In this document: positions 1 through 64,000 of the stretch, piece after piece
Numbering within the stretch: the stretch's first letter is position 1
Layout: each line of letters starts with the position of its first letter
Notes under the pieces: generated by a model
What the model was told of the DNA's origin: nothing
What the model saw: the letters and a program-made list of their open reading frames with translations, nothing else
Databases searched by the model: none
Assembly (NCBI GenBank): GCA_963828465.1
Contig: CAWHEU010000022.1
Span: forward strand, 224,001-288,000
DNA: 64,000 nucleotides
Reading direction: 5' to 3'
Source of the DNA: an uncultured Acidobacteriota bacterium
GTDB taxonomy: Bacteria; Actinomycetota; Acidimicrobiia; Spongiisociales; ZC4RG35
Program-made: the position numbers and the translations under genes

Positions 1-614
1 GTCTTCTCGGCCAGGTCCCGTCTGCCGGCGTATTGCTCTGGCGTGCAGGCATAGATGTTGAACTCGTCGGCATACCGCCCGGCCAGGGTCGGCGTCATTT
101 TGCTCCCACCTCCTCCGACGAGAAGCCTCAGGTTTTGGGGACGAGGCTGCGGGTCGAACGGAGACAGCTGATAGTGCTCACCGTCGAAGCCTCCAGTGTC
201 CGGGAAGAGAGCGGCTGTGAGGTAGGCCAGGCACTCGTCGAGCAGCTCGAAGCGGGTGCCTCGGTCCGGGTAGGGGAGTCCGAACAGTGTGAACTCCTCG
301 TCGAGCCATCCTGTCCCGATACCCATGGTGAAACGGCCCGCCGAGACTTCATCGAGCGTCACGCCCATCTTGTAATAGACCGCAGGATGACGGAACGTGA
401 CGGGGGAGAGGAGTGAGACCAGTTCGATCTTGGTGGTCTCCCGGGCCAGAGCTGCCAGGTGGACCAGGTGGTCGTAGGCGGGCCGCTCGGTCTCGTCGCC
501 CCGCTCCAGGTAGTGATCGGGCAAAGCGATGGCGACGAGCCCACGATCCTCCGCCCAGCGCGCCGCATCCAGGATCAGCTCCCAGTCGCCACGGGTCTGA
601 ACGGCGAGGTCCAT
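1..614 (-). CDS. LLM-class (luciferase-like) flavin/F420-dependent oxidoreductase, runs off the window start
   Basis: Not in the ORF track because it has no stop in the window. Manual translation from ATG at 614 gives MDLAVQTRGDWELILDAARWAEDRGLVAIALPDHY...ALARETTKIELVSLLSPVTFRHPAVYYKMGVTLDEVSAGRFTMGIGTGW, which carries the LLM motifs DHY, FRHP and GRF.MGIG.GW. Confidence 0.85.
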   Translation of the reverse strand, partial: MDLAVQTRGDWELILDAARWAEDRGLVAIALPDHYLERGDETERPAYDHLVHLAALARETTKIELVSLLSPVTFRHPAVYYKMGVTLDEVSAGRFTMGIGTGWLDEEFTLFGLPYPDRGTRFELLDECLAYLTAALFPDTGGFDGEHYQLSPFDPQPRPQNLRLLVGGGGSKMTPTLAGRYADEFNIYACTPEQYAGRRDLAEK

Positions 615-643
615 CTTCTGAGCCTATCGACGCCGCCCGCAGG

Positions 644-1204
644 TCAGGAAACCGCTGCCGCGTCCTCGAGCAGCGCCCTCGCATGCCAGGCGACGTCGAA
701 GTCCGGGTCGATGATCCGATGGAGAGCGATGCCATTGAGGGCCAGGACCAGCGTCTCGGAGCGTCTTTCGGCCAAGGTCTCGGAGAGTTCGGGGCTCTGA
801 CGTTTCATGGCTGCGGCGAAGCGGGCGACTCGTGCCTCGTGGTGACGCACCATCCGGCCGCTCAACTCGGGGTTGGACCCGGCTCCGGAGACGCCGATTC
901 GGATGTAGACCCGGGAAAGGTCCGGCGATTCCTCGAGAAAGCGAACGTAGGCACCGACCAATTCGTCCAGTGTGTCGGTGCCCTGATGCGCGGGATCAGG
1001 GTCGACGGCGTCGATTGCCTCGCGGACGACTGTGACGATGGCCTGTTCCTTCGAGGCGAAGAGGTTGTAGAAAGAGCCGGGGAGGACTCCGGCCTGTTCA
1101 CAGATGGCCTTGATCGTGGTTCCGTCCAGTCCGTTCTCGGCAACCAGCGATCGGGTCGCGTCGAGGATCCTCTCCCGCGTCTCCAACCCTGCCTTGTATC
1201 GCAT
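644..1204 (-). CDS. TetR/AcrR family transcriptional regulator
   Basis: N-terminal HTH TRERILDATRSLVAENGLDGTTIKAICEQAGVLPGSFYNLFASKE. Start placed at ATG 1204 (MRYKAG). Confidence 0.9.
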   Translation of the reverse strand: MRYKAGLETRERILDATRSLVAENGLDGTTIKAICEQAGVLPGSFYNLFASKEQAIVTVVREAIDAVDPDPAHQGTDTLDELVGAYVRFLEESPDLSRVYIRIGVSGAGSNPELSGRMVRHHEARVARFAAAMKRQSPELSETLAERRSETLVLALNGIALHRIIDPDFDVAWHARALLEDAAAVS

Positions 1205-1277
1205 CCGGAAACGGTAGACCGCTGACCCAGCATGCGACCACCTTGTTCTTCGACCGTCGGGCAGGCATGCTCGGGAC

Positions 1278-1583
1278 ATGGCCGTCTCCGAGGCCCGTCG
1301 CCGCGATCTCTACAATGTGCTGGACGAACTGCTCGGCACCGAGCGGGCGGACACCCTCATGGCCTATCTACCGGCATACGAGACGATCGAGGCAGCTACC
1401 AAGGACGACATCCGGCGGCTCGAAGACCGTCTGGACCATCTCGAGCAGCGATTCGACCAGTTCGAAGGGCGCCTCGATGGAGGCCTGAATTCGGTGAATC
1501 AGAGACTCGACCGCTTCTTCATCACCCAATCGGCGGGGCTGATCGCCATGGTCGGGACCCTCGTCGCCGCTCTTCTCCTCTGA
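1278..1583 (+). CDS. Small coiled-coil protein with C-terminal TM helix (DUF1640-like architecture)
   Basis: ATKDD motif followed by heptads (IRRLEDRLDHLEQRFDQFEGRLD) and a hydrophobic tail (AGLIAMVGTLVAALLL). Confidence 0.6.
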   Translation: MAVSEARRRDLYNVLDELLGTERADTLMAYLPAYETIEAATKDDIRRLEDRLDHLEQRFDQFEGRLDGGLNSVNQRLDRFFITQSAGLIAMVGTLVAALLL

Positions 1584-1614
1584 CCGAGGCTGCCTGGGGG
1601 AACTTGCCCCTTTA

Positions 1615-1650
1615 TTTGAGCGTTGATTCAAATTAGAGTCATCACTCAAA
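1615..1650. promoter_or_regulatory. Two abutting 18-bp imperfect palindromes, probable repressor operator upstream of the acyl-CoA dehydrogenase
   Basis: TTTGAG-CGTTGA-TTCAAA (1615-1632) and TTAGAG-TCATCA-CTCAAA (1633-1650) lie in an AT-rich patch 15 bp before ATG 1666. Confidence 0.6.
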
Positions 1651-1665
1651 GATCAGGAAGGGGAA

Positions 1666-3462
1666 ATGGCGAGCCACTACAGGTCGAATCTCCGGGACCT
1701 CGAATTCAATCTCTTCGAGGTCAACCGGATACAGGACTATCTGGGCAGCGGGCCATGGCCCGACATCGACGAGGCGACGGCACGTGACATCCTTGTCGAG
1801 ATCGAACGACTCGCCCGGGAGGATTTCGCCGCCTCGTACGTAGACCAGGACCGTATCCCGCTCGTACTCGAGAACGGCGAGGTGCACCTGCCGGATTCGG
1901 TCAAGGCCGGAGTACGTGCCTACAAGGAGGGCGGCTGGGATCGTTTTGCCGTCCCCGCCGACATGGGCGGCATGCCCGTCCCACCAAGTCTCGCCTGGGC
2001 CACCCAAGAGATGCAGCTCGCCGCCAACACGACCGTGTCCTGGTACTCCGGTGGAGCCATATTCGCCACCGTTCTCTTCGAGGAGGGCAACGACGAGCAA
2101 AAGGATCTCGCGCGTCTCTGGCTCGACAAGCAGTGGTCCGGGTCGATGATCCTCACCGAGCCGGACGCCGGATCGGACGTGGGCTCGGCCTCCACCAAAG
2201 CCATCGAGATGGGCGATGGCACCTGGCACATCGAGGGTGTGAAGAGGTTCATCACCGGCGGGGAACACGATGCTTCCGAAAACATCATCCATCTCGTCCT
2301 CGCCCGCCCCGAGGGATCGCTGCCCGGGACGAAGGGCCTTTCTCTTTTCGTGGTGCCGAAGTTTCTGGTCAACGAGGACGGATCGCTCGGTCCCCGCAAT
2401 GGCGTCGTCGCCACCAACATCGAGAAGAAGATGGGTCTGAAGGGGTCGACCACATGCGAGATGACCTTCGGAGCCGACGAGCCGGCGATCGGATGGCTCG
2501 TCGGCGACAAGCACGATGGGATCAGGCAGATGTTCCGTGTTATCGAGGGTGCCCGGATGATGATTGGCGCCAAGTCGATGGGGACGCTGAGCACCGGCTA
2601 TCTCAATGCCCTGGAGTACGCCAAGGAGCGCCGCCAGGGCGCGGACCTGACCCTCGCTACCGACAAGACATCGCCACGGGTCCCGATCATCGATCATCCC
2701 GACGTGCGACGCATGCTGATGAACCTGAAGGCTTACTCCGAGGGCCTGCGCGCACTGGTCATGTACACGGCGTGGGTCCAGGATCAGGCTCGATTGCACC
2801 CCGACGACGACCACTGGGAGCGCCGGTCCGACTTGCTGCTTCCGCTGGTCAAGGGCTACTCATCGGAGAAGGCCTACGAGCAGCTCGCCGACGCCCTCCA
2901 GGTGTTCGGCGGCTCCGGGTTCACCCAGGACTACCCCTTGGAGCAATACATCCGGGACACCAAGATCGACACGATCTACGAGGGGACCACCGGAATCCAG
3001 TCACTCGATTTCTTCTTCCGCAAGATCGCCCGGGATCAAGGCTCCACGATTGCCGCCCTTGCCGCCGAGATCACCGAGTTCGTCAAGGGCGGGGCCGATG
3101 GCGATCCGTTCGCGGCCGAGCGGGAACGTCTCGGCACGATGCTCGACGACCTACAGGGTCATCTTGGGGCGATGGTCGAGCACCTGATGGCGTCGCTCGC
3201 CGGCAGGTCGGACGAGATCTACAAGGTGGGTCTGCACACCAATGCGCTGCTTGCCTCGACGGCCGAGCTGGTCATCGCCTGGCAATTGCTGCGCCATGCC
3301 GAGATCGCTTATCCCAAGGTCGAGGCCGATCCCTTCTACCGAGGCAAGGTCGCTTCGGCTCGATGGTTCCTCGATCTAGCGGCACCGGAGATCGCGGCAC
3401 GGCGCTCCGCTGCCGAGACCGAGGACGGGTCCGTGATGAGCCTTCCGGTGGAGGCCTTCTAA
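1666..3462 (+). CDS. Acyl-CoA dehydrogenase (long, FadE5-like form)
   Basis: Motifs MILTEPDAGSDVG, GVKRFIT, GTKGLSLFVVPK, IEKKMGLKGS, QVFGGSGF and IYEGTTGIQ. Confidence 0.95.
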   Translation: MASHYRSNLRDLEFNLFEVNRIQDYLGSGPWPDIDEATARDILVEIERLAREDFAASYVDQDRIPLVLENGEVHLPDSVKAGVRAYKEGGWDRFAVPADMGGMPVPPSLAWATQEMQLAANTTVSWYSGGAIFATVLFEEGNDEQKDLARLWLDKQWSGSMILTEPDAGSDVGSASTKAIEMGDGTWHIEGVKRFITGGEHDASENIIHLVLARPEGSLPGTKGLSLFVVPKFLVNEDGSLGPRNGVVATNIEKKMGLKGSTTCEMTFGADEPAIGWLVGDKHDGIRQMFRVIEGARMMIGAKSMGTLSTGYLNALEYAKERRQGADLTLATDKTSPRVPIIDHPDVRRMLMNLKAYSEGLRALVMYTAWVQDQARLHPDDDHWERRSDLLLPLVKGYSSEKAYEQLADALQVFGGSGFTQDYPLEQYIRDTKIDTIYEGTTGIQSLDFFFRKIARDQGSTIAALAAEITEFVKGGADGDPFAAERERLGTMLDDLQGHLGAMVEHLMASLAGRSDEIYKVGLHTNALLASTAELVIAWQLLRHAEIAYPKVEADPFYRGKVASARWFLDLAAPEIAARRSAAETEDGSVMSLPVEAF

Positions 3463-3487
3463 CCCGACCCGGGGTACCTTCCTCACC

Positions 3488-3934
3488 GTGTCAGCATCGG
3501 TGTTGGCCCTCGTGGCCCTTCTCGCAGGTGTATTTCTCGTGATCTTGGCACTCGTCGTCTGGCAGGAGGCGCGCCGACGACCCAGTTACGAGCCGCTGGA
3601 GTACGTCGTCGAGGATGCCGTGAAGCATGTCGAGGCCGGCCTCCAGTCAGAAGGCAACGACCGGCTGAGCCGGGCTGATGTTCGGAGGATCCTGGAATGG
3701 GAGGTGTTCTACCTCCAGGGCCTGGCTCAGGATGATCGGAAGAACCCGGTGGAGACGATCGCGGGCGGCCACGAGGCGTCGATCGAGTACATATCCGAGC
3801 AGATCGCCACCAAGCACGGTGTGTCCTACGCTCACGACGACGTTGAAGATGTCCTCCGTCTCGAAGCCGATTACCTGTATCACATTGGCGCCGTAGGCGA
3901 GATGGTCGACCCCGATGGAGGTGAGGACGAATGA
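3488..3934 (+). CDS. Hypothetical protein with N-terminal TM helix
   Basis: Hydrophobic N-terminus and acidic helical remainder; ATGA overlap with the next gene. Confidence 0.7.
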   Translation: MSASVLALVALLAGVFLVILALVVWQEARRRPSYEPLEYVVEDAVKHVEAGLQSEGNDRLSRADVRRILEWEVFYLQGLAQDDRKNPVETIAGGHEASIEYISEQIATKHGVSYAHDDVEDVLRLEADYLYHIGAVGEMVDPDGGEDE

Positions 3935-4260
3935 TGGTGCGTTGCGGTGCCTGCCGGACTCAGTTCGAGGTCCCGGGACCAGGGCGTTTTGCCTGCCCAA
4001 ATTGCGGGTCCGTGAATGTGGTGCGCGACGCGGCGGGCGGCGCGCCGTCGGAGATGGGCGGGTATCCCACCGCCCCCGGTGCTGCCCCCGGTGCCGGCCC
4101 CGGCCAGCCGCCGCCACCTCCACCGCCCCCGGCGCCCCTTCCCCGCATCCAGTGCCCCGAATGCGACTTCACTTTCATCGTCGGTGACATCGTCGTCGCC
4201 ACCTGCCCCAATTGTGGGGCCGAGGTGAGGACCGGCGAAGGATCCTCGGAGGAGGAATGA
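3931..4260 (+). CDS. Double zinc-ribbon protein with Pro/Gly-rich linker
   Basis: Four CxxC motifs (CGAC, CPNC, CPEC, CPNC) in two pairs separated by a poly-Pro linker. Confidence 0.75.
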   Translation: MMVRCGACRTQFEVPGPGRFACPNCGSVNVVRDAAGGAPSEMGGYPTAPGAAPGAGPGQPPPPPPPPAPLPRIQCPECDFTFIVGDIVVATCPNCGAEVRTGEGSSEEE

Positions 4261-4261
4261 T

Positions 4262-4306
4262 CCCCCCTCCCTGCCTGCGGCAGTACTCCCCCCTGCGGGG
4301 GGAGAG
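4262..4306. repeat. REP-like double-hairpin intergenic element
   Basis: CTGCC-TGC-GGCAG (4271-4283) and CTCCCCCC-TGC-GGGGGGAG (4286-4304), both with TGC loops. Confidence 0.55.
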
Positions 4307-4528
4307 ATGAGCCGTCTCTCCCGTTTCGACTCCTACCGATTTGTCGGAGTCAGAGACACGATGCGGTTCTACGACTGCGACGACGAGGACCAGTTCGCCG
4401 AGCTCTCCCGTCGCGTCGACGAGGAGGGCCTGGTCGGGAGGGACATGGTTCAGGTTTTCGCTCCGGACACACCGGTGGAGGCAATGAACCGGGGATACCG
4501 GCCGTTCGCAGTCTCAGACCGGGTTTGA
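4307..4528 (+). CDS. Small hypothetical protein
   Basis: 73 aa with plausible codon usage and a GGAG-type RBS upstream. Confidence 0.6.
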   Translation: MSRLSRFDSYRFVGVRDTMRFYDCDDEDQFAELSRRVDEEGLVGRDMVQVFAPDTPVEAMNRGYRPFAVSDRV

Positions 4529-5122
4529 AGGAAGCTCGAAACCCTGCGCCACCAGTTCTCCGATCTTCTTCCCCCGACCGTGGAAGAAGTGGTCGCCGGG
4601 GGTGAGGAGCAGATCGATGGAAAGTCGTTCGGCGTAGGCCCGGATCCCCTCGACGTCCACCACCTGATCGCGTGTCCCCAACACGATCCGCTTTGGCCCT
4701 GGGGGCAGGTCATCGGGAAGACCCTCCGGCGATGGGGCGATCCCGGCATACGGGATCGGGTCTTGCTGACCTCCGAGCCAGCGCAGCGCAGTGCCCGCCC
4801 CGAAGGACCACCCGGAGAGATGGATGGCCAGCCCGGTCTCGTTGGCTGCTCTTACCGCCGAAGCGACATCGAGCACTTCGGCCTTACCGTGGTCATGTGT
4901 CCCGGTCGATGCACCGATCCCACGGAAGTTGAAACGCAACACCGAGAAGCCCCGTTCCATGAGTCTCGTGGTCACGGCGACCATCAACGGCGCCATCATC
5001 GTCCCGCCCTGTTGAGGATGGGGATGGCAGAACACCACCGCTCCAACCGGGCGCTCGGAGCGGTCCCAACGTGCTTCGAGCGTCTCTCCGTCCGTCGTGC
5101 TCAGCTGGATGCGATCGATCAT
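4514..5122 (-). CDS. Alpha/beta hydrolase
   Basis: Motifs CHPHPQQGGTM, LRFNFRGIG, nucleophile elbow GWSFG and DHFF. Start at ATG 5122 (MIDRIQL). Confidence 0.9.
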   Translation of the reverse strand: MIDRIQLSTTDGETLEARWDRSERPVGAVVFCHPHPQQGGTMMAPLMVAVTTRLMERGFSVLRFNFRGIGASTGTHDHGKAEVLDVASAVRAANETGLAIHLSGWSFGAGTALRWLGGQQDPIPYAGIAPSPEGLPDDLPPGPKRIVLGTRDQVVDVEGIRAYAERLSIDLLLTPGDHFFHGRGKKIGELVAQGFELPSNPV

Positions 5123-5211
5123 GTGAAGGCCACCAGCAGCCAGATCGCGGCAGCCCCAACGATCACGAAGCCGAGAACAGCCGTCGCGATGAGGAGCCAA
5201 CGGGTCTGCAT
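5119..5211 (-). CDS. 30-aa single-TM membrane peptide
   Basis: MQTRWLLIATAVLGFVIVGAAAIWLLVAFT; its stop overlaps the hydrolase ATG (ATGA). Confidence 0.55.
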   Translation of the reverse strand: MQTRWLLIATAVLGFVIVGAAAIWLLVAFT

Positions 5212-5277
5212 GGGTTCAGGGAGGGTAACCACGGGTACAACTAGTCTCGGATCAGCAGTTCCACCGAAAGGCACAGG

Positions 5278-6645
5278 TTGCACGACATCGTCATAGTCGG
5301 CGGCGGGCCGGGCGGCTACGCCGCCGCCCTGTATGCAGAGAACTTCGGACTGTCGGTAGCACTCATCGACGAAGAGCGTCCGGGGGGCACCTGTCTCATC
5401 CGTGGCTGCATCCCCGCGAAGCAGTGGCTCTACATCGCCGAGGTGTTCTCCACCGTGTCCCACGCCGCCGAGTTCGGGGTCGTGACCGAGCAGCCCACGC
5501 TGGACTGGGAGGCGGCCCTTGCCCGCAAGACCCAGACCGTCGAAGGCCTTGTGCGCGGGCTGGGTGGGCTCTTGAAGAAAAAGGGGGTCGAAGTCATCAC
5601 CGGCTACGGACGTCTCGCCGGGCCGGGCAAGGTCGAGGTCGAAACTGAAGAAGGAAAGAACACGATCGAAGGCCGGGCAGTCATCCTCGCCAGCGGCTCT
5701 TACTCACGCACGATCCCCGGCTATGACTTCGATGGCGAAAAGATCGTCAGCTCCGACCATGCCCTCGATTGGCCACAGCGCCCGAATCGTGTCGCCATCG
5801 TCGGTGGGGGAGTGATCGGGTGCGAGTTCGCCTCGTTCCTCGTCGACGTTGGGACCGAGGTCCATGTCTTCGAGGTCATGGATCAGATCATCCCGGGCTC
5901 TGACGCCGAGGCGTCCAAGCAGCTCCAGCGCCAGTTGCAGAAGCGAGGCGTGAAGTTCCACATTGGTGTGGGTGTCGATGCCCCGAAGGTCGCCGAGACC
6001 GTCGTTGTGCCGTTCGGCGATGACAGCGTCGAGGTGGATGTCGTTCTGGTGTCGGTGGGTCGGGGGCCAAGGACCGACGACGTCGGTCTCGACACCGTGT
6101 CCGCAAAGCTGGATCGGGGCTTCGTCGAAGTGGACCTCAACACGATGCAGACGGCGCAGCCTGGGCTGTATGCGGTGGGTGACATCGTGGCGGGTACCCC
6201 ACAGCTGGCCCATGTGGGGTTCGCCGAGGGAATCGCCGCCGTCACCCATATCGGCACCGGTAAGGCCCGAGCGGTCAACTATCAGGCCATCCCCAGAGTC
6301 ACCTACACCCATCCTGAAGTGGCCGAAGTCGGTCTGACCGAGGCCCAAGCCGCCGAGCGAGGGTTGGAGGTGGTGTCGGCGAAGCACGCATTCAACGGCG
6401 TAGGCCGGGCGATCATCATCGGCGACAACCAGGGTTTCGCCAAGGTGATCTCGGAGAAGGACGGCCCCATCGTGGGGGCTGCCGTCGTCGGCCCGCAGGC
6501 AGGCGAGTTGATTCACGAACTCATGTATTCAGTGGGTTGGGAGGCGCTGCCTGATGAGGCGGCTGCCTTCATCCATGCCCACCCGAGCTTGTCAGAAGTG
6601 GTCGGCGAGACACTCATGTCCGCCGCCGGCCGAAGTCTTCACTGA
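5278..6645 (+). CDS. lpdA: Dihydrolipoyl dehydrogenase (E3)
   Basis: Motifs [18 protein letters not shown] (redox disulfide), GGGVIGCE and HAHPSLSE. Confidence 0.95.
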
Positions 6646-6656
6646 GAGGAGCGACC

Positions 6657-8111
6657 TTGGCTACGACGGTATCGATGCCGCAACTGGGTGAGACGGTCAC
6701 CGAGGGAACCATCCTGCGCTGGGCCAAGCAGGTCGGCGACACGATCGCCGAGGACGAGGTTCTCGTCGAGATATCCACCGACAAGGTCGACACCGAAGTC
6801 CCGTCGCCCGCAGCGGGCACCATCCTCGAGATCCTCGTGAACGAAGGTGACACGGTCTCGGTGGGCACCCCGATGGTCGTGATCGGAGCCGAAGGCGAGG
6901 CGGCGCCGTCTGCGGAGGAGAAGCCGGCCGAGCCTGAAACACCCGAAGAGACACCGGCAGCGGAGGAGAAGCCCGCCGAGCCGGAACCTCCCGCCGAGGA
7001 GCAGAAGCCCCCCGAGCCTGCCCCGGCGGAGAACGCTCCCGAGCAAGAGAGAGGCCGCCGAGCCGGCCCCAGCCGAGGCGGAGAAGGAGTCAGAGCCTTC
7101 TGAGCCCGACGTCGATGCTTTCTTCGCCAAGCCAGACGAGACTGAGGCGAAGCCCAATCTTCTGTCGCCGGTCGTGCGCAAGCTCATCAGGGAGAACGAA
7201 GTCGACGTCTCCCGATTGACCGGCACCGGCGATGGGGGAAGGATCACGCGGAAGGACGTCGAGGCGTTTCTGGCCTCCGGGCCGCCTGCCGCTGAAGAGG
7301 CACCAGCCGAGCGGCCCCGGCCCCGGAACCGGCTCCCACCCCGGCGGCTCCAGCCGTCCCCCAGCCGGCGGCCGCATCGCCGGGCGACCAGGGAGGGGAG
7401 GAGGTCGAGCTCGACCGGATAAGGGTGCGCACCGCCGAGAACATGATCAAAGCCCGACAGACCGCTGCCCACGTGTGGACCTCGGTGGAGGTCGATTTCG
7501 AGCGGGTAGAACGGGTTCGTCAGGCTCACAAAGAGCAGTTCAAGGCGGCGGAGGGCTTCTCTCTCACGTATCTGCCCTTCATCGCCCGTTCCACGATCGA
7601 TGCACTCAGGGCGTTCCCGGTCGTGAACAGCTCGTTCCACCTCGAGGAGAAGAAATCGGTCTTCCATCGGAATGTCGACCTCGGCATCGCCGTCGACCTC
7701 GATCAGTCGGGTCTCGTCGTGGCCCGAGTCCGAAACGCGGATGGCTTGCGTCTGGTCGGGATCGCGCGGTCGATCAGGGAGCTGGCGGATCGAGCGCGGG
7801 CCGGGAAGCTCGGTGTCGATGACCTGACCGGCTCGACCTTCACCATCACCAACCCCGGCCCATTTGGGTCCTTCATGTCGGCGCCCATCATCAACGTTCC
7901 GAACGTCGCCATCCTCTCCACCGACACGGTCGCCAAGCGTCCCACGGTGGTGACCGACGCAGAGGGCCAGGACATGATCGCCATCCGGCACATCGGCTAT
8001 CTCGGGCTCAGCTGGGATCATCGTGCCTTCGACGGCTCGACGGCCGTGCTCTTCCTCCAAAGGATCAAGCAGAACCTCGAGACCTGGGACTGGGAGCAGG
8101 AGCTGGCTTGA
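6657..8111 (+). CDS. 2-oxoacid dehydrogenase E2 (dihydrolipoamide acyltransferase, DlaT/SucB type), split by two frameshifts (~7050, ~7320)
   Basis: Lipoyl domain ([14 protein letters not shown]), E3-binding domain ([10 protein letters not shown]...[13 protein letters not shown]) and catalytic domain ([16 protein letters not shown]) lie in three successive frames. Confidence 0.9.
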
Positions 8112-9745
8112 CCCTCCGAACGCGCTGGCTGGGTCGGCTGCCCTACACGGAAGCGTGGGACCTGCAGCGCGCCATACACGAGGGCAAGGTCGTCGGCCGG
8201 ACCAAAGACGACTATCTGCTCCTCATGGAGCACCCGCCGGTGTTCACGATCGGGCGCAACGGCGACGGCTCGAACCTCCTCGTCGACCGGGTTGGCCTCG
8301 GGGTCGAGGTGCATCACGTGGATCGCGGTGGTGACATCACCTTCCACGGTCCCGGTCAGCTCGTGGGCTACCCGATCCTGACTCTCGATGACCCCAAGCA
8401 GATCGTCCCTTACGTCCGCCGGCTGGAACAGACCTTGATCGAGACCCTGGCCGAGTTCGGCGTGGAGGCCTGGGCCGAGCCGGGATACACGGGCGTGTGG
8501 ACGGGGAAGGGGAAGGTTGCCGCCATCGGCGTCAGGGTGGCTCGCCGGGTGACGATGCATGGGTTCGCCCTCAACCTCCACCCCGACCTCGCCTATTTCG
8601 GGATGATGAACCCGTGTGGCATATCGGATCGTCCGGTCACGACGCTGTCGGAGTTGGTGGGGCGAAAGGTGACGCTCGAGGAGGCCACCGAGGTTCTGAT
8701 TCCTCGCTTCGAGCGGGTGTTCGGTCATGAGGAATCGGAGACCCAACTGGGTGCCTTCGCCCGCGGACAGGGCCGGCGCTCTGAGTTTGAGGTCGATCGG
8801 CTGGTCGAGGCGGGCACTTTTAGTCAGGAGAAGCGGACAGCCGAGCCGATCCTCATCAACGGGCGGCTACCCGGGGAGCCGCCCAGGCCGGATTGGATGA
8901 AGGTGACGGCGCGACTCGACGGCGACTACCTGGAGCTGAAGAAGATGATGCGCGGGCTCCAGCTCAACACGGTTTGTGAGGAGGCCAACTGCCCCAACAT
9001 CTACGAGTGCTGGGGGATGGGCACAGCGACCCTGATGATTCTCGGGGACAAGTGCACCCGTGCCTGTGGGTTCTGCAACGTGACCACCGGCAAACCGACC
9101 GAGTTCGACATCTTCGAGCCGTTTCGAGCAGCGGAGGCGATCCACCAGATGAATCTCAAGCACGCCGTCATCACATCGGTCAATCGTGATGACCTCGACG
9201 ACGGCGGGGCCGGGATATTTGCCCAAACCATCATCGAGAGCCGGCGGCGATCGCCCGGAACAGAGATCGAGGTTTTGATCCCCGACTTCAAGGGCGACCG
9301 TGAGGCGTTGCAGACGGTGATGGATGCCGTGCCCGAGGTGCTGAACCACAACACCGAGACGGTGCTCCGGCTGCAGCGCGACATCCGGACATCGGCCAGC
9401 TACGGGCGGTCGCTGTCTCTCCTCTGGAGGGCTAAGCAAATGAACCCCGACGGGCTCACCAAGTCAGGGCTGATCGTGGGGATGGGGGAGACACGTGAGG
9501 AGGTCTTGGGTGCCTTGGCCGACATGCGTGCGGTGGGCATCGACATCATCACCATCGGCCAATACCTCCGGCCCACCTCCCGGCATCGCCCGATCCACCG
9601 CTACGTCCACCCCGACGAGTTCACCGAATACAAGGCTCATGGCGAGGGTCTGGGCATCCCCCATATCGAATCCGGGCCCCTTGTTCGCTCCAGCTATCAC
9701 GCCAAGGAGAGCCGGGAGGCGGTCCCGGTGAGCATCGGTTGCTGA
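8108..9745 (+). CDS. lipA: Fused octanoyltransferase LipB and lipoyl synthase LipA
   Basis: N-terminal LipB motifs ([41 protein letters not shown]) and C-terminal LipA motifs ([24 protein letters not shown]) are in one uninterrupted ORF. Confidence 0.9.
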
Positions 9746-9759
9746 AGGCGGTCGGCATC

Positions 9760-10914
9760 TCATGGCCAGATGAGATCGACACCACCTGAATCGATCAGCC
9801 GCTGAACGTCATCGGCCAGTTGGCCGGAATGGATGAGCGTCTCCAGATGTCGTCCCGGGCACAACGTGGCGGCGTGGTCCCCATGGCCGGAGATCGTGTT
9901 CGGGGTCACGTCGTATCGCTCCGACGCCCAGGCCAGTACCGACTTCAACGACGCCAGTTGCGCCGCCGTCGGTTGCTCCACCTCGAAATTGCCCTCTACG
10001 ACGACGAGGAGGTGACCCGTCGTGTCATATGGGGTGCCCGTGTCTCCTCGAAAGGCAGGGTCACGACCTTCGTAGATTCGTCCGTCGACGCCCACGACGA
10101 TGTGATAGGCGAGATCCGGCCATCCCTGACCGTTCATGTGCCAGTCCTGCCAACCCCGTATCTGGCCCGGCCCGGTGACGCCTGCTTGGGTCCCGGCGTG
10201 ATGGATGGTCAGACGATCGATGGTGTGAGGCGTCATCTCGGCAAGACGCGGCGCTACGGCGCCCCAACCCTCACGCGAGACGACTGTCAGAGGCGGGTCG
10301 GTTCGCGGTGGCGGACGGTTGGGAGCTAGACCAAGGGCACGAGTGAGAAACGTCGCCATCTGACCCCTGGTGATCAGAGCGCTCGGGCAGAAGCGATCGT
10401 TCACAGGAGGGTTGCAACCAACGGTGATACCAGCCAGGGCAACGCGGTCGATGGCGCTTTCGAAGATGCTCCCGTCGTCATCGACGAAGTGATCGCCGCG
10501 TGAGGCGGGGAGAGCAAATGCTCGCACCATCATCGCTGCCATCTCGCCCCTGGTCATCGGCCTGTCGGGACAGAAGCGATTTTTCACTGGTGGGTTGCAT
10601 CCGACCGTGATCCCAGCCGCCGCGATGCTGTTGATGGAACGCTCGAACACATCACCCGAGTCGTCGGTGAAGAAGTCTTCTCCGCTGTCGGCTAGCTGCC
10701 GGGCGCGAGAGATGAATGCAGCCATCTGCCCTCTGGTGACCGAGGAGTCGGGGCAGAACCGGTCATTCGCAGGTGGATTGCAGCCGGTGGTGATCCCGAC
10801 GGCGGCGATGGCTTCGATGCCGCCCTCGTGAGTATCCCCGTCATCATCTGTGAAGCTCCCGCCTGGCGGAAGGACGAGGAGCATCACCGAAACAGCCATC
10901 GCAGGGAGGCGCAT
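9760..10914 (-). CDS. Secreted SLH-like repeat protein with C-terminal N-acetylmuramoyl-L-alanine amidase (PGRP/Amidase_2-like)
   Basis: Three GCNPPxxxxFCP..TRG(Q/E)MA repeats, then IHHAG, WPDLAYH and GHGDHAATLCPG with the Zn ligands present. Confidence 0.85.
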   Translation of the reverse strand: MRLPAMAVSVMLLVLPPGGSFTDDDGDTHEGGIEAIAAVGITTGCNPPANDRFCPDSSVTRGQMAAFISRARQLADSGEDFFTDDSGDVFERSINSIAAAGITVGCNPPVKNRFCPDRPMTRGEMAAMMVRAFALPASRGDHFVDDDGSIFESAIDRVALAGITVGCNPPVNDRFCPSALITRGQMATFLTRALGLAPNRPPPRTDPPLTVVSREGWGAVAPRLAEMTPHTIDRLTIHHAGTQAGVTGPGQIRGWQDWHMNGQGWPDLAYHIVVGVDGRIYEGRDPAFRGDTGTPYDTTGHLLVVVEGNFEVEQPTAAQLASLKSVLAWASERYDVTPNTISGHGDHAATLCPGRHLETLIHSGQLADDVQRLIDSGGVDLIWP

Positions 10915-10925
10915 TCCAGCGATGC

Positions 10926-12327
10926 TCAGTCCTGCTCCTCCGGCGGTTTCACCGGCGGGTCACCTGGCGGCGGGTAGGACGGAGGCGATGGCGCTGATGC
11001 CTGGCCGAGAGGTTGCATGAGATCGTCGACACGGACGAAGAAAGCGGATGCCTCGCCTCGTGTCAATCTCCGATCCGGGCAGAATGAGTCCGGCCCACAC
11101 CCCTTGGTGATCCCGGCTTCGGCGAAAGCATCGATAGCCGATTCGGCCCAGTGTCGATTGTCGTCCGAGAAGGCATCGGGAACATCACGGGAGAGCCCCA
11201 GCGCCCTGACTGTCATCGCAGCGAACTCGGCACGAGTCAGAAGCCTGTCCGGGCAGAACGCCCTTGGGGCGCAGCCCGTGACGATGCCTTCGGCAGCGAG
11301 TCGGTTGATCGCATTCTGGAACGTGCTGTTCCCATCGTCTCTGAAGAAGTCCTTCGAGGTCGCAGGAAGGCCCATCACACGATGGAAGAAGGCGGCCGCC
11401 TCACCCCTGGTGATGGTTCGGTCAGGGCAGGCCAGGCGGTACCCGCATCCGAAAAGGAGCCCTCGGGCATGCAATTCGGTGAGGGCGGGCCTGAAGAGGC
11501 TCGAGTTGTCGTCCGTGAACGGGTCCATGCAGCCGACGCGGCCATGCGTCGACACCGCCACCTGATCCACTACCAGTGAGAGGCGATTCGGGGACGGCCA
11601 GTCTCCACCGAAGTAGACGTTGTGCCACATGTGGCGGATCCTGATGTTCGCATCGCCGGGGAACCGGTATGCGATGCCCTGCTCGTTGAATCTGAGCTTC
11701 CCGTCGAGCCAGCCGTCAAAGGATCCATTGCTGAGGGATGGGGCGTTCAGCTTGACGTGCCCCTCGATGCAATGCCAACGACCCTGCTCCAGTGAAGCCC
11801 CAGGCCACCAGAGATGCTCACCGCAGTCGCCCGGCTGATTTGCGTGATAGAGGTAGGTCCCGATCGGGATCCGGCCTCCGGGCACTCCTTCGGTTCCCGG
11901 GCTGCCGAATAGTCCTCGCGCGGACCAGCCGGGCGAGCCCCCGGTTGGTGGGATGCAACCCCGTCCGGATGACGAATAGAGGCCGGCCAGCCCGGGGAGC
12001 TTGCCGACGAAGGCGGCGTTCCAACTCAACAAGCGGATGTGATACCGATACCAGGCTTCCGTCGGTGCCGGCGCGAGCCTGTCGAGCGGGCCGAGGCCGC
12101 GGAACCCTCCCTCGGGAATGACGACCTCCAGGCCATTGCCTGCGAAGCCACCGTTCGTGATGCTGGTGCGGGACAGGTCGAGGGACCGGACGTCCACCAT
12201 GCCCTCGGTCCATGTGTCATCTTCGAAGCCCGTTTTCGACAATGATCTCCCCGGCTGCCGGGAGGGGCCCACCCAGGGCCAGGGCCACAACAACGGTGAC
12301 GAGCAGAGGGCCCGCTCTTCGGCTCAT
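10926..12327 (-). CDS. Secreted polysaccharide-lyase-like (PL14-type) protein with SLH-like repeats; frameshift near 12230
   Basis: Signal peptide MSRRAGPLLVTVVVALAL from ATG 12327. Motifs GKLPGL, GWSAR, YLYH, GRWHCIE...NG...WLDG and YFGG, then three SLH-like repeats. Confidence 0.7.
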
Positions 12328-12432
12328 CGGGTCACCGTAGCTGCGATGGGTTTTATTGAACACCCTCAGTGGGTGGCGACCACGCGATGAGAGGTGGGCG
12401 CAAATCCAATGTTCCGATAGTCTGGCGGCCTC

Positions 12433-13716
12433 ATGCTGCGCAGGGTCCTCTCCGTCTTCCTCATGGCGCTGTTGCTCGTGCCGTTGGTCCCGGCGGGATC
12501 AGCCCTGGCCCAGGAGCAAACGACGTTCACCCCGGAGGGGGAGCTCGCCACTTACTCGACGAGTGTGGCCCGGCTCCAGGAAGCCCTAAAGGACAAGAAG
12601 TTTTACCGCGGCTCCATAGACGGTATCTACGGTGCGCAGACCCAGCAGGCGGTGATGGCCTTCCGCAAGGAGATCGGAGCGAGCCGCTCGTTCTCCTGGA
12701 GCGATTCGCACTGGGACGATCTCGAGCTCTACCAGGCCCCCTACACCAGGTTCGACGAGCCCGATCGGGTGGAGGTCAACCTGGACAAGCAGACCGCGCA
12801 CCTGTACCGCGGTGGGGCTCTGGTGGCCACGTTCCCGATCTCCTCGGGCAACGGTGAGACCTATCACGACAATGCCGGGAACCTGAAGCGGGCGGTGACC
12901 CCCACCGGCGACTTCGAGATCTACCGCCATGCCTCCGGTTGGTACGAGTCGACACTCGGTCTCGGGATGATGCTGAGCCCGTGGTTTTTCAACGGCGGCA
13001 TAGCCCTCCACGGGTCCCTCTCGGTGCCATCCGGGCCTGCATCACACGGGTGCATTCGCCTCACCACCTGGGACAGCGGTTTCCTCGACAGGTACGCATT
13101 CAGGGGGATGCCGGTCCACGTTTATTACGCCGACGATTCACCCGTCTATGGCAGCGACGGGCCTTTCGCAGACGTCCCGGCGAGCCACACCTTCGTGGCC
13201 GCTATCCAGTGGATGGTCGACACCGGCACCACCGACGGCTGCAGTCTCTATTTCTTCTGCCCCGACGCACCGGCGAGCCGCGGTCAGATCGCTGCCTTCA
13301 TGAGGCGGATATTGGGGCCGCATCTGGGGAATGGCCCGCCGGCGGAGTTCGCCGACACCGAGGGTCATCCGTTCGAGCGGGCAGTGGAATGGATGGCGGG
13401 CCTCGAGATAACCAAGGGTTGCAACCCGCCCGACAACACCTTGTTCTGCCCTGACCGGTCTGTGACTCGAGGTGAGATGGCCGCCATGTTCATGAGAGCG
13501 GGCGAGGAGTTGTTGGGGGTGAGCTCGGACAACGTGAACCTCGATCGCTTCCGCGACACCCGGGGTCACAACTTCCAGAAGGCTGCCGCCTGGATGGCGT
13601 CAGCCGGCGTCAGCCTCGGGTGCAACCCGCCGACCAATGATCAGTACTGCCCGGACACCAAGGTGACCCGAGCCCAGCTCTCCGCTTTCCTGAAGCGGAT
13701 CGTGGATCAGCTCTGA
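12433..13716 (+). CDS. L,D-transpeptidase with peptidoglycan-binding domain and SLH-like repeats
   Basis: Signal peptide, PG-binding motif IDGIYGAQTQQAV, YkuD motif ALHG...SHGCIRL and three SLH-like repeats. Confidence 0.9.
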   Translation: MLRRVLSVFLMALLLVPLVPAGSALAQEQTTFTPEGELATYSTSVARLQEALKDKKFYRGSIDGIYGAQTQQAVMAFRKEIGASRSFSWSDSHWDDLELYQAPYTRFDEPDRVEVNLDKQTAHLYRGGALVATFPISSGNGETYHDNAGNLKRAVTPTGDFEIYRHASGWYESTLGLGMMLSPWFFNGGIALHGSLSVPSGPASHGCIRLTTWDSGFLDRYAFRGMPVHVYYADDSPVYGSDGPFADVPASHTFVAAIQWMVDTGTTDGCSLYFFCPDAPASRGQIAAFMRRILGPHLGNGPPAEFADTEGHPFERAVEWMAGLEITKGCNPPDNTLFCPDRSVTRGEMAAMFMRAGEELLGVSSDNVNLDRFRDTRGHNFQKAAAWMASAGVSLGCNPPTNDQYCPDTKVTRAQLSAFLKRIVDQL

Positions 13717-13723
13717 GTCTCAT

Positions 13724-14815
13724 TTGACCGGGTTCGACTACCCGGGGCGCGTCGCCCGGCTGCAAACGACCATGGTCGAAGAGGGGGTGGATGCCGTCGT
13801 CCTCTCCATCGGTGCGGACCTGCCGTACTTCACCGGTTACGAGGCGATGGACTCCGAGCGACCGACGGTGCTGATCGTGGCCCAGACCGGGATTCCGGTG
13901 CTCGTCATCCCGCTCCTCGAGACGCCACGTGTCGCGTCGACCAATGTCGAACTGGCGAGTTGGCAGGAGACCGAAGACCCGATGGCTCTCGTCGCTCGTG
14001 CCCTGGACGGTGCCAAGCATGTCGCTATCGGGGACCAGACCCGTTCCTCGACACTCTTGTCGATCCAGGAGGCCCTCCCGGATGTGACCTGGCTCAGTGC
14101 CTCGAAGATCACCTCGACTCTTCGGATTCGCAAGGACCCGGACGAGGTCGAGATGCTGAGATCGGCTGCGAGCGCAGTGGATCGAGCTCTGAAGCGCATC
14201 CCGGCCGAGGTTCGGTTCTCAGGTCGAACTGAGGCGGAGATTGCTCGGGACCTGCAATCGATGACCGTGGAGGAAGGACACGACGTGGCGATGTTCGCCA
14301 TTGTCGGTGGGGGGCCAAACGGCGCTTCCCCTCATCACGATCCGGGCATGAGGGTCATCGAGCCCGGCGATCTGGTGGTCTGCGATTTCGGCGGGAGACG
14401 CAACCACTACACCTCCGACGTGACACGCACCTTCGCCGTGGGCCCTCCCTCGCCTGAACAGGAGGAAGTGCACCGCGTCGTGCTCGAGGCCAGCGAGGCG
14501 GCCCGGGGCGCGGTCAAGCCTGGGGTGACGTGCCAGGAAATCGACCGATCAGCCCGACGTGTCGTTGATGAGGCCGGCTTCGGAGACTTGTTCATCCATC
14601 GCACCGGTCACGGGATCGGCCTCGAGGTCCACGAGCACCCCTACATAGTGGAGGGGAACGAGACACCGCTCGAAGAGGGAATGACCTTCTCCGTCGAGCC
14701 TGGGGTCTATCTGCCCGGTCGGTTCGGGGTCAGGATCGAGGACATCGTCGCCTGCGGGGCCACCGCTGTGGACGAGTTGAACCGGGCGGACCGCTCTCTG
14801 CGGGTCGTCGAGTAG
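13724..14815 (+). CDS. Xaa-Pro peptidase (M24 family)
   Basis: Motifs CDFGG, SDVTRT, HRTGHGIGLEVHE, EPGVY and GVRIED. Confidence 0.93.
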   Translation: MTGFDYPGRVARLQTTMVEEGVDAVVLSIGADLPYFTGYEAMDSERPTVLIVAQTGIPVLVIPLLETPRVASTNVELASWQETEDPMALVARALDGAKHVAIGDQTRSSTLLSIQEALPDVTWLSASKITSTLRIRKDPDEVEMLRSAASAVDRALKRIPAEVRFSGRTEAEIARDLQSMTVEEGHDVAMFAIVGGGPNGASPHHDPGMRVIEPGDLVVCDFGGRRNHYTSDVTRTFAVGPPSPEQEEVHRVVLEASEAARGAVKPGVTCQEIDRSARRVVDEAGFGDLFIHRTGHGIGLEVHEHPYIVEGNETPLEEGMTFSVEPGVYLPGRFGVRIEDIVACGATAVDELNRADRSLRVVE

Positions 14816-14823
14816 TGCTCCTC

Positions 14824-14880
14824 CCGCGAACCCAGGGTTCTGGACTTCGCTGAGCGGTGCTGGCAACCCTGGGTTCGCGG
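14824..14880. terminator. 16-bp perfect inverted repeat between convergent genes (bidirectional terminator or REP-like element)
   Basis: CCGCGAACCCAGGGTT (14824-14839) pairs with AACCCTGGGTTCGCGG (14865-14880) around a 25-nt loop. Confidence 0.6.
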
Positions 14881-14881
14881 C

Positions 14882-16968
14882 TCAGAGGTCGAGGGCGCGT
14901 GTCAGGAAGGCCGCCATCTGGCCGCGAGTGACAGGCTGATCGGGGCAGAACTTCGTGTTGGCCGGCGGGTTGCAACCCAAGGTGACCCCAGCGGTGGCAA
15001 GTCGGTCGATCGCCGACTCGAAAACGCTTCGGTTGTCGTCGCTGAAGTGATTGCCGCCCCCGTCGTTGGTGTATCCCAGAGCCCGCACCAGGAAGGCCGC
15101 CATCTGGCCCCGAGTGACCGGCCGATCGGGGCAGTACTTCGTGTTGGCCGGCGGGTTGCAACCCAGCGTGACTGATGCGGTTGCCAGTCGGTCGATGGCG
15201 GCTTCGAAGACATGCCCGTTGTCATCCGTGAACTGGTCGCCGCCTCCGTCGTCGGTGTATCCCAAGGCGCGGACCAGGAAGGCCGCCATCTGGCCTCTGG
15301 TCACCGCATCCTTGGGGCAGAACGCGTCATTGAACGGCGGGTTGCACCCACGGGTGATCCCCGATGCTCCCAAGCGCTCGATGGCAGCGGTGAAGACGCT
15401 GTCGTCGTCGTCGAAAAAGAGACCATTGAAGGCGAGGGGCAACGGGTCGTCACAACTCTGATCGGGGCGGGCGAACCAGCGGGTGGGAGGGGCGTCGGTC
15501 GGTGTATTGCCGACGTGGACGACCAGCGACCCACTCGCCACTGAACACCTCGATATCTGCCCGGCCGTCACCGTCGTAATCGGCGGCGCCCAGCCCGCGA
15601 ACTTCATTGGCCGGGATCTCGACGTCGAATGACTGGTCCAGGGTCAGCCCGCCGCCCTGCAGATTCAGGACGTCGATTCTCGAACCCGAACTGTCGGGGT
15701 AGAGGGCGAACAACTCCGGAGTGGTTCCTCCGTCACGGTCGCCGGCCGCGATGTGAATCGGTGTACCACCTGGCATTGTTGCGTTTCTCAAGACGGTGCT
15801 GAGCCCGGGTCCTTTGAGAACGCGGAGAGTGCCACCCGGCCCTGCTTCCCAAACGTCGGCCCTGCGGTCACCGTCGAGATCTGCTCCGGCGAGGGCGACA
15901 TGATTTGGGTCGATGCCGGTGGAGAGGTTGGAGATGTCCTCGAAGCCGGAGGACACGCGACGCGACGGATGCAGTCACCGTCGAGCCAGTGTTGAACGCC
16001 ACGAGGTCCTGTCCGCTGTCAGCGTCGAGGTCCATGAACAGGATCCGGTCCGACCCAGCTATCGAAGCGTCGGGAAGGAACCACCGGTTCACCGAGCATT
16101 CCCCAAAGAGCATGGTTCCGGAGGCCACATCGATGACCGTGCCACCAGGATGGGCCCTGACGCCGGCCACGTCCGGTGCACCCTTGCCGGTCACGTCGGC
16201 GATGGTGAGCCGATATCGGTCGGTCACGGATGTGAACTCGGTGCGGTAGGTGGCAGCCGCCGATGCGAAAGGCCGTTTCGAAGTGACCGGAGGGAGGGGG
16301 GTCAGCGGGGATTCCGGGCCGCTGCCCGGGCCCATCCACGAAAAATGCATCGGGTCTTTGCTGAAGACCCAATCACCTCCCCAGCAGAATCCAGCGTCAC
16401 GCCATACGTCGACGTACCAGCCTGGCATGTTGGTGATCAGTCTGTTGTCGTCGCGCTGCGGGTTCTGCGCCGGATTGATGTCCACGGCGAGCCCGAGGCC
16501 GTGACGCGAGATCTGAGTGCTGCCGGCGATGGTGCGAGAGGTGAATCCGGACACGCTCCTGACCGTGTACGTATTTCCTTGCGCCGCCTGGGCCGCCAGG
16601 CCAGCGCTGACCCGACGGAAGGCGGGGAGTGCGAGACGGTGGACGCTCACCACTCTTCCCCCGCTGCCGGGCACCACCCATGGCGCGAGGTTGGCTCTGA
16701 CCTGTCCAATCGTTCTCCCGAAGTACGTGCCGAAGGGGCCGAGCACCGGCTCTGCAGAAGACAATCCTCCGGACTTGGAGGAATAGGGCGTCCTGGCAAA
16801 AGGGGCACCGCAACTCGCTGCCTCCGAGAAGCTGTTCCAGCGGGTCGATGTGTCGGATGATGGCTCTCCAGGCAGAGCCGGGACCATCACCAGGCCGAGG
16901 ATGATGCTGAGGGCGGCGAGCCCCGTCCTTCGCGATGCTGCGGAGGGCACCGATTCATGATGTCGCAT
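14882..16968 (-). CDS. Secreted M15-family Zn peptidase with FG-GAP-like repeats and three SLH-like repeats; two frameshifts (~15955, ~15540)
   Basis: M15 motifs SRHGLGLAVDINP and WGGDW..DPMHF; repeats ADVTGKG, DLDADSG, ADLDGDR and ADYDGDG; C-terminal SLH-like repeats. Assembled from three overlapping ORFs. Confidence 0.75.
14900..15430 (-). repeat. Intragenic 186-bp-period tandem repeat encoding SLH-like units
   Basis: CAGGAAGGCCGCCATCTGGCC recurs at 14903, 15089 and 15275. Confidence 0.85.
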
Positions 16969-16993
16969 CTGGCGCCCTATGCGATCTGGCTGC

Positions 16994-18007
16994 TCAGTCG
17001 GATGCAGTGACCCGGGCTGTCGTCTCCTGCACGACAACGCCCGCCCATCGCCATACAGCGACCAACGTGTGGGTCCCGCCGGAGAACGTCATCGTCGACA
17101 CCCACGCCCGCTCGGCGATCGAGCCGTTGGTCCGGAGAGGGCGCGCCGACATCGACACCGGGTTCCCATCGAGGGTGAGGCGGAAACTGGTGTCGCCCGA
17201 CGTGAAGGCGGCCTCCTCCCCTGATCGATATGGGAGCACCTGAAACAGCCCTTCGTCGATGCGGTATTTGGTCCCGGCCCCGACGACGAGGCTGAGGGTG
17301 CAACGGCCACCGCCCCGGGAACAGGCCGAGCGATTCCACTCCGACAGCGGGACGACGATCCCGGGTATGGGGAGCTCGAGTGCCCGACGAACGAACCCGG
17401 CGCTCTGGGCCCTGGTCAAACGATCGTTGGGGCAATACCGATCGTTGGTCGGTGGATTGCAACCGAAGGTCCACCCCTGAGCGGCTACCCGGTTTATGGC
17501 GCCCTCGAGGACATGGCCGTCGTCGTCGACGAACCGGTCGCTGCTCGTTTCGGGCAGTTCGTAGGCGCGGGCCAGAAATGCGGCGAACTCGGCGCGTGTC
17601 AGCCCTCGGTTGGGGCAGAAGTTCGTGTTGGCCGGAGGGTTACACCCAAGCGTGATCTCCGCTTCGGCCAGGCGATTGATGGCGCCCTCGAGGGCATGCC
17701 CGTTGTCGTCGTCAAAGAAATCGTCGTCGCTCTCGGGCAGGTTCAGCGCCCTGGCGACGAAGGCAGCGGCCTGGGCCCGAGTCATGGTGTCGTCGGGGCA
17801 ATAGCGATTGTTCGTCGGGGGATTGCATCCGAAGGTGATGCCGGCATTGGCGATCGCCTCGATCCCGTTCTCCAACGGGTGCCCGTTGTCGTCGGTGAAG
17901 CGGCCACTGACGGTGAGGGCTTCGGCGCGGCCCGGGAAGAGGGTCATAACGATGGCAACCAGCGCCACCACGGTCACAGAGACGAGGACCCTTCTCCGGG
18001 CGATCAT
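16994..18007 (-). CDS. Secreted SLH-like repeat protein with C-terminal beta-rich domain of unknown function
   Basis: Signal peptide ending in AEA, three GCNPPxNxxxCP..TRA(Q/E) repeats and a C-terminal domain with a CSRGGGRC pair. Confidence 0.85.
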   Translation of the reverse strand: MIARRRVLVSVTVVALVAIVMTLFPGRAEALTVSGRFTDDNGHPLENGIEAIANAGITFGCNPPTNNRYCPDDTMTRAQAAAFVARALNLPESDDDFFDDDNGHALEGAINRLAEAEITLGCNPPANTNFCPNRGLTRAEFAAFLARAYELPETSSDRFVDDDGHVLEGAINRVAAQGWTFGCNPPTNDRYCPNDRLTRAQSAGFVRRALELPIPGIVVPLSEWNRSACSRGGGRCTLSLVVGAGTKYRIDEGLFQVLPYRSGEEAAFTSGDTSFRLTLDGNPVSMSARPLRTNGSIAERAWVSTMTFSGGTHTLVAVWRWAGVVVQETTARVTASD

Positions 18008-18462
18008 TCGATCTCCAGCGTCTCGAGCACGGCGTTCACGCTGGGAAGGATGTCTGCGCGATCGACGTGGGAGCCGAGGACGACGTAGAGACAGAAGGCG
18101 CGACCATTCTGGGTGAAGAATCGCTGCAGACCGGACTGGCCCGGCATCGCACGTTGCAGCGCGTTGCGATCGAACTCGCGGGCCGCGAGCTGACGGGGTA
18201 TCCCCTCGGCTTCGAACAGAGGTGTTCCGGCACTCTCCGGGCCGTATTCGAAAAGAGTCATGAACACATCGGTGCCATTCATCAGCTCCACCGCACCGGT
18301 GCCGAATGAACCGCGTTCGGGGGGCAGCGGGAAGGAGGCCAAGTGCATGACGGTCGGCTCCACGGCGCCGTCGGATTGGAGTTGGAAGTCGCCCCCCGAG
18401 ATCGAACCTTCCCAGTCGTCAGGGACCTCGACTGCGATCCCGCTGCGGGTCAATTGAGGCAA
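18004..18462 (-). CDS. Hypothetical protein in the mau-like operon
   Basis: TTG start at 18462 directly after the MauD-like stop: (M)PQLTRSGIAVEVPDDWEG...QRFFTQNGRAFCLYVVLG. ATGA overlap with the next gene. Confidence 0.7.
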   Translation of the reverse strand: MPQLTRSGIAVEVPDDWEGSISGGDFQLQSDGAVEPTVMHLASFPLPPERGSFGTGAVELMNGTDVFMTLFEYGPESAGTPLFEAEGIPRQLAAREFDRNALQRAMPGQSGLQRFFTQNGRAFCLYVVLGSHVDRADILPSVNAVLETLEIE

Positions 18463-18463
18463 C

Positions 18464-19165
18464 TCAGGATCCCTTCTCGAGCGGGTTCGAGTAGAGCGAC
18501 GGGTCGCCTGGCTCGATGCCGGCCTGACGGAGTTGCTGATCGGTGAATTCCTCGCGGCCGGACGGGTCGAGGCGGACCGGCACCGCATCGCGAGCAGACT
18601 GGCGGAGGAGCCCGAGAAGGTGCCGCCAGCTCGAGGCGGCGCCCTCGCCGATGACCATCCCCTGGCCGTCGACGAGGAGGAAATATGGGGTCATCGGGAC
18701 CCGGAACGTCTCCCAGGTCTCGTCCGACATGATCAAAGGGACCCGAGGTGGCGCCATGTCGACCAACTTGGCTGCCGATTCGGACCCAGGGCCTTTGGTG
18801 ACGATCACAGTCCGCGTGTCGGGCATGGGCAACTCGAAATCGCCCTGAAACTCGGTCCAGAACGTCTGGCAACTCAGGCAGCCCGAGGAGAGGAACGCCA
18901 CCAAAGTGTTGCCCCGGCCGTGGACCAGGCTCATGCTCTGATCGGCGCCATCGAGCCCTACCCCACGCAGCGTGTTGGATGGGGCCTTCTCGAAACCTGT
19001 GGTCTTGGGTCTGGTCTGGGGCGTCCCCACCGTGACCGCCCCCTCCTCGGTTACGCCGAGCGCGGCGAGTTGTCGGAGGATCTCGGCATGGCTCTTGAGC
19101 AGTCCGGCGACGAGGATGGCGAGGAGGATGATCACCACGCCTTCGATGATGACAATCGCCGTCAT
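18464..19165 (-). CDS. Membrane-anchored thioredoxin-like protein (MauD-like)
   Basis: N-terminal TM followed by HAEILRQL, LVAFLSSGCLSC (CxxC) and the cis-Pro loop FRVPMTPYFLLVDGQG. Confidence 0.7.
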   Translation of the reverse strand: MTAIVIIEGVVIILLAILVAGLLKSHAEILRQLAALGVTEEGAVTVGTPQTRPKTTGFEKAPSNTLRGVGLDGADQSMSLVHGRGNTLVAFLSSGCLSCQTFWTEFQGDFELPMPDTRTVIVTKGPGSESAAKLVDMAPPRVPLIMSDETWETFRVPMTPYFLLVDGQGMVIGEGAASSWRHLLGLLRQSARDAVPVRLDPSGREEFTDQQLRQAGIEPGDPSLYSNPLEKGS

Positions 19166-20482
19166 CAGGCGTTCCGTCCCCAGGTCAACGGGAAACCATT
19201 CCCGCCGAAGGTGAAGGTGGTGGACGCAGTTGACCCGATATTGCGAATCGTCCACGTGCCGGCGTTGAACCAGCCGACCCCGGCGCGGCCATCGCCGTCC
19301 CAGTCGCCGGTGACAGGCCTGCCGTTGCCGGCGAGGGTGAAGTCGCGGTCCGCTGGGCCGGCTGACACCGCGTTGCGCAGGATCCACCGGTCCCCTCGCA
19401 CGACGCCGATCCCGGTGTGGCCGTCACCGTTCCAGTCCCCGACCACGGGGATGTCGCCTGGTTGGCCGAATACGAAGTCGATGTCGGGTTCTCCCGCACG
19501 GTTCGAATTGCGCAGCAGCCATCTGTTGCCCCGCACCACTCCGATCGTGTGGACGCCGTTGCCGTTCCAGTCCCCGACGACCGGGATGTCGCCCGGTCTC
19601 CCGTACTCGATCACGAGATTGGGGCTGCCCGGGCCTTCCACTTGACGGAGGAACCAGACGAGGTTGCCGACACCGGCCACGCCATGACGGGTGTTGCGCA
19701 CCATCCCGATGGTCCTCACCCCGGCGTTCGAGAAGTCCCCGGCTACCGGGTAGTCCCCTGGTAGGCCGAAGTCGAAGGTCTGGTTGGCTCCTCCACTGCT
19801 CAATGCATTGCGTAGCTGGAACGTGGTGCCGCTGACGACAGCCGGCCGGGCGCGGTAAGGGCCCTTGGGGGTGGTGTCGGGGAGCAGTCCTGCGGCGTTG
19901 TGGCTGTATGTCGACTGGGACACGGCGCTCGTTGTGGTGCAGGTCGAGTCCCATTCCCAGGGAGGAACGCAGGTGACCACCCGACAGGTGATAGGCCCGA
20001 TGCAAGGGAGGTCGTTGTTGCACTGGCCGTAACGGAACCGGGTGCAGCACACCTTGCGTTCGCTGCAATTGTCGTGGTTGCACTGGCAGTTGCAGTTCAC
20101 GCACGAGTCGGAGCAGGTGCCCGAGCCGCCGCAGCTGCATCCACCGCAATCCGCCGCGTTGCAGTCCATGTAGTAGCGACTCCGACCGTCGCAGAAGGTG
20201 TTGCCTTCGGCCCGCCACCATCCGGCGACCACGTTCCCGGGTGGGCAGGTGTTGACCCCGTGGATGTTGCAGCAGAAATCGGTCCAGCCATCGTTGCATC
20301 TGGCCCCGCCGCCGCATTGGCTCGGCACGACGGCGCCGTAGGCGCTGCCTGGACGAAGGATGTAGGCGGCCGGCGCCGCGACAAGAGCGGTGCCGACCAT
20401 GGCCGCACGGCGGAGGAAGCCGCGGCGCGAGCGTGCGGGTGTCGAGAGCGCGGCTCGCGGCGGCGACGAGTCGCGTGCTCAT
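19165..20482 (-). CDS. Tat-exported Cys-rich protein resembling the amine dehydrogenase light chain (MauA-like), fused to FG-GAP-like repeats; frameshift near 20431
   Basis: Removing one base gives MSTRLVAAASRALDTRT-SRRGFLRRAAMVGTALV (Tat consensus). About 23 Cys follow, including NTCPPG...GWW...YYMDC, then repeats of GDxPVVGDWNGxG. Confidence 0.6.
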
Positions 20483-20989
20483 TCGGTCCGGGTCAAGGCC
20501 ATGGTTTGAGGTAGGCGGGATAGGAGGAGGTAGGCAAGGTAGACCCCGATGGCGACAAAGACGACATAGGCGATGAGGGTCGACATGGAGTCATCGGTCG
20601 GAATGACGGCTGTCCCGGTGATCGCAACGACACCGAGGGCGATCAGACTGACGACATTGAAGCCGAAATGGAACCAGGACGGAGGGGTGTCCTCCCGCCC
20701 GAAACAGCCGCAACTCTGGATGGGAAGGTCGGCCCGCAGGGCCAGCCACGTAAATGCGGCGAACCCCGCATAGAGCACCACGGCCGCCCGTTACCCAAGG
20801 CCCACCCAGGATCAAACCGACTACCGAAACCGCCACCTCGACAAGCCCCAAGATCCGGACGACAGATTTCGACGAGGGGAGGCGAGCAGCGCGCAAGGCG
20901 CCGACGGTTGGGACTGGATCCGCCATCTTGGCCATCCCGGCCAACCCGAGCAGGCCGAGAGCTATGGCGGCGACGGCTGCGGCGACCAC
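20479..20989 (-). CDS. MauE/DoxX family membrane protein; frameshift near 20785
   Basis: Motifs LAGMAK, LGLVEVA and the MauE hallmark SCGCFG; several TM helices. Confidence 0.85.
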
Positions 20990-21075
20990 GAGGCGAGAGT
21001 AGTGCTGATGCTCTGGATCGCCGGAATCCCCCCGAAAGTATGTCTACCCGCCTCGGGAGCTTTACCATTTCTCCG

Positions 21076-21984
21076 GTGTCAGCATCACAATCGAGCCATC
21101 TCCGCGCCCTCGAATCGGAGTCGATTCACATCATCCGCGAAGCTGTCGCCGAATCGGAGAACCCTGTTCTCCTCTTCTCCGGGGGCAAGGACTCCGCCCT
21201 CGTCCTGCGACTCGCTGTAAAGGCGTTCTGGCCTGCGCGTCTTCCCTTCCCGGTCATGCACGTCGATACCGGGCACAACTTCGATGAGGTGCTCGAGTTC
21301 AGGGATCGGATCGTGACCGAGCTCGAGGCCGATCTCATCGTCGCTTCGGTCCAGGAGGCCATCGACCAAGGCCGGGTGGTCGAAGAAACCGGGCCCCGGG
21401 CTTCCCGGAACCGTCTTCAGACCGAGACCCTCCTCAACGCGATCGACAAGCATCGTTTCGACGTGGTCTTCGGTGGGGCGCGCCGTGACGAGGAGAAAGC
21501 TCGGGCGAAGGAGCGGGTGTTCTCGTTCCGGGACGAGTTCGGCCAATGGGACCCCAAGAGCCAGAGGCCTGAGCTCTGGTCCCTCTACAACGGACGGCAT
21601 CGCAAGGGCGAGCACATGCGGGTCTTCCCGATCTCGAACTGGACGGAGATGGACGTCTGGCAGTACATCGAAGATGAGGGGATCGAGTTGCCTTCGGTCT
21701 ATTTCTCGCATCGCCGGCGTGTCTTCGAGCGGGACGGGATGCTCATGGCCGAGTCGCCCTATCTCAATCTCATCGACGGCGAGGAGGTGTTCGAGGCCAT
21801 CGTGCGGTTCCGGACCGTGGGAGACATGACCTGCACCGGTGGGTTCGAGTCCACCGCCTCGTCAGTCGGGGAGATCATCGAGGAGGTGGCCGTCACACGG
21901 ATCACCGAGCGTGGCGCCAGCCGTGCCGACGATCGAACCGCCGAGGCCGCCATGGAGGATCGGAAGCGGGAGGGCTACTTCTGA
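21076..21984 (+). CDS. cysD: Sulfate adenylyltransferase subunit 2
   Basis: Motifs LESESIHIIRE, FSGGKDS, GARRDEEKARAKER and MEDRKREGYF. Start placed at GTG 21076. Confidence 0.96.
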   Translation: MSASQSSHLRALESESIHIIREAVAESENPVLLFSGGKDSALVLRLAVKAFWPARLPFPVMHVDTGHNFDEVLEFRDRIVTELEADLIVASVQEAIDQGRVVEETGPRASRNRLQTETLLNAIDKHRFDVVFGGARRDEEKARAKERVFSFRDEFGQWDPKSQRPELWSLYNGRHRKGEHMRVFPISNWTEMDVWQYIEDEGIELPSVYFSHRRRVFERDGMLMAESPYLNLIDGEEVFEAIVRFRTVGDMTCTGGFESTASSVGEIIEEVAVTRITERGASRADDRTAEAAMEDRKREGYF

Positions 21985-23243
21985 TGACCGAACTGGTGCG
22001 CATCGCAACCACCGGGTCTGTCGACGACGGAAAGAGCACCCTGATCGGTCGGCTCCTCTTCGACTCCAAGCAGATCTTCCAGGACCAGCTCGAGGCGGTG
22101 GAGGACGCCAGCCGCAAGCGCGGCACCGACTACGTCGACCTGGCCCTGCTCACCGATGGCCTCCGCGCCGAGCGGGAGCAAGGGATCACCATCGATGTCG
22201 CCTATCGCTATTTCGCGACACCGAAGCGAAAGTTCGTCCTGGCCGACACCCCCGGTCACATCCAGTACACACGGAACATGGTCACCGGGTCATCGACGGC
22301 GAACATCGCTCTAATCCTGGTGGATGCAAGGCAGGGCATCCTCGAGCAGACCAGACGTCACTCCTTTCTCGCCTCTCTCCTGGGCGTCCCCCATCTGGTG
22401 TTGTGCGTCAACAAGATGGACCTCGTCGACTGGTCCCAGGAGCGCTTCGACGAGCTGGTCGACGAGTTCCGTCAGTTCGCCAACCGACTCGAAATACACG
22501 ATCTGCGGTTCGTGCCGGTGTCGGCCCTCGAGGGTGACAATGTGGTGAACCAGTCGCTGAACATGCCCTGGTACCACGGCCCGACTGTCCTCGAGTTGCT
22601 CGAGGACATTCACATCGGCAGCGATCAGAACATGATCGATGTGAGATTCCCGATCCAGTACGTCATCCGGCCCCATCGGCGGGAGTACCAGGATTTCAGG
22701 GGCTACGCCGGCAAGATCGCCGGAGGGCTGATCAAAAGGGGCGACGAGGTAATGGTCCTTCCCAGCGGCTTCACGACCACGATCCGCTCGATCGAGACCT
22801 TTGACGGACCGCTGGAAGAGGCGGCGCCTCCCAGCTCGGTGGTGATCACCCTCGATGACGACATCGACGTATCGCGGGGGGACATGTTGTGCCGACCACA
22901 CAATCAGCCTCACGCCTCTCAGGACATCGACGCCATGGTGGCCTGGATGTCGGATGGGCCTCCACTGAGGGTCGGCGCCAAATACGCCATCAAGCACACG
23001 ACACGTTGGGGGAAGGCCATGGTGCGGGACTTTCAATACCGCCTCGACGTCAACACCCTGCATCGTGACGAGTCATCGGATTCGCTCGGCTTGAACGAGA
23101 TCGGTCGGGTCAGGCTCCGCTCCACCACGCCTTTCTTCTTCGACGAGTACCGCCGCAATCGTGAGACGGGTTCATTCGTACTCGTCGACGAATCGAGCAA
23201 CGTCACGGTGGGGGCGGGGATGATCACCGGTGAGGGGTCGTGA
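21984..23243 (+). CDS. cysN: Sulfate adenylyltransferase subunit 1 (GTPase)
   Basis: Motifs [28 protein letters not shown] and NKMD. Confidence 0.96.
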
Positions 23244-23833
23244 GCGAGAACGTTGTCTGGCATCGCGGGTCGGTGACGCCACCGGATCGGGCGGAGGCGA
23301 CCGGCGGCGAGGGCGTGACCGTGTGGATGACGGGTCTCTCGGGCAGCGGGAAGTCGACAATCGCCTACTCGGCCGAGATGATGCTGGTACAGGCCGGCCG
23401 GGCCGCCTATGTCCTCGACGGGGACAACCTGCGTCACGGCCTCAATTCCGATCTCGGGTTCGCGGCGGCGGACCGCAGCGAGAACGTGAGACGGGTGGGT
23501 GAGGTGGCTCGCCTCATGGCTGATGCAGGTCTCGTCGTGTTGGTCCCTGTCATCTCACCGTTCGCCTCAGACCGGAAGATGGTGCGCGAGGCACATGAGG
23601 AGGCAGGACTGGCCTTTGTCGAAGTGTTCGTCGACGCCTCGCTCGAGGTATGCGAACGGCGAGATCCCAAGGGCCTCTACGCCCGTGCACGTGCCGGCGA
23701 GATCGAAGACATGACCGGGATCGATTCCCCCTACGAGGCACCCGAGAGTCCGGATCTGAGACTGGATTCCGAAGGCACCTCAGCGGAGAAACTGGCCGCT
23801 CAAATCGTCGAGGCGGTAGGCACCGGATCATGA
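23240..23833 (+). CDS. cysC: Adenylyl-sulfate kinase
   Basis: Motifs [19 protein letters not shown] and RDPKGLY. Confidence 0.96.
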
Positions 23834-24648
23834 CCACGACAACCTCGCCCGTCTATTACGCCCGCCGTTTCAACCAATACGTGGCCGAGCTGTGGCGGCG
23901 GAGAGACTTTGTCTGGTTCTTCGCCCGGGGCAACATCAAGGCCCGCAACGCCTCGACCTTCCTCGGCCTGGTGTGGTGGGTCCTCAACCCGCTTCTTCTC
24001 GGTCTGGTCTATTTCTTCATCTTCGGGCTCATCTTTCCAAGCGAGCGCGACATCGCCTACCTGCTCTCGGGGATGTTCGTGTTCCACTACAGCAGTCAGT
24101 CCCTGAGCGGCGGTGCGGCCTCGATCCTCTCGAACTCGAAGCTCTTGGTCAACATCAGGTTTCCCCGCCTCATCCTGCCCATCGCCTTCCTCCTCGAGTC
24201 GACCTTCGGATTCCTCGCCTCCCTGGTGGTGTTCTACGCCATCGCCATCCCATTCGCCGGCGTCGTCCCGGGGCCGGAGATCCTGATGCTGCTCGTAGCC
24301 CTCCCGCTTCAGATCCTGTTCAACCTCGGTTTGGCTGCGGCCACCGCCAGGCTCGCTGTCCCGTTCCGCGACATCAACAATCTGATCCCCTACCTCAACA
24401 GGATCTGGCTCTACACGTCGCCGATCATCTGGCCGCTCAGCATGCTCACGAGCATGTCTGAGACGGTCCAGAGCCTGTTCCGGCTCAATCCGATGTTCCC
24501 CATCATCGCCCTGTACCGGACCGCACTGCTCGGATACCCGCTGGAGAGCGCCGACCTGATTGCGGCGGTGATCTGGTGCGTCCTGGCTGGGGTCGTCGGC
24601 ATCGCCATGTTCATCAAGTACGAGGGCCGGATGGTTAGGTACTTGTGA
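23830..24648 (+). CDS. ABC-2 polysaccharide export permease (Wzm/TagG-like)
   Basis: Motifs [22 protein letters not shown] and LNP; ATGA overlap with cysC. Confidence 0.9.
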
Positions 24649-25413
24649 GCCGGCCTGCCCTCAAGGTGGAGAATGTCTCCGTTCGTTTTCGCCCTTACGT
24701 CGATCGACGCCCGACCCTTCGTCGTTCTCTGGCGACGTTCCGTCACAAGGAGACCCAGCTCGTCGAGGCCCTGAAGTCGGTCTCGTTCGAAGTGCAGAGG
24801 GGTGAGGCCTTTGGCATCGTCGGGCAGAACGGTGCCGGCAAGAGCACCCTGCTTCGTGTCATGGCTCGGACCTTGCGGCCTGATGACGGTCGGGTGGTGG
24901 TCCGGGGGCGGATGTCCACTCTCCTCCAGCTCGGAGTTGGCTTCAACGCCGAGCTGTCCGGCAGCCGAAACATCTACCTCGGTGGCCTCGTGGCAGGGCT
25001 GACCAAGAAGCAGGTCGACGAGCGTTACGACGAGATCGTCGAGTACTCCGAGCTGGGAGAGGCGATCTACCGGCCGATGAAGACCTACTCGTCGGGGATG
25101 TTCTCGAGACTGGCGTTTGCCGTGGCGATGCATCTCGATCCGGAGATCCTCCTCCTCGATGAGGTCCTCGCCGTCGGAGACGAGGGCTTCAAGGAGAAGA
25201 GCATGGCCACCATGAACGAGCTGTTGAGCAAGTCGGGCAGCATTGTCTTCGTGAGCCACGCTGTCCGCCAGCTGGCGGAGTTCTGCGACCGAGCCGCATG
25301 GCTCGACCAGGGCGAGACTCGTGGCCATCGGCGACGCCGAAGACGTGGTCGAACAGTATCGGGCATTCGTCCAGCAGCGGCGGAAAGAGATGAGGGCGCA
25401 GGGCTTGGCGTGA
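24645..25413 (+). CDS. ABC polysaccharide export ATPase (Wzt/TagH-like); one-base frameshift near 25316
   Basis: Motifs GQNGAGKST, YSSGM, LLLDE and VSH. Shifting frame after DQG restores LVAIGDAEDVVEQYRAF...GLA* with the stop at 25411-25413. Confidence 0.88.
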
Positions 25414-26837
25414 CCGTCGATACGGGTGCCGAGGGAGATCCGGCCAACACAGGCGAGGAGCTAGTTGTTCCGGGACCGGTGCTCGACCAGTCGTCGCTGT
25501 CCCATGACGTTCCCGAGGACAAACACTCATTCGACGTCGAGACGGTTCGGGACCAGCATCGGGAGGACTTAGTAAGGCTGCGCGGGGAGCTGATGAAGAG
25601 GGTCCTGGCCCTGCAGGTGAGCCGACAACAGCTCGCCGATCGGCTGCAGGAGCAGATTGCCATGACCAAGGCCCTCGAGCGTTCACTCCGACAGGCACAA
25701 CGGCAGATACAGTCGATCTACGAGAGCCGGACATGGCGAGTCGGGAGCGCGGTCCGGAGAGTATTTCGACCACTGGCACCCAATTCGGATCCGCCCGGCA
25801 TCGCAGTGCCGGAGGTGGTGTCCATGGAGCCCGTCGAGGGTCTCTCGCCGTTCATCGAGGCCTTGCCCGCCATCGATCCCCATCCCCTTGCGACCGAATA
25901 CGGTGCCGAGCTCGACTCGCGACGAGTAATGGACCGATCCGGCATCGGCTTCGCTGTGTCGACGGCCAGTTTCGGCGAGGGCCGTGGCGATCTCTTCGTC
26001 GCGACCGGTCTGGGCCGGTATCTACGCCGCCGCGGGTACGAACCGTCGTACGTCCCGCTAGAGGATTGGCATGAGGCATCCGGCCTCAAATGGTTGGTGG
26101 CAATGTTGCCCGGCTTCAGACCCTCTGTTCTTAGCGCCGAGTCGAACGTCGTCGGCTGGGCGCGGAATGCCTTCGATGACTGGCTTGCCCACCCTGAGCT
26201 GGAGAGGTTCCGGTTGTTGCTCACCTCGTCTCCTCGATTCGCCGAAGCTGCTGGAAAGGTCTACTCGGGAGACATCCACCTCCTGCCCATCGGCGTCGAC
26301 CTCGAGCTCTTCGAACCACCCGCCACTCGACCTCCATCACGCGTCAGTGTCGTCACGACTACCAATCAATGGGGAGGGGAGCGTGACCTATATCGAGCAC
26401 TCAGGTCGTCGCCAGTGAACTTCCCCCTCCATATCTACGGTCAGCCCGCAGGGCTGTCGCCTGAGCTCCACGCTCACTATCTCGGCCCGGTCGACTACTT
26501 CGAGCTTCCGGGCATCTACTGGCGAGCACGCGTTGTGCTGGATGACTCCCATCCCGCCGTGATCGGGTGGGGATCGGTGAACAGCCGTATCTTCGATGCC
26601 CTTGCTGCCGGCGCCCTACCAGTGACCAACGCCGAGGATGGGCTGGAACAGCTAGGGCTTTCGGACGTCCCTACCTACTCCGAGCCCTCGCAGCTGAACG
26701 AGATCGTCACCGACCTTTTGGCCAATGATCAGGCAACGCGAGATCTCATCGACCGTCTTCGAGCCGTTGTCACGGAGCGTCACTCAATGGAGGCGCGGTC
26801 GCAGCGGCTGGAAGAGATACTGACCGAGACGCGCTGA
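25410..26837 (+). CDS. Coiled-coil plus CgeB-like (GT-B) glycosyltransferase
   Basis: GTG 25410 overlaps the Wzt stop (GTGA). A coiled coil ends in YESRTWRVGSAVRR; the C-terminus has VNSRIFDALAAG and ERHSMEAR. Confidence 0.8.
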   Translation: MTVDTGAEGDPANTGEELVVPGPVLDQSSLSHDVPEDKHSFDVETVRDQHREDLVRLRGELMKRVLALQVSRQQLADRLQEQIAMTKALERSLRQAQRQIQSIYESRTWRVGSAVRRVFRPLAPNSDPPGIAVPEVVSMEPVEGLSPFIEALPAIDPHPLATEYGAELDSRRVMDRSGIGFAVSTASFGEGRGDLFVATGLGRYLRRRGYEPSYVPLEDWHEASGLKWLVAMLPGFRPSVLSAESNVVGWARNAFDDWLAHPELERFRLLLTSSPRFAEAAGKVYSGDIHLLPIGVDLELFEPPATRPPSRVSVVTTTNQWGGERDLYRALRSSPVNFPLHIYGQPAGLSPELHAHYLGPVDYFELPGIYWRARVVLDDSHPAVIGWGSVNSRIFDALAAGALPVTNAEDGLEQLGLSDVPTYSEPSQLNEIVTDLLANDQATRDLIDRLRAVVTERHSMEARSQRLEEILTETR

Positions 26838-26860
26838 CAGGCCCGATCGGGTGTTGGCCG

Positions 26861-28399
26861 TCAGTTTTCGAGGGCGCGGCGGAGGAAGGCGGCCATCTGC
26901 CCCCGAGTCACCAGCTCGGTGGGGCAGTAACGGTCATTGTTCGGCGGGTTGCAGCCAAGGGTGATCCCGGCGGCCGCGACGCGGTTGATCGATTGCTCGA
27001 AGAGCGAAGCCCCATCGTCACGGAAGAAGTCTCGGGGTGAGGGCTGCAATTCCTGACTGCGGGACAGGAAGGCCGCCATCTGCTCCCGTCGAATCTCAGC
27101 GTCACCGCAGTATCTGCCGGGCCCACAGCCATCCGTGATGCCGGCTTCGAACATGCGGTTCACCGCGTCTTCGTAGAACGTCCGCCGATCATCGCCGAAG
27201 TAGTCCTTCGACGCTGCCGGCAGGTTGAGCGCACGGGCCAGGAAGACCGCCATCTGGCCCCGTGTCACGTTGGCGTCGGGGCAGAACCGGGTGTTGAGCG
27301 GCGGGTTGCATCCCTTGGTGATTCCCTCGCCAGCGAGCCAGTCAATGGCGGCCTCGAATCTGTGACCATGGGCATCCAGGAATCCGCTGAACCGCGTCTC
27401 GCGCTCCTGGACCCAGGCATCCATGCGGCCGTCGAAGATCCATGACACCTGGTTGGGTGGGCTCCACGTCCGGTAGCCGTCAAGGAAGGCCGGGTCGACT
27501 CGTCCGTCGTCCACGACCGTGAAGTCGAGGTTCCTCTCGGGACGATCGCGATTGAAGTAGATGGCACCGATCACCTGGTCGTGCGCTTTGAGCCTGGTGA
27601 ACATGTCGTCGAGCCATTGGGACCGGGACTCGCCGTTCGGACCGGTCTCGATGGATGCGGTCTGGGTGACGAGAATCGGCTTGGTCAGCGAGACTTGGGT
27701 GCGCAGCGAGTCGATATATCGTCCGAAGGTGAACTCGTAGTTCCGCCACGCAGGAAGCCCGTTGTTGATCTGCGCGAAACCGATCAAGTCGACGACCTCG
27801 TCGCCTGGGTAGTAATCCTCGTATCCGAAGGCGTGACTGTTGTCTCCAAATGGAGCGAACAGGAACCGGATCTGCTGAGGAGTCAGTCCCTCGTCGAGCA
27901 AGGCGGCACGTATGCGCCGATATGCGGCTTTGTAGCCGTGAGGCTGCCCTGACCAGGGATGATTCCCGTTCATCTCGGGCAATGGAGCGACGAGCATCGA
28001 CCGGCCGGGACGCTCGTGGAGCCAGCCGGCGAGGACGTTCGCCATCTGGCGGAGCTTGGTGTCGAGGGCACCGCCGTTCAGCGCACCCAGATCCTCGGCG
28101 GTCATCTCCAGATATGGAGTCATTCCGCGTCCCTCGAGTTCCGTCAGCAGCTCGACGATCGGCTCGGGGGTCCAATCACGTTCGACCTCGAAGAAGAGCT
28201 GATAGATGGCGGGGGGCTTGCCCGCTTGCTGTGTGAGGGTGGTGACTGCCGGCCTCCACTCCATGCCGGAAGCGAATCCCAGAAGCATGGGTTTCTCGGT
28301 CGCCGCTTCGACTGTCCGAGGAAGTAAAGGAGTGGTGGCGAGCGCCAGAGCGAAGATGACGAGGAGACGCTCGGGCAGGCGATGGGATGGGTGGCGCAT
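26861..28399 (-). CDS. Secreted GH26-like protein with three SLH-like repeats
   Basis: Signal peptide; PEMNGNHPW, YYPGDEVVDLIG, KPILVTQT and IYFN; C-terminal SLH-like repeats. Confidence 0.75.
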   Translation of the reverse strand: MRHPSHRLPERLLVIFALALATTPLLPRTVEAATEKPMLLGFASGMEWRPAVTTLTQQAGKPPAIYQLFFEVERDWTPEPIVELLTELEGRGMTPYLEMTAEDLGALNGGALDTKLRQMANVLAGWLHERPGRSMLVAPLPEMNGNHPWSGQPHGYKAAYRRIRAALLDEGLTPQQIRFLFAPFGDNSHAFGYEDYYPGDEVVDLIGFAQINNGLPAWRNYEFTFGRYIDSLRTQVSLTKPILVTQTASIETGPNGESRSQWLDDMFTRLKAHDQVIGAIYFNRDRPERNLDFTVVDDGRVDPAFLDGYRTWSPPNQVSWIFDGRMDAWVQERETRFSGFLDAHGHRFEAAIDWLAGEGITKGCNPPLNTRFCPDANVTRGQMAVFLARALNLPAASKDYFGDDRRTFYEDAVNRMFEAGITDGCGPGRYCGDAEIRREQMAAFLSRSQELQPSPRDFFRDDGASLFEQSINRVAAAGITLGCNPPNNDRYCPTELVTRGQMAAFLRRALEN

Positions 28400-28511
28400 C
28401 AGGACAGTTATCGGTAGCGGGGTCCCAGGTCCTGAGTGGATGGGCTCGATCCACCCTAGGCCGTTCATCGGCTAATGCCCCATGCACCCACTCCGCCGAC
28501 AAATCGCGTTG

Positions 28512-29219
28512 TCAGGCTGGTCGTAGGAGCAGCTCGTCCTGTTTGTGCCCCTCTCTCCGTGGGAGCACTCTCTCCAAGACCATTCCTGTCGTAGGGATCA
28601 GGCCCTTGAGATAGTCGGTCGAATAGAGCACACAGTGAAGTCGACCCGTCCAGTTGCCGAACCACGATGGGTTTTCGGTTTCATCGGGCACCCCTTCCGC
28701 CATGAAGACGGTGATGAACGCCTTGCCGCCAGGTGCCAGCACCCGCCGGAACTCCTTTAGGTACGTCTTGGTGTCGTCGCTGAGCATGTGGGTGAAAACG
28801 GAGAAAGCCGCGATCAGGTCTACTGAGCCATCCTCGACGGGGAGATAGCGGGTCTCAGCCCCTCCAGGGTTGTATCGGTCATTGGCTGCATCCACGTGGA
28901 CGAACCTGTAATCCGGGAATCGCGACGTGATCTCAGAGGTGGCCCACTGGATGTGACGTTGCTTCACCTCCACGCCTGTGTAAGAGCCAGACCATCCGCG
29001 TGCGATCAGCCCTACGGCTAGACGGCCAGGTCCACAGCCGAAGTCGAGAAAACGCGAATGCGGCCCCAGGCCCAGAGTGGTTAGGTGGTCGAGATCTATT
29101 CGCGCCGATTCGACGAAGTAATCGTCGTCGTATTTGAGAGGGCCTCCTCCTTGGCGCATGTCGACCGGAGGGAGGGGAACGCTGAGCTCCATCGAAGCGG
29201 GAGCATAACGAGAAGGCAA
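28512..29219 (-). CDS. Class I SAM-dependent methyltransferase
   Basis: Motifs LDFGCGPGR, SVFTH and RVLAPGG. Confidence 0.9.
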   Translation of the reverse strand: MPSRYAPASMELSVPLPPVDMRQGGGPLKYDDDYFVESARIDLDHLTTLGLGPHSRFLDFGCGPGRLAVGLIARGWSGSYTGVEVKQRHIQWATSEITSRFPDYRFVHVDAANDRYNPGGAETRYLPVEDGSVDLIAAFSVFTHMLSDDTKTYLKEFRRVLAPGGKAFITVFMAEGVPDETENPSWFGNWTGRLHCVLYSTDYLKGLIPTTGMVLERVLPRREGHKQDELLLRPA

Positions 29220-29241
29220 AGGCCACCTGATGCCGCCCTAC

Positions 29242-31431
29242 TCACAGCTGATCGAGCAGTTCCAGCCATTGGCGGGCCCGGTGATCGAGTGTGTGCTCCG
29301 AAAGAACGACCTCGCGGCCTTCGGCGGCCAGCCGACGGCGGAGAACTGGATCGTCGAGAAGGCTACTCAGCTGGCTCTCCAGTTCACGAGCGTTGGAGTA
29401 CGTGGGGATCAGGTCGCCGAAGACCTCGTCGAGCCCGCCAACGTCATCCGACAGCACCACACCACCTGAGGCAAGGACGTCGAAGAGACGGTTGGCCAGG
29501 AAGCCATTGGTGCGCATAGAGCCGTGGTGATCGGCAACGACGACCCCGGCCGAACGATAAGCGGCCGCAAGATCCTGATTTGCTATGTACTCGCCGCGTA
29601 CGAAGGCCGCCTCGGGGAAGGTCTCCCAGAACTTCCCATACAAGTCGAAAGGGCGCCCGTTTCGCATCATCCATCTTGGGGCGAGACGATGGGGCCACCG
29701 AGAGTTTCCTACGTAAAGCACTGAGTCCTCGTAGTCAACATTGCGCGGTCCGATCTTGAAGGTATCGGTGTCCGCCGCCTGGGGGATGAAATACACAGGA
29801 CGACCGAGCTCGGTGCTCAGCTGTTCGGCGTGGACACGGCTGGCCGAGGCGATCAGGTCGTAGTCATCACACTCACCGGTCTGCAACCGATCCGGGTGAC
29901 TGATGACCCAGAGCAGGTTCCACTGACCACGAGCCACCGGTCGTCGTGCGAGGCCACGGAGGTGGATGATGACGTCGCAACTCGTCGCTCGCATACCGTC
30001 CCAGTCGCTGGCGATGATCTCGGTGGCCTCTTGGCCCAACCTGCGAAATGCCCGCATCAGTCCGCGGGCCAGGTGCGTATCACCCCAGAACTGGGCCTTT
30101 TCCCAGTCCGGTGCGCAGGTGGATATCCCGATCCGCATGCTGTCGACCCGGGGCGCGGCGATGGCCAGAAGCAGGCTGAAGAGATGTGGATCGCCGTTGG
30201 TCAGCCCGTCCTCGACCTTCGCGTTCCCCGATCCCCAGATGGCGTCCAACGTTGCCCGGCTCAGTTGGTCGTGCACGAGGATCCGCTTAGCAGCGTCGAG
30301 ATTGCCTGATCTCGCCCATTCACTTTCTTGATCGCACACGAGGGCAAGAGACATGTCGACCCCGGCGAACCAGTGGACATCCTGAGGCGGCGTCACCGCA
30401 ATGGCGACATCACAGGATTGCCTTTCCTCGTCGTTCACGTACCAGCCGATGCGACGAGCCCGCTCCCGCAGCCTTTTTGCGAGGCTGTGTGCCGGCGAAT
30501 TGGGCTCGGATATCAAGCACACGGTCGGTGGTTGGCTGCCGCGGAAGTACCAAGCCGAATCTGGTCCGGTGGCCTCGGTCCTGAGCTTGCGCATCAGCGC
30601 GGGTCCCCACAATCCATTGAACCAGTGGTGGTTGCGGGTTCTGCGCTCCAGCCACTCCTTGGTCATGTACCGGTCCTGGGTTCCAAACTCGTGATGGAAC
30701 AGCACGGCCCGGTCGTCGACCACGATCTTCCCGACATCGGCCAACCGGAGACAGAGATCCCAGTCCTCTGATCCATACCAGTAGGTCTCGTCGAAGGGCG
30801 TCGCAATCAGGTCAGAGCGCCTCGAGAGCAGGCAAGCGGCGGTCACAGCCGGGACCTGATGTCGAGCGGGAACCTCGATCGACAGCGGATCCATCCCTGA
30901 TCCGATATTTACAGCGCGCGCCCCCCACCTCGAGTATTCGAAATAGGTGCCCCGATGCTGGACTGTTAGATCAGGGTGAGCTGGCGGGTGCTTTTGTTTG
31001 GGCCGACTTGGATAGACGAGCATGGCCCCCACCGCCGCGACGTCTTCCTCGAGCGACTCCACCATGTATCCAAGCCAATCTGGATGGATTGGCTCGATAT
31101 CGTTGTTGGCGAGCAGCACCAGTTCACCGGTCGCCGCCCGAATGCCTTGATTGTTTGCAGCCGAAAAGCTCAGGTTCTCTTCGTTGGAGATAAGGCGCTT
31201 CTTTCCCTCCCATCGCTCGAACACCCCGATTGAGCCATCCGACGATCCGTTGTCCACCAGGACGAGTTCTATAGGGCGATAGCGCGTGTGCTTCCTCAAC
31301 CCATTCAGCAGGCGACGCAGATGTGTCTCCCCGTCGCGATTCGTCACCACGATGGAAACCAGCGGTCCCTCCGATGGGGCAGGCTGGGCTCGGAGCTTCG
31401 TCAGCTTTCTGGTGAGCGACGCTTTTTCCAC
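29242..31431 (-). CDS. Bifunctional glycosyltransferase (GT2 plus CgeB-like GT-B)
   Basis: GT2 motifs LVDNGSSD, ANND, AVTAACLL and EDWDLCLR; C-terminal WGDTH, ANRLFDVLASG and EHT. Confidence 0.88.
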   Translation of the reverse strand: MEKASLTRKLTKLRAQPAPSEGPLVSIVVTNRDGETHLRRLLNGLRKHTRYRPIELVLVDNGSSDGSIGVFERWEGKKRLISNEENLSFSAANNQGIRAATGELVLLANNDIEPIHPDWLGYMVESLEEDVAAVGAMLVYPSRPKQKHPPAHPDLTVQHRGTYFEYSRWGARAVNIGSGMDPLSIEVPARHQVPAVTAACLLSRRSDLIATPFDETYWYGSEDWDLCLRLADVGKIVVDDRAVLFHHEFGTQDRYMTKEWLERRTRNHHWFNGLWGPALMRKLRTEATGPDSAWYFRGSQPPTVCLISEPNSPAHSLAKRLRERARRIGWYVNDEERQSCDVAIAVTPPQDVHWFAGVDMSLALVCDQESEWARSGNLDAAKRILVHDQLSRATLDAIWGSGNAKVEDGLTNGDPHLFSLLLAIAAPRVDSMRIGISTCAPDWEKAQFWGDTHLARGLMRAFRRLGQEATEIIASDWDGMRATSCDVIIHLRGLARRPVARGQWNLLWVISHPDRLQTGECDDYDLIASASRVHAEQLSTELGRPVYFIPQAADTDTFKIGPRNVDYEDSVLYVGNSRWPHRLAPRWMMRNGRPFDLYGKFWETFPEAAFVRGEYIANQDLAAAYRSAGVVVADHHGSMRTNGFLANRLFDVLASGGVVLSDDVGGLDEVFGDLIPTYSNARELESQLSSLLDDPVLRRRLAAEGREVVLSEHTLDHRARQWLELLDQL

Positions 31432-32963
31432 GATCGGACCGTTTGGAAGAGGCCACGGAAGGGTCGAGAAAGGGCCAATGCCATCTTGACGCTTCGCCGG
31501 TTGCTCAGGCGATCAAGGGCTCGTTCTGCCTCATCGGCGCGCTTCCTTTCGGCTTCGAGCGCACGGATCTCCTCGCCTTCGATTGGTCGGGCTGCGCTGT
31601 CCAGATGTTTCTCTTCGAGTCCGAAGTATCCCTCGACGAAAGACAGCCGCTGATCGAAAGCGTGGAGCCTCCCAATGTTGGCGATGAGGTCGGTGACAAC
31701 CGGAATGAGTTCGCTGTCCGTCAGCACACGCTTTCGGAAGATCAGTCCCGACCGACCGGGCGACAGACGTTTGGTCACGACGTGATCCCAGCCGCTCTTG
31801 TCAGCGATTTCCTGGACGCGAGCGGGCCGGGGATGGCTGACAATCGCTGGGGTCACCGTCAACAACCCCTCGCCTTCAGGGTCGGGGGCATCGAGTACTA
31901 GCTCGCTCAGCGGGTGGGTGTTGATGTAGGCCGAACGGAAGAAGTACTCGACGTCTGAGGCGGACCGGCCGGCCAGCAGGCCAGGCACAACCAAGCCCTG
32001 GGGTCTGAGACCTTCTTGCATGAGTGCGGAACCCACACTCATCAGACTGGCAGCCTCGATCTGGTTCAAGAACACTCCAGGTCGGTTGCTGCCTCCGCTG
32101 CGGGCTCCCTGCGGGAGCACCTCGACGACATGCGGCTTCGGGTCGGTTGAAAAGTGCGCCATCCCCCAGAGTTGATTGCGTTGCTGGGCGAATCTGACAC
32201 CTACGTGCGTTTCAAGTGGCCACTCCGGCTCGGAACTGAGATGCAGGGACTTCAAGCTCGTCGTGGGAACGGTTTCTGGATGACGGGCCCTCTTGAGGAG
32301 CATGTCGTACGTTGGACTCGAATCGAGCAGCGGTGATCGATGACGCACCAGGTTCTCAGCGAAGAACTCCTGTGCTGCACCTTCGTCCCAGGAAAGCCCC
32401 AGCGATTCCGCGAGGTCCCTGACTTGTCTGATCAGGCTGTCACCGTCCCCGGGGAATCGAATGATCGGCAGTGGTACCTGATCGGCTATTTCTAGTAGCC
32501 GACGGAGATACGCTTCGACGATCGCCTCCGCCCGGTCGTGTCGAATCTGGTCCCGTGTCTCGATGGACCGCACCGTGTCGACCGGCGGTCGTACCACTGC
32601 CACCAGGCGGACACGATCCATTCCAAGGTGGCTCCATGCCGGGAGCAGGAACATCGAGCGGGGGTCCTTCATTGCCCACACCCCGGGAAGCCGGTTGTGG
32701 ACATCCACCTGCTCGGCAAGGGCGGAGAGATCCAGCAGGTCCGGGCGGAATGTCGTGGGTGGGCATGTCCAGTCCCGCTCCATTTGCGCAAGGAGGTTGC
32801 GGTGGGCATCGACCACCCCAATTGCCTCGTAGTAACCCAGCGGATTGTCCCCGGTGGGCGGCATCAACTCGCCCATCGAAACTCCGCATGCGTGGTACAG
32901 AAGGCCTGCCACGACTGAGGTGCCAGAACGATGGCATCCCAAGACGAAGATAGGTTCGGTCAT
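31401..32963 (-). CDS. Sulfotransferase-family protein with C-terminal coiled coil
   Basis: PAPS-binding loop VLGCHRSGTS, NPLGYYE, KDPR and VRPP; C-terminus ERKRADEAERALDRLSNRRSVKMAL. Confidence 0.82.
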   Translation of the reverse strand: MTEPIFVLGCHRSGTSVVAGLLYHACGVSMGELMPPTGDNPLGYYEAIGVVDAHRNLLAQMERDWTCPPTTFRPDLLDLSALAEQVDVHNRLPGVWAMKDPRSMFLLPAWSHLGMDRVRLVAVVRPPVDTVRSIETRDQIRHDRAEAIVEAYLRRLLEIADQVPLPIIRFPGDGDSLIRQVRDLAESLGLSWDEGAAQEFFAENLVRHRSPLLDSSPTYDMLLKRARHPETVPTTSLKSLHLSSEPEWPLETHVGVRFAQQRNQLWGMAHFSTDPKPHVVEVLPQGARSGGSNRPGVFLNQIEAASLMSVGSALMQEGLRPQGLVVPGLLAGRSASDVEYFFRSAYINTHPLSELVLDAPDPEGEGLLTVTPAIVSHPRPARVQEIADKSGWDHVVTKRLSPGRSGLIFRKRVLTDSELIPVVTDLIANIGRLHAFDQRLSFVEGYFGLEEKHLDSAARPIEGEEIRALEAERKRADEAERALDRLSNRRSVKMALALSRPFRGLFQTVRSWKKRRSPES

Positions 32964-33036
32964 TCTTGCTCGCGCTCTTCGGACTGGAACATTCTGACCG
33001 TTTCAAGGCGACATCCCGAGTCGATTGCCCGTCGTG

Positions 33037-34005
33037 TCATTGCGACAGTCCAGTCGCCTTCCATCGAGGGGTCAGCTGACGATCCTCAAATGAGACTGGC
33101 AGGCGTAACTGCAGATCGGCCGGGACGCGATTTCCTCCGGCCACTTTGAACCTCGATTCGAGGACCCGGGGTCTCGACGCTTTTCCCACCCAAGCATCAA
33201 ATACCGAGCCGACGTCGATGGCGACGCAGCCCGCTTCCTTGATCCACTGGCAATAGGCCTTGCCTGGGATGCCGGCCCCGACGAGAACCAATGTTCCCTT
33301 CGGAAAGATGAGTTCCGATCTGATCGTGTGATACCGGTCCGGAACGTGGCGGCCTGCCTCAGGTGCCTCGACGAACTTGTCGGGCACGATCACCGCCGTG
33401 GTGCGGACATCAAACCGGCGAGCCACCAGTTCCTGCAGTTCCGGTCTGGCCGTGACCAAGCCGATTTCTGTCTCCTCTTCGAGGATCCTGTGGAGCTCGC
33501 CCGACGCCAGTAGTTCCCAGTGGATCCAGGCACTGCAGAATCGCTGAGTCTCCGACCACTCCAAACGGCACAGAGCTCGGTGAAGGAGGGCCAGTCTTCG
33601 GGCGCCGAGCGCGCTCAGGTTGTCCCGTTCATCATCTCTGATCGAGAAAGCGGACATGACGAATTCTTTGACTTCGCTCCCGGGCCTGTCGAGCAGATCT
33701 GTTGGAAGCGCCACATTCAGGATGTCATCCCTGATTCCAACTATGTCGGCTCCTCGAACAGCCTCTTCCAGATCTCGCTTGACTTCGGCGAGGGCACCCA
33801 GTGTGACACCCTCCGTACCCCAGTGTCCATGCAGGTATGCGAGATCCTCGAGCCGCATTTCGTCGTCGAATGAGAGCACGATCCCTTCGCCATCACCCAG
33901 TCTTATGAGACTGAACGGTTGGCGAGCTGATACCGCTGAGCGAACTAGGTCGAGCGTGGCCGAGTCGCCGAGCAGCGGAAAGTCACAGGTTGGAAAGACA
34001 GGCAT
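33037..34005 (-). CDS. GT-D-fold-like (DUF1792-like) putative glycosyltransferase
   Basis: Motifs FSLIRLGDGE, ADIVG, LVGAGIPGK and IDVGSVFD. Confidence 0.65.
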   Translation of the reverse strand: MPVFPTCDFPLLGDSATLDLVRSAVSARQPFSLIRLGDGEGIVLSFDDEMRLEDLAYLHGHWGTEGVTLGALAEVKRDLEEAVRGADIVGIRDDILNVALPTDLLDRPGSEVKEFVMSAFSIRDDERDNLSALGARRLALLHRALCRLEWSETQRFCSAWIHWELLASGELHRILEEETEIGLVTARPELQELVARRFDVRTTAVIVPDKFVEAPEAGRHVPDRYHTIRSELIFPKGTLVLVGAGIPGKAYCQWIKEAGCVAIDVGSVFDAWVGKASRPRVLESRFKVAGGNRVPADLQLRLPVSFEDRQLTPRWKATGLSQ

Positions 34006-34371
34006 GGGCTGATTGCTATTCCTGACGGAGGTGCCATGTCAACGACATCGCCAGATGCCATGGACACTAGCCGCAGGCGTCGCGGTGGCGGCAATTTCGC
34101 AAAGGAAGGGCCGCCACCCACGACGACAGGACTCCAACAAGCATGCGAAACAGCCGACATATCTGCGAGGACCGATAGCATGTCTCGAATCACCATGTCG
34201 CAGAATGAATCGAAACGCGCCCAGGAACCGGCGGCGAAGCCATGTCTCTGTCACCGAAGAGATCGGGGCCATGAATGCCGGCGAAATCGTCACACGGGTC
34301 GACGACGAGCTCGGACATGGACTCAGCTCAACGCCATGCCTGACCGCTGGCTTCCGACGCACTGATCGGGC

Positions 34372-36097
34372 ATGATCGCAGGCGGTACGAAACCCGACAC
34401 CGCAGCCGAGGTCCCAGGATGGGAATCGGCGACCGAACCTTCTCGCCTAGGCGCGTTCAGCTTTCGAGTCTGGGGATGGGTGCGTTCGGAATCGCTGTTG
34501 TTGACAGTGCTCATTGGCTCGTTCCTGACCCGCCTCTTCATCGCGGACCGCCAGTCTTACTGGCTCGACGAGTTGTACTCAGTGACGATCCACGGAGGGT
34601 GGAACGAGAGCGTTCAAGAGCTGGTGCGAGTTCTTGCAAATATCACCGTCTACCCACCTTTGTACTTCGTGATCCTCTTCGAATGGATGAACTGGTTCGG
34701 TGATTCGGAGCTTGCGACGCGTCTCTTGTCGATTATCTACATAACACTCGCAGGACTCTTCCTCTACTTGCTGCTGCGAATCGGCTTCTCCAAAAGGATT
34801 GCTCTCGCTTCGGTTATCACGTTCAACTTGATGTACACACCATTGTATTACAGCCTCGAAACACGGCCGTATGCGCAGACGATGTTTCTAGTGACCGTAT
34901 CCTCGTACCTGCTGCTGCGCATTCTGCGAAGAGGGATGCACGAAGGTTGGAGACGCGCCCTGGTTTCACCGACCGGGTCGATCTTCGTTGTCGCGAACTC
35001 GGCACTTCTCTTGACTCATTATTACAACGCATTCTTCTGGGTCGCCCAAGGTTTGGTCGCTTGCATCTTTGTGCTGTGCGAGATGCGCCCGCGCACATGG
35101 CTGAAAGGAATCGGCTCCGTCGCGGTCTTGTACGGGATGCAGGCCGCCATCTTCGTAGGCGTGTGGGGCCGGAATCTGCTCAGGGAATTCGGCGAGCGCT
35201 CGGGACCCTTTACGATCACAGGTGCGGGCGAGTTGCCGAACCCCTTTTCCACGGTGTTGGACAGAGTTGTATCACCCAATATCAGAATGCCAGGGATTGT
35301 CGGGTGGGTCGCCCTGGTGCTGGTCGTCGTGGTCGGAGTGGGTGCATTTTCCGCTATAGCAAGACGGACCACATCGAGTCCGGAACGTATCGAAGCCTGG
35401 ACGACAATCTACGTTCTGGGTTGGATGGTGCTCCCTGTGGTGGTCCTGTACCTTGGGTTCCTTGTTACAGGAGTTGCGCTCTATTCTGACAGATATTTCG
35501 TTGCCAGCGTGGTTCCTCTCGCCCCACTCCTCGTGTTGGGTGTGGAAAAGGCTGCCCGTTCAATCGCAAATCTCACTGGGCGCATACGCGGCGCTGCATC
35601 AGATCGGCACTTCTCGCAGAAGGCATGGGCGGTCCCTGCTTGTCATAGCGGCTATTGGGTTATTGGTCCTTCCGCAAGGATATGCCGCAGCTACCGAGCC
35701 AAAGGCCGATTGGCGGGGGGCCGCACGTGATATAGTCGATATTGTCGAGTCCAACCCGGACTCCAGTTACGTGATTTACGAGCCGTCCTTTCGCCCTACC
35801 CCGCTGTTGGACTTCTACCTAGCTCGGTACAGCGATGATGTCCGTGTAACGGGCACCATCCAGCGGTTACAAGAGCGGAGAGCGCAGGAGGACCCGAGCT
35901 ACAAGTTTGGCTTCGAGCGAGATGCGGAAATCATCGGTCAGTTCGACTACCTCATCGTTCCGTTTATGCACCACACCACCGAGCATTTCCCCATTGCATT
36001 GGAAAGGCTAATGGAGGCGTACGACCTTCAACATTGGGGCATAGGCGCCGACGGAACGGGGTTGGCGATCTTTTCGATCCCAAAGGGAGTGAGCTAG
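34372..36097 (+). CDS. GT-C membrane glycosyltransferase (ArnT/PMT-like); frameshift near 35630
   Basis: Motifs SYWLDE, YPPLY, ETRPYA and THYY; many TM helices; KADWRGAA lies in the second frame. Confidence 0.8.
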
Positions 36098-37474
36098 GCC
36101 GGAACCGCGGGGAGCCATTTGAGCTGCTCGTAGATGGGAAACACCTCTACGTGGTCGCCGACTCGCCTTTTACCACATTGCTCGGCGACTCCTCGGGCCT
36201 GGCCGTACGCACCAGTCCAACTGACGATGAGATGCATCAGAACAAATGCCACGACCTCAGCTACGAGGAATGCCCAGGTCACACGATCGAGTGGCGGTCC
36301 CGGACCCAGAACGGCCCAAGCGAAGCCGACAACCAGAGCGCCCACCCAGGGAAATATGACCGCTCCGCCACGGCCGACGGCTATCAACAGCAAGGTAGAG
36401 AACAGCCCGCCCAAGGCCACCGTGCTCCCTGCGGCCACGACACCGACCAAGTCGGATGGGAGCGAGACGTCTGATCCGAACACGAGACCAACGAGGTCAG
36501 GCCCAAGGGTCGCCCCAAATACCGCCGCTAATGGTGTCAGGCTGACGACGCCGGCCACGGTCAGCCACGCCAAGCGTCGGACTATCAACTGAGGACCTTC
36601 GACAGCTACACGGGTTAGCCATCCGGTCAGGCGCGTGGCCAGGCCGGTCGCAAGGATGTATGGGGCGCGAAACAGCGCGAGTGCGCTGAACAGTCCGGTG
36701 ACGGACGCAGGGACTCCACCAAGCCAGGCGAGGATTAGAGGACCGCCGGTCAGAACGACCTGAGATATCAGTGTTCCTCCCGCCACTCCGCTGAGGAAAC
36801 TCAGCGTACGTCCTCTGGCGGCTGCGGATGCCTGCCCTGTCAGGCGTAGGGCCGACGGCCAGATGACGACGACAAGAAACCCGAGGGTCAAGGCGATCGC
36901 GGTACGCGCTGCTTCCCCATCCAGCCAGGACGACGATCACTGCAGCGACAGCACGAATCAGGTTTTCGGTTGCGAACGCAGCGGCTGCCGCCGTAAACCT
37001 ACGACGGGCAGCCAGCGTGCCTCGTGTCAGTCCGACCATCACCGAACCGAGCGGGATCGTTGCGGCCAGGACTGGGTAGAGCGCCCCACTGTCTGAGAAG
37101 AGGGTCGACCGCGCCAGCCATGCGAGTACGCCAATCGTGGTTGAGAGAAGCACAGCCGCAGCGAGGATCAGAGGCCGGACGGCTCGAACCGTGCCGTCTG
37201 TCCCATCTGCCTCGATCGTGCGGATGACCCAGTGCTGAACGGGAAAAGTAATTACCGCTGCACTCATCGCCCAGATGGTCCAGAGCACAGAAATGGGAGC
37301 GAACTCAACCGCCCCATAGGTTCGGGTACCGAGAACGACATATGCGTAAGCGAGGAGCCCTGATACCGCGGTGCCTGTCAACAAAGCAGTGCTATCGTGG
37401 AGCCAGCCCTGGCGAGATTCAGACAAGGCATCGGCAGAGTACAGCCGACCAGACGCGTCCAATAGCGCCCTCAT
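36094..37474 (-). CDS. Wzx/MOP-type polysaccharide flippase; frameshift near 36900
   Basis: Two overlapping multi-TM ORFs with SGLLAY..RTYG, ENLIR and LFRAP. Confidence 0.7.
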
Positions 37475-37726
37475 CGACCATTCCGAGCATGCCTACGACT
37501 GCAAACAAGCGATCGTGGCGGCTGGACTTGCTGCTTGAGGAGATCTCCAAGAAAATGGACCGTGACCCAAGGCCAACTCAACAATCCTTCTAGGCGGTCA
37601 CCAACCGATATTGTGCCTTCATGATCGGTCGTGATCGAACTCATCCGCGAGTGAACACTCAGCACCAGCTTCGGCAAGCGGCTGTGCAGCGCTGGCCCCC
37701 GCTGTGCGCTCATGGAGGAGTCCATG

Positions 37727-38345
37727 GAGGATGAGCGGCGGACCGGCCCTTGGGCGGTATTAGGGCTCCCGTTCGTCTACGAGTCCGTCCAACGGGCCAT
37801 TGGCTCTCCCCGCCTGCGCACTGAGCTTGGCGATCGCTACCTCCAGATCCGACCTGGCCATCGGGTGCTGGACATCGGTTGCGGACCGGGCGCCATGCTG
37901 GAGGAGCTCGGGCCAGTGTCGTATACCGGATTTCGACCCAAGCCCGTCCTACATATCTGCGGCGCACGACAAGTATGGCGATGCGGGAACATTCTTCGTG
38001 GGCCAGGTGGGGGAGGTGTCGGAGGCCGACCTCGGCGAATACGATCGGGTATTGGCGAAGAGTGTGCTGCACCATGTTGACGACGAGGTAGCCACGGAGT
38101 TGTTCCGCCTGAGCAGGCGCGTCCTAGATGCCGGCGGAAGGCTGGTCACGAGCGACGCCTGCTTCCAGCCGAAGCAATCACCGATAGCTCGTCTCATCAT
38201 CTCCCGTGATCGTGGGCGCCACGTTCGAACCCCGGAATCGTATGAGGCCATTGCACGGACCGTCTTCGATGACGTGACTGTGCATGTGCGACATGACATG
38301 CTGCGCGTGCCATACACGCACGTGATCCTGGTGTGCCAGGTGTGA
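37727..38345 (+). CDS. Class I SAM-dependent methyltransferase; frameshift near 37930
   Basis: VLDIGCGPG in the first frame; DPSPSYI, VLHH and DRGRHVR in the second. Confidence 0.8.
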
Positions 38346-38364
38346 TTAGGGCACCGAGGCGCGG

Positions 38365-39192
38365 ATGATCGACCTTTCAAAGGTGGCCACGGCGCTCACT
38401 GAGGTAGAACCGGGGCTCTGGACATCTAATGGGAATGCGAACGTGTCATATCCGGTGGACGCTCACAAGGCCCTGGCCGAGATAGAAGACACCTCCTTCT
38501 GGTTTACGCATCGAGCCGCCGTGATCGGGACGGTCTTGTCTCGATATCCACCTAACGGCCATATCTTCGACGTTGGCGGGGGCAATGGCTACATGGTGCG
38601 CGAGTTGAGGGCCCGCGGCATTGAGGCGATTCTCGTGGAGCCCGGAGAGGATGGCGCCAGGGCCGCGCTGGCACGTGGCCTCGGCCCAGTCGTGAACGCC
38701 ACATTGACGACGGCTGGATTCCGGAGTGAAACGCTGGAAGCTGTTGCCCTATTTGACGTGCTCGAGCACGTCGAAGACGACGTCCGCTTCCTGGAGCACA
38801 TCGCTGAGCTCCTTGAACCGCACGGTCGCATCTACATCACGGTCCCTGCCCATATGTGGCTTTGGTCGGGGGAGGACGTTCGCTCCGGACACTTCAGGCG
38901 TTATACGGCTTCATCTCTGCGGAAGGTCTGTGAAATGGCTCAGTTCGATGTCGAGTTCGATTCGTACTTCTTCTCGATGCTGCCGCTCCCGATTTTCACC
39001 ATTCGTACCATCCCAAGCATGCTCCGCCTGAGAACGGCGGGGGGTGTTCGAGCGGATGAGCATCAGAGACCATCCGGGCAGACGGGTGTGTTCTTTGATC
39101 GGACCCTCGCTAGAGAACTGAATACGTTGGATCGGCGAAGGGTCAGGGTCGGAAGCAGTCTGATCGTTGTTGCTCGACGCACAGGCCGATAA
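38365..39192 (+). CDS. Class I SAM-dependent methyltransferase
   Basis: Motifs EDTSFWF, DVGGGNG, DVLEH, TVPA and HFRRY. Confidence 0.9.
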   Translation: MIDLSKVATALTEVEPGLWTSNGNANVSYPVDAHKALAEIEDTSFWFTHRAAVIGTVLSRYPPNGHIFDVGGGNGYMVRELRARGIEAILVEPGEDGARAALARGLGPVVNATLTTAGFRSETLEAVALFDVLEHVEDDVRFLEHIAELLEPHGRIYITVPAHMWLWSGEDVRSGHFRRYTASSLRKVCEMAQFDVEFDSYFFSMLPLPIFTIRTIPSMLRLRTAGGVRADEHQRPSGQTGVFFDRTLARELNTLDRRRVRVGSSLIVVARRTGR

Positions 39193-39209
39193 ATAACAGT
39201 TGCCCGTGC

Positions 39210-39953
39210 CTAGGCCAGGGTCGGCCAGAGAAGCGCGACCTCCGGGATGAAGCCGGCAATCGCCTCGGCTTCGGGGCGGAGCATGCTCCGAAGGTGGGCG
39301 ACGATGTCTGGGCCGATGGTCTCCGTTGGGGCTGAAGCATTGACTCGACCAATGCTCGCCGGCTTGTGAACGATTAACCCGAGTTCCACTTGCAGGGCCA
39401 TCAACACCTTCGCGGGGTCGGCGATGAGTGACTCGAACAGAAGGAAAGTCATCCCTTCTTTGCCCATTGCTTCGATCCAGGGTCGTAGGAGCGTCCAGTA
39501 CCTGCTACGACGTAGGTAGTGGAAGGGTGAAGTGGATACTGTGTCCGGATACGGACGCATCTCGCTCTTCTTGGACAAGGCCATCCGGGCCGGCAGATCT
39601 TCAAGACCGTTCTGCCTCGAGAACTTCCAGTTGGAGATGGCCCGATCGATCGGGTCCCGCAATATCACGATCGGTCGGACTCCTCCGGGGATATCTCTCA
39701 TTCGTAGAGCGCTATCCGGTCGCTCCAGATAAGTGGTCGACTTCTCCAGGAGTAAAGGAGCCTCGATAGGAAAGTGGAGCCGGTGGTACTCGCCATGGTC
39801 GCCCGAACAGAGAAAGAACTTGGGCTCTGGTCGTTCGGGTTGGGCCAATTGAATGTCGGGGTGATCGGCAAGCAGGCGCGCCAGAAGTGTCGAACCGCAA
39901 CGTTGTCCTCCGATGACTACTGCGTGGCGGTGATCATCCATCGAAGCCGGCAC
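39210..39953 (-). CDS. Sulfotransferase
   Basis: Motifs IGGQRCGST, EPKFF, EKSTTY and LRDPIDRAIS (5'- and 3'-phosphosulfate-binding motifs). Confidence 0.88.
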   Translation of the reverse strand: MPASMDDHRHAVVIGGQRCGSTLLARLLADHPDIQLAQPERPEPKFFLCSGDHGEYHRLHFPIEAPLLLEKSTTYLERPDSALRMRDIPGGVRPIVILRDPIDRAISNWKFSRQNGLEDLPARMALSKKSEMRPYPDTVSTSPFHYLRRSRYWTLLRPWIEAMGKEGMTFLLFESLIADPAKVLMALQVELGLIVHKPASIGRVNASAPTETIGPDIVAHLRSMLRPEAEAIAGFIPEVALLWPTLA

Positions 39954-40869
39954 GCTCGCTGATCGTGAACGGCGCCACGCCCCGAGACTGGGTCAGGATG
40001 CGGATGACGTACTCGCCCAACATCGCAAGCATCCCAATGGTCACTCCACCGAGTGTGGCGATCAGAACCACAACAGTCGCCCATCCTTCGACCTGAAACC
40101 TGCCCGCCAGTGCCAATACCAGATAAGTGAGTCCTGCCAGCAGGCTGAGCACGGAGACAGCGAACCCCAGTGCTGCCATCGCCCGTAGAGGCCAGACCGA
40201 ATATGCGAACAGGATGTTGAGGAGAAGCGTGGCGATTCGTGCCGATGTGTAGTTGGATTTGCCATCCGATCGGGGTCGATGGTCCACGTAGACCCAGGCT
40301 GGGCTTGCAGAGTGAAGCAAGGCCTGGCCCGTGACATACGGGAAGGCAGTCCGATCGGAAAGGATCCGGTCGACTACGTCCCTTCGTATGAGCCTGACAT
40401 TGGAGACATGAAAGTCCTGGGGCATCCCGAATACTTTTATGTTGAGCCACCGCACCGCCCTGGTCCCGAAGCGCCGCATCCCGTGTGCCTGCTTTTCCCG
40501 AAAGCGCCCGAAGACAACGTCGTGACCCTCGGCTTCGTCCATCAGTACCTTGATCTCGGAGGGCGGATTCTGTCCGTCGTCGTCGATCGTGACCACCCAA
40601 TCTCCACGTGCCACCGACATTCCGGCTAGGACGGCGTGATGCTGTCCGTGGTTTTTGTACAGACGTAGTCCGCGCACCCGAGAATCGCGCTCGGCGAGGA
40701 ACTTGACGACCTGCCACGATCCGTCGTCGGGGCTTCCGTCGTCTACGAGCACAATCTCGAATGACTCTCCTTGCAGTGTCTCGACCAACTCGTTCACCGT
40801 GCCAGCGAGCAGTTTCTCGCTCCGGTATACGGGTATCACTACCGACATCTGGGGTCGATTGGCTCTCAT
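39934..40869 (-). CDS. GT2 polyprenol-phosphate glycosyltransferase (ArnC/GtrB-like)
   Basis: Motifs VVIPVY, VDDGSPD, KNHGQHHA and DDDGQNPP; two C-terminal TM helices followed by LGEY. Confidence 0.88.
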   Translation of the reverse strand: MRANRPQMSVVIPVYRSEKLLAGTVNELVETLQGESFEIVLVDDGSPDDGSWQVVKFLAERDSRVRGLRLYKNHGQHHAVLAGMSVARGDWVVTIDDDGQNPPSEIKVLMDEAEGHDVVFGRFREKQAHGMRRFGTRAVRWLNIKVFGMPQDFHVSNVRLIRRDVVDRILSDRTAFPYVTGQALLHSASPAWVYVDHRPRSDGKSNYTSARIATLLLNILFAYSVWPLRAMAALGFAVSVLSLLAGLTYLVLALAGRFQVEGWATVVVLIATLGGVTIGMLAMLGEYVIRILTQSRGVAPFTISERAGFDG

Positions 40870-41048
40870 CTCATCGCAACCTCGCCGAATCAAGTGTCCT
40901 GCGAGTCGGCCGCCGATAAGAGACAGGTTCGGTGCCGATGGCGATCCATTCGCCAGGCCCGACGAGTGAGGTTGCAATGATCGCCGGGTAGGTCACGTGG
41001 ACGAGGGTAACGCTCGGTTCTCACCTGCTCCAGGTACCTTCTGCGGTC

Positions 41049-41603
41049 ATGAAGGTTGTCGACGCTGTCTTCCAGACGGTCCTGGTCATCGAGCCCGACA
41101 TTTTTTCTGACGACCGGGGCATGTTCTATGAGACATACAACAAGCATGAATTTCGCGCGCTCACCGGATATGACGGAGCCTTCGACCAAGACAATCACTC
41201 GACGTCGCGGTACGGCGTGATCCGTGGCATCCACTATCAGCTTCCGAAGCCCCAGGGCAAGCTCGTGAGGTGCATAGAGGGAAAGGTTTGGGATGTAGTT
41301 GTGGATCTCCGGGAGTCCTCACCAACTCTCGGACAATGGTCGGCCTTTGAGTTGAGCGAGGAGAACCTGAGACTATTGTGGATTCCTGAGGGCTTCGGCC
41401 ATGGATTCGCAGTCATGTCTGGGCGCGCCCAGCTCGTCTACAAAGCCACTGAGATGTGGCTGGCGGACTGCGATCGTGCTGTTCGCTGGAACGACGCGGA
41501 GCTCGCAATCGACTGGCCGTTTGGTGAAGAGGCGATCGTCTCGGACAAGGATCGTGCTGCCCCTCTCTTCCAAGAGGCTCTCCTCTTCCCGGGAGTAAGT
41601 TGA
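41049..41603 (+). CDS. rmlC: dTDP-4-dehydrorhamnose 3,5-epimerase
   Basis: Motifs DDRGMFYE, QDNHS, IRGIHYQ and GFGHGF. Confidence 0.95.
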   Translation: MKVVDAVFQTVLVIEPDIFSDDRGMFYETYNKHEFRALTGYDGAFDQDNHSTSRYGVIRGIHYQLPKPQGKLVRCIEGKVWDVVVDLRESSPTLGQWSAFELSEENLRLLWIPEGFGHGFAVMSGRAQLVYKATEMWLADCDRAVRWNDAELAIDWPFGEEAIVSDKDRAAPLFQEALLFPGVS

Positions 41604-41631
41604 TGGCGGCTACTCAGGAGAGGTCGGCACG

Positions 41632-42775
41632 GTGAACGACAAACCGATCCGCTTCAACCAGACAACTATCGAGGGCAACGAACTCGACTACATCCGTGAC
41701 GCTGTCACGCGCGGCCACACGTCATCTGGTGGGCCGTTCACCCAGCGTGTGGCAAGTCTTCTCAATGAGTGGTTCGAAGCCCGAGGTATCATTCTCACCA
41801 CGTCCTGCACGGACGCGCTCGAGATGACGGCGCTGCTCACCGAGGTCGAGCCTGGCGACGAGGTGATCGTTCCAAGCTTCACCTTTGTTTCAACGGCTCT
41901 GGCATTTGCCCGCGTCGGCGCTGATCTGGTGTTCGCGGACATCGAAGATCAGTTCCTCTCGCTCGATCCCGAAGACGGGCTCGCTCATCACGGACCGAAC
42001 GCGCGCCATCGTCACGGTCCATTATGCAGGCATCGCCGGCCCGACTCCTCGCTTGGTGGATTTGGCTTCGGAGCGGATCAGCCTCATCGAGGACAACGCG
42101 CATGGTCTATTCGGACAGACGTCAGAAAAGAAGCTCGGCACTTTCGGGCGGTTCTCGACTCTCTCATTCCACGAGACCAAGAACTTCACATGTGGTGAAG
42201 GTGGCGCATTAATCATCAACGACGAGGTGGACGTGTCACGCGCACACGTCCTCAATGACAAGGGCACAAATCGTAAGGCCTTCTTCGAGGGCCAGGTTGA
42301 CAAATACTCCTGGCAGGACATGGGATCGTCGTTCGGCCTGTCCGACCTTCTCGCCGGTTATCTGTTGGGCCAACTGGAACAGAAAGACAGGGTTCTACAG
42401 CGCCGCAAGGATGTGTTTGACACATATATGGCGGGGTTCGCTCCGCTCCAGAATGAGCTCGGGATCCGGGTGCCAGTCGTGCCGGAAGGCACAGTGCCCG
42501 GTTATCACATGTTCTTCCTCCTGATGCCGACCGCACACTCTCGTCCAACCATCCTCGACGGCTTGCGTGAGCGCGGCGTCCACGCCACCTTCCACTACGT
42601 ACCCTTGCATTCGTCAGTCGGAGGACAGAAGTTCGGGGCACGATCGCGAGACCTGCCGGTGACTGATTCCGTGTCGCAACGCTTGATCAGACTGCCGTTC
42701 CACAACCAGCTGACCGCCGAGGATCTCGACAGGGTGATCACGCTGACGACCGAGGTCATCAGGGAAACGGTGTGA
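41632..42775 (+). CDS. wecE: dTDP-4-amino-4,6-dideoxygalactose transaminase (DegT family); frameshift near 41975
   Basis: Motifs TTSCTDALEM, PSFTFVST, HYAG, SFHETKN (PLP Lys), DKGTNR and FHYVPLH. Confidence 0.8.
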
Positions 42776-43014
42776 GCCGATACATCCTCGGTCTTGCTTA
42801 TCGCCATCAGCGCGACTCGAGTCGTCTTCGCGATGCGCTGAGGTTTGTCAACCGGAGCCCGGCGGGCTCTCAAAACGTACATGGCTGAGAAGGGTCGGGG
42901 CAGCCACGCTGTTGCACGTGTGCGAAATATCCTCTTCGCTCTCCCCGAGCTGCAAGGGAAACGGCCGATCTGCATCGTCATCGTCCGTGCACCTGAGCCG
43001 GGGCAGGATCCATC

Positions 43015-44550
43015 ATGACGGCCAAACCCAATGTCCTGTTTATCACCGGGAATGGTCACGGATTGGGTCACCTCACCCGACAGATGGCCGTTGCCAGGCA
43101 AGCACACGATCGATTCATCCCGATCTTCTTGACTATGTCACAGGGGTTTCCGATAGTTCGAGAGTATGGCTGGGTCGTTGAGTACTTACCCTCATACACG
43201 AGACTTGGCATGGCCAGGGGCGACTGGGATCCGTTGTTCGCATCCCGGCTTTTTGCATTGCTCCAACACACCAAGCCGAGAGCACTGGTCATCGATCACA
43301 TCAGTCCGCCGCCCATCCTTTCGTCTATCAGGGCGGGATGTCAAGGTATCGAGTTCATTTGGTCACGTCGTGCGATGTGGCGAGAGGGGCTCAACATGGG
43401 AGCGATCCGGCGCTCCGGGTATTTCGACATCGTGGTTGAGCCGGGTGACGTGGCCAGCCCGATCGATATCGGGTTGACCACTGAGTATCACGACAACGTG
43501 ACCTATGTGAGACCTATCGTGCTTGTGGGGCGGGGGGAGCACACAGAACGAGCTGAGGCGCGCCGAGCACTGGGGATTCCTCTGGAGGGGAGGGCGGTGC
43601 TGATACAACTGAGCGACGACGATCCTGCGAAGCTGTCAGCTCTCATTGGTCAGGTACGTGACGTCGTGAGATCAGCCGCCGGGGACGAGATCGTTCATCT
43701 CTTCGCGCCACTTCACGCCTTGTACGGAGGAGCCGCCTCAGAGGTGAGCGATGTGATCATGCGCCCCATCTACCCAGTATCTACTCATCTCAAAGCCTTC
43801 GACGGGATCGTATCTACTGCCGGCTACAACTCATTCCACGAGTCCGTCGCCAGTGGACTGCCAGCTGTATTTATCGCACGGGACACGGACTCGCTGGACG
43901 ATCAGTTCCGAAGAGCGAGATTCGCGGAACTGTGTGGGCGGGCCTTCATCGCGCAATCTGCCTTCGACGCAGAGTTCGAGAAAGCCGTTGAACGAATGTT
44001 GTCACCATTCGAGACCAATGTTGCAGCGCGCGTGACGGAGGACTTAGGAGACTTCGAAGGTGCTGAGCAGTTCGCAGACCTGCTCGAAGAGTGTTGTAAA
44101 AGGCAAAATAGTCAGCCCTTTAGTGAGGGTGAGGCAGTGAGACATGAGGATCCTTCGGCTCCGGTTCTTAAGGGTTTACTCTCCGGCCGGAGTCTCAAGG
44201 AAGGGGTCGAAGGCGACGCAGACACGGTGGTAATTGTTGCTCTGGGATACGACCAACTCACCTTCGAACGCCTGACCAATCAGATCGACGTAATGCAGGA
44301 GAGCACGAAGAGTTTCAGACCGGTGTTTCTTGTTGACGACGTCGACACTCGTTCGCTTGACGATTGCAGATTCCTCTATGAGACCATTATGGCCCCCTCG
44401 GCTTATGCGATGGTTGGATCAAGAAGTTATGAAGCCTACGTGGAAGACTCCATCGAAGGACTCAGGTTCCGTTACCAACCTATCAGACTCATAACTCTGG
44501 CCCCTGACCGCATGGTGAATGCCAGTATGGTGCTGGGGAAGGAAGTGTAA
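43015..44550 (+). CDS. GT-B glycosyltransferase (MurG/GT28-like C-terminal domain)
   Basis: Motifs NGHGLGHLTR, AGYNSFHE and DDQ..RA. Confidence 0.78.
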   Translation: MTAKPNVLFITGNGHGLGHLTRQMAVARQAHDRFIPIFLTMSQGFPIVREYGWVVEYLPSYTRLGMARGDWDPLFASRLFALLQHTKPRALVIDHISPPPILSSIRAGCQGIEFIWSRRAMWREGLNMGAIRRSGYFDIVVEPGDVASPIDIGLTTEYHDNVTYVRPIVLVGRGEHTERAEARRALGIPLEGRAVLIQLSDDDPAKLSALIGQVRDVVRSAAGDEIVHLFAPLHALYGGAASEVSDVIMRPIYPVSTHLKAFDGIVSTAGYNSFHESVASGLPAVFIARDTDSLDDQFRRARFAELCGRAFIAQSAFDAEFEKAVERMLSPFETNVAARVTEDLGDFEGAEQFADLLEECCKRQNSQPFSEGEAVRHEDPSAPVLKGLLSGRSLKEGVEGDADTVVIVALGYDQLTFERLTNQIDVMQESTKSFRPVFLVDDVDTRSLDDCRFLYETIMAPSAYAMVGSRSYEAYVEDSIEGLRFRYQPIRLITLAPDRMVNASMVLGKEV

Positions 44551-44551
44551 G

Positions 44552-45742
44552 TTGACGATCGGGAAACGAAAATGGATCGCTGTGGGCTTGGGCGTTGTCG
44601 CCTTGGCTCTGGCTGTGGGGGCATGGTATTTCGGAGGAACCGACGCCCTGCTCGCTGTAGCTCTCGCCGCGATTGTTGTCGGAGCCGCAGTCGTCACATA
44701 CACCGTCGTTCAGACCGAGCGCCGGCTTCGCCAGGATCTTCGACGCGAGATTCAACGGAACGTGGCCTGGTCACACACCGCGCTTCAACAGCGTTTCGAC
44801 CAGACCCGTGAGGAACTGAGGCGCGAACTCAGGGGGCAGCTCAGGAACGAGCTCAAGCGAGAAATCAAGGAGGGGCTAAAGAGGGAGAGCGCCGAACTCA
44901 GGAACGGCGTCCAGGGGACGTTGTCACGTTTCGAGGCAAGCGTGATGGCTGAGCTGGAAAGGAAGCTGGAACGTCCAGGTGAACAGGCCGAAGCGTTGCT
45001 TCGAGCGGTCAAGGCAGGATATACGCGATTGGAACTCGAACAGGAGCGTCAATTATCGAGCCAAGGTCGTCGCCTGGATGGCGTTCGCCGGACAATGGTG
45101 CGCCACTTCAAGCATTCACCCGCTGAGATCGATGCACTGCTTCAGGTGCACCGTCGGACAGAACTGGACGATCCAGTTCCCCTCATGGGAGGGTGGGCAT
45201 TGTCCCCTCGCGGGATGCTTCAAGCTATCGACCTAGTCATACGGCCTGAGGTGTCATTGGTCGTCGAGTGTGGCTCTGGGTCGTCAACGCTGTTTTTGGC
45301 CAGGGCCCTTCAACTCAAAGGCTCTGGGAGACTGATCGCGTTCGAGCACCTAGCCGAATACTCAGAGAGAACTGCTCTGGCGCTCAAGCAGCACGGGCTT
45401 GAAGGTGTTGCTGAGGTCCGCCTCGCTCCACTCGAGGAAGTGGAGCTGGATGAGAACTCCTACATGTGGTATGCCGAATCCAGCATCGACGATCTGAGCG
45501 ACATAGATGTGCTGATCGTTGACGGGCCCCCTGGTTCAACTGGGAACTGGGCCAGGTATCCAGCATACCCATTGCTCCGCGACAGGCTGGCACCTAGTGC
45601 GCGGATTCTTGTTGATGATTTACAGCGAACTGAGGAGAGATCGGTCGTGGATGCCTGGATTGAGCTCGGAGGATTATCTGAAATGGCGGCTCATAGCCAG
45701 GATCAGGCGATCCTTCGGCGCGACGCATCCGGGGATCGATAA
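44552..45742 (+). CDS. Membrane-anchored coiled-coil SAM methyltransferase
   Basis: Two N-terminal TM helices, a long coiled coil, then GWALSP, VECGSGSST, VDGPPG and VDD. TTG start inferred. Confidence 0.82.
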   Translation: MTIGKRKWIAVGLGVVALALAVGAWYFGGTDALLAVALAAIVVGAAVVTYTVVQTERRLRQDLRREIQRNVAWSHTALQQRFDQTREELRRELRGQLRNELKREIKEGLKRESAELRNGVQGTLSRFEASVMAELERKLERPGEQAEALLRAVKAGYTRLELEQERQLSSQGRRLDGVRRTMVRHFKHSPAEIDALLQVHRRTELDDPVPLMGGWALSPRGMLQAIDLVIRPEVSLVVECGSGSSTLFLARALQLKGSGRLIAFEHLAEYSERTALALKQHGLEGVAEVRLAPLEEVELDENSYMWYAESSIDDLSDIDVLIVDGPPGSTGNWARYPAYPLLRDRLAPSARILVDDLQRTEERSVVDAWIELGGLSEMAAHSQDQAILRRDASGDR

Positions 45743-45762
45743 GCGTTGGGGCCTGCCAACCG

Positions 45763-47404
45763 TTAAGTGAGAAGCCCGTCCTCTATTTGCGGGTGTTCGT
45801 TTAGCCATGAGGCGTATGCGTGTGCTGCGAGGATTCCGCGGCTGGGACCCGTATGTCTCATGGCCTCAGCGAGCCCGCCCATGTCAGCCGTCATAAATAT
45901 TTGTCTGAGGCGTGGACCCAGGAGTTCTATGGCCGGGTCAACGCGTGCAATCGTGTTAGCGACCTGCTTGAGAGTCATCGAGTGATACGCCGCCGTCTGC
46001 TCCTTCATCTCGGATTTAACCTGTTCGTCGTTGGTGGATGGAATAAGTCCGAGATCTGCGTCCACCAATGAAATGAGCCGGCGGTAGAACTCTGCCCCTC
46101 GCACACGGTGGACTTGAGGACTCAACGCAGCGGTTATGGAGTCACGGCTCAGGAACGGCAGGAACACCCTGACTTCAGGCCCGAACAGCCGCATCGGGGA
46201 CAAAGAGATTCCTCTCGCTGTTCGAGTCAGAAGGATTGCCAGTGTCTGCCAGTTTGGTGAATCTGTGCATGGAGCAATCGCCTTGTCAAAGTCGTCAAAG
46301 GCGATTGCATTGAACATCGCCCTCGCCGCACCGCTCCACACATCCTCTTGGAGTGCGCTCCGACCGCCTAGGCGTTGCCAGAGTGCATAACGTGCGTTCA
46401 AGTCTTGTCCGGACTGATCGTCGTCGGGAACCTGCAACAGACCCTTCAGCAAGATATCGCCTCCGAGGCCGTCGACGATCGGGTGTTTTTGTTTGCGGAT
46501 ACCCGATGCCAGCGGCTCTAACCAAGGATGCAGCCAAGTCGCGTGGTGAAATCTCCTGAGGGCAGTCAGTAGCTCGAAACGCTGTTGACTCAGAGTCGGC
46601 GTTGTTTCTCGGTGCTCGGATCCTAAGTGTTCTGCCACAGTTCTGGCTATTGACGCGTCTGTGTCCACAGCCAGATGTTTCTTGGTCGTCCAAGTTTGCA
46701 CACGTCTACGCCGCCGACTGGCAAGTGCAGCCAGCAACCTTGAATCCCAACCCCCGCTGAGCGTGTACACGGGATTGCTCTCTGACCGTCCTGGGAGGGA
46801 AGATCGAATAGCGGAGATCAGCATGCGGGGGCTACCTCCGGCATCCCCTTCAGGGGGAGACCCGCGTTCCAGTCGGACCGAACCGTTTGACACGAGTGCC
46901 GAGGAGCACGCTGGGAGGCTCTTTATTTCCTCGAACTGGGATCGACCCGGTGTTGGGAAACCCAGGAGGATGATCGACGCCCAAGCGCTGACGTCGGTGC
47001 GAGAGGCACCGGAAACCTTGACCAGCAGGGGCATCCAGTTTGAAAACCAAACCGTCCCCTCGTGCTCGACGTAGTAGAGCTCGTGCGCGCCAAGCCTGTC
47101 GTTGTGAAGTATGACCCCGCTGTGCAAGGTTGGCAATGCCCGGCGCCATAGCGTCGTCCTGGACGTCGTCCCAAGACCGAGGCCGTGCGATGTCACTGAT
47201 CGGACTCCAATACCAACCTCGCGTGGACCCCGAGTGCCAGGTCTTGAGCTTCTGATTGCTCATGATGGCGAGCTGATCGGTGTCAACCGTGACTCTAAGA
47301 TCCGGTGCGAGGTCGGACGCCCCACCTCGGGCCGATCTCGGACCAATAACTCCGAAGACGAGGGGTTCCGCATCGAATGTGATTTCGGTGGACAAGTTTG
47401 TCAT
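45763..47404 (-). CDS. Asparagine-synthetase-like ATP-dependent amide ligase; frameshift near 47190
   Basis: DRLG..LYY, PP-loop LSGGWDSR, DGLGGD and LPFL. The N-terminus is in ORF 46850..47404. Confidence 0.7.
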
Positions 47405-47529
47405 TCCAGCATCTCAACTATGTGGTGCCACAAGTGCCCATTCTTGATGACAGTCGTGCGCCCCGGCCCGACAAGCAGCTCGGCGCTCCGTACTTGCGGG
47501 ACGCAGAAGTCTTCGCATAGGTTGAACCG

Positions 47530-48502
47530 GTGCCACGCAAATACCTGGTGACCGGTGGAGCCGGATTCATCGGATCGAACTTCGTCCGCCACGTCCTCGA
47601 CAACGAGCCGGGAGCGGAGGTGACCAACCTCGACCTCTTGACCTACGCCGGGGTCAAGACGACCGTCGATGAGCTGGACGCCTACACGGGGCATCGTTTC
47701 GTTCTGGGCGATATCCGTGACGCCGATCTCGTGGAGCTCGCTCATGGAGGGGGTCGACGTGGTGGTCCACTTCGCCGCCGAGAGCCATGTCGACCGTTCC
47801 ATCACCGGGCCCTCGGTGTTCCTCGACACCAACGTGGTGGGCACCGGGGTTCTCCTCGATGCCGCCGCCCGGAATCGGATGCCACGCTTCATCCACGTCT
47901 CCACCGACGAGGTGTACGGGTCGGTGGCCGACGGATTCGCCCCCGAGACGGCCCTTCTCGACCCTTCCTCTCCCTACTCGGCGTCGAAGGCCGGGAGTGA
48001 CCTGATCGCCCTCTCCTACCGGGTCACTTTCGACTACCCGGTGATCGTCACCCGTTGCACCAACAACTACGGGCCGTATCAGTTCCCGGAGAAGGTGATC
48101 CCGCTCTTCGTGACCAATCTCCTCGACGGGCACAAGGTGCCGGTGTATGGCACGGGCTCGAACGAGCGAGACTGGCTGTACGTCGGCGACCATTGCTCCG
48201 CCCTGCACCTCCTGGTCGACGAGGGGCAGCCCGGGGAGATCTACAACATCGGGGCAAACGCCCAAATGTCCAACATCGACCTGACCCGGCGCCTTCTCGA
48301 GATCATGGGCAAGGACGAGACGTCGATCGAGTACGTCGAGGACCGAAAGGGCCACGACCTGAGGTATGCGGTCGACTCATCGAAGATCCGTGCTCTTGGC
48401 TGGGCGCCGGCCCACTCCTTCGAGGAGCGGCTTGCCGACACGGTGGAGTGGTATCGGAGTCGCGACGACTGGTGGCGGCCGTTGAAGCAGGCCGTCTCAT
48501 GA
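47530..48502 (+). CDS. rmlB: dTDP-glucose 4,6-dehydratase; frameshift near 47735
   Basis: Motifs [27 protein letters not shown] and YSASK. Confidence 0.93.
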
Positions 48503-49374
48503 AAGGGATCGTGCTCGCCGGAGGGGCCGGGACCCGGCTCGACCCGATGACCCGAGTGGCGAGCAAGCAGCTGCAACCGGTCTACGACAAGCCGATGATC
48601 TACTACCCGCTGGCCACTCTCATGGAAGCCGGCATCTCGGAGATCCTGATCATCTCCACACCGACGGACACACCCAGGTTCGAAGAGCTGCTGGGAGACG
48701 GATCTCCCTGGGGGCTGTCGATCGAGTACGCCGTGCAGGAGAAGCCCGGCGGAATCGCCCAGGCATTCCTCGTCGGCGAGAGCTTCGTCGGTGACGAGCC
48801 CGTCGCGTTGATCCTCGGAGACAACATCTTTCACGGCGCCCTCGGGCTGGCCGAGATCGTCGGTGCATTCACCGAGGGAGCCATGGTCTTCGGGTACCCG
48901 GTCTCCGATCCGCTCCGATACGGCGTCGTCGAGCTGGCCGCTGACGGGAAGGTGCTCTCCCTCGAGGAGAAGCCGGAACGCCCAAAGTCCAATCTCGCCG
49001 TGCCCGGCTTCTATCTCTATGACGGGCGGGTCGTCGAGATGACCAAGGGTCTTCGCCCCTCGGCTCGGGGTGAGCTCGAGATCACCGATCTGAACCGGGC
49101 CTATATGGAGGAGGGGAGTCTGCGCGCCGTGCGACTGGGGCGGGGGATCGCCTGGCTCGACAGCGGGACCCACGACTCGCTGCTCGAAGCGGCCAATTTC
49201 ATCGCCACCATCGAGCACAGGCAGGGTCTCAAGATCGCCTGTCTCGAGGAGATCGCCCTTCAACAGGGTCTGGTGACCGCTGAGGAGATGAAGGCCACTT
49301 TGGCCGCCATGCCCAACTCCACATACCGGGACTACGTGGCCGGAGTGCTCGAGGAGCACCGATCGGCCCAATAG
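48499..49374 (+). CDS. rmlA: Glucose-1-phosphate thymidylyltransferase
   Basis: Motifs [32 protein letters not shown] and WLDSG. Confidence 0.96.
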
Positions 49375-50201
49375 CGATTCTCGGCAGCGGGGGTCAGCTG
49401 GGGACTGCCTTCGCCCGTCTCCTCGGCGAGGATGCGATTGGGCTCTCACGAGCTGACCTGGATCTAGCCCGACCCGAAGACATAGCCCCGACCCTCGATG
49501 CGCTCGACCCTGCGACAGTGATCAACTGTGCCGCCTACACCGCCGTCGACCGAGCTGAGGAAGAAGAGGATCTGGCCACCGTGATCAACACGGTGGCAGT
49601 AGAGGTGCTTGCCGAGTGGGCCTCGCTCCGCTCCCGTCCTCTGCTCACCTTCTCCACCGATTATGTCTTCGACGGGGCCGCAGACTGGCCGTACGTCGAG
49701 TCGTCTTCGACAAACCCGATCAACGCCTACGGGCGATCCAAGGTGCTCGGCGAATCCCTGGCCGCAGGCCACGGGGCTCTCGTGGTGCGGACGTCATGGG
49801 TGATCTCGGGCAGCCACCCCAACTTCGTCGCCACCATCCTCCGGAAGGTGAGAGAGCAGGAGCTGCGGGTGGTGGACGACCAGCGGGGCAACCCCACGGT
49901 GGCTACCGATCTCGCCCGGGCCAGCTATGCCGCGCTGAAGTCTGGAGCAGCTGGCCTGCTCCACCTCACCAACCAGGGGGAGACCACGTGGTACGAGCTG
50001 GCCAGGACCAGTGTCGGGCTAGCCGATCTCGACCCCTCCAGGATCTCGCCGTGTGAGACCCGGGACTACCCGACCCCAGCCCGCCGGCCGACGTATTCGG
50101 TCCTCGCATCGGAACGGCTCGAGGAGATCGGGCTCGATCCGCTTCCCCACTGGCGCGAATCGATCGGGGAGCTCGTGGTCGAGCTCAAGACCTGGGTCTG
50201 A
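49371..50201 (+). CDS. rmlD: dTDP-4-dehydrorhamnose reductase; start codon uncertain
   Basis: In-frame [11 protein letters not shown] from 49371, then AAYTAVD, STDYVF, YGRSK, DQRGNPT and RP. Confidence 0.9.
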   Translation: MAILGSGGQLGTAFARLLGEDAIGLSRADLDLARPEDIAPTLDALDPATVINCAAYTAVDRAEEEEDLATVINTVAVEVLAEWASLRSRPLLTFSTDYVFDGAADWPYVESSSTNPINAYGRSKVLGESLAAGHGALVVRTSWVISGSHPNFVATILRKVREQELRVVDDQRGNPTVATDLARASYAALKSGAAGLLHLTNQGETTWYELARTSVGLADLDPSRISPCETRDYPTPARRPTYSVLASERLEEIGLDPLPHWRESIGELVVELKTWV

Positions 50202-51045
50202 GCCAGGACCTGGTCGAGGCGCTCTCGACCTCCTTCATCAGGGTCGCCGCCTCGTCGCGGGCCGCCACCATCCTCCGAATCCAAGCCACCGCTGTTCTGG
50301 CTCGCGCCAGGTTGCGGAGATAGTCCTCGCGGCCGACCGTGTCCAGCATCGGCCCGTCGGGCCCGGCGTCCCAGCGGTCGAGAAATCGTTCGAGATTCTT
50401 CCGGTACAGCGCCGTCAGACCGGGCACCTCCTTCATGCTGGCCTGGGAGGCATGCTCCACGAGGACTCTGCTGTCGACAACCACGTCGAGGCCATGGGCC
50501 CAGACGGTGAAGGCCAGGTCGAGATCCTCCCCGCTGGCTCGCTCATATGCCTCGTTCCAGCCGCCCAACGCCGTCCATCTGGGATCTCCTCAACACCACC
50601 ACGACGCCACTGGGGAACTCGCCAAAGGGAAGCAAGGTCTCGACGGTTTCGCCGGGCTCGTTCCTGACCGTCACCGGGTTGCCTGCCGCGGTTACCGCCG
50701 GCAGCACCATCCCGGTCTGCAGCTGCGTGTCGAGTATTTCGGTGAGCGAGACATCCCATCCCGCGGGCAGAACCGTGTCGTTGTTGACGAAGGCCACATA
50801 GGTACCGGTGGCTACGGCCAGCCCTGAGTTGTTCCCGGCGGCAAACCCGAGATTGTCCGAGTTGATCACAGCCTTGTCGGCCGCCGCAGCGGCATATTCG
50901 GCGCCGCCGTCGGTCGAGCCGTTGTCAACGATGATCAACTCGTAGTCGACGAGGTGTTCCCGAACGGATCGAGTCGCACACAGCGGCTGGTCAGCTCCAG
51001 CTGATTCCAGGCGAAGACGACAACGGAGAGATTGGGAGTCTTCAC
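50185..51045 (-). CDS. GT2 glycosyltransferase, with at least two frameshifts
   Basis: SVVVFAWN from GTG 51045, then IVDNGSTDG, NLGFAAGNN, FVNND and GEDLDL in successive frames. Confidence 0.78.
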
Positions 51046-52739
51046 CGGCTTCGTGAGGCTAGGCACACGCACCTCCGTGGAGGCGGTAGATGGTCACCTC
51101 GCCGCCCGGCTGTTCGTATTCGAAGGGGTAGAGGTTGGTCGCCCAATCGAAGTTGAACGGGACGGGCTTCGGCCCCAGGACGATACGGCGAGGCCTGGAA
51201 CACGACCTCACCACGTTCCTCCAACTCTCTGTAGTAGGCAGCCGCCGCCGGCATTAGATGCTCGTCGACGAACAGCCGGTCGTAGAACAGACTCGAAGCC
51301 GATACGAAGCACCATCCTTCTTCTTCGTATTGGTCGACCATGCCTGGGCGAGCCGCGACGGTGGACTGGTTGCCGTTCAACGAAGTCACCTGCCATCTGC
51401 TCTCGACCGCACGAGTGCTGGGGTCTTCGTCGATCATGGGCCGCACCAGCACACCCGAGTTGATGAAGCGTGTGCCGATCGGCAGGTTGTCCCGCATCCA
51501 TTGCACCGCCTCTGCCCGGGTGTCTGTGCGACCCAGCAAGTTGTTCATGTGGGCCACGTGAACCACTGATTGGAGACACAAGAGAACCGTGACCGCCACC
51601 AGGATCGGCGTCGGTGACCAGCCACGACGCTCGGCGATCGCGTCGGTCAGGCGAACCGCTCCCAGGGCGGCGAGGAGGAGCACGAAGGGAAACACCGGAA
51701 GCAGCCACCTGCCGAAGAACGCTGATTGCTCGCCCATGAACAAGACATAGACAAAAGGCGCCGGAATCAAGATGGCGGCGGTCTGTCGGTCCCGGAACAC
51801 AGACCAGATAGCGCCTAGGACTGCGAGAGCGCAGGCCAGCCAGCCAAGACCCCAGGTGAGCACCCAGCTGTAGTAGAGATGACCGTTCTCCTGTGCCTGT
51901 CCGATCTTTGGCTCCCCGCCTCCAGAAGGGTCCAATCTGAGCACGTCATCGAGAACACCCTTCGTGTCCGTCAGCAGAGTGGGGACGGTCAGCAGGAAGG
52001 CGGCGATCGAGGATGCTCCGGCAATGAGGAGGCCGATCACCGCACGGCCGTGCTCGGCGCGCCAATGGAAGAAGGTGGCTGCAAGGAGGGGCAGGATCAC
52101 GATGCCTGCGGTGTATTTGGTGCCGCTTGCCAGCCCCAGGCCGACGCCGGCGAGGACGTAGCCACCGAGGTGATGGTTCCTCAGGACGAGCACGGACCCG
52201 AGCAGTGAGACGGTGCCCGCAACCATGGCGGCGACATCGTTGGTGGCGAAGTGTGACCAGTGAACGGGGAGGAACGACACGGCCATCAACGACGCGGCCA
52301 CGAGCCCGGCGCGGCGATCGATGAGCACACGCCCCACCAGGTACACGACGATCGCGCCAACGGCGCCGACAACGGCAACCACGACACGAGCCACCAGATA
52401 AGGCGCGGCTGGATCGGACGCTGCGATGGCTGCCACACCGTCGCCGCCGCCGAACCAAACGGCGAACGCGACGTAGAAAACATAAGTGATCAGAGGCGGG
52501 TTCAAGAAGTAGCCAGGATCGAACCCGCCGGTCTGATGGAATCGAACTGCTCGAGGCACGAAGTGGGACACCTCGTCGGGATTGAAGACCGCCGGGAGGC
52601 CATGGTCGATGCTCCATATGCGTGCCCCGAGAGCGACAGCAAAGATCAGGGCCAGCGCCACCCATTGCCAAACAGCCCCGTTCCCCGATCTCTCGACGGA
52701 GCCCAGCTCACCAGCTTCCGTCGGCGGAGCCACTGCCAT
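51042..52739 (-). CDS. GT-C membrane glycosyltransferase (ArnT/PMT-like)
   Basis: Motifs NPDE, YFLNPPL, SHFATND, GTKY and RWLLP; multi-TM; the extreme C-terminus may be frameshifted. Confidence 0.82.
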   Translation of the reverse strand: MAVAPPTEAGELGSVERSGNGAVWQWVALALIFAVALGARIWSIDHGLPAVFNPDEVSHFVPRAVRFHQTGGFDPGYFLNPPLITYVFYVAFAVWFGGGDGVAAIAASDPAAPYLVARVVVAVVGAVGAIVVYLVGRVLIDRRAGLVAASLMAVSFLPVHWSHFATNDVAAMVAGTVSLLGSVLVLRNHHLGGYVLAGVGLGLASGTKYTAGIVILPLLAATFFHWRAEHGRAVIGLLIAGASSIAAFLLTVPTLLTDTKGVLDDVLRLDPSGGGEPKIGQAQENGHLYYSWVLTWGLGWLACALAVLGAIWSVFRDRQTAAILIPAPFVYVLFMGEQSAFFGRWLLPVFPFVLLLAALGAVRLTDAIAERRGWSPTPILVAVTVLLCLQSVVHVAHMNNLLGRTDTRAEAVQWMRDNLPIGTRFINSGVLVRPMIDEDPSTRAVESRWQVTSLNGNQSTVAARPGMVDQYEEEGWCFVSASSLFYDRLFVDEHLMPAAAAYYRELEERGEVVFQASPYRPGAEARPVQLRLGDQPLPLRIRTAGRRGDHLPPPRRCVCLASRSR

Positions 52740-52807
52740 TGCCTCCGAATGTAACGACGCGCTTCCGCGGTTGTGTCCAACGAGCGCAGTTCTCTTACAG
52801 TCTCTCT

Positions 52808-53542
52808 GTGCCGGCCCCCCATACGACAATCGCGATGCTTCACGTCGGTCGTTGTGGCAGCACGGTCGTGGCAGAGATGCTTGGCCGGCACCCGGCAATC
52901 TCGTGGGATGGTGAGGTGTTCGAGGACAAGGTCCGATCAAAGATCGGGTTCGAGGACGTTCCACCCCGAGAGTTCCTCCTGAACCGGATCGCTGACACTC
53001 CTGAGATGTATGGGTTCGAGATCAAATACCTCCCTTCGCACCACCCGCGCATCCTGGGTCTCGCCTTGGGGGGTCTTCTCGATCTCACCGACTCGGTCGG
53101 CGTCAACCATTACGTGACACTGCACCGGCACAACTACCTGCGTCGCGTCGTGTCGGGGGTGATCGGTCGCGAGAGGCGACGTTGGCACCGGACCTCGGAC
53201 GAGACCATGCCGGACACAAGGGTCCGCGTCGATCTGAATGCAGTGCCGTTTGGCCCTCGCCAGCCGCTGCTCGCGGTGTTCGAGGAAATGAGGCAGGGGG
53301 AGGCGGATCTGAAGTCGGCCCTCTCAGACCGGGAAGCCCTACATCTCACCTATGAGGACGACGTGGCGGTCGATCCAGTCAAGGCGTACGCGTCCGTGTG
53401 TCACTTCATCGGCGTTGCCCCAGAGGAGGTGCGGCCCGGCCTCGACCGCACCGGGACCGACCGACTCGAATCAATGGTGTCGAACTACGACGAAATCGTC
53501 GGCTTGTTGTCTGGCACCGAATATGCGTGGATGCTGGACTAG
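52808..53542 (+). CDS. Sulfotransferase (Stf0-like)
   Basis: Motifs HVGRCGST, LHRHNYLRRVVS, LTYED and VSNYDEI. Confidence 0.78.
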   Translation: MPAPHTTIAMLHVGRCGSTVVAEMLGRHPAISWDGEVFEDKVRSKIGFEDVPPREFLLNRIADTPEMYGFEIKYLPSHHPRILGLALGGLLDLTDSVGVNHYVTLHRHNYLRRVVSGVIGRERRRWHRTSDETMPDTRVRVDLNAVPFGPRQPLLAVFEEMRQGEADLKSALSDREALHLTYEDDVAVDPVKAYASVCHFIGVAPEEVRPGLDRTGTDRLESMVSNYDEIVGLLSGTEYAWMLD

Positions 53543-53553
53543 AGCTCGCCGAC

Positions 53554-54372
53554 ATGTTGCGCCGACGTCCGAAGGAAGAACGAGCATTGGCTGAGGCGCC
53601 AATGGCCCCACCGTTCTGGGTCATCGGCGCCCCTCGGTCGGGAACGACCTTCTTGGCGCGGGTCCTCGACCATCACCCCGACATCTTTCTGACCAATGAG
53701 ACCCGCCTCATGCTCCTGTTCAGCCGGATGCTCAATCGTTGGGTTGGGGCGCGTCGTCTCCTCGCCACTTCGCGTGACGAGGTCATCGAGAGCCTGTGGC
53801 ATCAGGTTCCAGGCATGGTCGAGCAGATATACCGCGATCTTGGGGCTCGACCGGGTCAGCGATGGGGAGACAAGTATCCCCAGTACGCCGACGGCGACCA
53901 GGACTCCGAGGCTCTGGCGACGATCGACCGACTCTTTCCAGAGGGCCAATATGTCCACATCATTCGTGATCCCCGGGCGGTCGTTGCGTCCATCCTGTCG
54001 AAGGGGTGGCTCGGCTTCGATGAGGCGATCGAAGCATGGCGTGTCTTCGTGACACACGCTCACAGCTTCGGAATGACCGTCGGAAAGGATCGTTATCACG
54101 AGATCCACTTCGAGAGCCTGGTCGAGGATGGACACTCGACCATGGAGGGAATCTTCACCTTTCTCGGCTTGGTGAATCATTCAGACGTCGATGCGTTCCT
54201 GAGGGCGGAAGCCGACATTCGGACTCCGGTGAGTGCTCCGATGGGAAGACCGGGAAGCGTCGGTCGTGAGGCGTGGGAGGGTCGACTCGACGACTCACAG
54301 GTCTCGAAAATCGAGGTCGAACTGTCGGGTCTGATGAGCGAGTTCGGCTACGTGGCCCAGTCCAGCATCTAG
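53554..54372 (+). CDS. Sulfotransferase
   Basis: Motifs IGAPRSGTT, WGDKYP, IRDPRAVVAS and FESLV. Confidence 0.9.
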   Translation: MLRRRPKEERALAEAPMAPPFWVIGAPRSGTTFLARVLDHHPDIFLTNETRLMLLFSRMLNRWVGARRLLATSRDEVIESLWHQVPGMVEQIYRDLGARPGQRWGDKYPQYADGDQDSEALATIDRLFPEGQYVHIIRDPRAVVASILSKGWLGFDEAIEAWRVFVTHAHSFGMTVGKDRYHEIHFESLVEDGHSTMEGIFTFLGLVNHSDVDAFLRAEADIRTPVSAPMGRPGSVGREAWEGRLDDSQVSKIEVELSGLMSEFGYVAQSSI

Positions 54373-54950
54373 GACGATCCCGGCAGGGCGATGAAGAACG
54401 TTCGATCCGGCAGATACCAGGGCTCGACGGCGAGGACCAGGTCGTAACCCGCCTTGTCCAGCATTTTGTGAAACGACTCTGGTGTCGGCCAGAAGGATCG
54501 TGGGTTTTGCCAGGACGACAGGAGACCAGTTCCTTCGTGATACCAACGTCCGTTGAATCCGAGCTCCTCCACCTCCTCGCTCAACGGGTGCGTCGAGAGC
54601 CCATTGGCAAGGTGGGTGTCGATGATCAATGGTGCTCCCTTGCACCTGGCCAGGAGATCGATCTGGTCCGGCACGGTCAGGTGGTAGAAGAGACCGAGAC
54701 AGGCCACCATATCGAACCCTGTCACGTCGAACTCCCGAACATCTGACTCGACCCAGGTAACGCCCGCAGCGGGCACATTGCGCTCGGTGCGTGCGTCCAC
54801 GGCGGTGACCTCCCAGCCTGCATCGGCGGCCACCATCGAGAACTTGCCATGACCGGCTCCCAGATCGACAAGACGTCCGGGAGGGAAGAGCTTGAGCAAT
54901 CGGCCGAAGATCTCGACACGGCGACGTCCATCATCTGCCAAGCCGTGCAC
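54369..54950 (-). CDS. Class I SAM-dependent methyltransferase
   Basis: Motifs VDLGAGHG and CLGLFYHL. Confidence 0.85.
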   Translation of the reverse strand: MHGLADDGRRRVEIFGRLLKLFPPGRLVDLGAGHGKFSMVAADAGWEVTAVDARTERNVPAAGVTWVESDVREFDVTGFDMVACLGLFYHLTVPDQIDLLARCKGAPLIIDTHLANGLSTHPLSEEVEELGFNGRWYHEGTGLLSSWQNPRSFWPTPESFHKMLDKAGYDLVLAVEPWYLPDRTFFIALPGSS

Positions 54951-55319
54951 CTCACATATGGATCGACCCGGGGTCGGACGAAAACTTCGACCGTCGTTAG
55001 TTTCTGTTAGCCGCCCTTCGGCGTGTCGCTTAGCTCTGGGGGTTCAATGGCATCATTCGGCTGTGCCTAAGAGGCTAAAACGCGTCGTCGATGGTATAGA
55101 GGACCGCCGAAATGCTTCCTTGAAGCGCATCGGTCGTGCCTAAGCGCCGACAGTGACCAGCCTTACGAGCTGACTCCCCGGGCGCGACCCCGACGGCCGT
55201 CGATGGTGTCGCAGGTGTCGACCAGGTATGCTGACGAAGTCGACAAAGCGCAGCGAATCGGGCTCGACCGTGTTGGTGGGGAGTGCCGAAGTTAATCCCG
55301 CAAGCAAGAGCGTCCTGAG

Positions 55320-55733
55320 TCAGTGAAATTTGCCCATCTGGAGGCTCCCTTGAAAGAACGAGGCGCCGCTCTTGGGGATCTGGAGGTTCATCGCGAGACG
55401 CTCGACGACCCCGCTGCCTCCGTCAGGGGCGTGTCCGGCGTCGCGAAAGCCGAACCCCAATCCGATACCCCCACCAGCGATGAAGGTGTCATGGAACCGC
55501 TTCAGGAAACCGGCCATCTGACCACGAGTGACTGGATCGTCGGGGCAGTAGTTGGTGTTGGCCGGCGGGTTGCACCCCTGGGTGATCCCGTTGGCGGCCA
55601 TGAAGTCGATCGCCGCGTGGAACGTGTGCGAGTTCGGCACGTCCTGAAACTGGTGTGACGCATAGAGCGTGAGTGGCACAGCCATCAGGACGGCGACGAC
55701 CACCGCGAGAATGGTGGACTTTTTCAAGACCAT
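55320..55733 (-). pseudogene. Secreted protein with a single SLH-like repeat, probably truncated
   Basis: Signal peptide, then FQDVP..H.F..AI..GITQGCNPPANTNYCPDDPVTRGQMAGFL. The ORF ends abruptly in atypical sequence. Confidence 0.55.
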
Positions 55734-55799
55734 CTCCCTCTGTCTCGGCCGGGTTGACCGGTCAGGCGAGCCTATCGATCGAGCGACAAGCGTGTCGGC

Positions 55800-56010
55800 G
55801 AATGTCTCGATTGTTTAAGTCCCAGACCGTCCACGCCATTGCACAAAGCGAGGAGATGTCGAGATACCGGATCGGCGGTGCCTACGACCGACCCATTCCC
55901 CGCAGAATCGTGGAGGAGGCAGGAGTACCGAGGGAGATCTTTGGGCAAACCAAGGAACGCGCGAGTGTCCTTTTCGAAATGGAAAGCGAGTCGCTGCAAC
56001 AGAGTGACGT
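55800..56010 (+). pseudogene. Gene remnant resembling the C-terminus of an asparagine-synthetase-like glycan-locus protein
   Basis: SEEMSRYRIGGAYDRPIPRRIVEEAGVPREIFGQTK reads like real protein, but there is no plausible N-terminus. Confidence 0.4.
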
Positions 56011-56351
56011 TCCGGATTTCGGTGGCCCACTGTCTCTTCAGTCATCAGCTCTGGTCACGAGAACGCACTACCTGGACAGTACTCGCGCGCCGCTACCGCG
56101 AGCTCATGCAGAAATGATGTGCCCCACTGCGTCAGTAATTCCCCTTCAGGTTTTGGGTCGTCCCGAAATGTCGGACAGAGCTCGATGTTTCAGTCTCGGT
56201 TACTTCGGGTAAGGTCGCCCGCTGGCTCTACAGAGGAGGAAGACATGGGTCTACCCGTACGCGCCGTTGGCGACATTGGCAAAGCGCGCGATGGGAGGTC
56301 CGTCTTCCGAAGATTCAAGAGTCCGGGGGGGAGCGCCGATACCGGTTCGGC

Positions 56352-57447
56352 GTGAAGTTTTCGACGCGATTGTTAGCGGGGTTCGTGTTGGCCCTCGGGT
56401 CTCTGTTCCTCGCGAGCGCGCCGGCGTTCGCCGCACCTTTCGATCCAAGCGGTATGGCCTTTCCGCTGGACGGGGAATCATCGGCTGACCGACAGCTTCG
56501 GTGACTGCCGGGGATCCGGATGCTCCAGGGCGCACGAGGGCGTGGACATCATGACGGCGAAGGGTGTTCCCGTCCTGGCCGCCGGTGCCGGCGTGGTCAG
56601 CTGGATCAGCTCCGGTCCCAGTGACTGCTGCTACGTGGGCATCGACCATGGTGGGGGATGGGAGACGAGGTACATCCATCTCAACGACGACATTCAGGAC
56701 GCCTCCGGAGCTTACGTCCCCAACACCGACGGCCAGGGATGGGGGATCGCCGAGGGCCTAGCCGAGGGGATTGCTGTCACCCGAGGTCAGGTCATCGGTT
56801 GGGCCGGTGATTCAGGCAACGCGGCGGAGACCGTCTCACACCTGCATTTCGAGCTCCGCAAGAACGGGACACCTATCGACGCGTATCCCTACCTGGTCAA
56901 CGCCCTGGGCGGGTGGGACGGACGCTTCCAAGACGATGACGGCAACGTCCACGAGAAGAACATCGAGATAATCGCCCAACGTGGCATCACGCTCGGGTGC
57001 AACCCGCCGCTCAACAACAGGTTCTGCCCCGAGGATCAAATCACTCGCGGGCAGATGGCAGCGTTCATCGCCCGCGCTCTCGATCTGCCCGAGGGCGGGG
57101 AGATCCCGTACACCGACGTAGTCGGGAACAAGTTCGAGCCGGCGATCCGTGCCATCGAGGCGGCCGGCATCGGGTTTGGTTGTACCAAGACCGAGTTCTG
57201 CCCCGGTGTCCCGCTCCTTCGCCACGAGATGGCGGAGTTATTGGTCCGGGCCTTCAGTTACGACAACCCGACGGGCACCAATTACTTCGTCGACGACGAG
57301 GGCAACCAGTTCGAGGACTCGATCAACGCCCTCGCCGCCCACGGCGTCACCATGGGGTGTAACCCGCCGGCCAACACCAAGTTCTGCCCGGACATGCCGC
57401 TGAAACGCTCGCAGATGGCCACGTTCTTCGTCCGGGCCATGCCCTAG
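56352..57447 (+). CDS. Secreted M23 peptidase with three SLH-like repeats; frameshift in the G-run near 56473
   Basis: Signal peptide from GTG 56352 (VKFSTRLLAGFVLAL...AFA); Zn motifs HEGVDI, YIHL and HLHFE; SLH-like repeats. Confidence 0.85.
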
Positions 57448-57451
57448 CCGA

Positions 57452-58876
57452 CTACTCGACCACCTCGTAGTACTTGTCGACGATCTCCAGCCGCCGTTGC
57501 TGGTAGCCCGAAGAGGACCCGGCCAGCACATGCTCGATTGGGTAGGAGGCGCGGGGGTCGATTCGGGCGCGATCCGATGCGATCACGAGGGTGAGCACGT
57601 CGCCCTCCGGTCCGGTCGGCGGGTCACCGAGGCGGACCTTGCGCCTCTCCGTGGTGTAGTCGGGGACCGTGCGGCCGAGAAGCTTCTTGACCCTGGCCTT
57701 GCCCCTCTCGCCGAGAATGGCGCCGGCGAGACGGCTGGACAGAGGTGCATCCCAATGGGTCTGTGCCCGCTCCCGTCCGGAGGGCTGCGGCGGCTTCAGT
57801 AGCTCGGCGGCAACTGCAGTGGCGCCGCCGACCCGCGTCGCCACCCCGCTCGACTGGTGGCTGGCCACCAAATCGGCGCGTACGGCTGGGTCGAGGAGGC
57901 GTCGGTCTCCCGCGCCACCGCCGCCAGGTCGTCGTCACGCGCCGAGAGGGCGACGCCGAGGTCGGCCAGATACTGCGCGCGTCCCTCTTGGTTGTCGGTC
58001 TTGCTCGAGGTGTTGGGGATCAGCAACGTCGGTACCCCGGCGGGGATCAGTTCATGAACCGAGTTGTACCCGGCGGCACTCACCGTGGCGTCGAACGCGT
58101 TGAAGTAGCGAAGCAACGGGTAGATGCCTTTGATCTCGATCACCCGTGAGTCATCGACCAGTGGGACCAGGTTGACCGCAACAGGGGAGTTGGTCACGGC
58201 CACCTGCCAGTCCGGGTGGGCCAGGACCACGTCGAGAGCCGTCGAGCCGGGGCCGGCCACATCACCGAGCCGGCCCGAGCCCAGTGTCAGAAGGAGCGTC
58301 GGGCGATCCGGGTCGAGGCCGAGATCACGCGCCGCCGTCTCCCGATCGAGTTGGCTCATGACCTCGAGCAGGCTGATCGGAGGAACCCGGAGTGACTCGG
58401 TGCCGGTGGTGGCGCCGCTGTCGATCTCCGATGCGAGATCGGTGGGCTCTATCACGAAGTCGAAGCCGCCTGTCTTCCGAAGCTGATGAACATTCGTGCC
58501 CTCGCGCCACATGCCACGACGCAGCCAGCCCACCACGCAATCGAGTTGAGCGATGGCCCGCATGAATCCGGAGTAGGGCGCCACGCCATCGAAAAGCAGG
58601 ACATCGGGCCGAACCTCATCGGCGAATGCGGTCAGCCGGTCCTGGAGATAGTTGTCCCACTCCTTTCGAACGATGAACTGCGTGGTGAAGCTGGGGCAGT
58701 ACTCGCCTCTGATCCCGAACTCCATGGCAAGGGGAAAGCCGGGGGAGAGGGAGAACATGGTGGTCTCGGCCCGGTCGCCAATGGCCAGGGCGATTGCCAA
58801 GCTGACGGGTCAGATGGCCCAGCCCCCAGCCGTTGCTGGTGACGAGGAGGATCCTGAGCGGAGCCGGCCCGGTCAG
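57452..58876 (-). CDS. GT-B glycosyltransferase, paralogue of 43015..44550; frameshifts near 58801 and 57890
   Basis: Motifs ILLVTSNGWGLGHLTRQ, WLRRGMW, AAGYNSVHE and DNQ..RA. Confidence 0.78.
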
Positions 58877-61370
58877 CTCAGTGCTTTCTGCAAGGAAGCG
58901 GAGGCCTGGCGCAGTCGATCCCGGTATTCGGCGACCCGGGCATCGGCGGCTTCCGTGCCGAGGCTGATGGCCTCTGCCGCGAGGTCGACGATCGAGTCCC
59001 CGGACAGGGTGTCGGTCCGGGCAACGAGATCTCCGCGATCCACGGATTCGGCGAAATCCCTCAGCTTGGGGCGGTACTCGATCCCGATGAACGGAGTCGA
59101 GACCGCTGCAGCCAGGATGCAGGCGTGGAGCCGCTCTCCGACCACCACTTCGGCCGAGGCGATGAGGTCGATGGCTGCCTGATTCTCCACATAACCCGCC
59201 AGATAGGGAAGGACCTCACCCCCGGTCGCCTTGCTCAGCTGAAGGATTTGGCCGTCGTCCTCGGGGCTGGAGGCGAGGCAGACCACCTCTCGACCGTCGC
59301 CGTGCCACTGCGTCACTGCATCAGCGAGAGCAGCCACCACATCCCGGTCGGAGCCACCCCACAGCTCGCCCTTGGTCCAGACCGGGGCGATGACGATCCT
59401 TCCGGCCTGTCGCTTCACCCCTTCGCTCGCCGTGGAGAGCAGCGCCGAGTCCCCACAGATCTCGAGCTCGCCCTTGTAGCCCCAGGACCTCAGGGTCTCT
59501 GCTGATTGCGGCCCTCGCACTCCGACATAGACACAACTGGTAAGCCACCGCACCCAGCGATCCGGATCCTCCGTCAAACCCCAGAACTCGGGGCTGGCCA
59601 CACCGGTGCCCAGGGTTGCCCTCTCGATCCGGGGTGAGTCTCGTTCAGACACCCAGCGGAGATACGTGCGCATGTTGATCAGCGTTCCGCCGCCGAGGAC
59701 GATCAGGTCTTGGGGATCACCCGACTCGGCGATGTCTGCCCAGTCGAGCAGCTCTCGGATCCGATCCACCATCACGTCGTCGCCGAGGTTGAACCGACCC
59801 GTCCATCCGACATAGCGGGCCTGGGGGCGATCAGATGGTGAGCGGGCCGGCTCGGCTGTCTTGGACACCGGTGTGTAGGTGGTCCCGCTTCGTCGGGCTG
59901 TCATGAAACGAGCCATTGTTGACACGCTGCCACGAGGATTCTTGACGATGTCCTTCGCCAGTCGAAGGGGATCGGGTGGGACATTGGTGAAGTCGACCGG
60001 CCGCTCCGCCCTTTCGAGGCCGGGTAGGCGAACCGCTGCCGAGGGCCAATGCCGATTCAAGTTCCACTCCCGGGTGGTTCGCCACACCTCGGCGACTTTG
60101 CTCCCTCGCGCATCAGTTTGGTGGCCTCGCGTTTACGTATGAACCAGCAAAGCGGCATGTCCGATTGCCAGCCCGAGTCGACGGCCGCGGCTCCGTTCTG
60201 GGTCCTCGCCGCCCCTCCCTGATCGGTCGGCAAGGCGTAGCCGGTCGTCGCCGTCACGTACTCCGGTCGCTGATCGAGCCGCTTGATCATCTCCGAGAAC
60301 AGCACATCGGATGGCGCCCCATGGCCGTTCAGGTAGCAGACGTATTCGCTGGTGGCCGAGGAGGTGGCGTCTTCGAGCGAAGGGCTGAACCGGATGCGCC
60401 GGTCGCCGATGGTGGCCCCGGCGAAGGGGTCGTGATCATCCGGATTCGCGACCACGACCAACTCGAAATCAGTCCGGGGCTGGGCGAGCAGCAGCTCCCA
60501 GGTGGCCTCCAATGCGCCGACCGGGACGTCGTAGAGGACGATCGACAGCTTCGGGTTCTCCGGGATCGTGGCCGGGGGCCGCTTCCGATAGAACTGGTGG
60601 GGCACCAGGCTCGCCATCAAGCCGGAATTGAGTCGCCGTGCCTCCTTCCTGCCCTCGACACCGCCGGCGGAGTCGAGGTCCAGTTGGTGGTCGATCTCGA
60701 GCGTCGGGTCGAACACGAAGGTGGCGCCGGCCTGCCAGGCCCGCCATCCCAACTCGCTGTCCTCGCTTCCCCACCAGCGGAATCGCTCGTCGAATCCGCC
60801 CAACTCACGGAAGAAGGCGAGAGGGAGCGATATGTTCGAAGAGACGAACGCACGAAACGCCTCCCCCCCGTGCTGCAGGCCGGCGGACCGGCGCAGCAAT
60901 TGGCTTCGATAGTGCTCGGCCTCCCCGGGTGTCTCGTCCGGAGGATTGGAACGACTGCCGATGACCACCGATGTCGCCGACGAACCATGCCAGGCGCGAT
61001 GGCGCTCGACGAAGTCCGGCGGAACCGTGCAGTCCGAGTCGAGCAAGAGGAGGATGTCGGCGTTGGCGTGAGCTGCGCCCAGATTCCGGGCCCGGCCGGC
61101 GCCGAATCCGTCGTGAGGTTGAAAGTGGTAGCTGATATCGAGGCCATCGACCGACTCGACCACACCGCGAATGTCCTCATCGGACCCGTCATCACATACG
61201 TGGACCTCGAAGGTCGACGTGTCCGATTGTTGCGCCAGTGATGCCAGCGTCCGGGCGAGGAGCGCCGACCGGTTGTAGGCGGGGATGACGACCGCCACCC
61301 GAAGCCCGGACGCCCCGACCGGATCAGGGGCAACCTGGTTCACGTTGTGTGGTTGGACTCCCTCGTTCAC
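58873..61370 (-). CDS. GT2 glycosyltransferase, probably fused to a C-terminal polysaccharide pyruvyltransferase; frameshift near 60095
   Basis: GT2 motifs VIPAYN, CDDGS, LDSD and WGSED; pyruvyltransferase motifs FNLGDD, LGGGT, VGVRG..S, GDSAL, RLHA and YRPK. The two ORFs overlap and the second has no good start. Confidence 0.72.
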
Positions 61371-63122
61371 TCGGCGACGACCTCGTGGGGCATGATTCGA
61401 TACGCCTCCGCCATCAGGTCGTATCGCCGTGCAGTCCCCAGCTGGGACACGACGGCGCTCGGGTGATGGTCGTCGACGAATTCGTCCAGCCCTTCGAAGG
61501 GCCCGTCGACGTAGATGTACCGCCTCGCGCTGGCCAGCACTTTCTCCATGAGCACCGGGTCTCCACCCTGGCGTACCGCCGCTGCTTCGAGGTTGCGGGG
61601 GCGGAGACGGTGCTGACTGATCTCGGCGGCTCCCCATATCTCACGATCGGGGAGCGCCACGGCGAGCTCCGGCGCTCCGAGCTCCACCACCTTCTGCACC
61701 TCGGCGTCGCGCCGGATCAGCTCGGCCATGGCGTCCAGCTCGGGCATCGCGGGAATATCCCGCTTCTCGATCTCTGCCAGCGATCTGGAACAGCTCATCT
61801 ACCCGATGGTCGTACGTGTTGATGCCCAGCGATCGATTCAAGGCCCGATCAGCGATCTCCTGCATCGCGTCCAGGTCGGAGAGGAGCTCTCTCACGTCGG
61901 CCACGACATCGGGGCCGAGCATGGCGTACTCCACTCCTGGCTCCAGGAGCATCTCCATGCCGGGGAGATGATCAGAGAGAAGGACCGCCCCGCTTCCCAC
62001 CGCTTCGAGGACTCGCATGGTGATCGGGAAATGCCTGGTGCCACCTTCGTTGACGACGATCCGTGCCTTGGAGTACATGTCGGCCATGACATCGGCGGTG
62101 ACCTTCTCCCCGAAGGCAAGACGATGTCCGGGAAATGACGCTTCGAGCTCACGGACGATCTGCTGCCGCCTGCCGTACGGGCCCCCCTCCCAGAGCTTGG
62201 CGCCGACCAGAGCGACATCGAACGGTCGATCCTTCAGGGGGAGGCTGGGATCGAGGACCTCGGTGGCAACGCCAAACGGGAAGCGATAGACCGGGGTCGG
62301 GAACCACGGAGCCAGATGCCAGGAATGGGCGAGGAGAACGGCGTCGGCGCGGTATCGGTTGGCGAGCCGGAGATTGGTATGGAGGTGGTGCTCCCCGTGG
62401 TGCGCCCAGAACAGAGTGGGCACGCCGGTGGTCCCGATCACTTCGAGTGCCGGATATGGGCCCTCGACGAAGACGATCAGGTCGGTGTCTCCATCGACCT
62501 GATCGAGGTCGATGCCCTCGGTCTCCAGCCGAACGTGTGCCCCACTCCTTCGAAGAGCCGACTCGAGGTATTTCCCGGGATTCGAGTCGGTCTTGCGGTA
62601 GCAGATGATGACATTCCGATCATGGTGACGGTCGGGGGCCGGGGTGTACGGCGTTCGATGGTCGTCCGGTGTCTGGAAGAGGCCGATACCAGGTATCGGC
62701 GTGGCGAGATCGGGACGGTGCGGGGCGAGGGAGATGAGATCGACTTCGGGCGGGCAATCCATGTGAGGGGACCGGAACACCGTGCCACCTGTGGCTCGCG
62801 CTGCCGCTACCGCGGCTCCGATCCCATTGGGATGAGTCGGAAGGAAACATTCGGCGCCGGTGGCGACTGCAGCATCGGCCAGCCTTCGCATGATCCCCGA
62901 CTCTCGCCAGGACCTGGGCTGCGCCCTCCGGATCACGGAGCCGACGGGACCGAGCCCCATCGGTGAGTTGTTGGGAACCGTCGAGGCGACGGGGCCGGCA
63001 GGGGGCGCATTGTCGACTGCCACCACCGAGACCTCGTGACCGGCAGCGACCAACGCCCTATAGGTGGAGAGGGCGTTTCGGTCGTTGTGGAACCGGTTGC
63101 GTGCGACCAGGCAGAAATGCAT
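61367..63122 (-). CDS. CgeB-like GT-B glycosyltransferase; frameshift near 61775
   Basis: Motifs FPFG, YSKARIVVN, TMRVLEAVGSG and NTYDHR. The C-terminus is in ORF 61367..61798. Confidence 0.78.
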
Positions 63123-63146
63123 CGGTTGGAAGATCGTATCGACTCG

Positions 63147-64000
63147 TTATGAGTTGATCAGGTCCATGGATCGCCGGATGAACCCTGCCATCTGACCCCG
63201 GGTGACCGAATCGACGGGGCAGAACCGGTTGTTGTTCGGCGGATTGCAGCCGAAGGTGATGCCGGCTGCGGCCACACGGTTGATTGCTCCTTCGAATGCG
63301 GAAGCTTCGTCGTCGACGAAGGAATCCGTGCCGGTCGCCGGTAGGTCGAGGCCCCGAGACAGCATGGCGGCCATCTGCCCTCTCGGAATCTCCTGTTCAC
63401 CGCAGTACCGGTTGGGGGCACATCCGGTGGTGATGCCGGCTGCCGCCATCCGATTGGCAGCGTCTTCATAGAAGGCTCCCTCGTCGTCGACGAAGAAGTC
63501 GGTCGAGGTCTGGGGTGGGTCGAGTGCCCGGGTCAGGAACACCGCCATCTGACCCCGGGTCACGAGGTTCTCCGGGCAGTAGCGGATGTTCACGGGCGGA
63601 TCGCATCCCTGGGTGATACCGATCGCCGCCAGTTGGTCGATGGCGGCGAGGAACACCGAGTCGGAGGTATCGATGAACCTGCGCGTCAATGTACGCCCCG
63701 CGTTGACCCGTCCCGTCTCGACCCGGGACCCCACGATGCCTGGCCGGTCGACGAACGCCTTGATCCTGGCCACCAGCTCCTGATGCGCGATTCCCGGGTC
63801 GGCTTCCAGGAGAAGGGCCGCCACTCCCGCCACCACCGGGGAGGCGAAGGACGTTCCATCTGCGAACACATGCCCGCCCCCGGTGTCGGTAGTGAGAATC
63901 TCCACACCGGGAGCTGCCACATCGATCGTGGTGCGCCCGTAGTTGCTGAATCCGGCCAGCCGATCGAATCGGTCGGTGGCGGCCACACCTATGACGTTGG
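63147..64000 (-). CDS. S8 subtilisin-like serine protease with three SLH-like repeats; 5' end outside the window
   Basis: Motifs FSNYG, DVAAPG and GTSFASP; C-terminal SLH-like repeats. Confidence 0.9.
   Translation of the reverse strand, partial: NVIGVAATDRFDRLAGFSNYGRTTIDVAAPGVEILTTDTGGGHVFADGTSFASPVVAGVAALLLEADPGIAHQELVARIKAFVDRPGIVGSRVETGRVNAGRTLTRRFIDTSDSVFLAAIDQLAAIGITQGCDPPVNIRYCPENLVTRGQMAVFLTRALDPPQTSTDFFVDDEGAFYEDAANRMAAAGITTGCAPNRYCGEQEIPRGQMAAMLSRGLDLPATGTDSFVDDEASAFEGAINRVAAAGITFGCNPPNNNRFCPVDSVTRGQMAGFIRRSMDLINS

Follow-up and report, generated by a model that had tools for sequence, protein, structure and literature searches.

The locus raises the question of whether a set of proteins that share a cysteine-paired repeat and are interleaved with glycan-synthesis genes in an uncultured member of the Acidimicrobiia forms an SLH-type wall-anchoring system. 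SLH domains together with CsaB are the best-understood means by which proteins are attached noncovalently to the bacterial wall, and to our knowledge the structural and biochemical work on this system comes entirely from Bacillota. An initial annotation of the window (the whole 64,000-nucleotide stretch analyzed here) treated SLH anchoring as outside the textbook picture of Actinomycetota, which overstates the case: the consulted parts of published surveys already mention SLH with CsaB in Actinobacteria. What the window encodes is a cysteine-paired variation on the known SLH/CsaB anchoring system.

The repeat motif was present at all nine loci for which the initial annotation had claimed it. 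A profile built from the repeats found 25 copies in the nine frames, three in each of eight genes and one in the gene at 55320, and the per-repeat E-values of 1e-14 to 1e-29 exclude chance as their source. Both cysteines occur in every copy, also as claimed. They are spaced as CX8C in 18 repeats (GC-[ND]PPx[NK]xx-[FY]-CP) and as CX5C in seven, which end in CP (five) or CG (two), and all six cysteines are invariant across the eight aligned trimers. At least five of the nine proteins have a signal peptide, judged by eye.

These repeats are genuine SLH domains, with a modelled SLH fold, and “SLH-like,” as they had been called, is the wrong label. All nine proteins scored above the curated Pfam cut-off for SLH (PF00395, 20.8 bits), at 23.7 to 58.7 bits. 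A profile of the trimer matched the SLH domains of Bacillus anthracis Sap (3pyw and 6bt4, E ~1e-17, positions 5 to 177), as well as those of SbsB and SpaA. The three-prong fold proposed in the initial annotation is borne out in an AF2 model of the trimer (pLDDT 95.7, pTM 0.90), in which a three-prong spindle with a central three-helix bundle is predicted; in Foldseek the model superposed on 3PYW with TM scores of 0.81/0.83 and an rmsd of 2.4 Å, and the top 15 matches at E<=0.001 were all SLH trimers of Sap or SpaA.

Like the SLH regions of Sap and of Paenibacillus alvei SpaA (PDB 3PYW, 6BT4, 6CWC, and related entries), those of the window consist of three tandem repeats, each about 60 residues long, and are joined to wall enzymes, either N-terminally or C-terminally. 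The GxxxG (Gly29) and TR[AG][EQ] (Arg43) motifs are common to every window repeat; both residues were found in 25 of 25 repeats and were invariant in two alignments. According to the parts of Blackler 2018 consulted, SLH-Gly29 and SLH-Arg43 are ligand-site residues, and SLH-Trp13 stacks on the sugar. Trp13 is not conserved in the window (Trp in one repeat of the 25 and Phe in two), where an aromatic residue or His comes one position later (Phe, Tyr, or His at position 14 in 21 of 25). Given that only a single repeat has Trp at position 13, the sugar pocket may differ from that of classical SLH domains. The hosts also differ, being Bacillota for Sap and SpaA and an actinobacterium of the class Acidimicrobiia here. 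The cysteines occupy SLH positions 30 and 36, flanking the groove loop beside the ligand-binding Gly29; Sap has Asn and Glu there, in agreement with the earlier statement that classical SLH repeats lack the pair, and in 18 of the 25 window repeats the stretch between the cysteines, with its NPPxN-type core, is 3 residues longer than in Sap and SpaA.

Table 1. Features of the window, with their strand and the evidence for each assignment
Position	Strand	Feature	Evidence
9760-10914	-	N-terminal SLH trimer (three CX8C); Amidase_2 (N-acetylmuramoyl-L-alanine amidase)	Pfam SLH 32.2 bits, Amidase_2 E 4.7e-13; repeats E ~1e-27
10926-12293	-	Polysaccharide-lyase-14 (PL14)-like domain; C-terminal SLH trimer (three CX5C)	Pfam SLH E 5.7e-16, PL14 E 7.4e-9
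12433-13716	+	Signal peptide (by eye), PG_binding_1, YkuD L,D-transpeptidase, C-terminal SLH trimer	Pfam, repeat profile
14882-17037	-	M15_4 peptidase, FG-GAP-like region, C-terminal SLH trimer; over three frames	tblastn, Pfam M15_4 E 2.3e-14 and SLH
16994-18007	-	Signal peptide, N-terminal SLH trimer, C-terminal region without family match	Pfam SLH 36.5 bits, three repeats
18464-19387	-	Membrane-anchored CxxC protein, MauD-like by motif only	Sequence; no Pfam or NCBIfam family matched
19165-20400	-	Cys-rich secreted protein, repeats FG-GAP-like by eye	Sequence; no Pfam or NCBIfam family matched
20479-20781 and 20591-20989	-	MauE (PF07291), CGCFG motif (CXC, then FG), split over two frames	Pfam 32.9 bits for 20479-20781 (cut-off 27), 19.7 for the other fragment
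20668-23833	+	PAPS synthesis: PAPS_reduct, GTP_EFTU, APS_kinase	Pfam E 8.5e-45, 2.4e-44, 2.1e-68
23650-26837	+	ABC-2 permease (Wzm-like); ABC ATPase (Wzt-like) with C-terminal Glyco_trans_1_2	Pfam
26861-28468	-	Signal peptide, GH26-like domain, C-terminal SLH trimer	Pfam, repeat profile
28512-54950		Glycan-synthesis block: methyltransferases, GT2 and GT-D glycosyltransferases, PMT-family transferases	Pfam
39210-39953, 53398-54372; weaker 31401-32963, 52622-53542		Sulfotransferases of the glycan block	Pfam
41049-41603, 47669-50201		dTDP-rhamnose genes of the glycan block	Pfam
41632-42775		DegT aminotransferase, split in two frames	Pfam
55320-55733	-	Small secreted protein, single SLH repeat of “F.DVP..H” subtype	Pfam SLH 23.7 bits, repeat E 1.8e-27
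56377-57447	+	M23 peptidase, C-terminal SLH trimer; N terminus absent in frame	Pfam
57796-58800	-	Glycosyltransferase, weak Glyco_tran_28_C match	Pfam E 8.6e-7; relatives L064 and L072 have a GT1/GT4 gene there
58873-61637	-	GT2 domain (60057-61637), then PS_pyruv_trans domain (58873-60087); two frames	Pfam, tblastn across frames
61641-63122	-	Glyco_trans_1_2 protein, conserved upstream neighbor of GT2-pyruvyltransferase	Pfam; gene order kept in L064 and L072
63147-64000	-	S8 subtilase, C-terminal SLH trimer; frame 63147-63998 in the window, gene runs beyond window end	Pfam; 369-aa frame in genome

Several of these genes are interrupted (Table 1). The frame at 14882-15607, previously counted as a gene, is not free-standing but is the last third of the split M15 gene. 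In a related genome (G023) the M15-peptidase/FG-GAP/SLH protein is a single 684-aa gene, which aligned by tblastn to 16932-16000, 15953-15552, and 15538-14891; these three stretches lie in different frames, and two frame changes split the gene in the window. The M23 frame is short by about 40 to 50 N-terminal residues, as the M23 proteins of relatives align to it only from residue 39 or 49 on. The assembly could carry indel errors, or the GT2-pyruvyltransferase gene could be broken in the organism.

Pfam searches found the glycan locus and its PS_pyruv_trans gene as the initial annotation had described them. The domain (PF04230) scored 74.8 bits (cut-off, 25.3), and the gene that carries it, the only one in the 3.07-Mb genome, lies among the SLH genes of the window. 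In three relatives (G023, G028, and G098) GT2 and pyruvyltransferase form one fused gene; fusions of 847, 972, and 860 aa were found. The window enzyme resembles CsaB of the SLH/SCWP system in that it has the PS_pyruv_trans domain, has CsaB as its top-scoring NCBIfam model, and is associated with SLH, being a single-copy gene among SLH genes and co-occurring with them across genomes. It is nevertheless not a CsaB equivalog by profile score, reaching 81.9 bits where the TIGR03609 cut-off is 213.1 and matching model positions 124 to 290 of 301, the C-terminal 60%. A further difference from CsaB is that in relatives of the same order the enzyme is the C-terminal half of a GT2 fusion (847 to 972 aa). 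UDP-GlcNAc 2-epimerase (PF02350) is the source of ManNAc in the classical CsaB system, in which it is a neighbor; the window and G098 enzymes adjoin rhamnose genes instead, and a search of the 92%-complete source genome for PF02350 gave no match. In two genomes from other actinobacterial families (G302 and G377) a stand-alone pyruvyltransferase does adjoin a UDP-GlcNAc 2-epimerase. We also detected a WecG/TagA-family transferase (PF03808, E 5.8e-53) on another contig of the source genome. From their Pfam domains, we read the PAPS-synthesis genes as CysD, CysN, and CysC. The best NCBIfam models for the ABC pair were galactan Wzm (52.2 bits, cut-off 380) and Wzt (189.6 bits, cut-off 400), both scoring far below the cut-offs.

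The claimed link between pyruvyltransferase and SLH was upheld both by co-occurrence and by adjacency to SLH genes in relatives. Among 49 genomes of the order, a pyruvyltransferase was found in 16 of the 19 that are SLH rich (8 or more SLH-trimer matches), in 2 of 6 with 1 to 3 matches, and in 3 of 24 without SLH; among 401 genomes of the phylum it was found in 38 of 44 SLH-positive versus 80 of 357 SLH-negative genomes (37/43 and 78/355 without three unpublished genomes), counts that overstate the statistical support because related genomes are not independent. The distance from the pyruvyltransferase gene to SLH genes is no more than about 10 kb in G000, G023, G033, G050, G074, G094, G098, G102, and G178 and also in G302, G341, G377, G516, and G563. 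It was not detected in three SLH-rich genomes (G070, G114, and G154), each of which is in 190 to 240 contigs. SLH and pyruvyltransferase are coupled in genome occurrence and gene order across Actinomycetota. Neither outcome that the initial annotation had set against its own proposal, a non-SLH fold or SLH-rich genomes that commonly lack the pyruvyltransferase and glycan locus, was observed.

We propose, with a probability of roughly 65%, that the SLH trimers anchor wall enzymes to a pyruvylated glycan, with a disulfide in the groove loop and with local synthesis and Wzm/Wzt export of the ligand. By noncovalent attachment to a pyruvylated secondary wall glycan, the trimers would tether a set of secreted wall-remodelling enzymes: amidase, L,D-transpeptidase, M15 and M23 peptidases, S8 protease, and the PL14-like and GH26-like enzymes. 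This ligand would be made by the GT2-fused pyruvyltransferase and the products of the neighboring glycosyltransferase and rhamnose genes and would exit the cell via the Wzm/Wzt-type ABC transporter. The putative binding of a pyruvylated polymer is read from the genomic coupling to the pyruvyltransferase.

An alternative hypothesis, which we think unlikely, is that the SLH domains are real and the ligand is another anionic wall component, such as a sulfated glycan, or peptidoglycan itself, in which case the invariant arginine would read sulfate or another acidic group. The PAPS-synthesis genes and at least two clear sulfotransferases of the window are consistent with such a ligand, as are the loss of Trp13, the ManNAc-forming epimerase not found in the genome, and the sub-cut-off score of the pyruvyltransferase against CsaB. 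Also on this side is a family of genomes of about 1 Mb (f12), in which one weak SLH-like trimer was found in 41 of 47 and a pyruvyltransferase in 0 of 47. However, Sulfotransfer_3 showed no association with SLH in the order (11 of 19 SLH-rich versus 13 of 24 SLH-free genomes), so that sulfotransferases do not track SLH; a same-genus genome (G050) is SLH rich with no Sulfotransfer_3 match. The pyruvyltransferase, with its skewed distribution in the order and its position beside SLH genes in many lineages, argues for the pyruvylated ligand.

As a lineage trait, the cysteine pair is shared by several actinobacterial families. Among 178 unique near-full-length repeats from the source genome and 38 loci (L001 to L038), 160 have exactly two cysteines and the remainder have none (11 repeats), one (3), or three (4); a single loop cysteine was kept in just one. 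Classical G[FY]xDGT[FY]RP repeats and GC-x4-[FY]-CP repeats can stand side by side within one trimer, and we found the eight-residue “NPPxN” loop in the source order of Acidimicrobiia only. Disulfide use in exported proteins of Actinobacteria, reportedly described by Daniels et al. in 2010, has a likeness in the paired cysteines of the window's SLH proteins. Judging from conservation, we infer that the additional cysteines (positions 30 and 36) would pair in an intradomain disulfide after export and would staple the groove-lining loop that starts directly after Gly29. The literature consulted held no description of cysteines in SLH domains, and the words “cysteine” and “disulfide” occur 0 times in Blackler 2018.

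It is also conceivable, but distinctly improbable, that the pair forms no structural disulfide and instead stays reduced, binds metal, or acts as a redox switch or thiol-exchange site. Conservation is what the disulfide is read from, and the conserved thiol-redox neighbors (MauE, the CxxC protein, and the Cys-rich protein, 18464-20989) adjoin the SLH genes; MauE also lies near SLH genes in G023, G033, G050, G094, G098, G102, and G178. Since each repeat contributes two cysteines on one of three separate lobes of the modelled trimer, a multiligand metal site is not apparent. The two cysteines occur or are missing together and are kept at both loop lengths (CX5C and CX8C), the proteins are exported, and genes for DsbB, for a DSBA-family protein, and for MauE are present in the genome, all of which favor a disulfide. 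According to the available part of a preprint by Gonzalez et al. (2026), MauE can substitute for DsbB; the CXC-FG motif described for that oxidative-folding route also occurs in the window's MauE fragment. MauE has no specific tie to SLH, though, being found in 17 of 19 SLH-rich versus 14 of 24 SLH-free genomes of the order and, across the class, in 154 of 201 genomes, with or without SLH. Its co-occurrence with SLH, which the initial annotation proposed to map, is hardly visible, and because sulfotransferases do not, and MauE hardly does, track SLH, the system is not “self-contained,” as the initial annotation had called it, with those parts.

That SLH and pyruvyltransferase co-occur through shared ancestry only, with the enzyme modifying an unrelated exopolysaccharide, is very improbable: PS_pyruv_trans is common in SLH-negative genomes of the phylum and related genomes are nonindependent samples, but the two are jointly present or jointly absent within three genera (present in G050 and G178 and absent in G166 of g1; present in G033 and absent in G007 and G046 of g3; present in G102 and absent in G190 of g9), tight linkage recurs in distant families with differing neighbor genes (G302, G341, G377, G516, and G563), and the consulted parts of the literature hold experimental precedent for SLH and pyruvylation in Bacillota.

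A more far-reaching and rather doubtful hypothesis is that the Cys-paired SLH domains of Actinomycetota are a functionally distinct, redox-dependent class of anchor whose pocket is retuned to a ManNAc-less pyruvylated glycan. If this were true, the disulfide would lock the groove loop, which in the Bacillota domains has to flip at Gly29, making anchoring redox dependent; in the source order of Acidimicrobiia, the pocket would be retuned by the eight-residue NPPxN loop and by the absence of Trp13; and the glycan, built by the GT2-pyruvyltransferase fusion, would lack ManNAc and may contain rhamnose.

With tethering to a pyruvylated glycan as the preferred reading, the locus shows the logic of SLH/CsaB in uncultured Acidimicrobiia, serving a full set of wall hydrolases and transpeptidases. 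It adds two directly testable features, a cysteine pair beside the ligand-contacting glycine and a pyruvyltransferase-glycosyltransferase fusion. If the pair is a disulfide, it would be a natural experiment on the mobility of the groove loop that is needed for ligand binding, with possible redox control over wall anchoring. Used together, SLH and pyruvyltransferase make a practical pair of markers from which pyruvylated wall polymers can be predicted in metagenome-assembled actinobacterial genomes.

All nine places at which the initial annotation had located a repeat carry the motif G[IV]T.GC(NPP.N..)[FY]CP...[VI]TR[GA][QE], as seen in regular-expression scans and translations of the GC-rich window (58 to 65%). 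The label "SLH-like" that it had given them was too cautious: all nine proteins pass the curated Pfam cutoff for SLH, and the repeats are true SLH domains. A repeat profile (E values of 1e-14 to 1e-29) found 25 copies in the nine frames: eight of these hold a trimer, and the one at 55320 holds a lone repeat. Both cysteines are present in every copy, spaced by eight residues in 18 of them (the long loop) and by five in 7 (the short loop). In the whole genome (a 3.07-Mb assembly of 29 contigs, 92% complete, with the window on contig 22), the same profile matched 68 repeats in 33 stop-to-stop frames, and each full-length repeat had at least the two loop cysteines. Two further SLH genes lie directly beyond the window end. 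A second class of proteins has a lone SLH repeat of a distinct subtype, F.DVP..H.F..AI.WM; since one repeat by itself cannot build the three-prong fold, such proteins may form homotrimers.

A profile of the eight aligned window trimers, in which all six cysteines are invariant, matched the solved SLH trimers of Bacillus anthracis Sap over positions 5 to 177 (E of about 1e-17); SbsB and Paenibacillus alvei SpaA were matched too. In the profile alignment with Sap, the first cysteine falls at SLH position 30, adjoining the final glycine of GxxxG on its C-terminal side, and the second at position 36, between a conserved aromatic residue and a proline. The corresponding residues of Sap are Asn and Glu. 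The AlphaFold2 model of one trimer, made from a 36-row alignment, had a mean pLDDT of 95.7 and a pTM of 0.90. Foldseek aligned this model with the Sap structure 3PYW (TM 0.81/0.83; rmsd, 2.4 Å), and all 15 PDB matches at an E value of ≤0.001 were SLH trimers of Sap or SpaA. A fold other than that of SLH, which the initial annotation had named as grounds for refuting its idea, is thus contradicted by the Pfam, profile, model, and Foldseek evidence. A look-up in the ESM Atlas gave generic SLH clusters only.

As described in passages of Blackler et al. (2018; PMC6081394), three residues make up a working ligand site: the backbone of SLH-Gly29 flips when ligand binds, the sugar stacks against SLH-Trp13, and pyruvate is held through a salt bridge with SLH-Arg43. 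With Gly29 and Arg43 each kept in 25 of 25 window repeats, the clamp for the anionic group is intact. Trp13 occurs in 1 of 25, and the next position is Phe, Tyr, or His in 21 of 25, a pattern suggesting that the sugar-stacking wall may differ from that of classical SLH domains.

The window holds the only PS_pyruv_trans match in the genome. Its best NCBIfam model was CsaB, the pyruvyltransferase of the classical systems, at 81.9 bits against a cutoff of 213.1. In three relatives (G023, G028, and G098), the homologue is fused to GT2 and makes up the C-terminal half of a protein of 847 to 972 aa, and relatives share a conserved gene run, Glyco_trans_1_2, GT2-pyruvyltransferase, GT1, and M23-SLH, which rmlABCD genes adjoin in G098. 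The window retains this gene order, with the GT2 and pyruvyltransferase halves in different frames.

Among 49 genomes of the window genome's own order, a pyruvyltransferase was found in 16 of the 19 with at least eight SLH trimer matches, in 2 of the 6 with one to three matches, and in 3 of the 24 with none; the three SLH-rich genomes that lack it are assemblies of 190 to 240 contigs. Repeat-rich genomes of the order thus commonly have the enzyme, contrary to the pattern that the initial annotation had said would refute its idea. Across 401 genomes of the phylum, the enzyme was present in 38 of 44 SLH-positive and 80 of 357 SLH-negative genomes (37 of 43 and 78 of 355 when the unpublished genomes G449, G422, and G283 are left out). 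Three genera hold both kinds of genome, with SLH and pyruvyltransferase together present or together absent, and in at least 14 genomes no more than about 10 kb separates the enzyme from SLH genes. In two distant families (G302 and G377), a stand-alone pyruvyltransferase sits next to UDP-GlcNAc 2-epimerase and near SLH genes. The exception is family f12 of the same class (genomes of roughly 1 Mb), with one weak SLH-like trimer in 41 of 47 genomes and a pyruvyltransferase in none of the 47. In each of two f12 loci (L018 in G089 and L019 in G005), a single large protein (852 and 856 aa as read in frame) contains an SLH-like region that is divergent but has kept the cysteine pair.

Of 201 genomes sampled from the class, 22 contain the long-loop DNA pattern. 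Every one of these belongs to the order of the window genome, with 0 of 152 genomes of the class outside that order; a reversed control gave 0 matches everywhere. Copy number reached 104 per genome. Two other families of the order (G182 and G066) have the pair with the short loop, GC-x4-[FY]-CP, and some of their trimers combine short-loop Cys repeats with classical G[FY]xDGT[FY]RP repeats. The same short-loop pair, likewise mixed with classical repeats in some trimers, is found in three more actinobacterial families (G207, G302, and G377), and the relatives G291 and G516 have classical SLH repeats only. Public genomes yielded 14 loci related to the trimer, and the titles of their records are Acidimicrobiia (10 loci), Actinomycetota (1), "uncultured Acidobacteriota" (2), and "bacterium" (1). 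In L006 and L007, loci in MAGs titled "uncultured Acidobacteriota," the trimers are 65 to 78% identical to the window's and the flanks resemble the window's, with a second SLH trimer in both and a YkuD-type trimer also in L006; these may be cases of wrong taxon labels or mis-binned contigs.

Among 178 unique near-full-length repeats (from the window genome and relatives' loci L001 to L038), 160 have exactly two cysteines, 11 have none, 3 have one, and 4 have three; a lone loop cysteine is retained in only one repeat. Chiefly from this all-or-none pattern, and also because the proteins are exported and the genome encodes DsbB, a DSBA-family protein, and MauE, we infer that Cys30 and Cys36 form a disulfide. 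VKOR and Thioredoxin_4 were not found in the window genome, and the idea of a genome without canonical oxidative-folding genes was dropped once DsbB and the DSBA-family protein were found.

Two gene families that the initial annotation had suggested mapping against the repeat did not track it. Of the 201 genomes of the class, 154 encode MauE, as do 14 of the 24 genomes of the order that lack SLH, and we rejected it as a dedicated partner of the cysteine-paired SLH domains. It is general machinery, though frequently near SLH genes, in agreement with its presentation as a generalist replacement for DsbB in parts of a preprint (Gonzalez et al. 2026). Sulfotransferases were similarly rejected as markers of the SLH ligand: Sulfotransfer_3 is present in 13 of 24 SLH-free versus 11 of 19 SLH-rich genomes of the order, and sulfotransferases occur in 104 of 201 genomes across the class. 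MauE adjoins SLH genes in several relatives. In the window, MauE (with a CGCFG motif) is clustered with a membrane-anchored CxxC protein without a Pfam match and a 411-aa secreted protein, the N-terminal half of which is very Cys rich and is followed by repeats that are FG-GAP-like by eye; the cluster may act in oxidative folding, as a module that includes a Cys-rich client of its own.

One glycan locus combines PAPS synthesis genes with many methyltransferases and as many as four sulfotransferase-like genes, a content that implies a polymer that would be sulfated, methylated, and possibly rhamnose containing. The presence of the classical pyruvyl-ManNAc epitope is uncertain because PF02350 (UDP-GlcNAc 2-epimerase) was not found in the 92%-complete genome. 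A Wzm/Wzt pair is encoded in the window, and a permease or full Wzm/Wzt pair lies near the pyruvyltransferase in G023 and G516. G516, which belongs to a different actinobacterial family, encodes an ABC ATPase of the Wzt type with three classical SLH repeats at its C terminus in one 451-aa frame; it adjoins a Wzm permease and a pyruvyltransferase. Wzt carbohydrate-binding modules read O-antigen terminators; by analogy, the export signal in this case could be a pyruvylated chain end, recognized by the SLH trimer of the cytoplasmic ATPase.

According to Pfam, SLH is fused to Amidase_2, a PL14-like lyase, PG_binding_1 plus YkuD L,D-transpeptidase, M15_4 peptidase, a GH26-like domain, M23 peptidase, and S8 protease. 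The cargo consists largely of wall-remodelling enzymes, not S-layer proteins. A role as S-layer or outer membrane tether was set aside, as Pfam found a large self-assembly region or porin domain in none of the nine proteins.

Some of these genes have split reading frames. The supposed SLH-only protein at 14882 was rejected because the single 684-aa M15/FG-GAP/SLH protein of a relative matches the window across three frames; 14882 corresponds to the last third of an M15 peptidase gene that is split between frames. The M23-SLH frame lacks its N terminus, and for at least five genes, what relatives or Pfam profiles indicate to be one gene is spread over two or three frames. Several SLH genes on other contigs appear likewise frame-split. 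The recurrence of such splits suggests assembly indel errors, with genuine gene decay (pseudogenes) as the alternative; gene boundaries in the window are therefore provisional. A 545-aa frame that immediately follows the genes for 2-oxoacid dehydrogenase E2 and E3 joins an LplA-B_cat lipoyl/octanoyl transferase catalytic domain to a lipoyl synthase radical-SAM domain, either as a LipB-LipA fusion or as two genes joined by ORF calling.

Coordinates of features in the window, on other contigs of the genome (C20, C22, and C24), and at locus L069 of relative G516
Feature	Location	Strand
Trimer modeled with AlphaFold2	14885-15430	
Match to 684-aa relative protein	14891-16932	
Lone-repeat SLH protein	55320-55733	
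Lone-repeat SLH protein	C20:142304-143323	
Lone-repeat SLH protein	C22:145143-146006	
Lone-repeat SLH protein	C22:488081-488893	
Lone-repeat SLH protein	C24:63754-65085	
PAPS synthesis	20668-23833	
Sulfotransferase-like	31401-32963	
Sulfotransferase-like	39210-39953	
Sulfotransferase-like	52622-54372	
PS_pyruv_trans match	58873-60087	
Frame-broken M15-SLH	14882-17037	
Frame-broken MauE	20479-20989	
Frame-broken DegT aminotransferase	41632-42775	
Frame-broken M23-SLH	56377-57447	
Frame-broken GT2-pyruvyltransferase	58873-61637	
MauE cluster	18464-20989	-
LplA-B_cat/lipoyl synthase frame	8108-9745	+
SLH-bearing Wzt-type ATPase	L069:10862-12217	+

Passages of a preprint (bioRxiv 10.1101/2021.05.31.446380) note the co-occurrence of SLH and CsaB across Terrabacteria, including "a few examples within Actinobacteria," and parts of two papers list Actinobacteria among SLH-bearing phyla (PMC6801904; PMC6081394). 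In a search confined to openly accessible papers and to bioRxiv preprints without their supplements, we found nothing on SLH in Acidimicrobiia and no report of paired cysteines in SLH domains; the genome tables of that preprint may list actinobacterial SLH/CsaB genomes. "Cysteine" and "disulfide" each occur 0 times in the SpaA paper (PMC6081394). The ligand chemistry and export route are those that we infer from the genes. We conclude that the locus represents genuine wall anchoring by SLH and pyruvyltransferase in Acidimicrobiia, with binding predicted from the repeats, and that it counts as a new variant because of its conserved Cys30/Cys36 pair, its order-specific long loop, and a GT2-fused transferase scoring too low for a CsaB equivalog.

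Follow-up and report, generated by a model that had tools for sequence, protein, structure and literature searches.

A widespread Actinomycetota gene cassette for a cysteine-rich, Tat-exported surface protein with probable distant kinship to the methylamine dehydrogenase light chain MauA

The 64,000-nucleotide stretch of DNA analysed here (hereafter, the window) carries a compact operon that is probably the local copy of an Actinomycetota-wide cassette for making a cell-wall-displayed protein, the N-terminal, disulfide-knotted domain of which would be a distant homologue of MauA, the light chain of methylamine dehydrogenase (MADH). The initial annotation had suggested that these genes are devoted to maturing and exporting a disulfide-rich, MauA-related surface protein not previously characterised. 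That proposal is upheld by a gene order retained in 29/29 loci, a profile match of the precursor to MauA at 96.8% probability, light chains as the top (though weak) matches in the PDB, cell-wall-binding C-termini in relatives, and the detection of MauB in 0/301 genomes of the class Acidimicrobiia. Most likely, the Cys-rich protein is not a canonical TTQ enzyme. The genes and their parts, in window coordinates, are as follows.

20479..20989, minus strand: MauE-like membrane protein (putative thiol oxidase), with a PF07291 match and a CGCFG (CXC-FG) motif
19165..20482, minus strand: Cys-rich Tat protein, whole gene, with 23 Cys and SRRGFLRR upstream in frame
20344..20482, minus strand: extended Tat leader of the Cys-rich protein, running from a conserved n-region through SRRGFLRR to the h-region
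19876..20343, minus strand: Cys-rich MauA-like domain, with 23 Cys and, among other invariant features, GWW, R, YxDC, FRYGQC, and CRVVTC
19165..19875, minus strand: C-terminal region of the Cys-rich protein, with GDxPVxGDWxGxG (FG-GAP/VCBS-like) repeats
18464..19165, minus strand: MauD-like thioredoxin-fold protein, 233 aa, with an N-terminal hydrophobic membrane helix and CLSC
18004..18462, minus strand: 152-aa protein of no known sequence family, with a TTG start and no signal peptide
16994..18007, minus strand: Sec-exported SLH protein, with three SLH-like repeats and a Cys pair in each
14882..17037, minus strand: downstream gene for an M15_4 peptidase - FG-GAP - SLH protein, from Pfam matches

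Five of these genes are coupled on the minus strand just where they were originally placed. The MauE-like and Cys-rich genes overlap by ATGA, as do the 152-aa and SLH genes; the Cys-rich/MauD-like junction is TGATG, derived from ORF coordinates; and 1 nt separates the MauD-like stop from the TTG start of the 152-aa gene, upstream of which lies an AAGGGA-like site. The identities first given to the genes (i.e., CGCFG membrane protein, CLSC thioredoxin, 152-aa unknown, and SLH protein) also stand, and the "about 23 Cys" of the Tat substrate are exactly 23 by count.

Several of these frames are interrupted in this assembly. Single-base insertions at about 20783 and about 20432 split the MauE-like gene and break the frame of the Cys-rich gene within its leader, respectively, and two more (about 15953 and 15537) cut the M15_4-FG-GAP-SLH gene, a single unbroken ORF in locus L028, into three ORFs. 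All four are missing from the two nearest relatives (L048 and L049), and contigs from four other metagenome runs (X1 to X4) have one base fewer at each of the four places, where covered. At position 20782 the base is missing at full depth in X1, X3, and X4 and at 19.2 of 25.7 in X2; at 20431/20432, where three of the four runs provide cover (all but X3), it is missing at full depth in X4 and at most of the depth in X1 and X2. The frameshifts are thus most likely assembly errors. If they were genuine, the strain would be losing the cassette, a reading in line with four single-base insertions, as compared with L048 and L049, falling within about 5.3 kb (15537 to 20783), with the lack of a long homopolymer at any of the four sites, and with a MauF-like gene already gone from the cassette. 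Such decay is very unlikely given that all four are +1 insertions seen in this assembly alone and lacking from the other runs, that the frames are otherwise fully open with 97% identity to intact homologues, and that the near relatives L028 and L029 are intact though also without the MauF-like gene.

Gene-neighbourhood conservation, which had been put forward as a check, bears out the cassette. The Cys-rich, MauE-like, MauD-like, and 152-aa genes adjoin in all 29 loci, within the class and beyond. The Cys domain, MauD-like, and 152-aa genes adjoin in 20/20 class loci, each of which also has a CXC membrane ORF (19 by motif and one, with CGCIG, by eye), and all four core genes were found in 9/9 strong loci outside the class. 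Across the 301 sampled Acidimicrobiia genomes, the Cys domain occurs in 85, the 152-aa family in 85, and both in 83; overall, at least 574 species-level genomes carry the cassette. A fifth member, a MauF-like (DsbD_2) gene, accompanies the core in 22/29 loci. It belongs to the ancestral cassette and is missing from the locus here, where a search of the window for MauF/DsbD_2 returned nothing at E up to 1; a MauF-like paralogue is encoded in trans on contig C24 of this genome. The SLH gene, initially counted as part of the system, instead falls outside the conserved core and is limited to one lineage. An SLH-type protein lies directly 3' of the 152-aa gene in L028-L034 (7/20 loci), and the sole SLH match in L041 falls within the Cys-rich ORF. 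The SLH protein of the window holds eight Cys and matches PF00395 (E 4.8e-9; 36.5 bits vs a cut-off of 20.8).

The accessory proteins resemble mau maturation factors to varying degrees. PF07291 (cut-off 27) scores 32.9 bits on the C-terminal half of the MauE-like protein, 19.7 bits on the N-terminal half, and 34.8 bits in the genome search. The MauD-like protein shares 26% identity over 104 aa with Paracoccus denitrificans MauD by BLASTP (E 3e-7), with CLSC aligned on CPVC, and scores 15.6 bits against the TIGR02661 MauD equivalog, the cut-off of which is 188.6. Its N-terminus is conserved in the family and, like that of P. denitrificans MauD, starts with MT followed by a hydrophobic helix and a basic flank. 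These positive charges come after the membrane helix, a point of topology that we count against our preferred explanation. MauF-like proteins match DsbD_2 (PF13386) at 26.7 bits against a cut-off of 24.9 and P. denitrificans MauF by BLASTP at E 7e-5.

MauE homologues are not confined to amine dehydrogenases. According to one preprint, MauE can stand in for dsbB in E. coli, its active site is of the CXC-FG type, and it co-occurs with MauA in only 10.2% of MauE-bearing species (10.64898/2026.03.05.709764). The MauE-like protein resembles the DsbB-like enzyme described there in its PF07291 match, its CGCFG motif, and the thioredoxin-fold partner encoded alongside. As MauE is described there as a general DsbB-like oxidase, its presence alone would not imply a MauA-like substrate; in contrast to a general oxidase, the MauE-like gene here accompanies one particular substrate gene in all 29 loci. 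A DsbB homologue is also present in this genome, which would argue for a dedicated rather than general MauE-like role.

The Cys-rich protein begins with a Tat signal, in which a twin-arginine motif is followed by a hydrophobic region, SRRGFLRRAAMVGTALVAAPAA. The RR pair is invariant in 48/48 precursors, and [ST]RRxF[LIM] is found in 33/48. As in MauA of P. denitrificans, the Tat leader of the family is long, and a conserved n-region precedes TSRR; aligned with the MauA leader, the n-region alone gives P 9.3e-6 and the whole signal P 1.3e-10. All 48 family leaders are scored by an HMM of the MauA leader, with a median of 16.1 bits; the highest score for any of the 29,313 six-frame ORFs in the genome was 14.5 bits.

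Beyond the leader, all 23 Cys fall in residues 29-154 of the 411-aa ORF. Against MauA, the precursor profile aligns by hhalign over 114 columns (P 2.7e-10), a score to which the generic Tat core contributes about 30 of 69 units; with the h-region and RR core taken out, P is 6.9e-5. For the mature domain by itself, P is 0.0025 and the probability 11.6%, and 0/150 shuffles reached the observed score. PF02975 did not match the Cys-rich protein at E up to 10, and its search of the genome returned a single spurious antisense match (E 0.16). HMM-against-sequence searches likewise found nothing, with scores of 4 bits or less. AlphaFold2 (AF2) models the domain at pLDDT 90.7 and pTM 0.86, and structure searches (Foldseek and VIA-align) place MADH and AADH light chains as the best, albeit weak, PDB matches at scores far under usual significance (Foldseek E of 1.4 or more; TM 0.21-0.35; Z up to 2.4); the amino-acid term of Foldseek may favour Cys-rich chains. 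The comparison with light chains that the initial annotation called for is positive for the precursor profile; the likeness is weak for the fold and for the mature domain alone.

Three collinear blocks align with MauA: the n-region, the Tat core, and a Cys framework with CPPGT, W, and DC. The shared N-terminal framework reads C-x5-C..DG..CC..x7-CPPG(T/N)..W..Y.DC. In contrast to MauA, the family domain contains about 23 rather than 12 Cys, has a variable insert (about 17 residues long and missing from roughly 20% of members), and is fused to cell-wall-binding or propeller-like C-termini. This C-terminal region varies between lineages. The repeats of the window's protein gave only a weak FG-GAP_3 match (E 0.62), and relatives instead carry the cell-wall binders LGFP (18/86), SLH, or CWB2, or else DUF4214.

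Alternatively, the Cys-rich protein could be unrelated to MauA: MauE and the thioredoxin would form a private DsbB/DsbA-like folding module for a disulfide-rich adhesin or structural protein, and the MauA likeness would reflect convergence of Cys-rich, Tat-exported sequences. We regard this as unlikely. It gains from the weak mature-domain and structural scores, from the generalist MauE depicted in 10.64898/2026.03.05.709764, and from the occurrence of mauE and mauD homologues in unrelated Streptomyces clusters (PMC7794033). Convergence fits poorly with the three collinear blocks, the specificity of the MauA-leader HMM, the finding that only TTQ light chains head both structure searches in the PDB, and the joint occurrence of MauF, MauE, and MauD homologues. 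In this last respect, the neighbourhood resembles that of MauA/AauA, with MauE, MauD, and (in most lineages) MauF homologues adjoining.

The cysteines might instead serve as cytoplasmic ligands for Cu, Zn, or Fe-S, hence the use of Tat, with the 152-aa protein as a metallochaperone or Tat proofreading chaperone. Tat export itself, the CxC and CxxC runs, the odd number of Cys, and a signal-less partner predicted to bind the folded domain are compatible with such a carrier. We consider it highly improbable: variable Cys columns come and go in pairs (6-12, 86-100, 77-81, 84-99, and 25-152), like disulfide partners; the cassette encodes thiol-disulfide enzymes rather than metal-handling proteins; copper-storage and ferredoxin families were unmatched in Pfam or NCBIfam; and AF2 folds the domain confidently without a cofactor.

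The question of a quinone cofactor starts from what the cassette lacks. Relative to the reference mauFBEDACJGMN cluster (P. denitrificans NC_008688.1, L131), it is without MauB, MauG, amicyanin, MauJ, MauM, and MauN. The originally noted absence of MauB and MauG extends to the genome: MauB (PF06433; positive control E 2.4e-212) was found in neither this 92%-complete genome nor any of the 301 class genomes, and MauG (PF03150) had no match above cut-off in this genome (best E 0.86). In the alignment with MauA, precursor residues W114 and D133 sit opposite the W of GWW and the D of YxDC, respectively, both of them invariant in the 86 sequences scored. We take these positions to be the quinone-bearing Trp57 and the catalytic Asp76, a numbering consistent with the P0270 sequence. 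Opposite Trp108, the tryptophan to which Trp57 is cross-linked in TTQ, the greedy alignment sets a variable residue before a Cys, a provisional placement in a low-confidence region.

In a true quinoprotein, the MauA-like domain would carry a redox cofactor, Trp-derived or of Cys-Trp type, formed in the absence of MauG, and the 152-aa protein would take the place of MauB as second subunit and shape the active site of a cell-wall-anchored amine (or other) dehydrogenase or oxidase. The alignment of an invariant Trp, an invariant Asp, and a mostly conserved Asp with what are presumably TTQ residues Trp57, Asp76, and Asp32 speaks for this option, as does a predicted 152-aa interface beside the WW motif; in MADH, TTQ sits where the light and heavy chains meet. 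Against it stands the seeming absence of a counterpart to Trp108. Furthermore, the genome yielded no MauG-type di-haem peroxidase, no oxidase, radical-SAM, or flavoprotein gene is conserved across the 29 neighbourhoods, and an electron acceptor such as amicyanin is not conserved nearby. Overall, a quinoprotein seems improbable. Decidedly doubtful is the more specific form, a new two-subunit relative of the TTQ dehydrogenases in which a cell-wall-anchored, MauA-like catalytic domain with a Trp-derived or Cys-Trp cofactor made without MauG pairs with a PsbP-fold subunit in place of the MauB propeller, the signal-less subunit being co-exported by Tat as a hitchhiker. If true, it would require the disulfide-rich domain to fold, and perhaps be oxidised, before translocation, a requirement pertinent to the long-standing question of why Tat is the route taken by MauA itself.

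The 152-aa protein, at first simply an unknown, now emerges as a predicted partner of the Cys-rich domain rather than a bystander. Neither of the two has a model in Pfam or NCBIfam, and mau clusters lack a counterpart of the 152-aa protein (BLASTP against MauJ returned nothing). It appears to have a PsbP/Mog1/Tsi3-like fold, the closest group being PsbP, Mog1, DUF1795 (Eag chaperones), Tsi3, and DcrB. Complex predictions of the two proteins, in which chain 1 was P0005, a homologue with 97% identity, gave ipSAE values of 0.88, 0.90, and 0.90 against 0.00 for the best of three controls; the calibration mark was reached by 58/80 solved complexes and 2/110 mismatched pairs, counts that are only rough given our own alignments. 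At least 90% of contacts are shared between runs, the partner has a pLDDT of 93, and the invariant F149-Q153 and W89 lie at the centre of the interface. We therefore predict, at moderate confidence, that the 152-aa protein engages the folded form of the Cys-rich domain, serving either as a hitchhiker subunit in Tat export or as an export chaperone. Hitchhiker pairs such as the hydrogenase small and large subunits, and proofreading chaperones of the TorD/DmsD family, are established features of Tat export. The cassette resembles them in that one partner has an RR leader and a signal-less protein, the predicted binder of the folded cargo, is encoded alongside; it differs from the proofreading chaperones in that the predicted binding is to the mature domain rather than the leader. 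To our knowledge, no Tat proofreading chaperone has a PsbP/Mog1/Tsi3-like fold.

Returning to the favoured reading of a displayed, MauA-related protein, we envision that the MauE-like protein acts as a DsbB-type oxidase and, together with the MauD-like thioredoxin, forms and shuffles about 11 disulfides, with the MauF-like protein (in trans here) giving reducing power. The 152-aa protein would bind the folded Cys-rich domain in the cytoplasm, at its invariant FRYGQ/WW face, and then either leave with it via Tat as a hitchhiker or let go as an export chaperone. The C-terminal repeats would anchor the head at the cell envelope.

Against this picture, a folded, disulfide-rich domain bound in the reducing cytoplasm is hard to square with extracytoplasmic disulfide formation by MauE.

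Finally, our literature search, which covered texts apart from supplementary files, found no description of this cassette. It ties mau maturation genes (F, E, and D) and a MauA-type leader to a substrate without a heavy chain or MauG, and so constitutes a natural experiment on the roles of MauE, MauD, MauF, and the long MauA leader. Should the predicted complex prove genuine, the two proteins would make a candidate for a Tat hitchhiker or chaperone pair of a new kind, based on a PsbP-like fold; modification of the conserved Trp, if it occurs, would make the family a new class of surface quinoprotein.

Open reading frames, Pfam matches and gene junctions bear out the five coupled genes of the initial annotation, which encode CGCFG, 23-Cys Tat, CLSC, 152-aa and SLH proteins. 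The junctions are, in order, ATGA, TGATG, a 1-nt spacer and ATGA.

Coupled genes and the adjoining SLH gene
16994-20989, minus strand: five coupled genes
Gene 1: MauE-like; its C-terminal half matches Pfam PF07291 at 32.9 bits (cut-off 27) and its N-terminal half at 19.7 bits; CGCFG motif
Gene 2: Cys-rich; 411-aa ORF with exactly 23 Cys, all in residues 29-154
Gene 3: MauD-like; 233 aa, hydrophobic helix at the N-terminus, CLSC motif
Gene 4: 152-aa protein; TTG start 1 base past the preceding stop
Gene 5: Sec-type SLH protein
14882-17037, minus strand: M15_4 peptidase - FG-GAP - SLH gene; three ORFs in the window, a single continuous gene in locus L028

Upstream of the Cys-rich ORF, the same frame encodes SRRGFLRRAAMVGTALVAAPAA, a twin-arginine signal; this frame has no start codon, and the ATG at 20482 lies in a different frame. 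Relative to its two closest relatives, L048 (97% DNA identity) and L049 (90%), the window carries single extra bases at ~20783 (in the MauE-like gene), 20432 (in the leader of the Cys-rich gene), and ~15953 and ~15537, the last two of which break the M15_4 peptidase - FG-GAP - SLH gene. Contigs from four other metagenome runs, which stem from relatives 90-99% alike, have one base fewer at 15537, 15953 and 20782; at 20431/20432 the same holds for three of the four, the remaining contig (X3) having no cover there. The Cys-rich protein has intact homologues of 438 aa that share 97% identity with it. We read the window's frameshifts as assembly errors; a minor alternative is that they are real and the locus is decaying in this strain. 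In none of the sequencing runs did the share of sampled words exceed 0.25, and the run contigs, which come from relatives, give no guide to habitat or expression. Separately, a G run at ~21033, in intergenic sequence upstream of the MauE-like gene, reads GGGGGG in the window and GGGGG in L048.

The Cys-rich domain (19876-20343, minus strand) represents a large family for which there is no Pfam or NCBIfam model. It matches 403 clusters (50% identity) at E 0.001 or better, and at least 574 of the 598 pattern matches listed from one-genome-per-species contigs encode a relative. The domain is present in 85 of 301 sampled Acidimicrobiia genomes (49 of 135 genera). A phylum-wide sample of 401 genomes gave 32 carriers, of which 23, one with a weak match, fall outside the class. 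The unpublished genomes G254 and G549 contribute one positive each to these counts. The 152-aa family likewise occurs in 85 of the 301 Acidimicrobiia genomes, 83 of which also have the Cys domain. Two genomes carry the Cys domain alone, matched at a contig end, and two carry the 152-aa family alone, where the match is weak or partial.

Gene neighborhoods across Acidimicrobiia retain the core of the cassette. Homologues of the MauD-like and 152-aa proteins adjoin the Cys-rich domain gene in 20/20 class loci. The MauE-like gene is detected by phmmer in 16 of these, while a hydrophobic ORF with C-x-C-[FL]-G is found in 19, with CGCIG in the twentieth. Outside the class, all four genes occur in 9/9 strong loci; the weak match, L145, has none of the other cassette genes. 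Gene order is either E-Cys-D-152 or D-152-(E)-Cys. An SLH gene after the cassette is confined to the window's own family, where an SLH-type protein is encoded directly downstream of the 152-aa gene (L028-L034); in L041 the SLH match lies inside the Cys-rich ORF. PADLOC gave no match for the three proteins tried, and our literature searches, whose scope did not extend to supplementary files, found no description of the cassette.

ORF clustering of 29 loci added a further gene. A membrane protein is encoded in 22 of the 29, usually between the MauD-like and 152-aa genes. It matches DsbD_2 (PF13386; 26.7 bits, cut-off 24.9) and aligns with Paracoccus denitrificans MauF (BLASTP E 7e-5, 35% identity over 85 aa). 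These similarities, together with its frequency, indicate that the ancestral cassette holds MauF, MauE and MauD homologues. The window lacks the MauF-like gene, as do L028, L029, L035, L040 and L045-L047. The only such DsbD_2-type gene of the window's genome lies away from the cassette on contig C24 (L004:605-1785; 38% identical, E 3e-29). There it adjoins a DoxX-family gene, which was considered as a second MauE and rejected because its product lacks CXC. The five-gene operon first proposed thus holds for its MauE-like, Cys-rich, MauD-like and 152-aa core, but the SLH gene falls outside the conserved unit and the MauF-like gene belongs to it, giving a unit of four to five genes.

The relationship of the Cys-rich protein to MauA, the methylamine dehydrogenase light chain, was assessed against the P. 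denitrificans mau cluster and 118 MauA precursors. For the domain, BLASTP gives one local alignment with 13 identities in 35 positions (E 0.14), pairing CPPG with CPPG, the first W of GWW with W114, and the D of YMDC with D133 of the MauA precursor. After subtraction of the 57-residue leader, we take W114 and D133 to be Trp57 and Asp76 of MauA, consistent with the MauA sequence. HMM-against-sequence searches for MauA likeness detected nothing, and hhalign in global mode was uninformative. With mature domains, hhalign returns a score of 24.3 (P ~0.0026, probability 11.6%), a value reached by none of 150 column shuffles (mean 13.6, sd 2.7). With whole precursors (48 versus 118 sequences) the score is 69.0 (probability 96.8%, P 2.7e-10), none of 60 full shuffles exceeds 22.9, and 114 collinear columns extend from the leader n-region to the C-x-C motif that follows DC. 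Individual parts of the precursor also align: the 14 columns that precede TSRR, taken by themselves (P 9.3e-6), the complete signal (P 1.3e-10), and the n-region with the mature part after removal of the RR core and h-region (P 6.9e-5). An HMM of MauA leaders gives every one of the 48 family leaders a score, up to 24.1 bits (median 16.1), and reaches 14.5 bits at best among 29,313 six-frame ORFs of the window's genome.

From these comparisons, the Cys-rich protein is probably a distant homologue of MauA, a relationship that is best seen in the whole precursor. The leader and the N-terminal half of the domain are recognizable, and the C-terminal half has diverged; the latter contains a ~17-residue Cys-rich insert that is missing in ~20% of the family. 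PDB sequence searches with the protein alone and with the profile A2 yielded only a chance match to PfEMP1 and Tat-signal matches to NosZ. A canonical MauA elsewhere in the genome was also considered and rejected: the sole PF02975 match (E 0.16) is antisense to a sigma-factor-like ORF.

An AlphaFold2 model of the domain is confident (pLDDT 90.7, pTM 0.86). The structural comparison proposed initially gave a divided result: the first 22 Foldseek rows are all MADH/AADH light chains (TM 0.21-0.35), but with E of only 1.4-4.5, and no match reached E 0.001. As first noted from the window, the partners of MauA are missing from the cassette. In the 92%-complete genome neither MauB nor MauG was found (best E for MauG 0.86), and MauB was likewise not found in 301 class genomes in a search whose positive control worked. 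In a low-confidence greedy alignment, Trp108 of MauA lies opposite a variable residue. With no MauG found, an apparent lack of a Trp108 equivalent and no conserved oxidase gene, canonical TTQ is unlikely in the Cys-rich protein.

A 2026 preprint (10.64898/2026.03.05.709764) describes complementation of an E. coli dsbB mutant by MauE proteins, identifies a CXC motif followed by FG as their active site, and places MauA in only 10.2% of MauE-bearing species. Candidate RiPP clusters with mauE and mauD homologues, described as having no other mau genes, are reported from Streptomyces (2020, PMC7794033). The window's genome encodes its own DsbB homologue (E 6.2e-14) and no VKOR, and the cassette gene is the only CXC-type MauE found in it. 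These findings, and the constant pairing of the gene with that of the substrate, favor a dedicated role for the MauE-like protein. An alignment of the MauD-like protein to MauD of P. denitrificans (E 3e-7) sets CLSC opposite CPVC; the two have a common N-terminal design in which basic residues follow the helix, and the MauD-like protein scores far under the MauD equivalog cut-off. In the substrate, variable Cys columns are gained and lost pairwise (correlations 0.67-0.98), the behavior expected of disulfide partners. In the window's protein the Cys at column 25 is without its inferred partner at column 152, which may account for the odd count of 23. Copper-storage (Csp-like) and ferredoxin readings were dropped, as no family model matched.

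The 152-aa protein has no sequence match in Pfam, NCBIfam or PDB, its family profile also finds nothing in PDB, and MauJ, tried as a relative, gave no alignment. None of 20 homologues has an N-terminal hydrophobic stretch. A complex was predicted from residues 1-205 of P0005, an intact precursor 97% identical to the window's, and the 152-aa protein of the window (alignments A4 and A3, respectively). Its ipSAE was 0.88, 0.90 and 0.90, and the best of three controls gave 0.00; 58 of 80 solved complexes attain the ipSAE mark, as do 2 of 110 mismatched pairs, counts that hold only roughly here because our own alignments served as input. At least 90% of contacts are common to the runs, and partner pLDDT is 93. 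The predicted interface lies on the folded domain, not on the leader (residues 146-159 with the invariant FRYGQ, W89 of GWW, and 182-191), and on conserved segments 49-56, 71-85 and 96-116 of the partner. The model supports binding of the 152-aa protein to the folded Cys-rich domain, of which it is likely the partner. Should the complex be right, folding of the domain would have to precede export, as fits a Tat substrate; its partner, which carries no signal, would leave the cell together with it or else serve as a pre-export chaperone.

Finally, the surroundings of the cassette include cell-envelope genes.

Neighboring features
8108-9745, plus strand: 545-aa ORF with a lipoyl ligase/transferase catalytic domain (LplA-B_cat) and lipoyl synthase (LIAS_N and radical SAM)
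9760-13716: three neighboring SLH proteins, with amidase_2, polysaccharide lyase 14, and L,D-transpeptidase YkuD with PG_binding_1
20668-23833, plus strand, divergent from the cassette: CysD, CysN and CysC (PAPS synthesis)
23650-26837, plus strand, following CysD/CysN/CysC: ABC-2 permease (exporter) and a fusion of an ABC ATPase with a glycosyltransferase-like domain

Either LipB and LipA are fused in the 545-aa ORF, or an assembly indel has joined two separate genes. The 30 kb around the cassette also encodes glycosyltransferases besides the SLH proteins, CysD/CysN/CysC and the ABC-2 exporter, and a sulfated cell-wall glycopolymer could be made beside the SLH proteins. The SLH-like repeats at 16994-18007 and 14882-15607 (minus strand) each contain a conserved Cys pair (GCNPP..x..[YF]CP), with 8 Cys per ORF, so these wall-binding repeats would also need disulfide formation.

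Among 86 C-termini scanned, we found LGFP repeats (18), SLH (3), DUF4214 (3), CW_binding_2 (2), FG-GAP-type repeats (2 and 1) and Tectonin (1); the window's own Cys-rich protein has GDxPVxGDWxGxG repeats. Overall, the conserved linkage of the core and the alignment of whole precursors uphold the main interpretation of the initial annotation, a dedicated maturation and export system for a MauA-like surface protein. From the wall-type C-termini and the surrounding SLH and envelope genes, we infer that its product would be a head displayed on the cell envelope.
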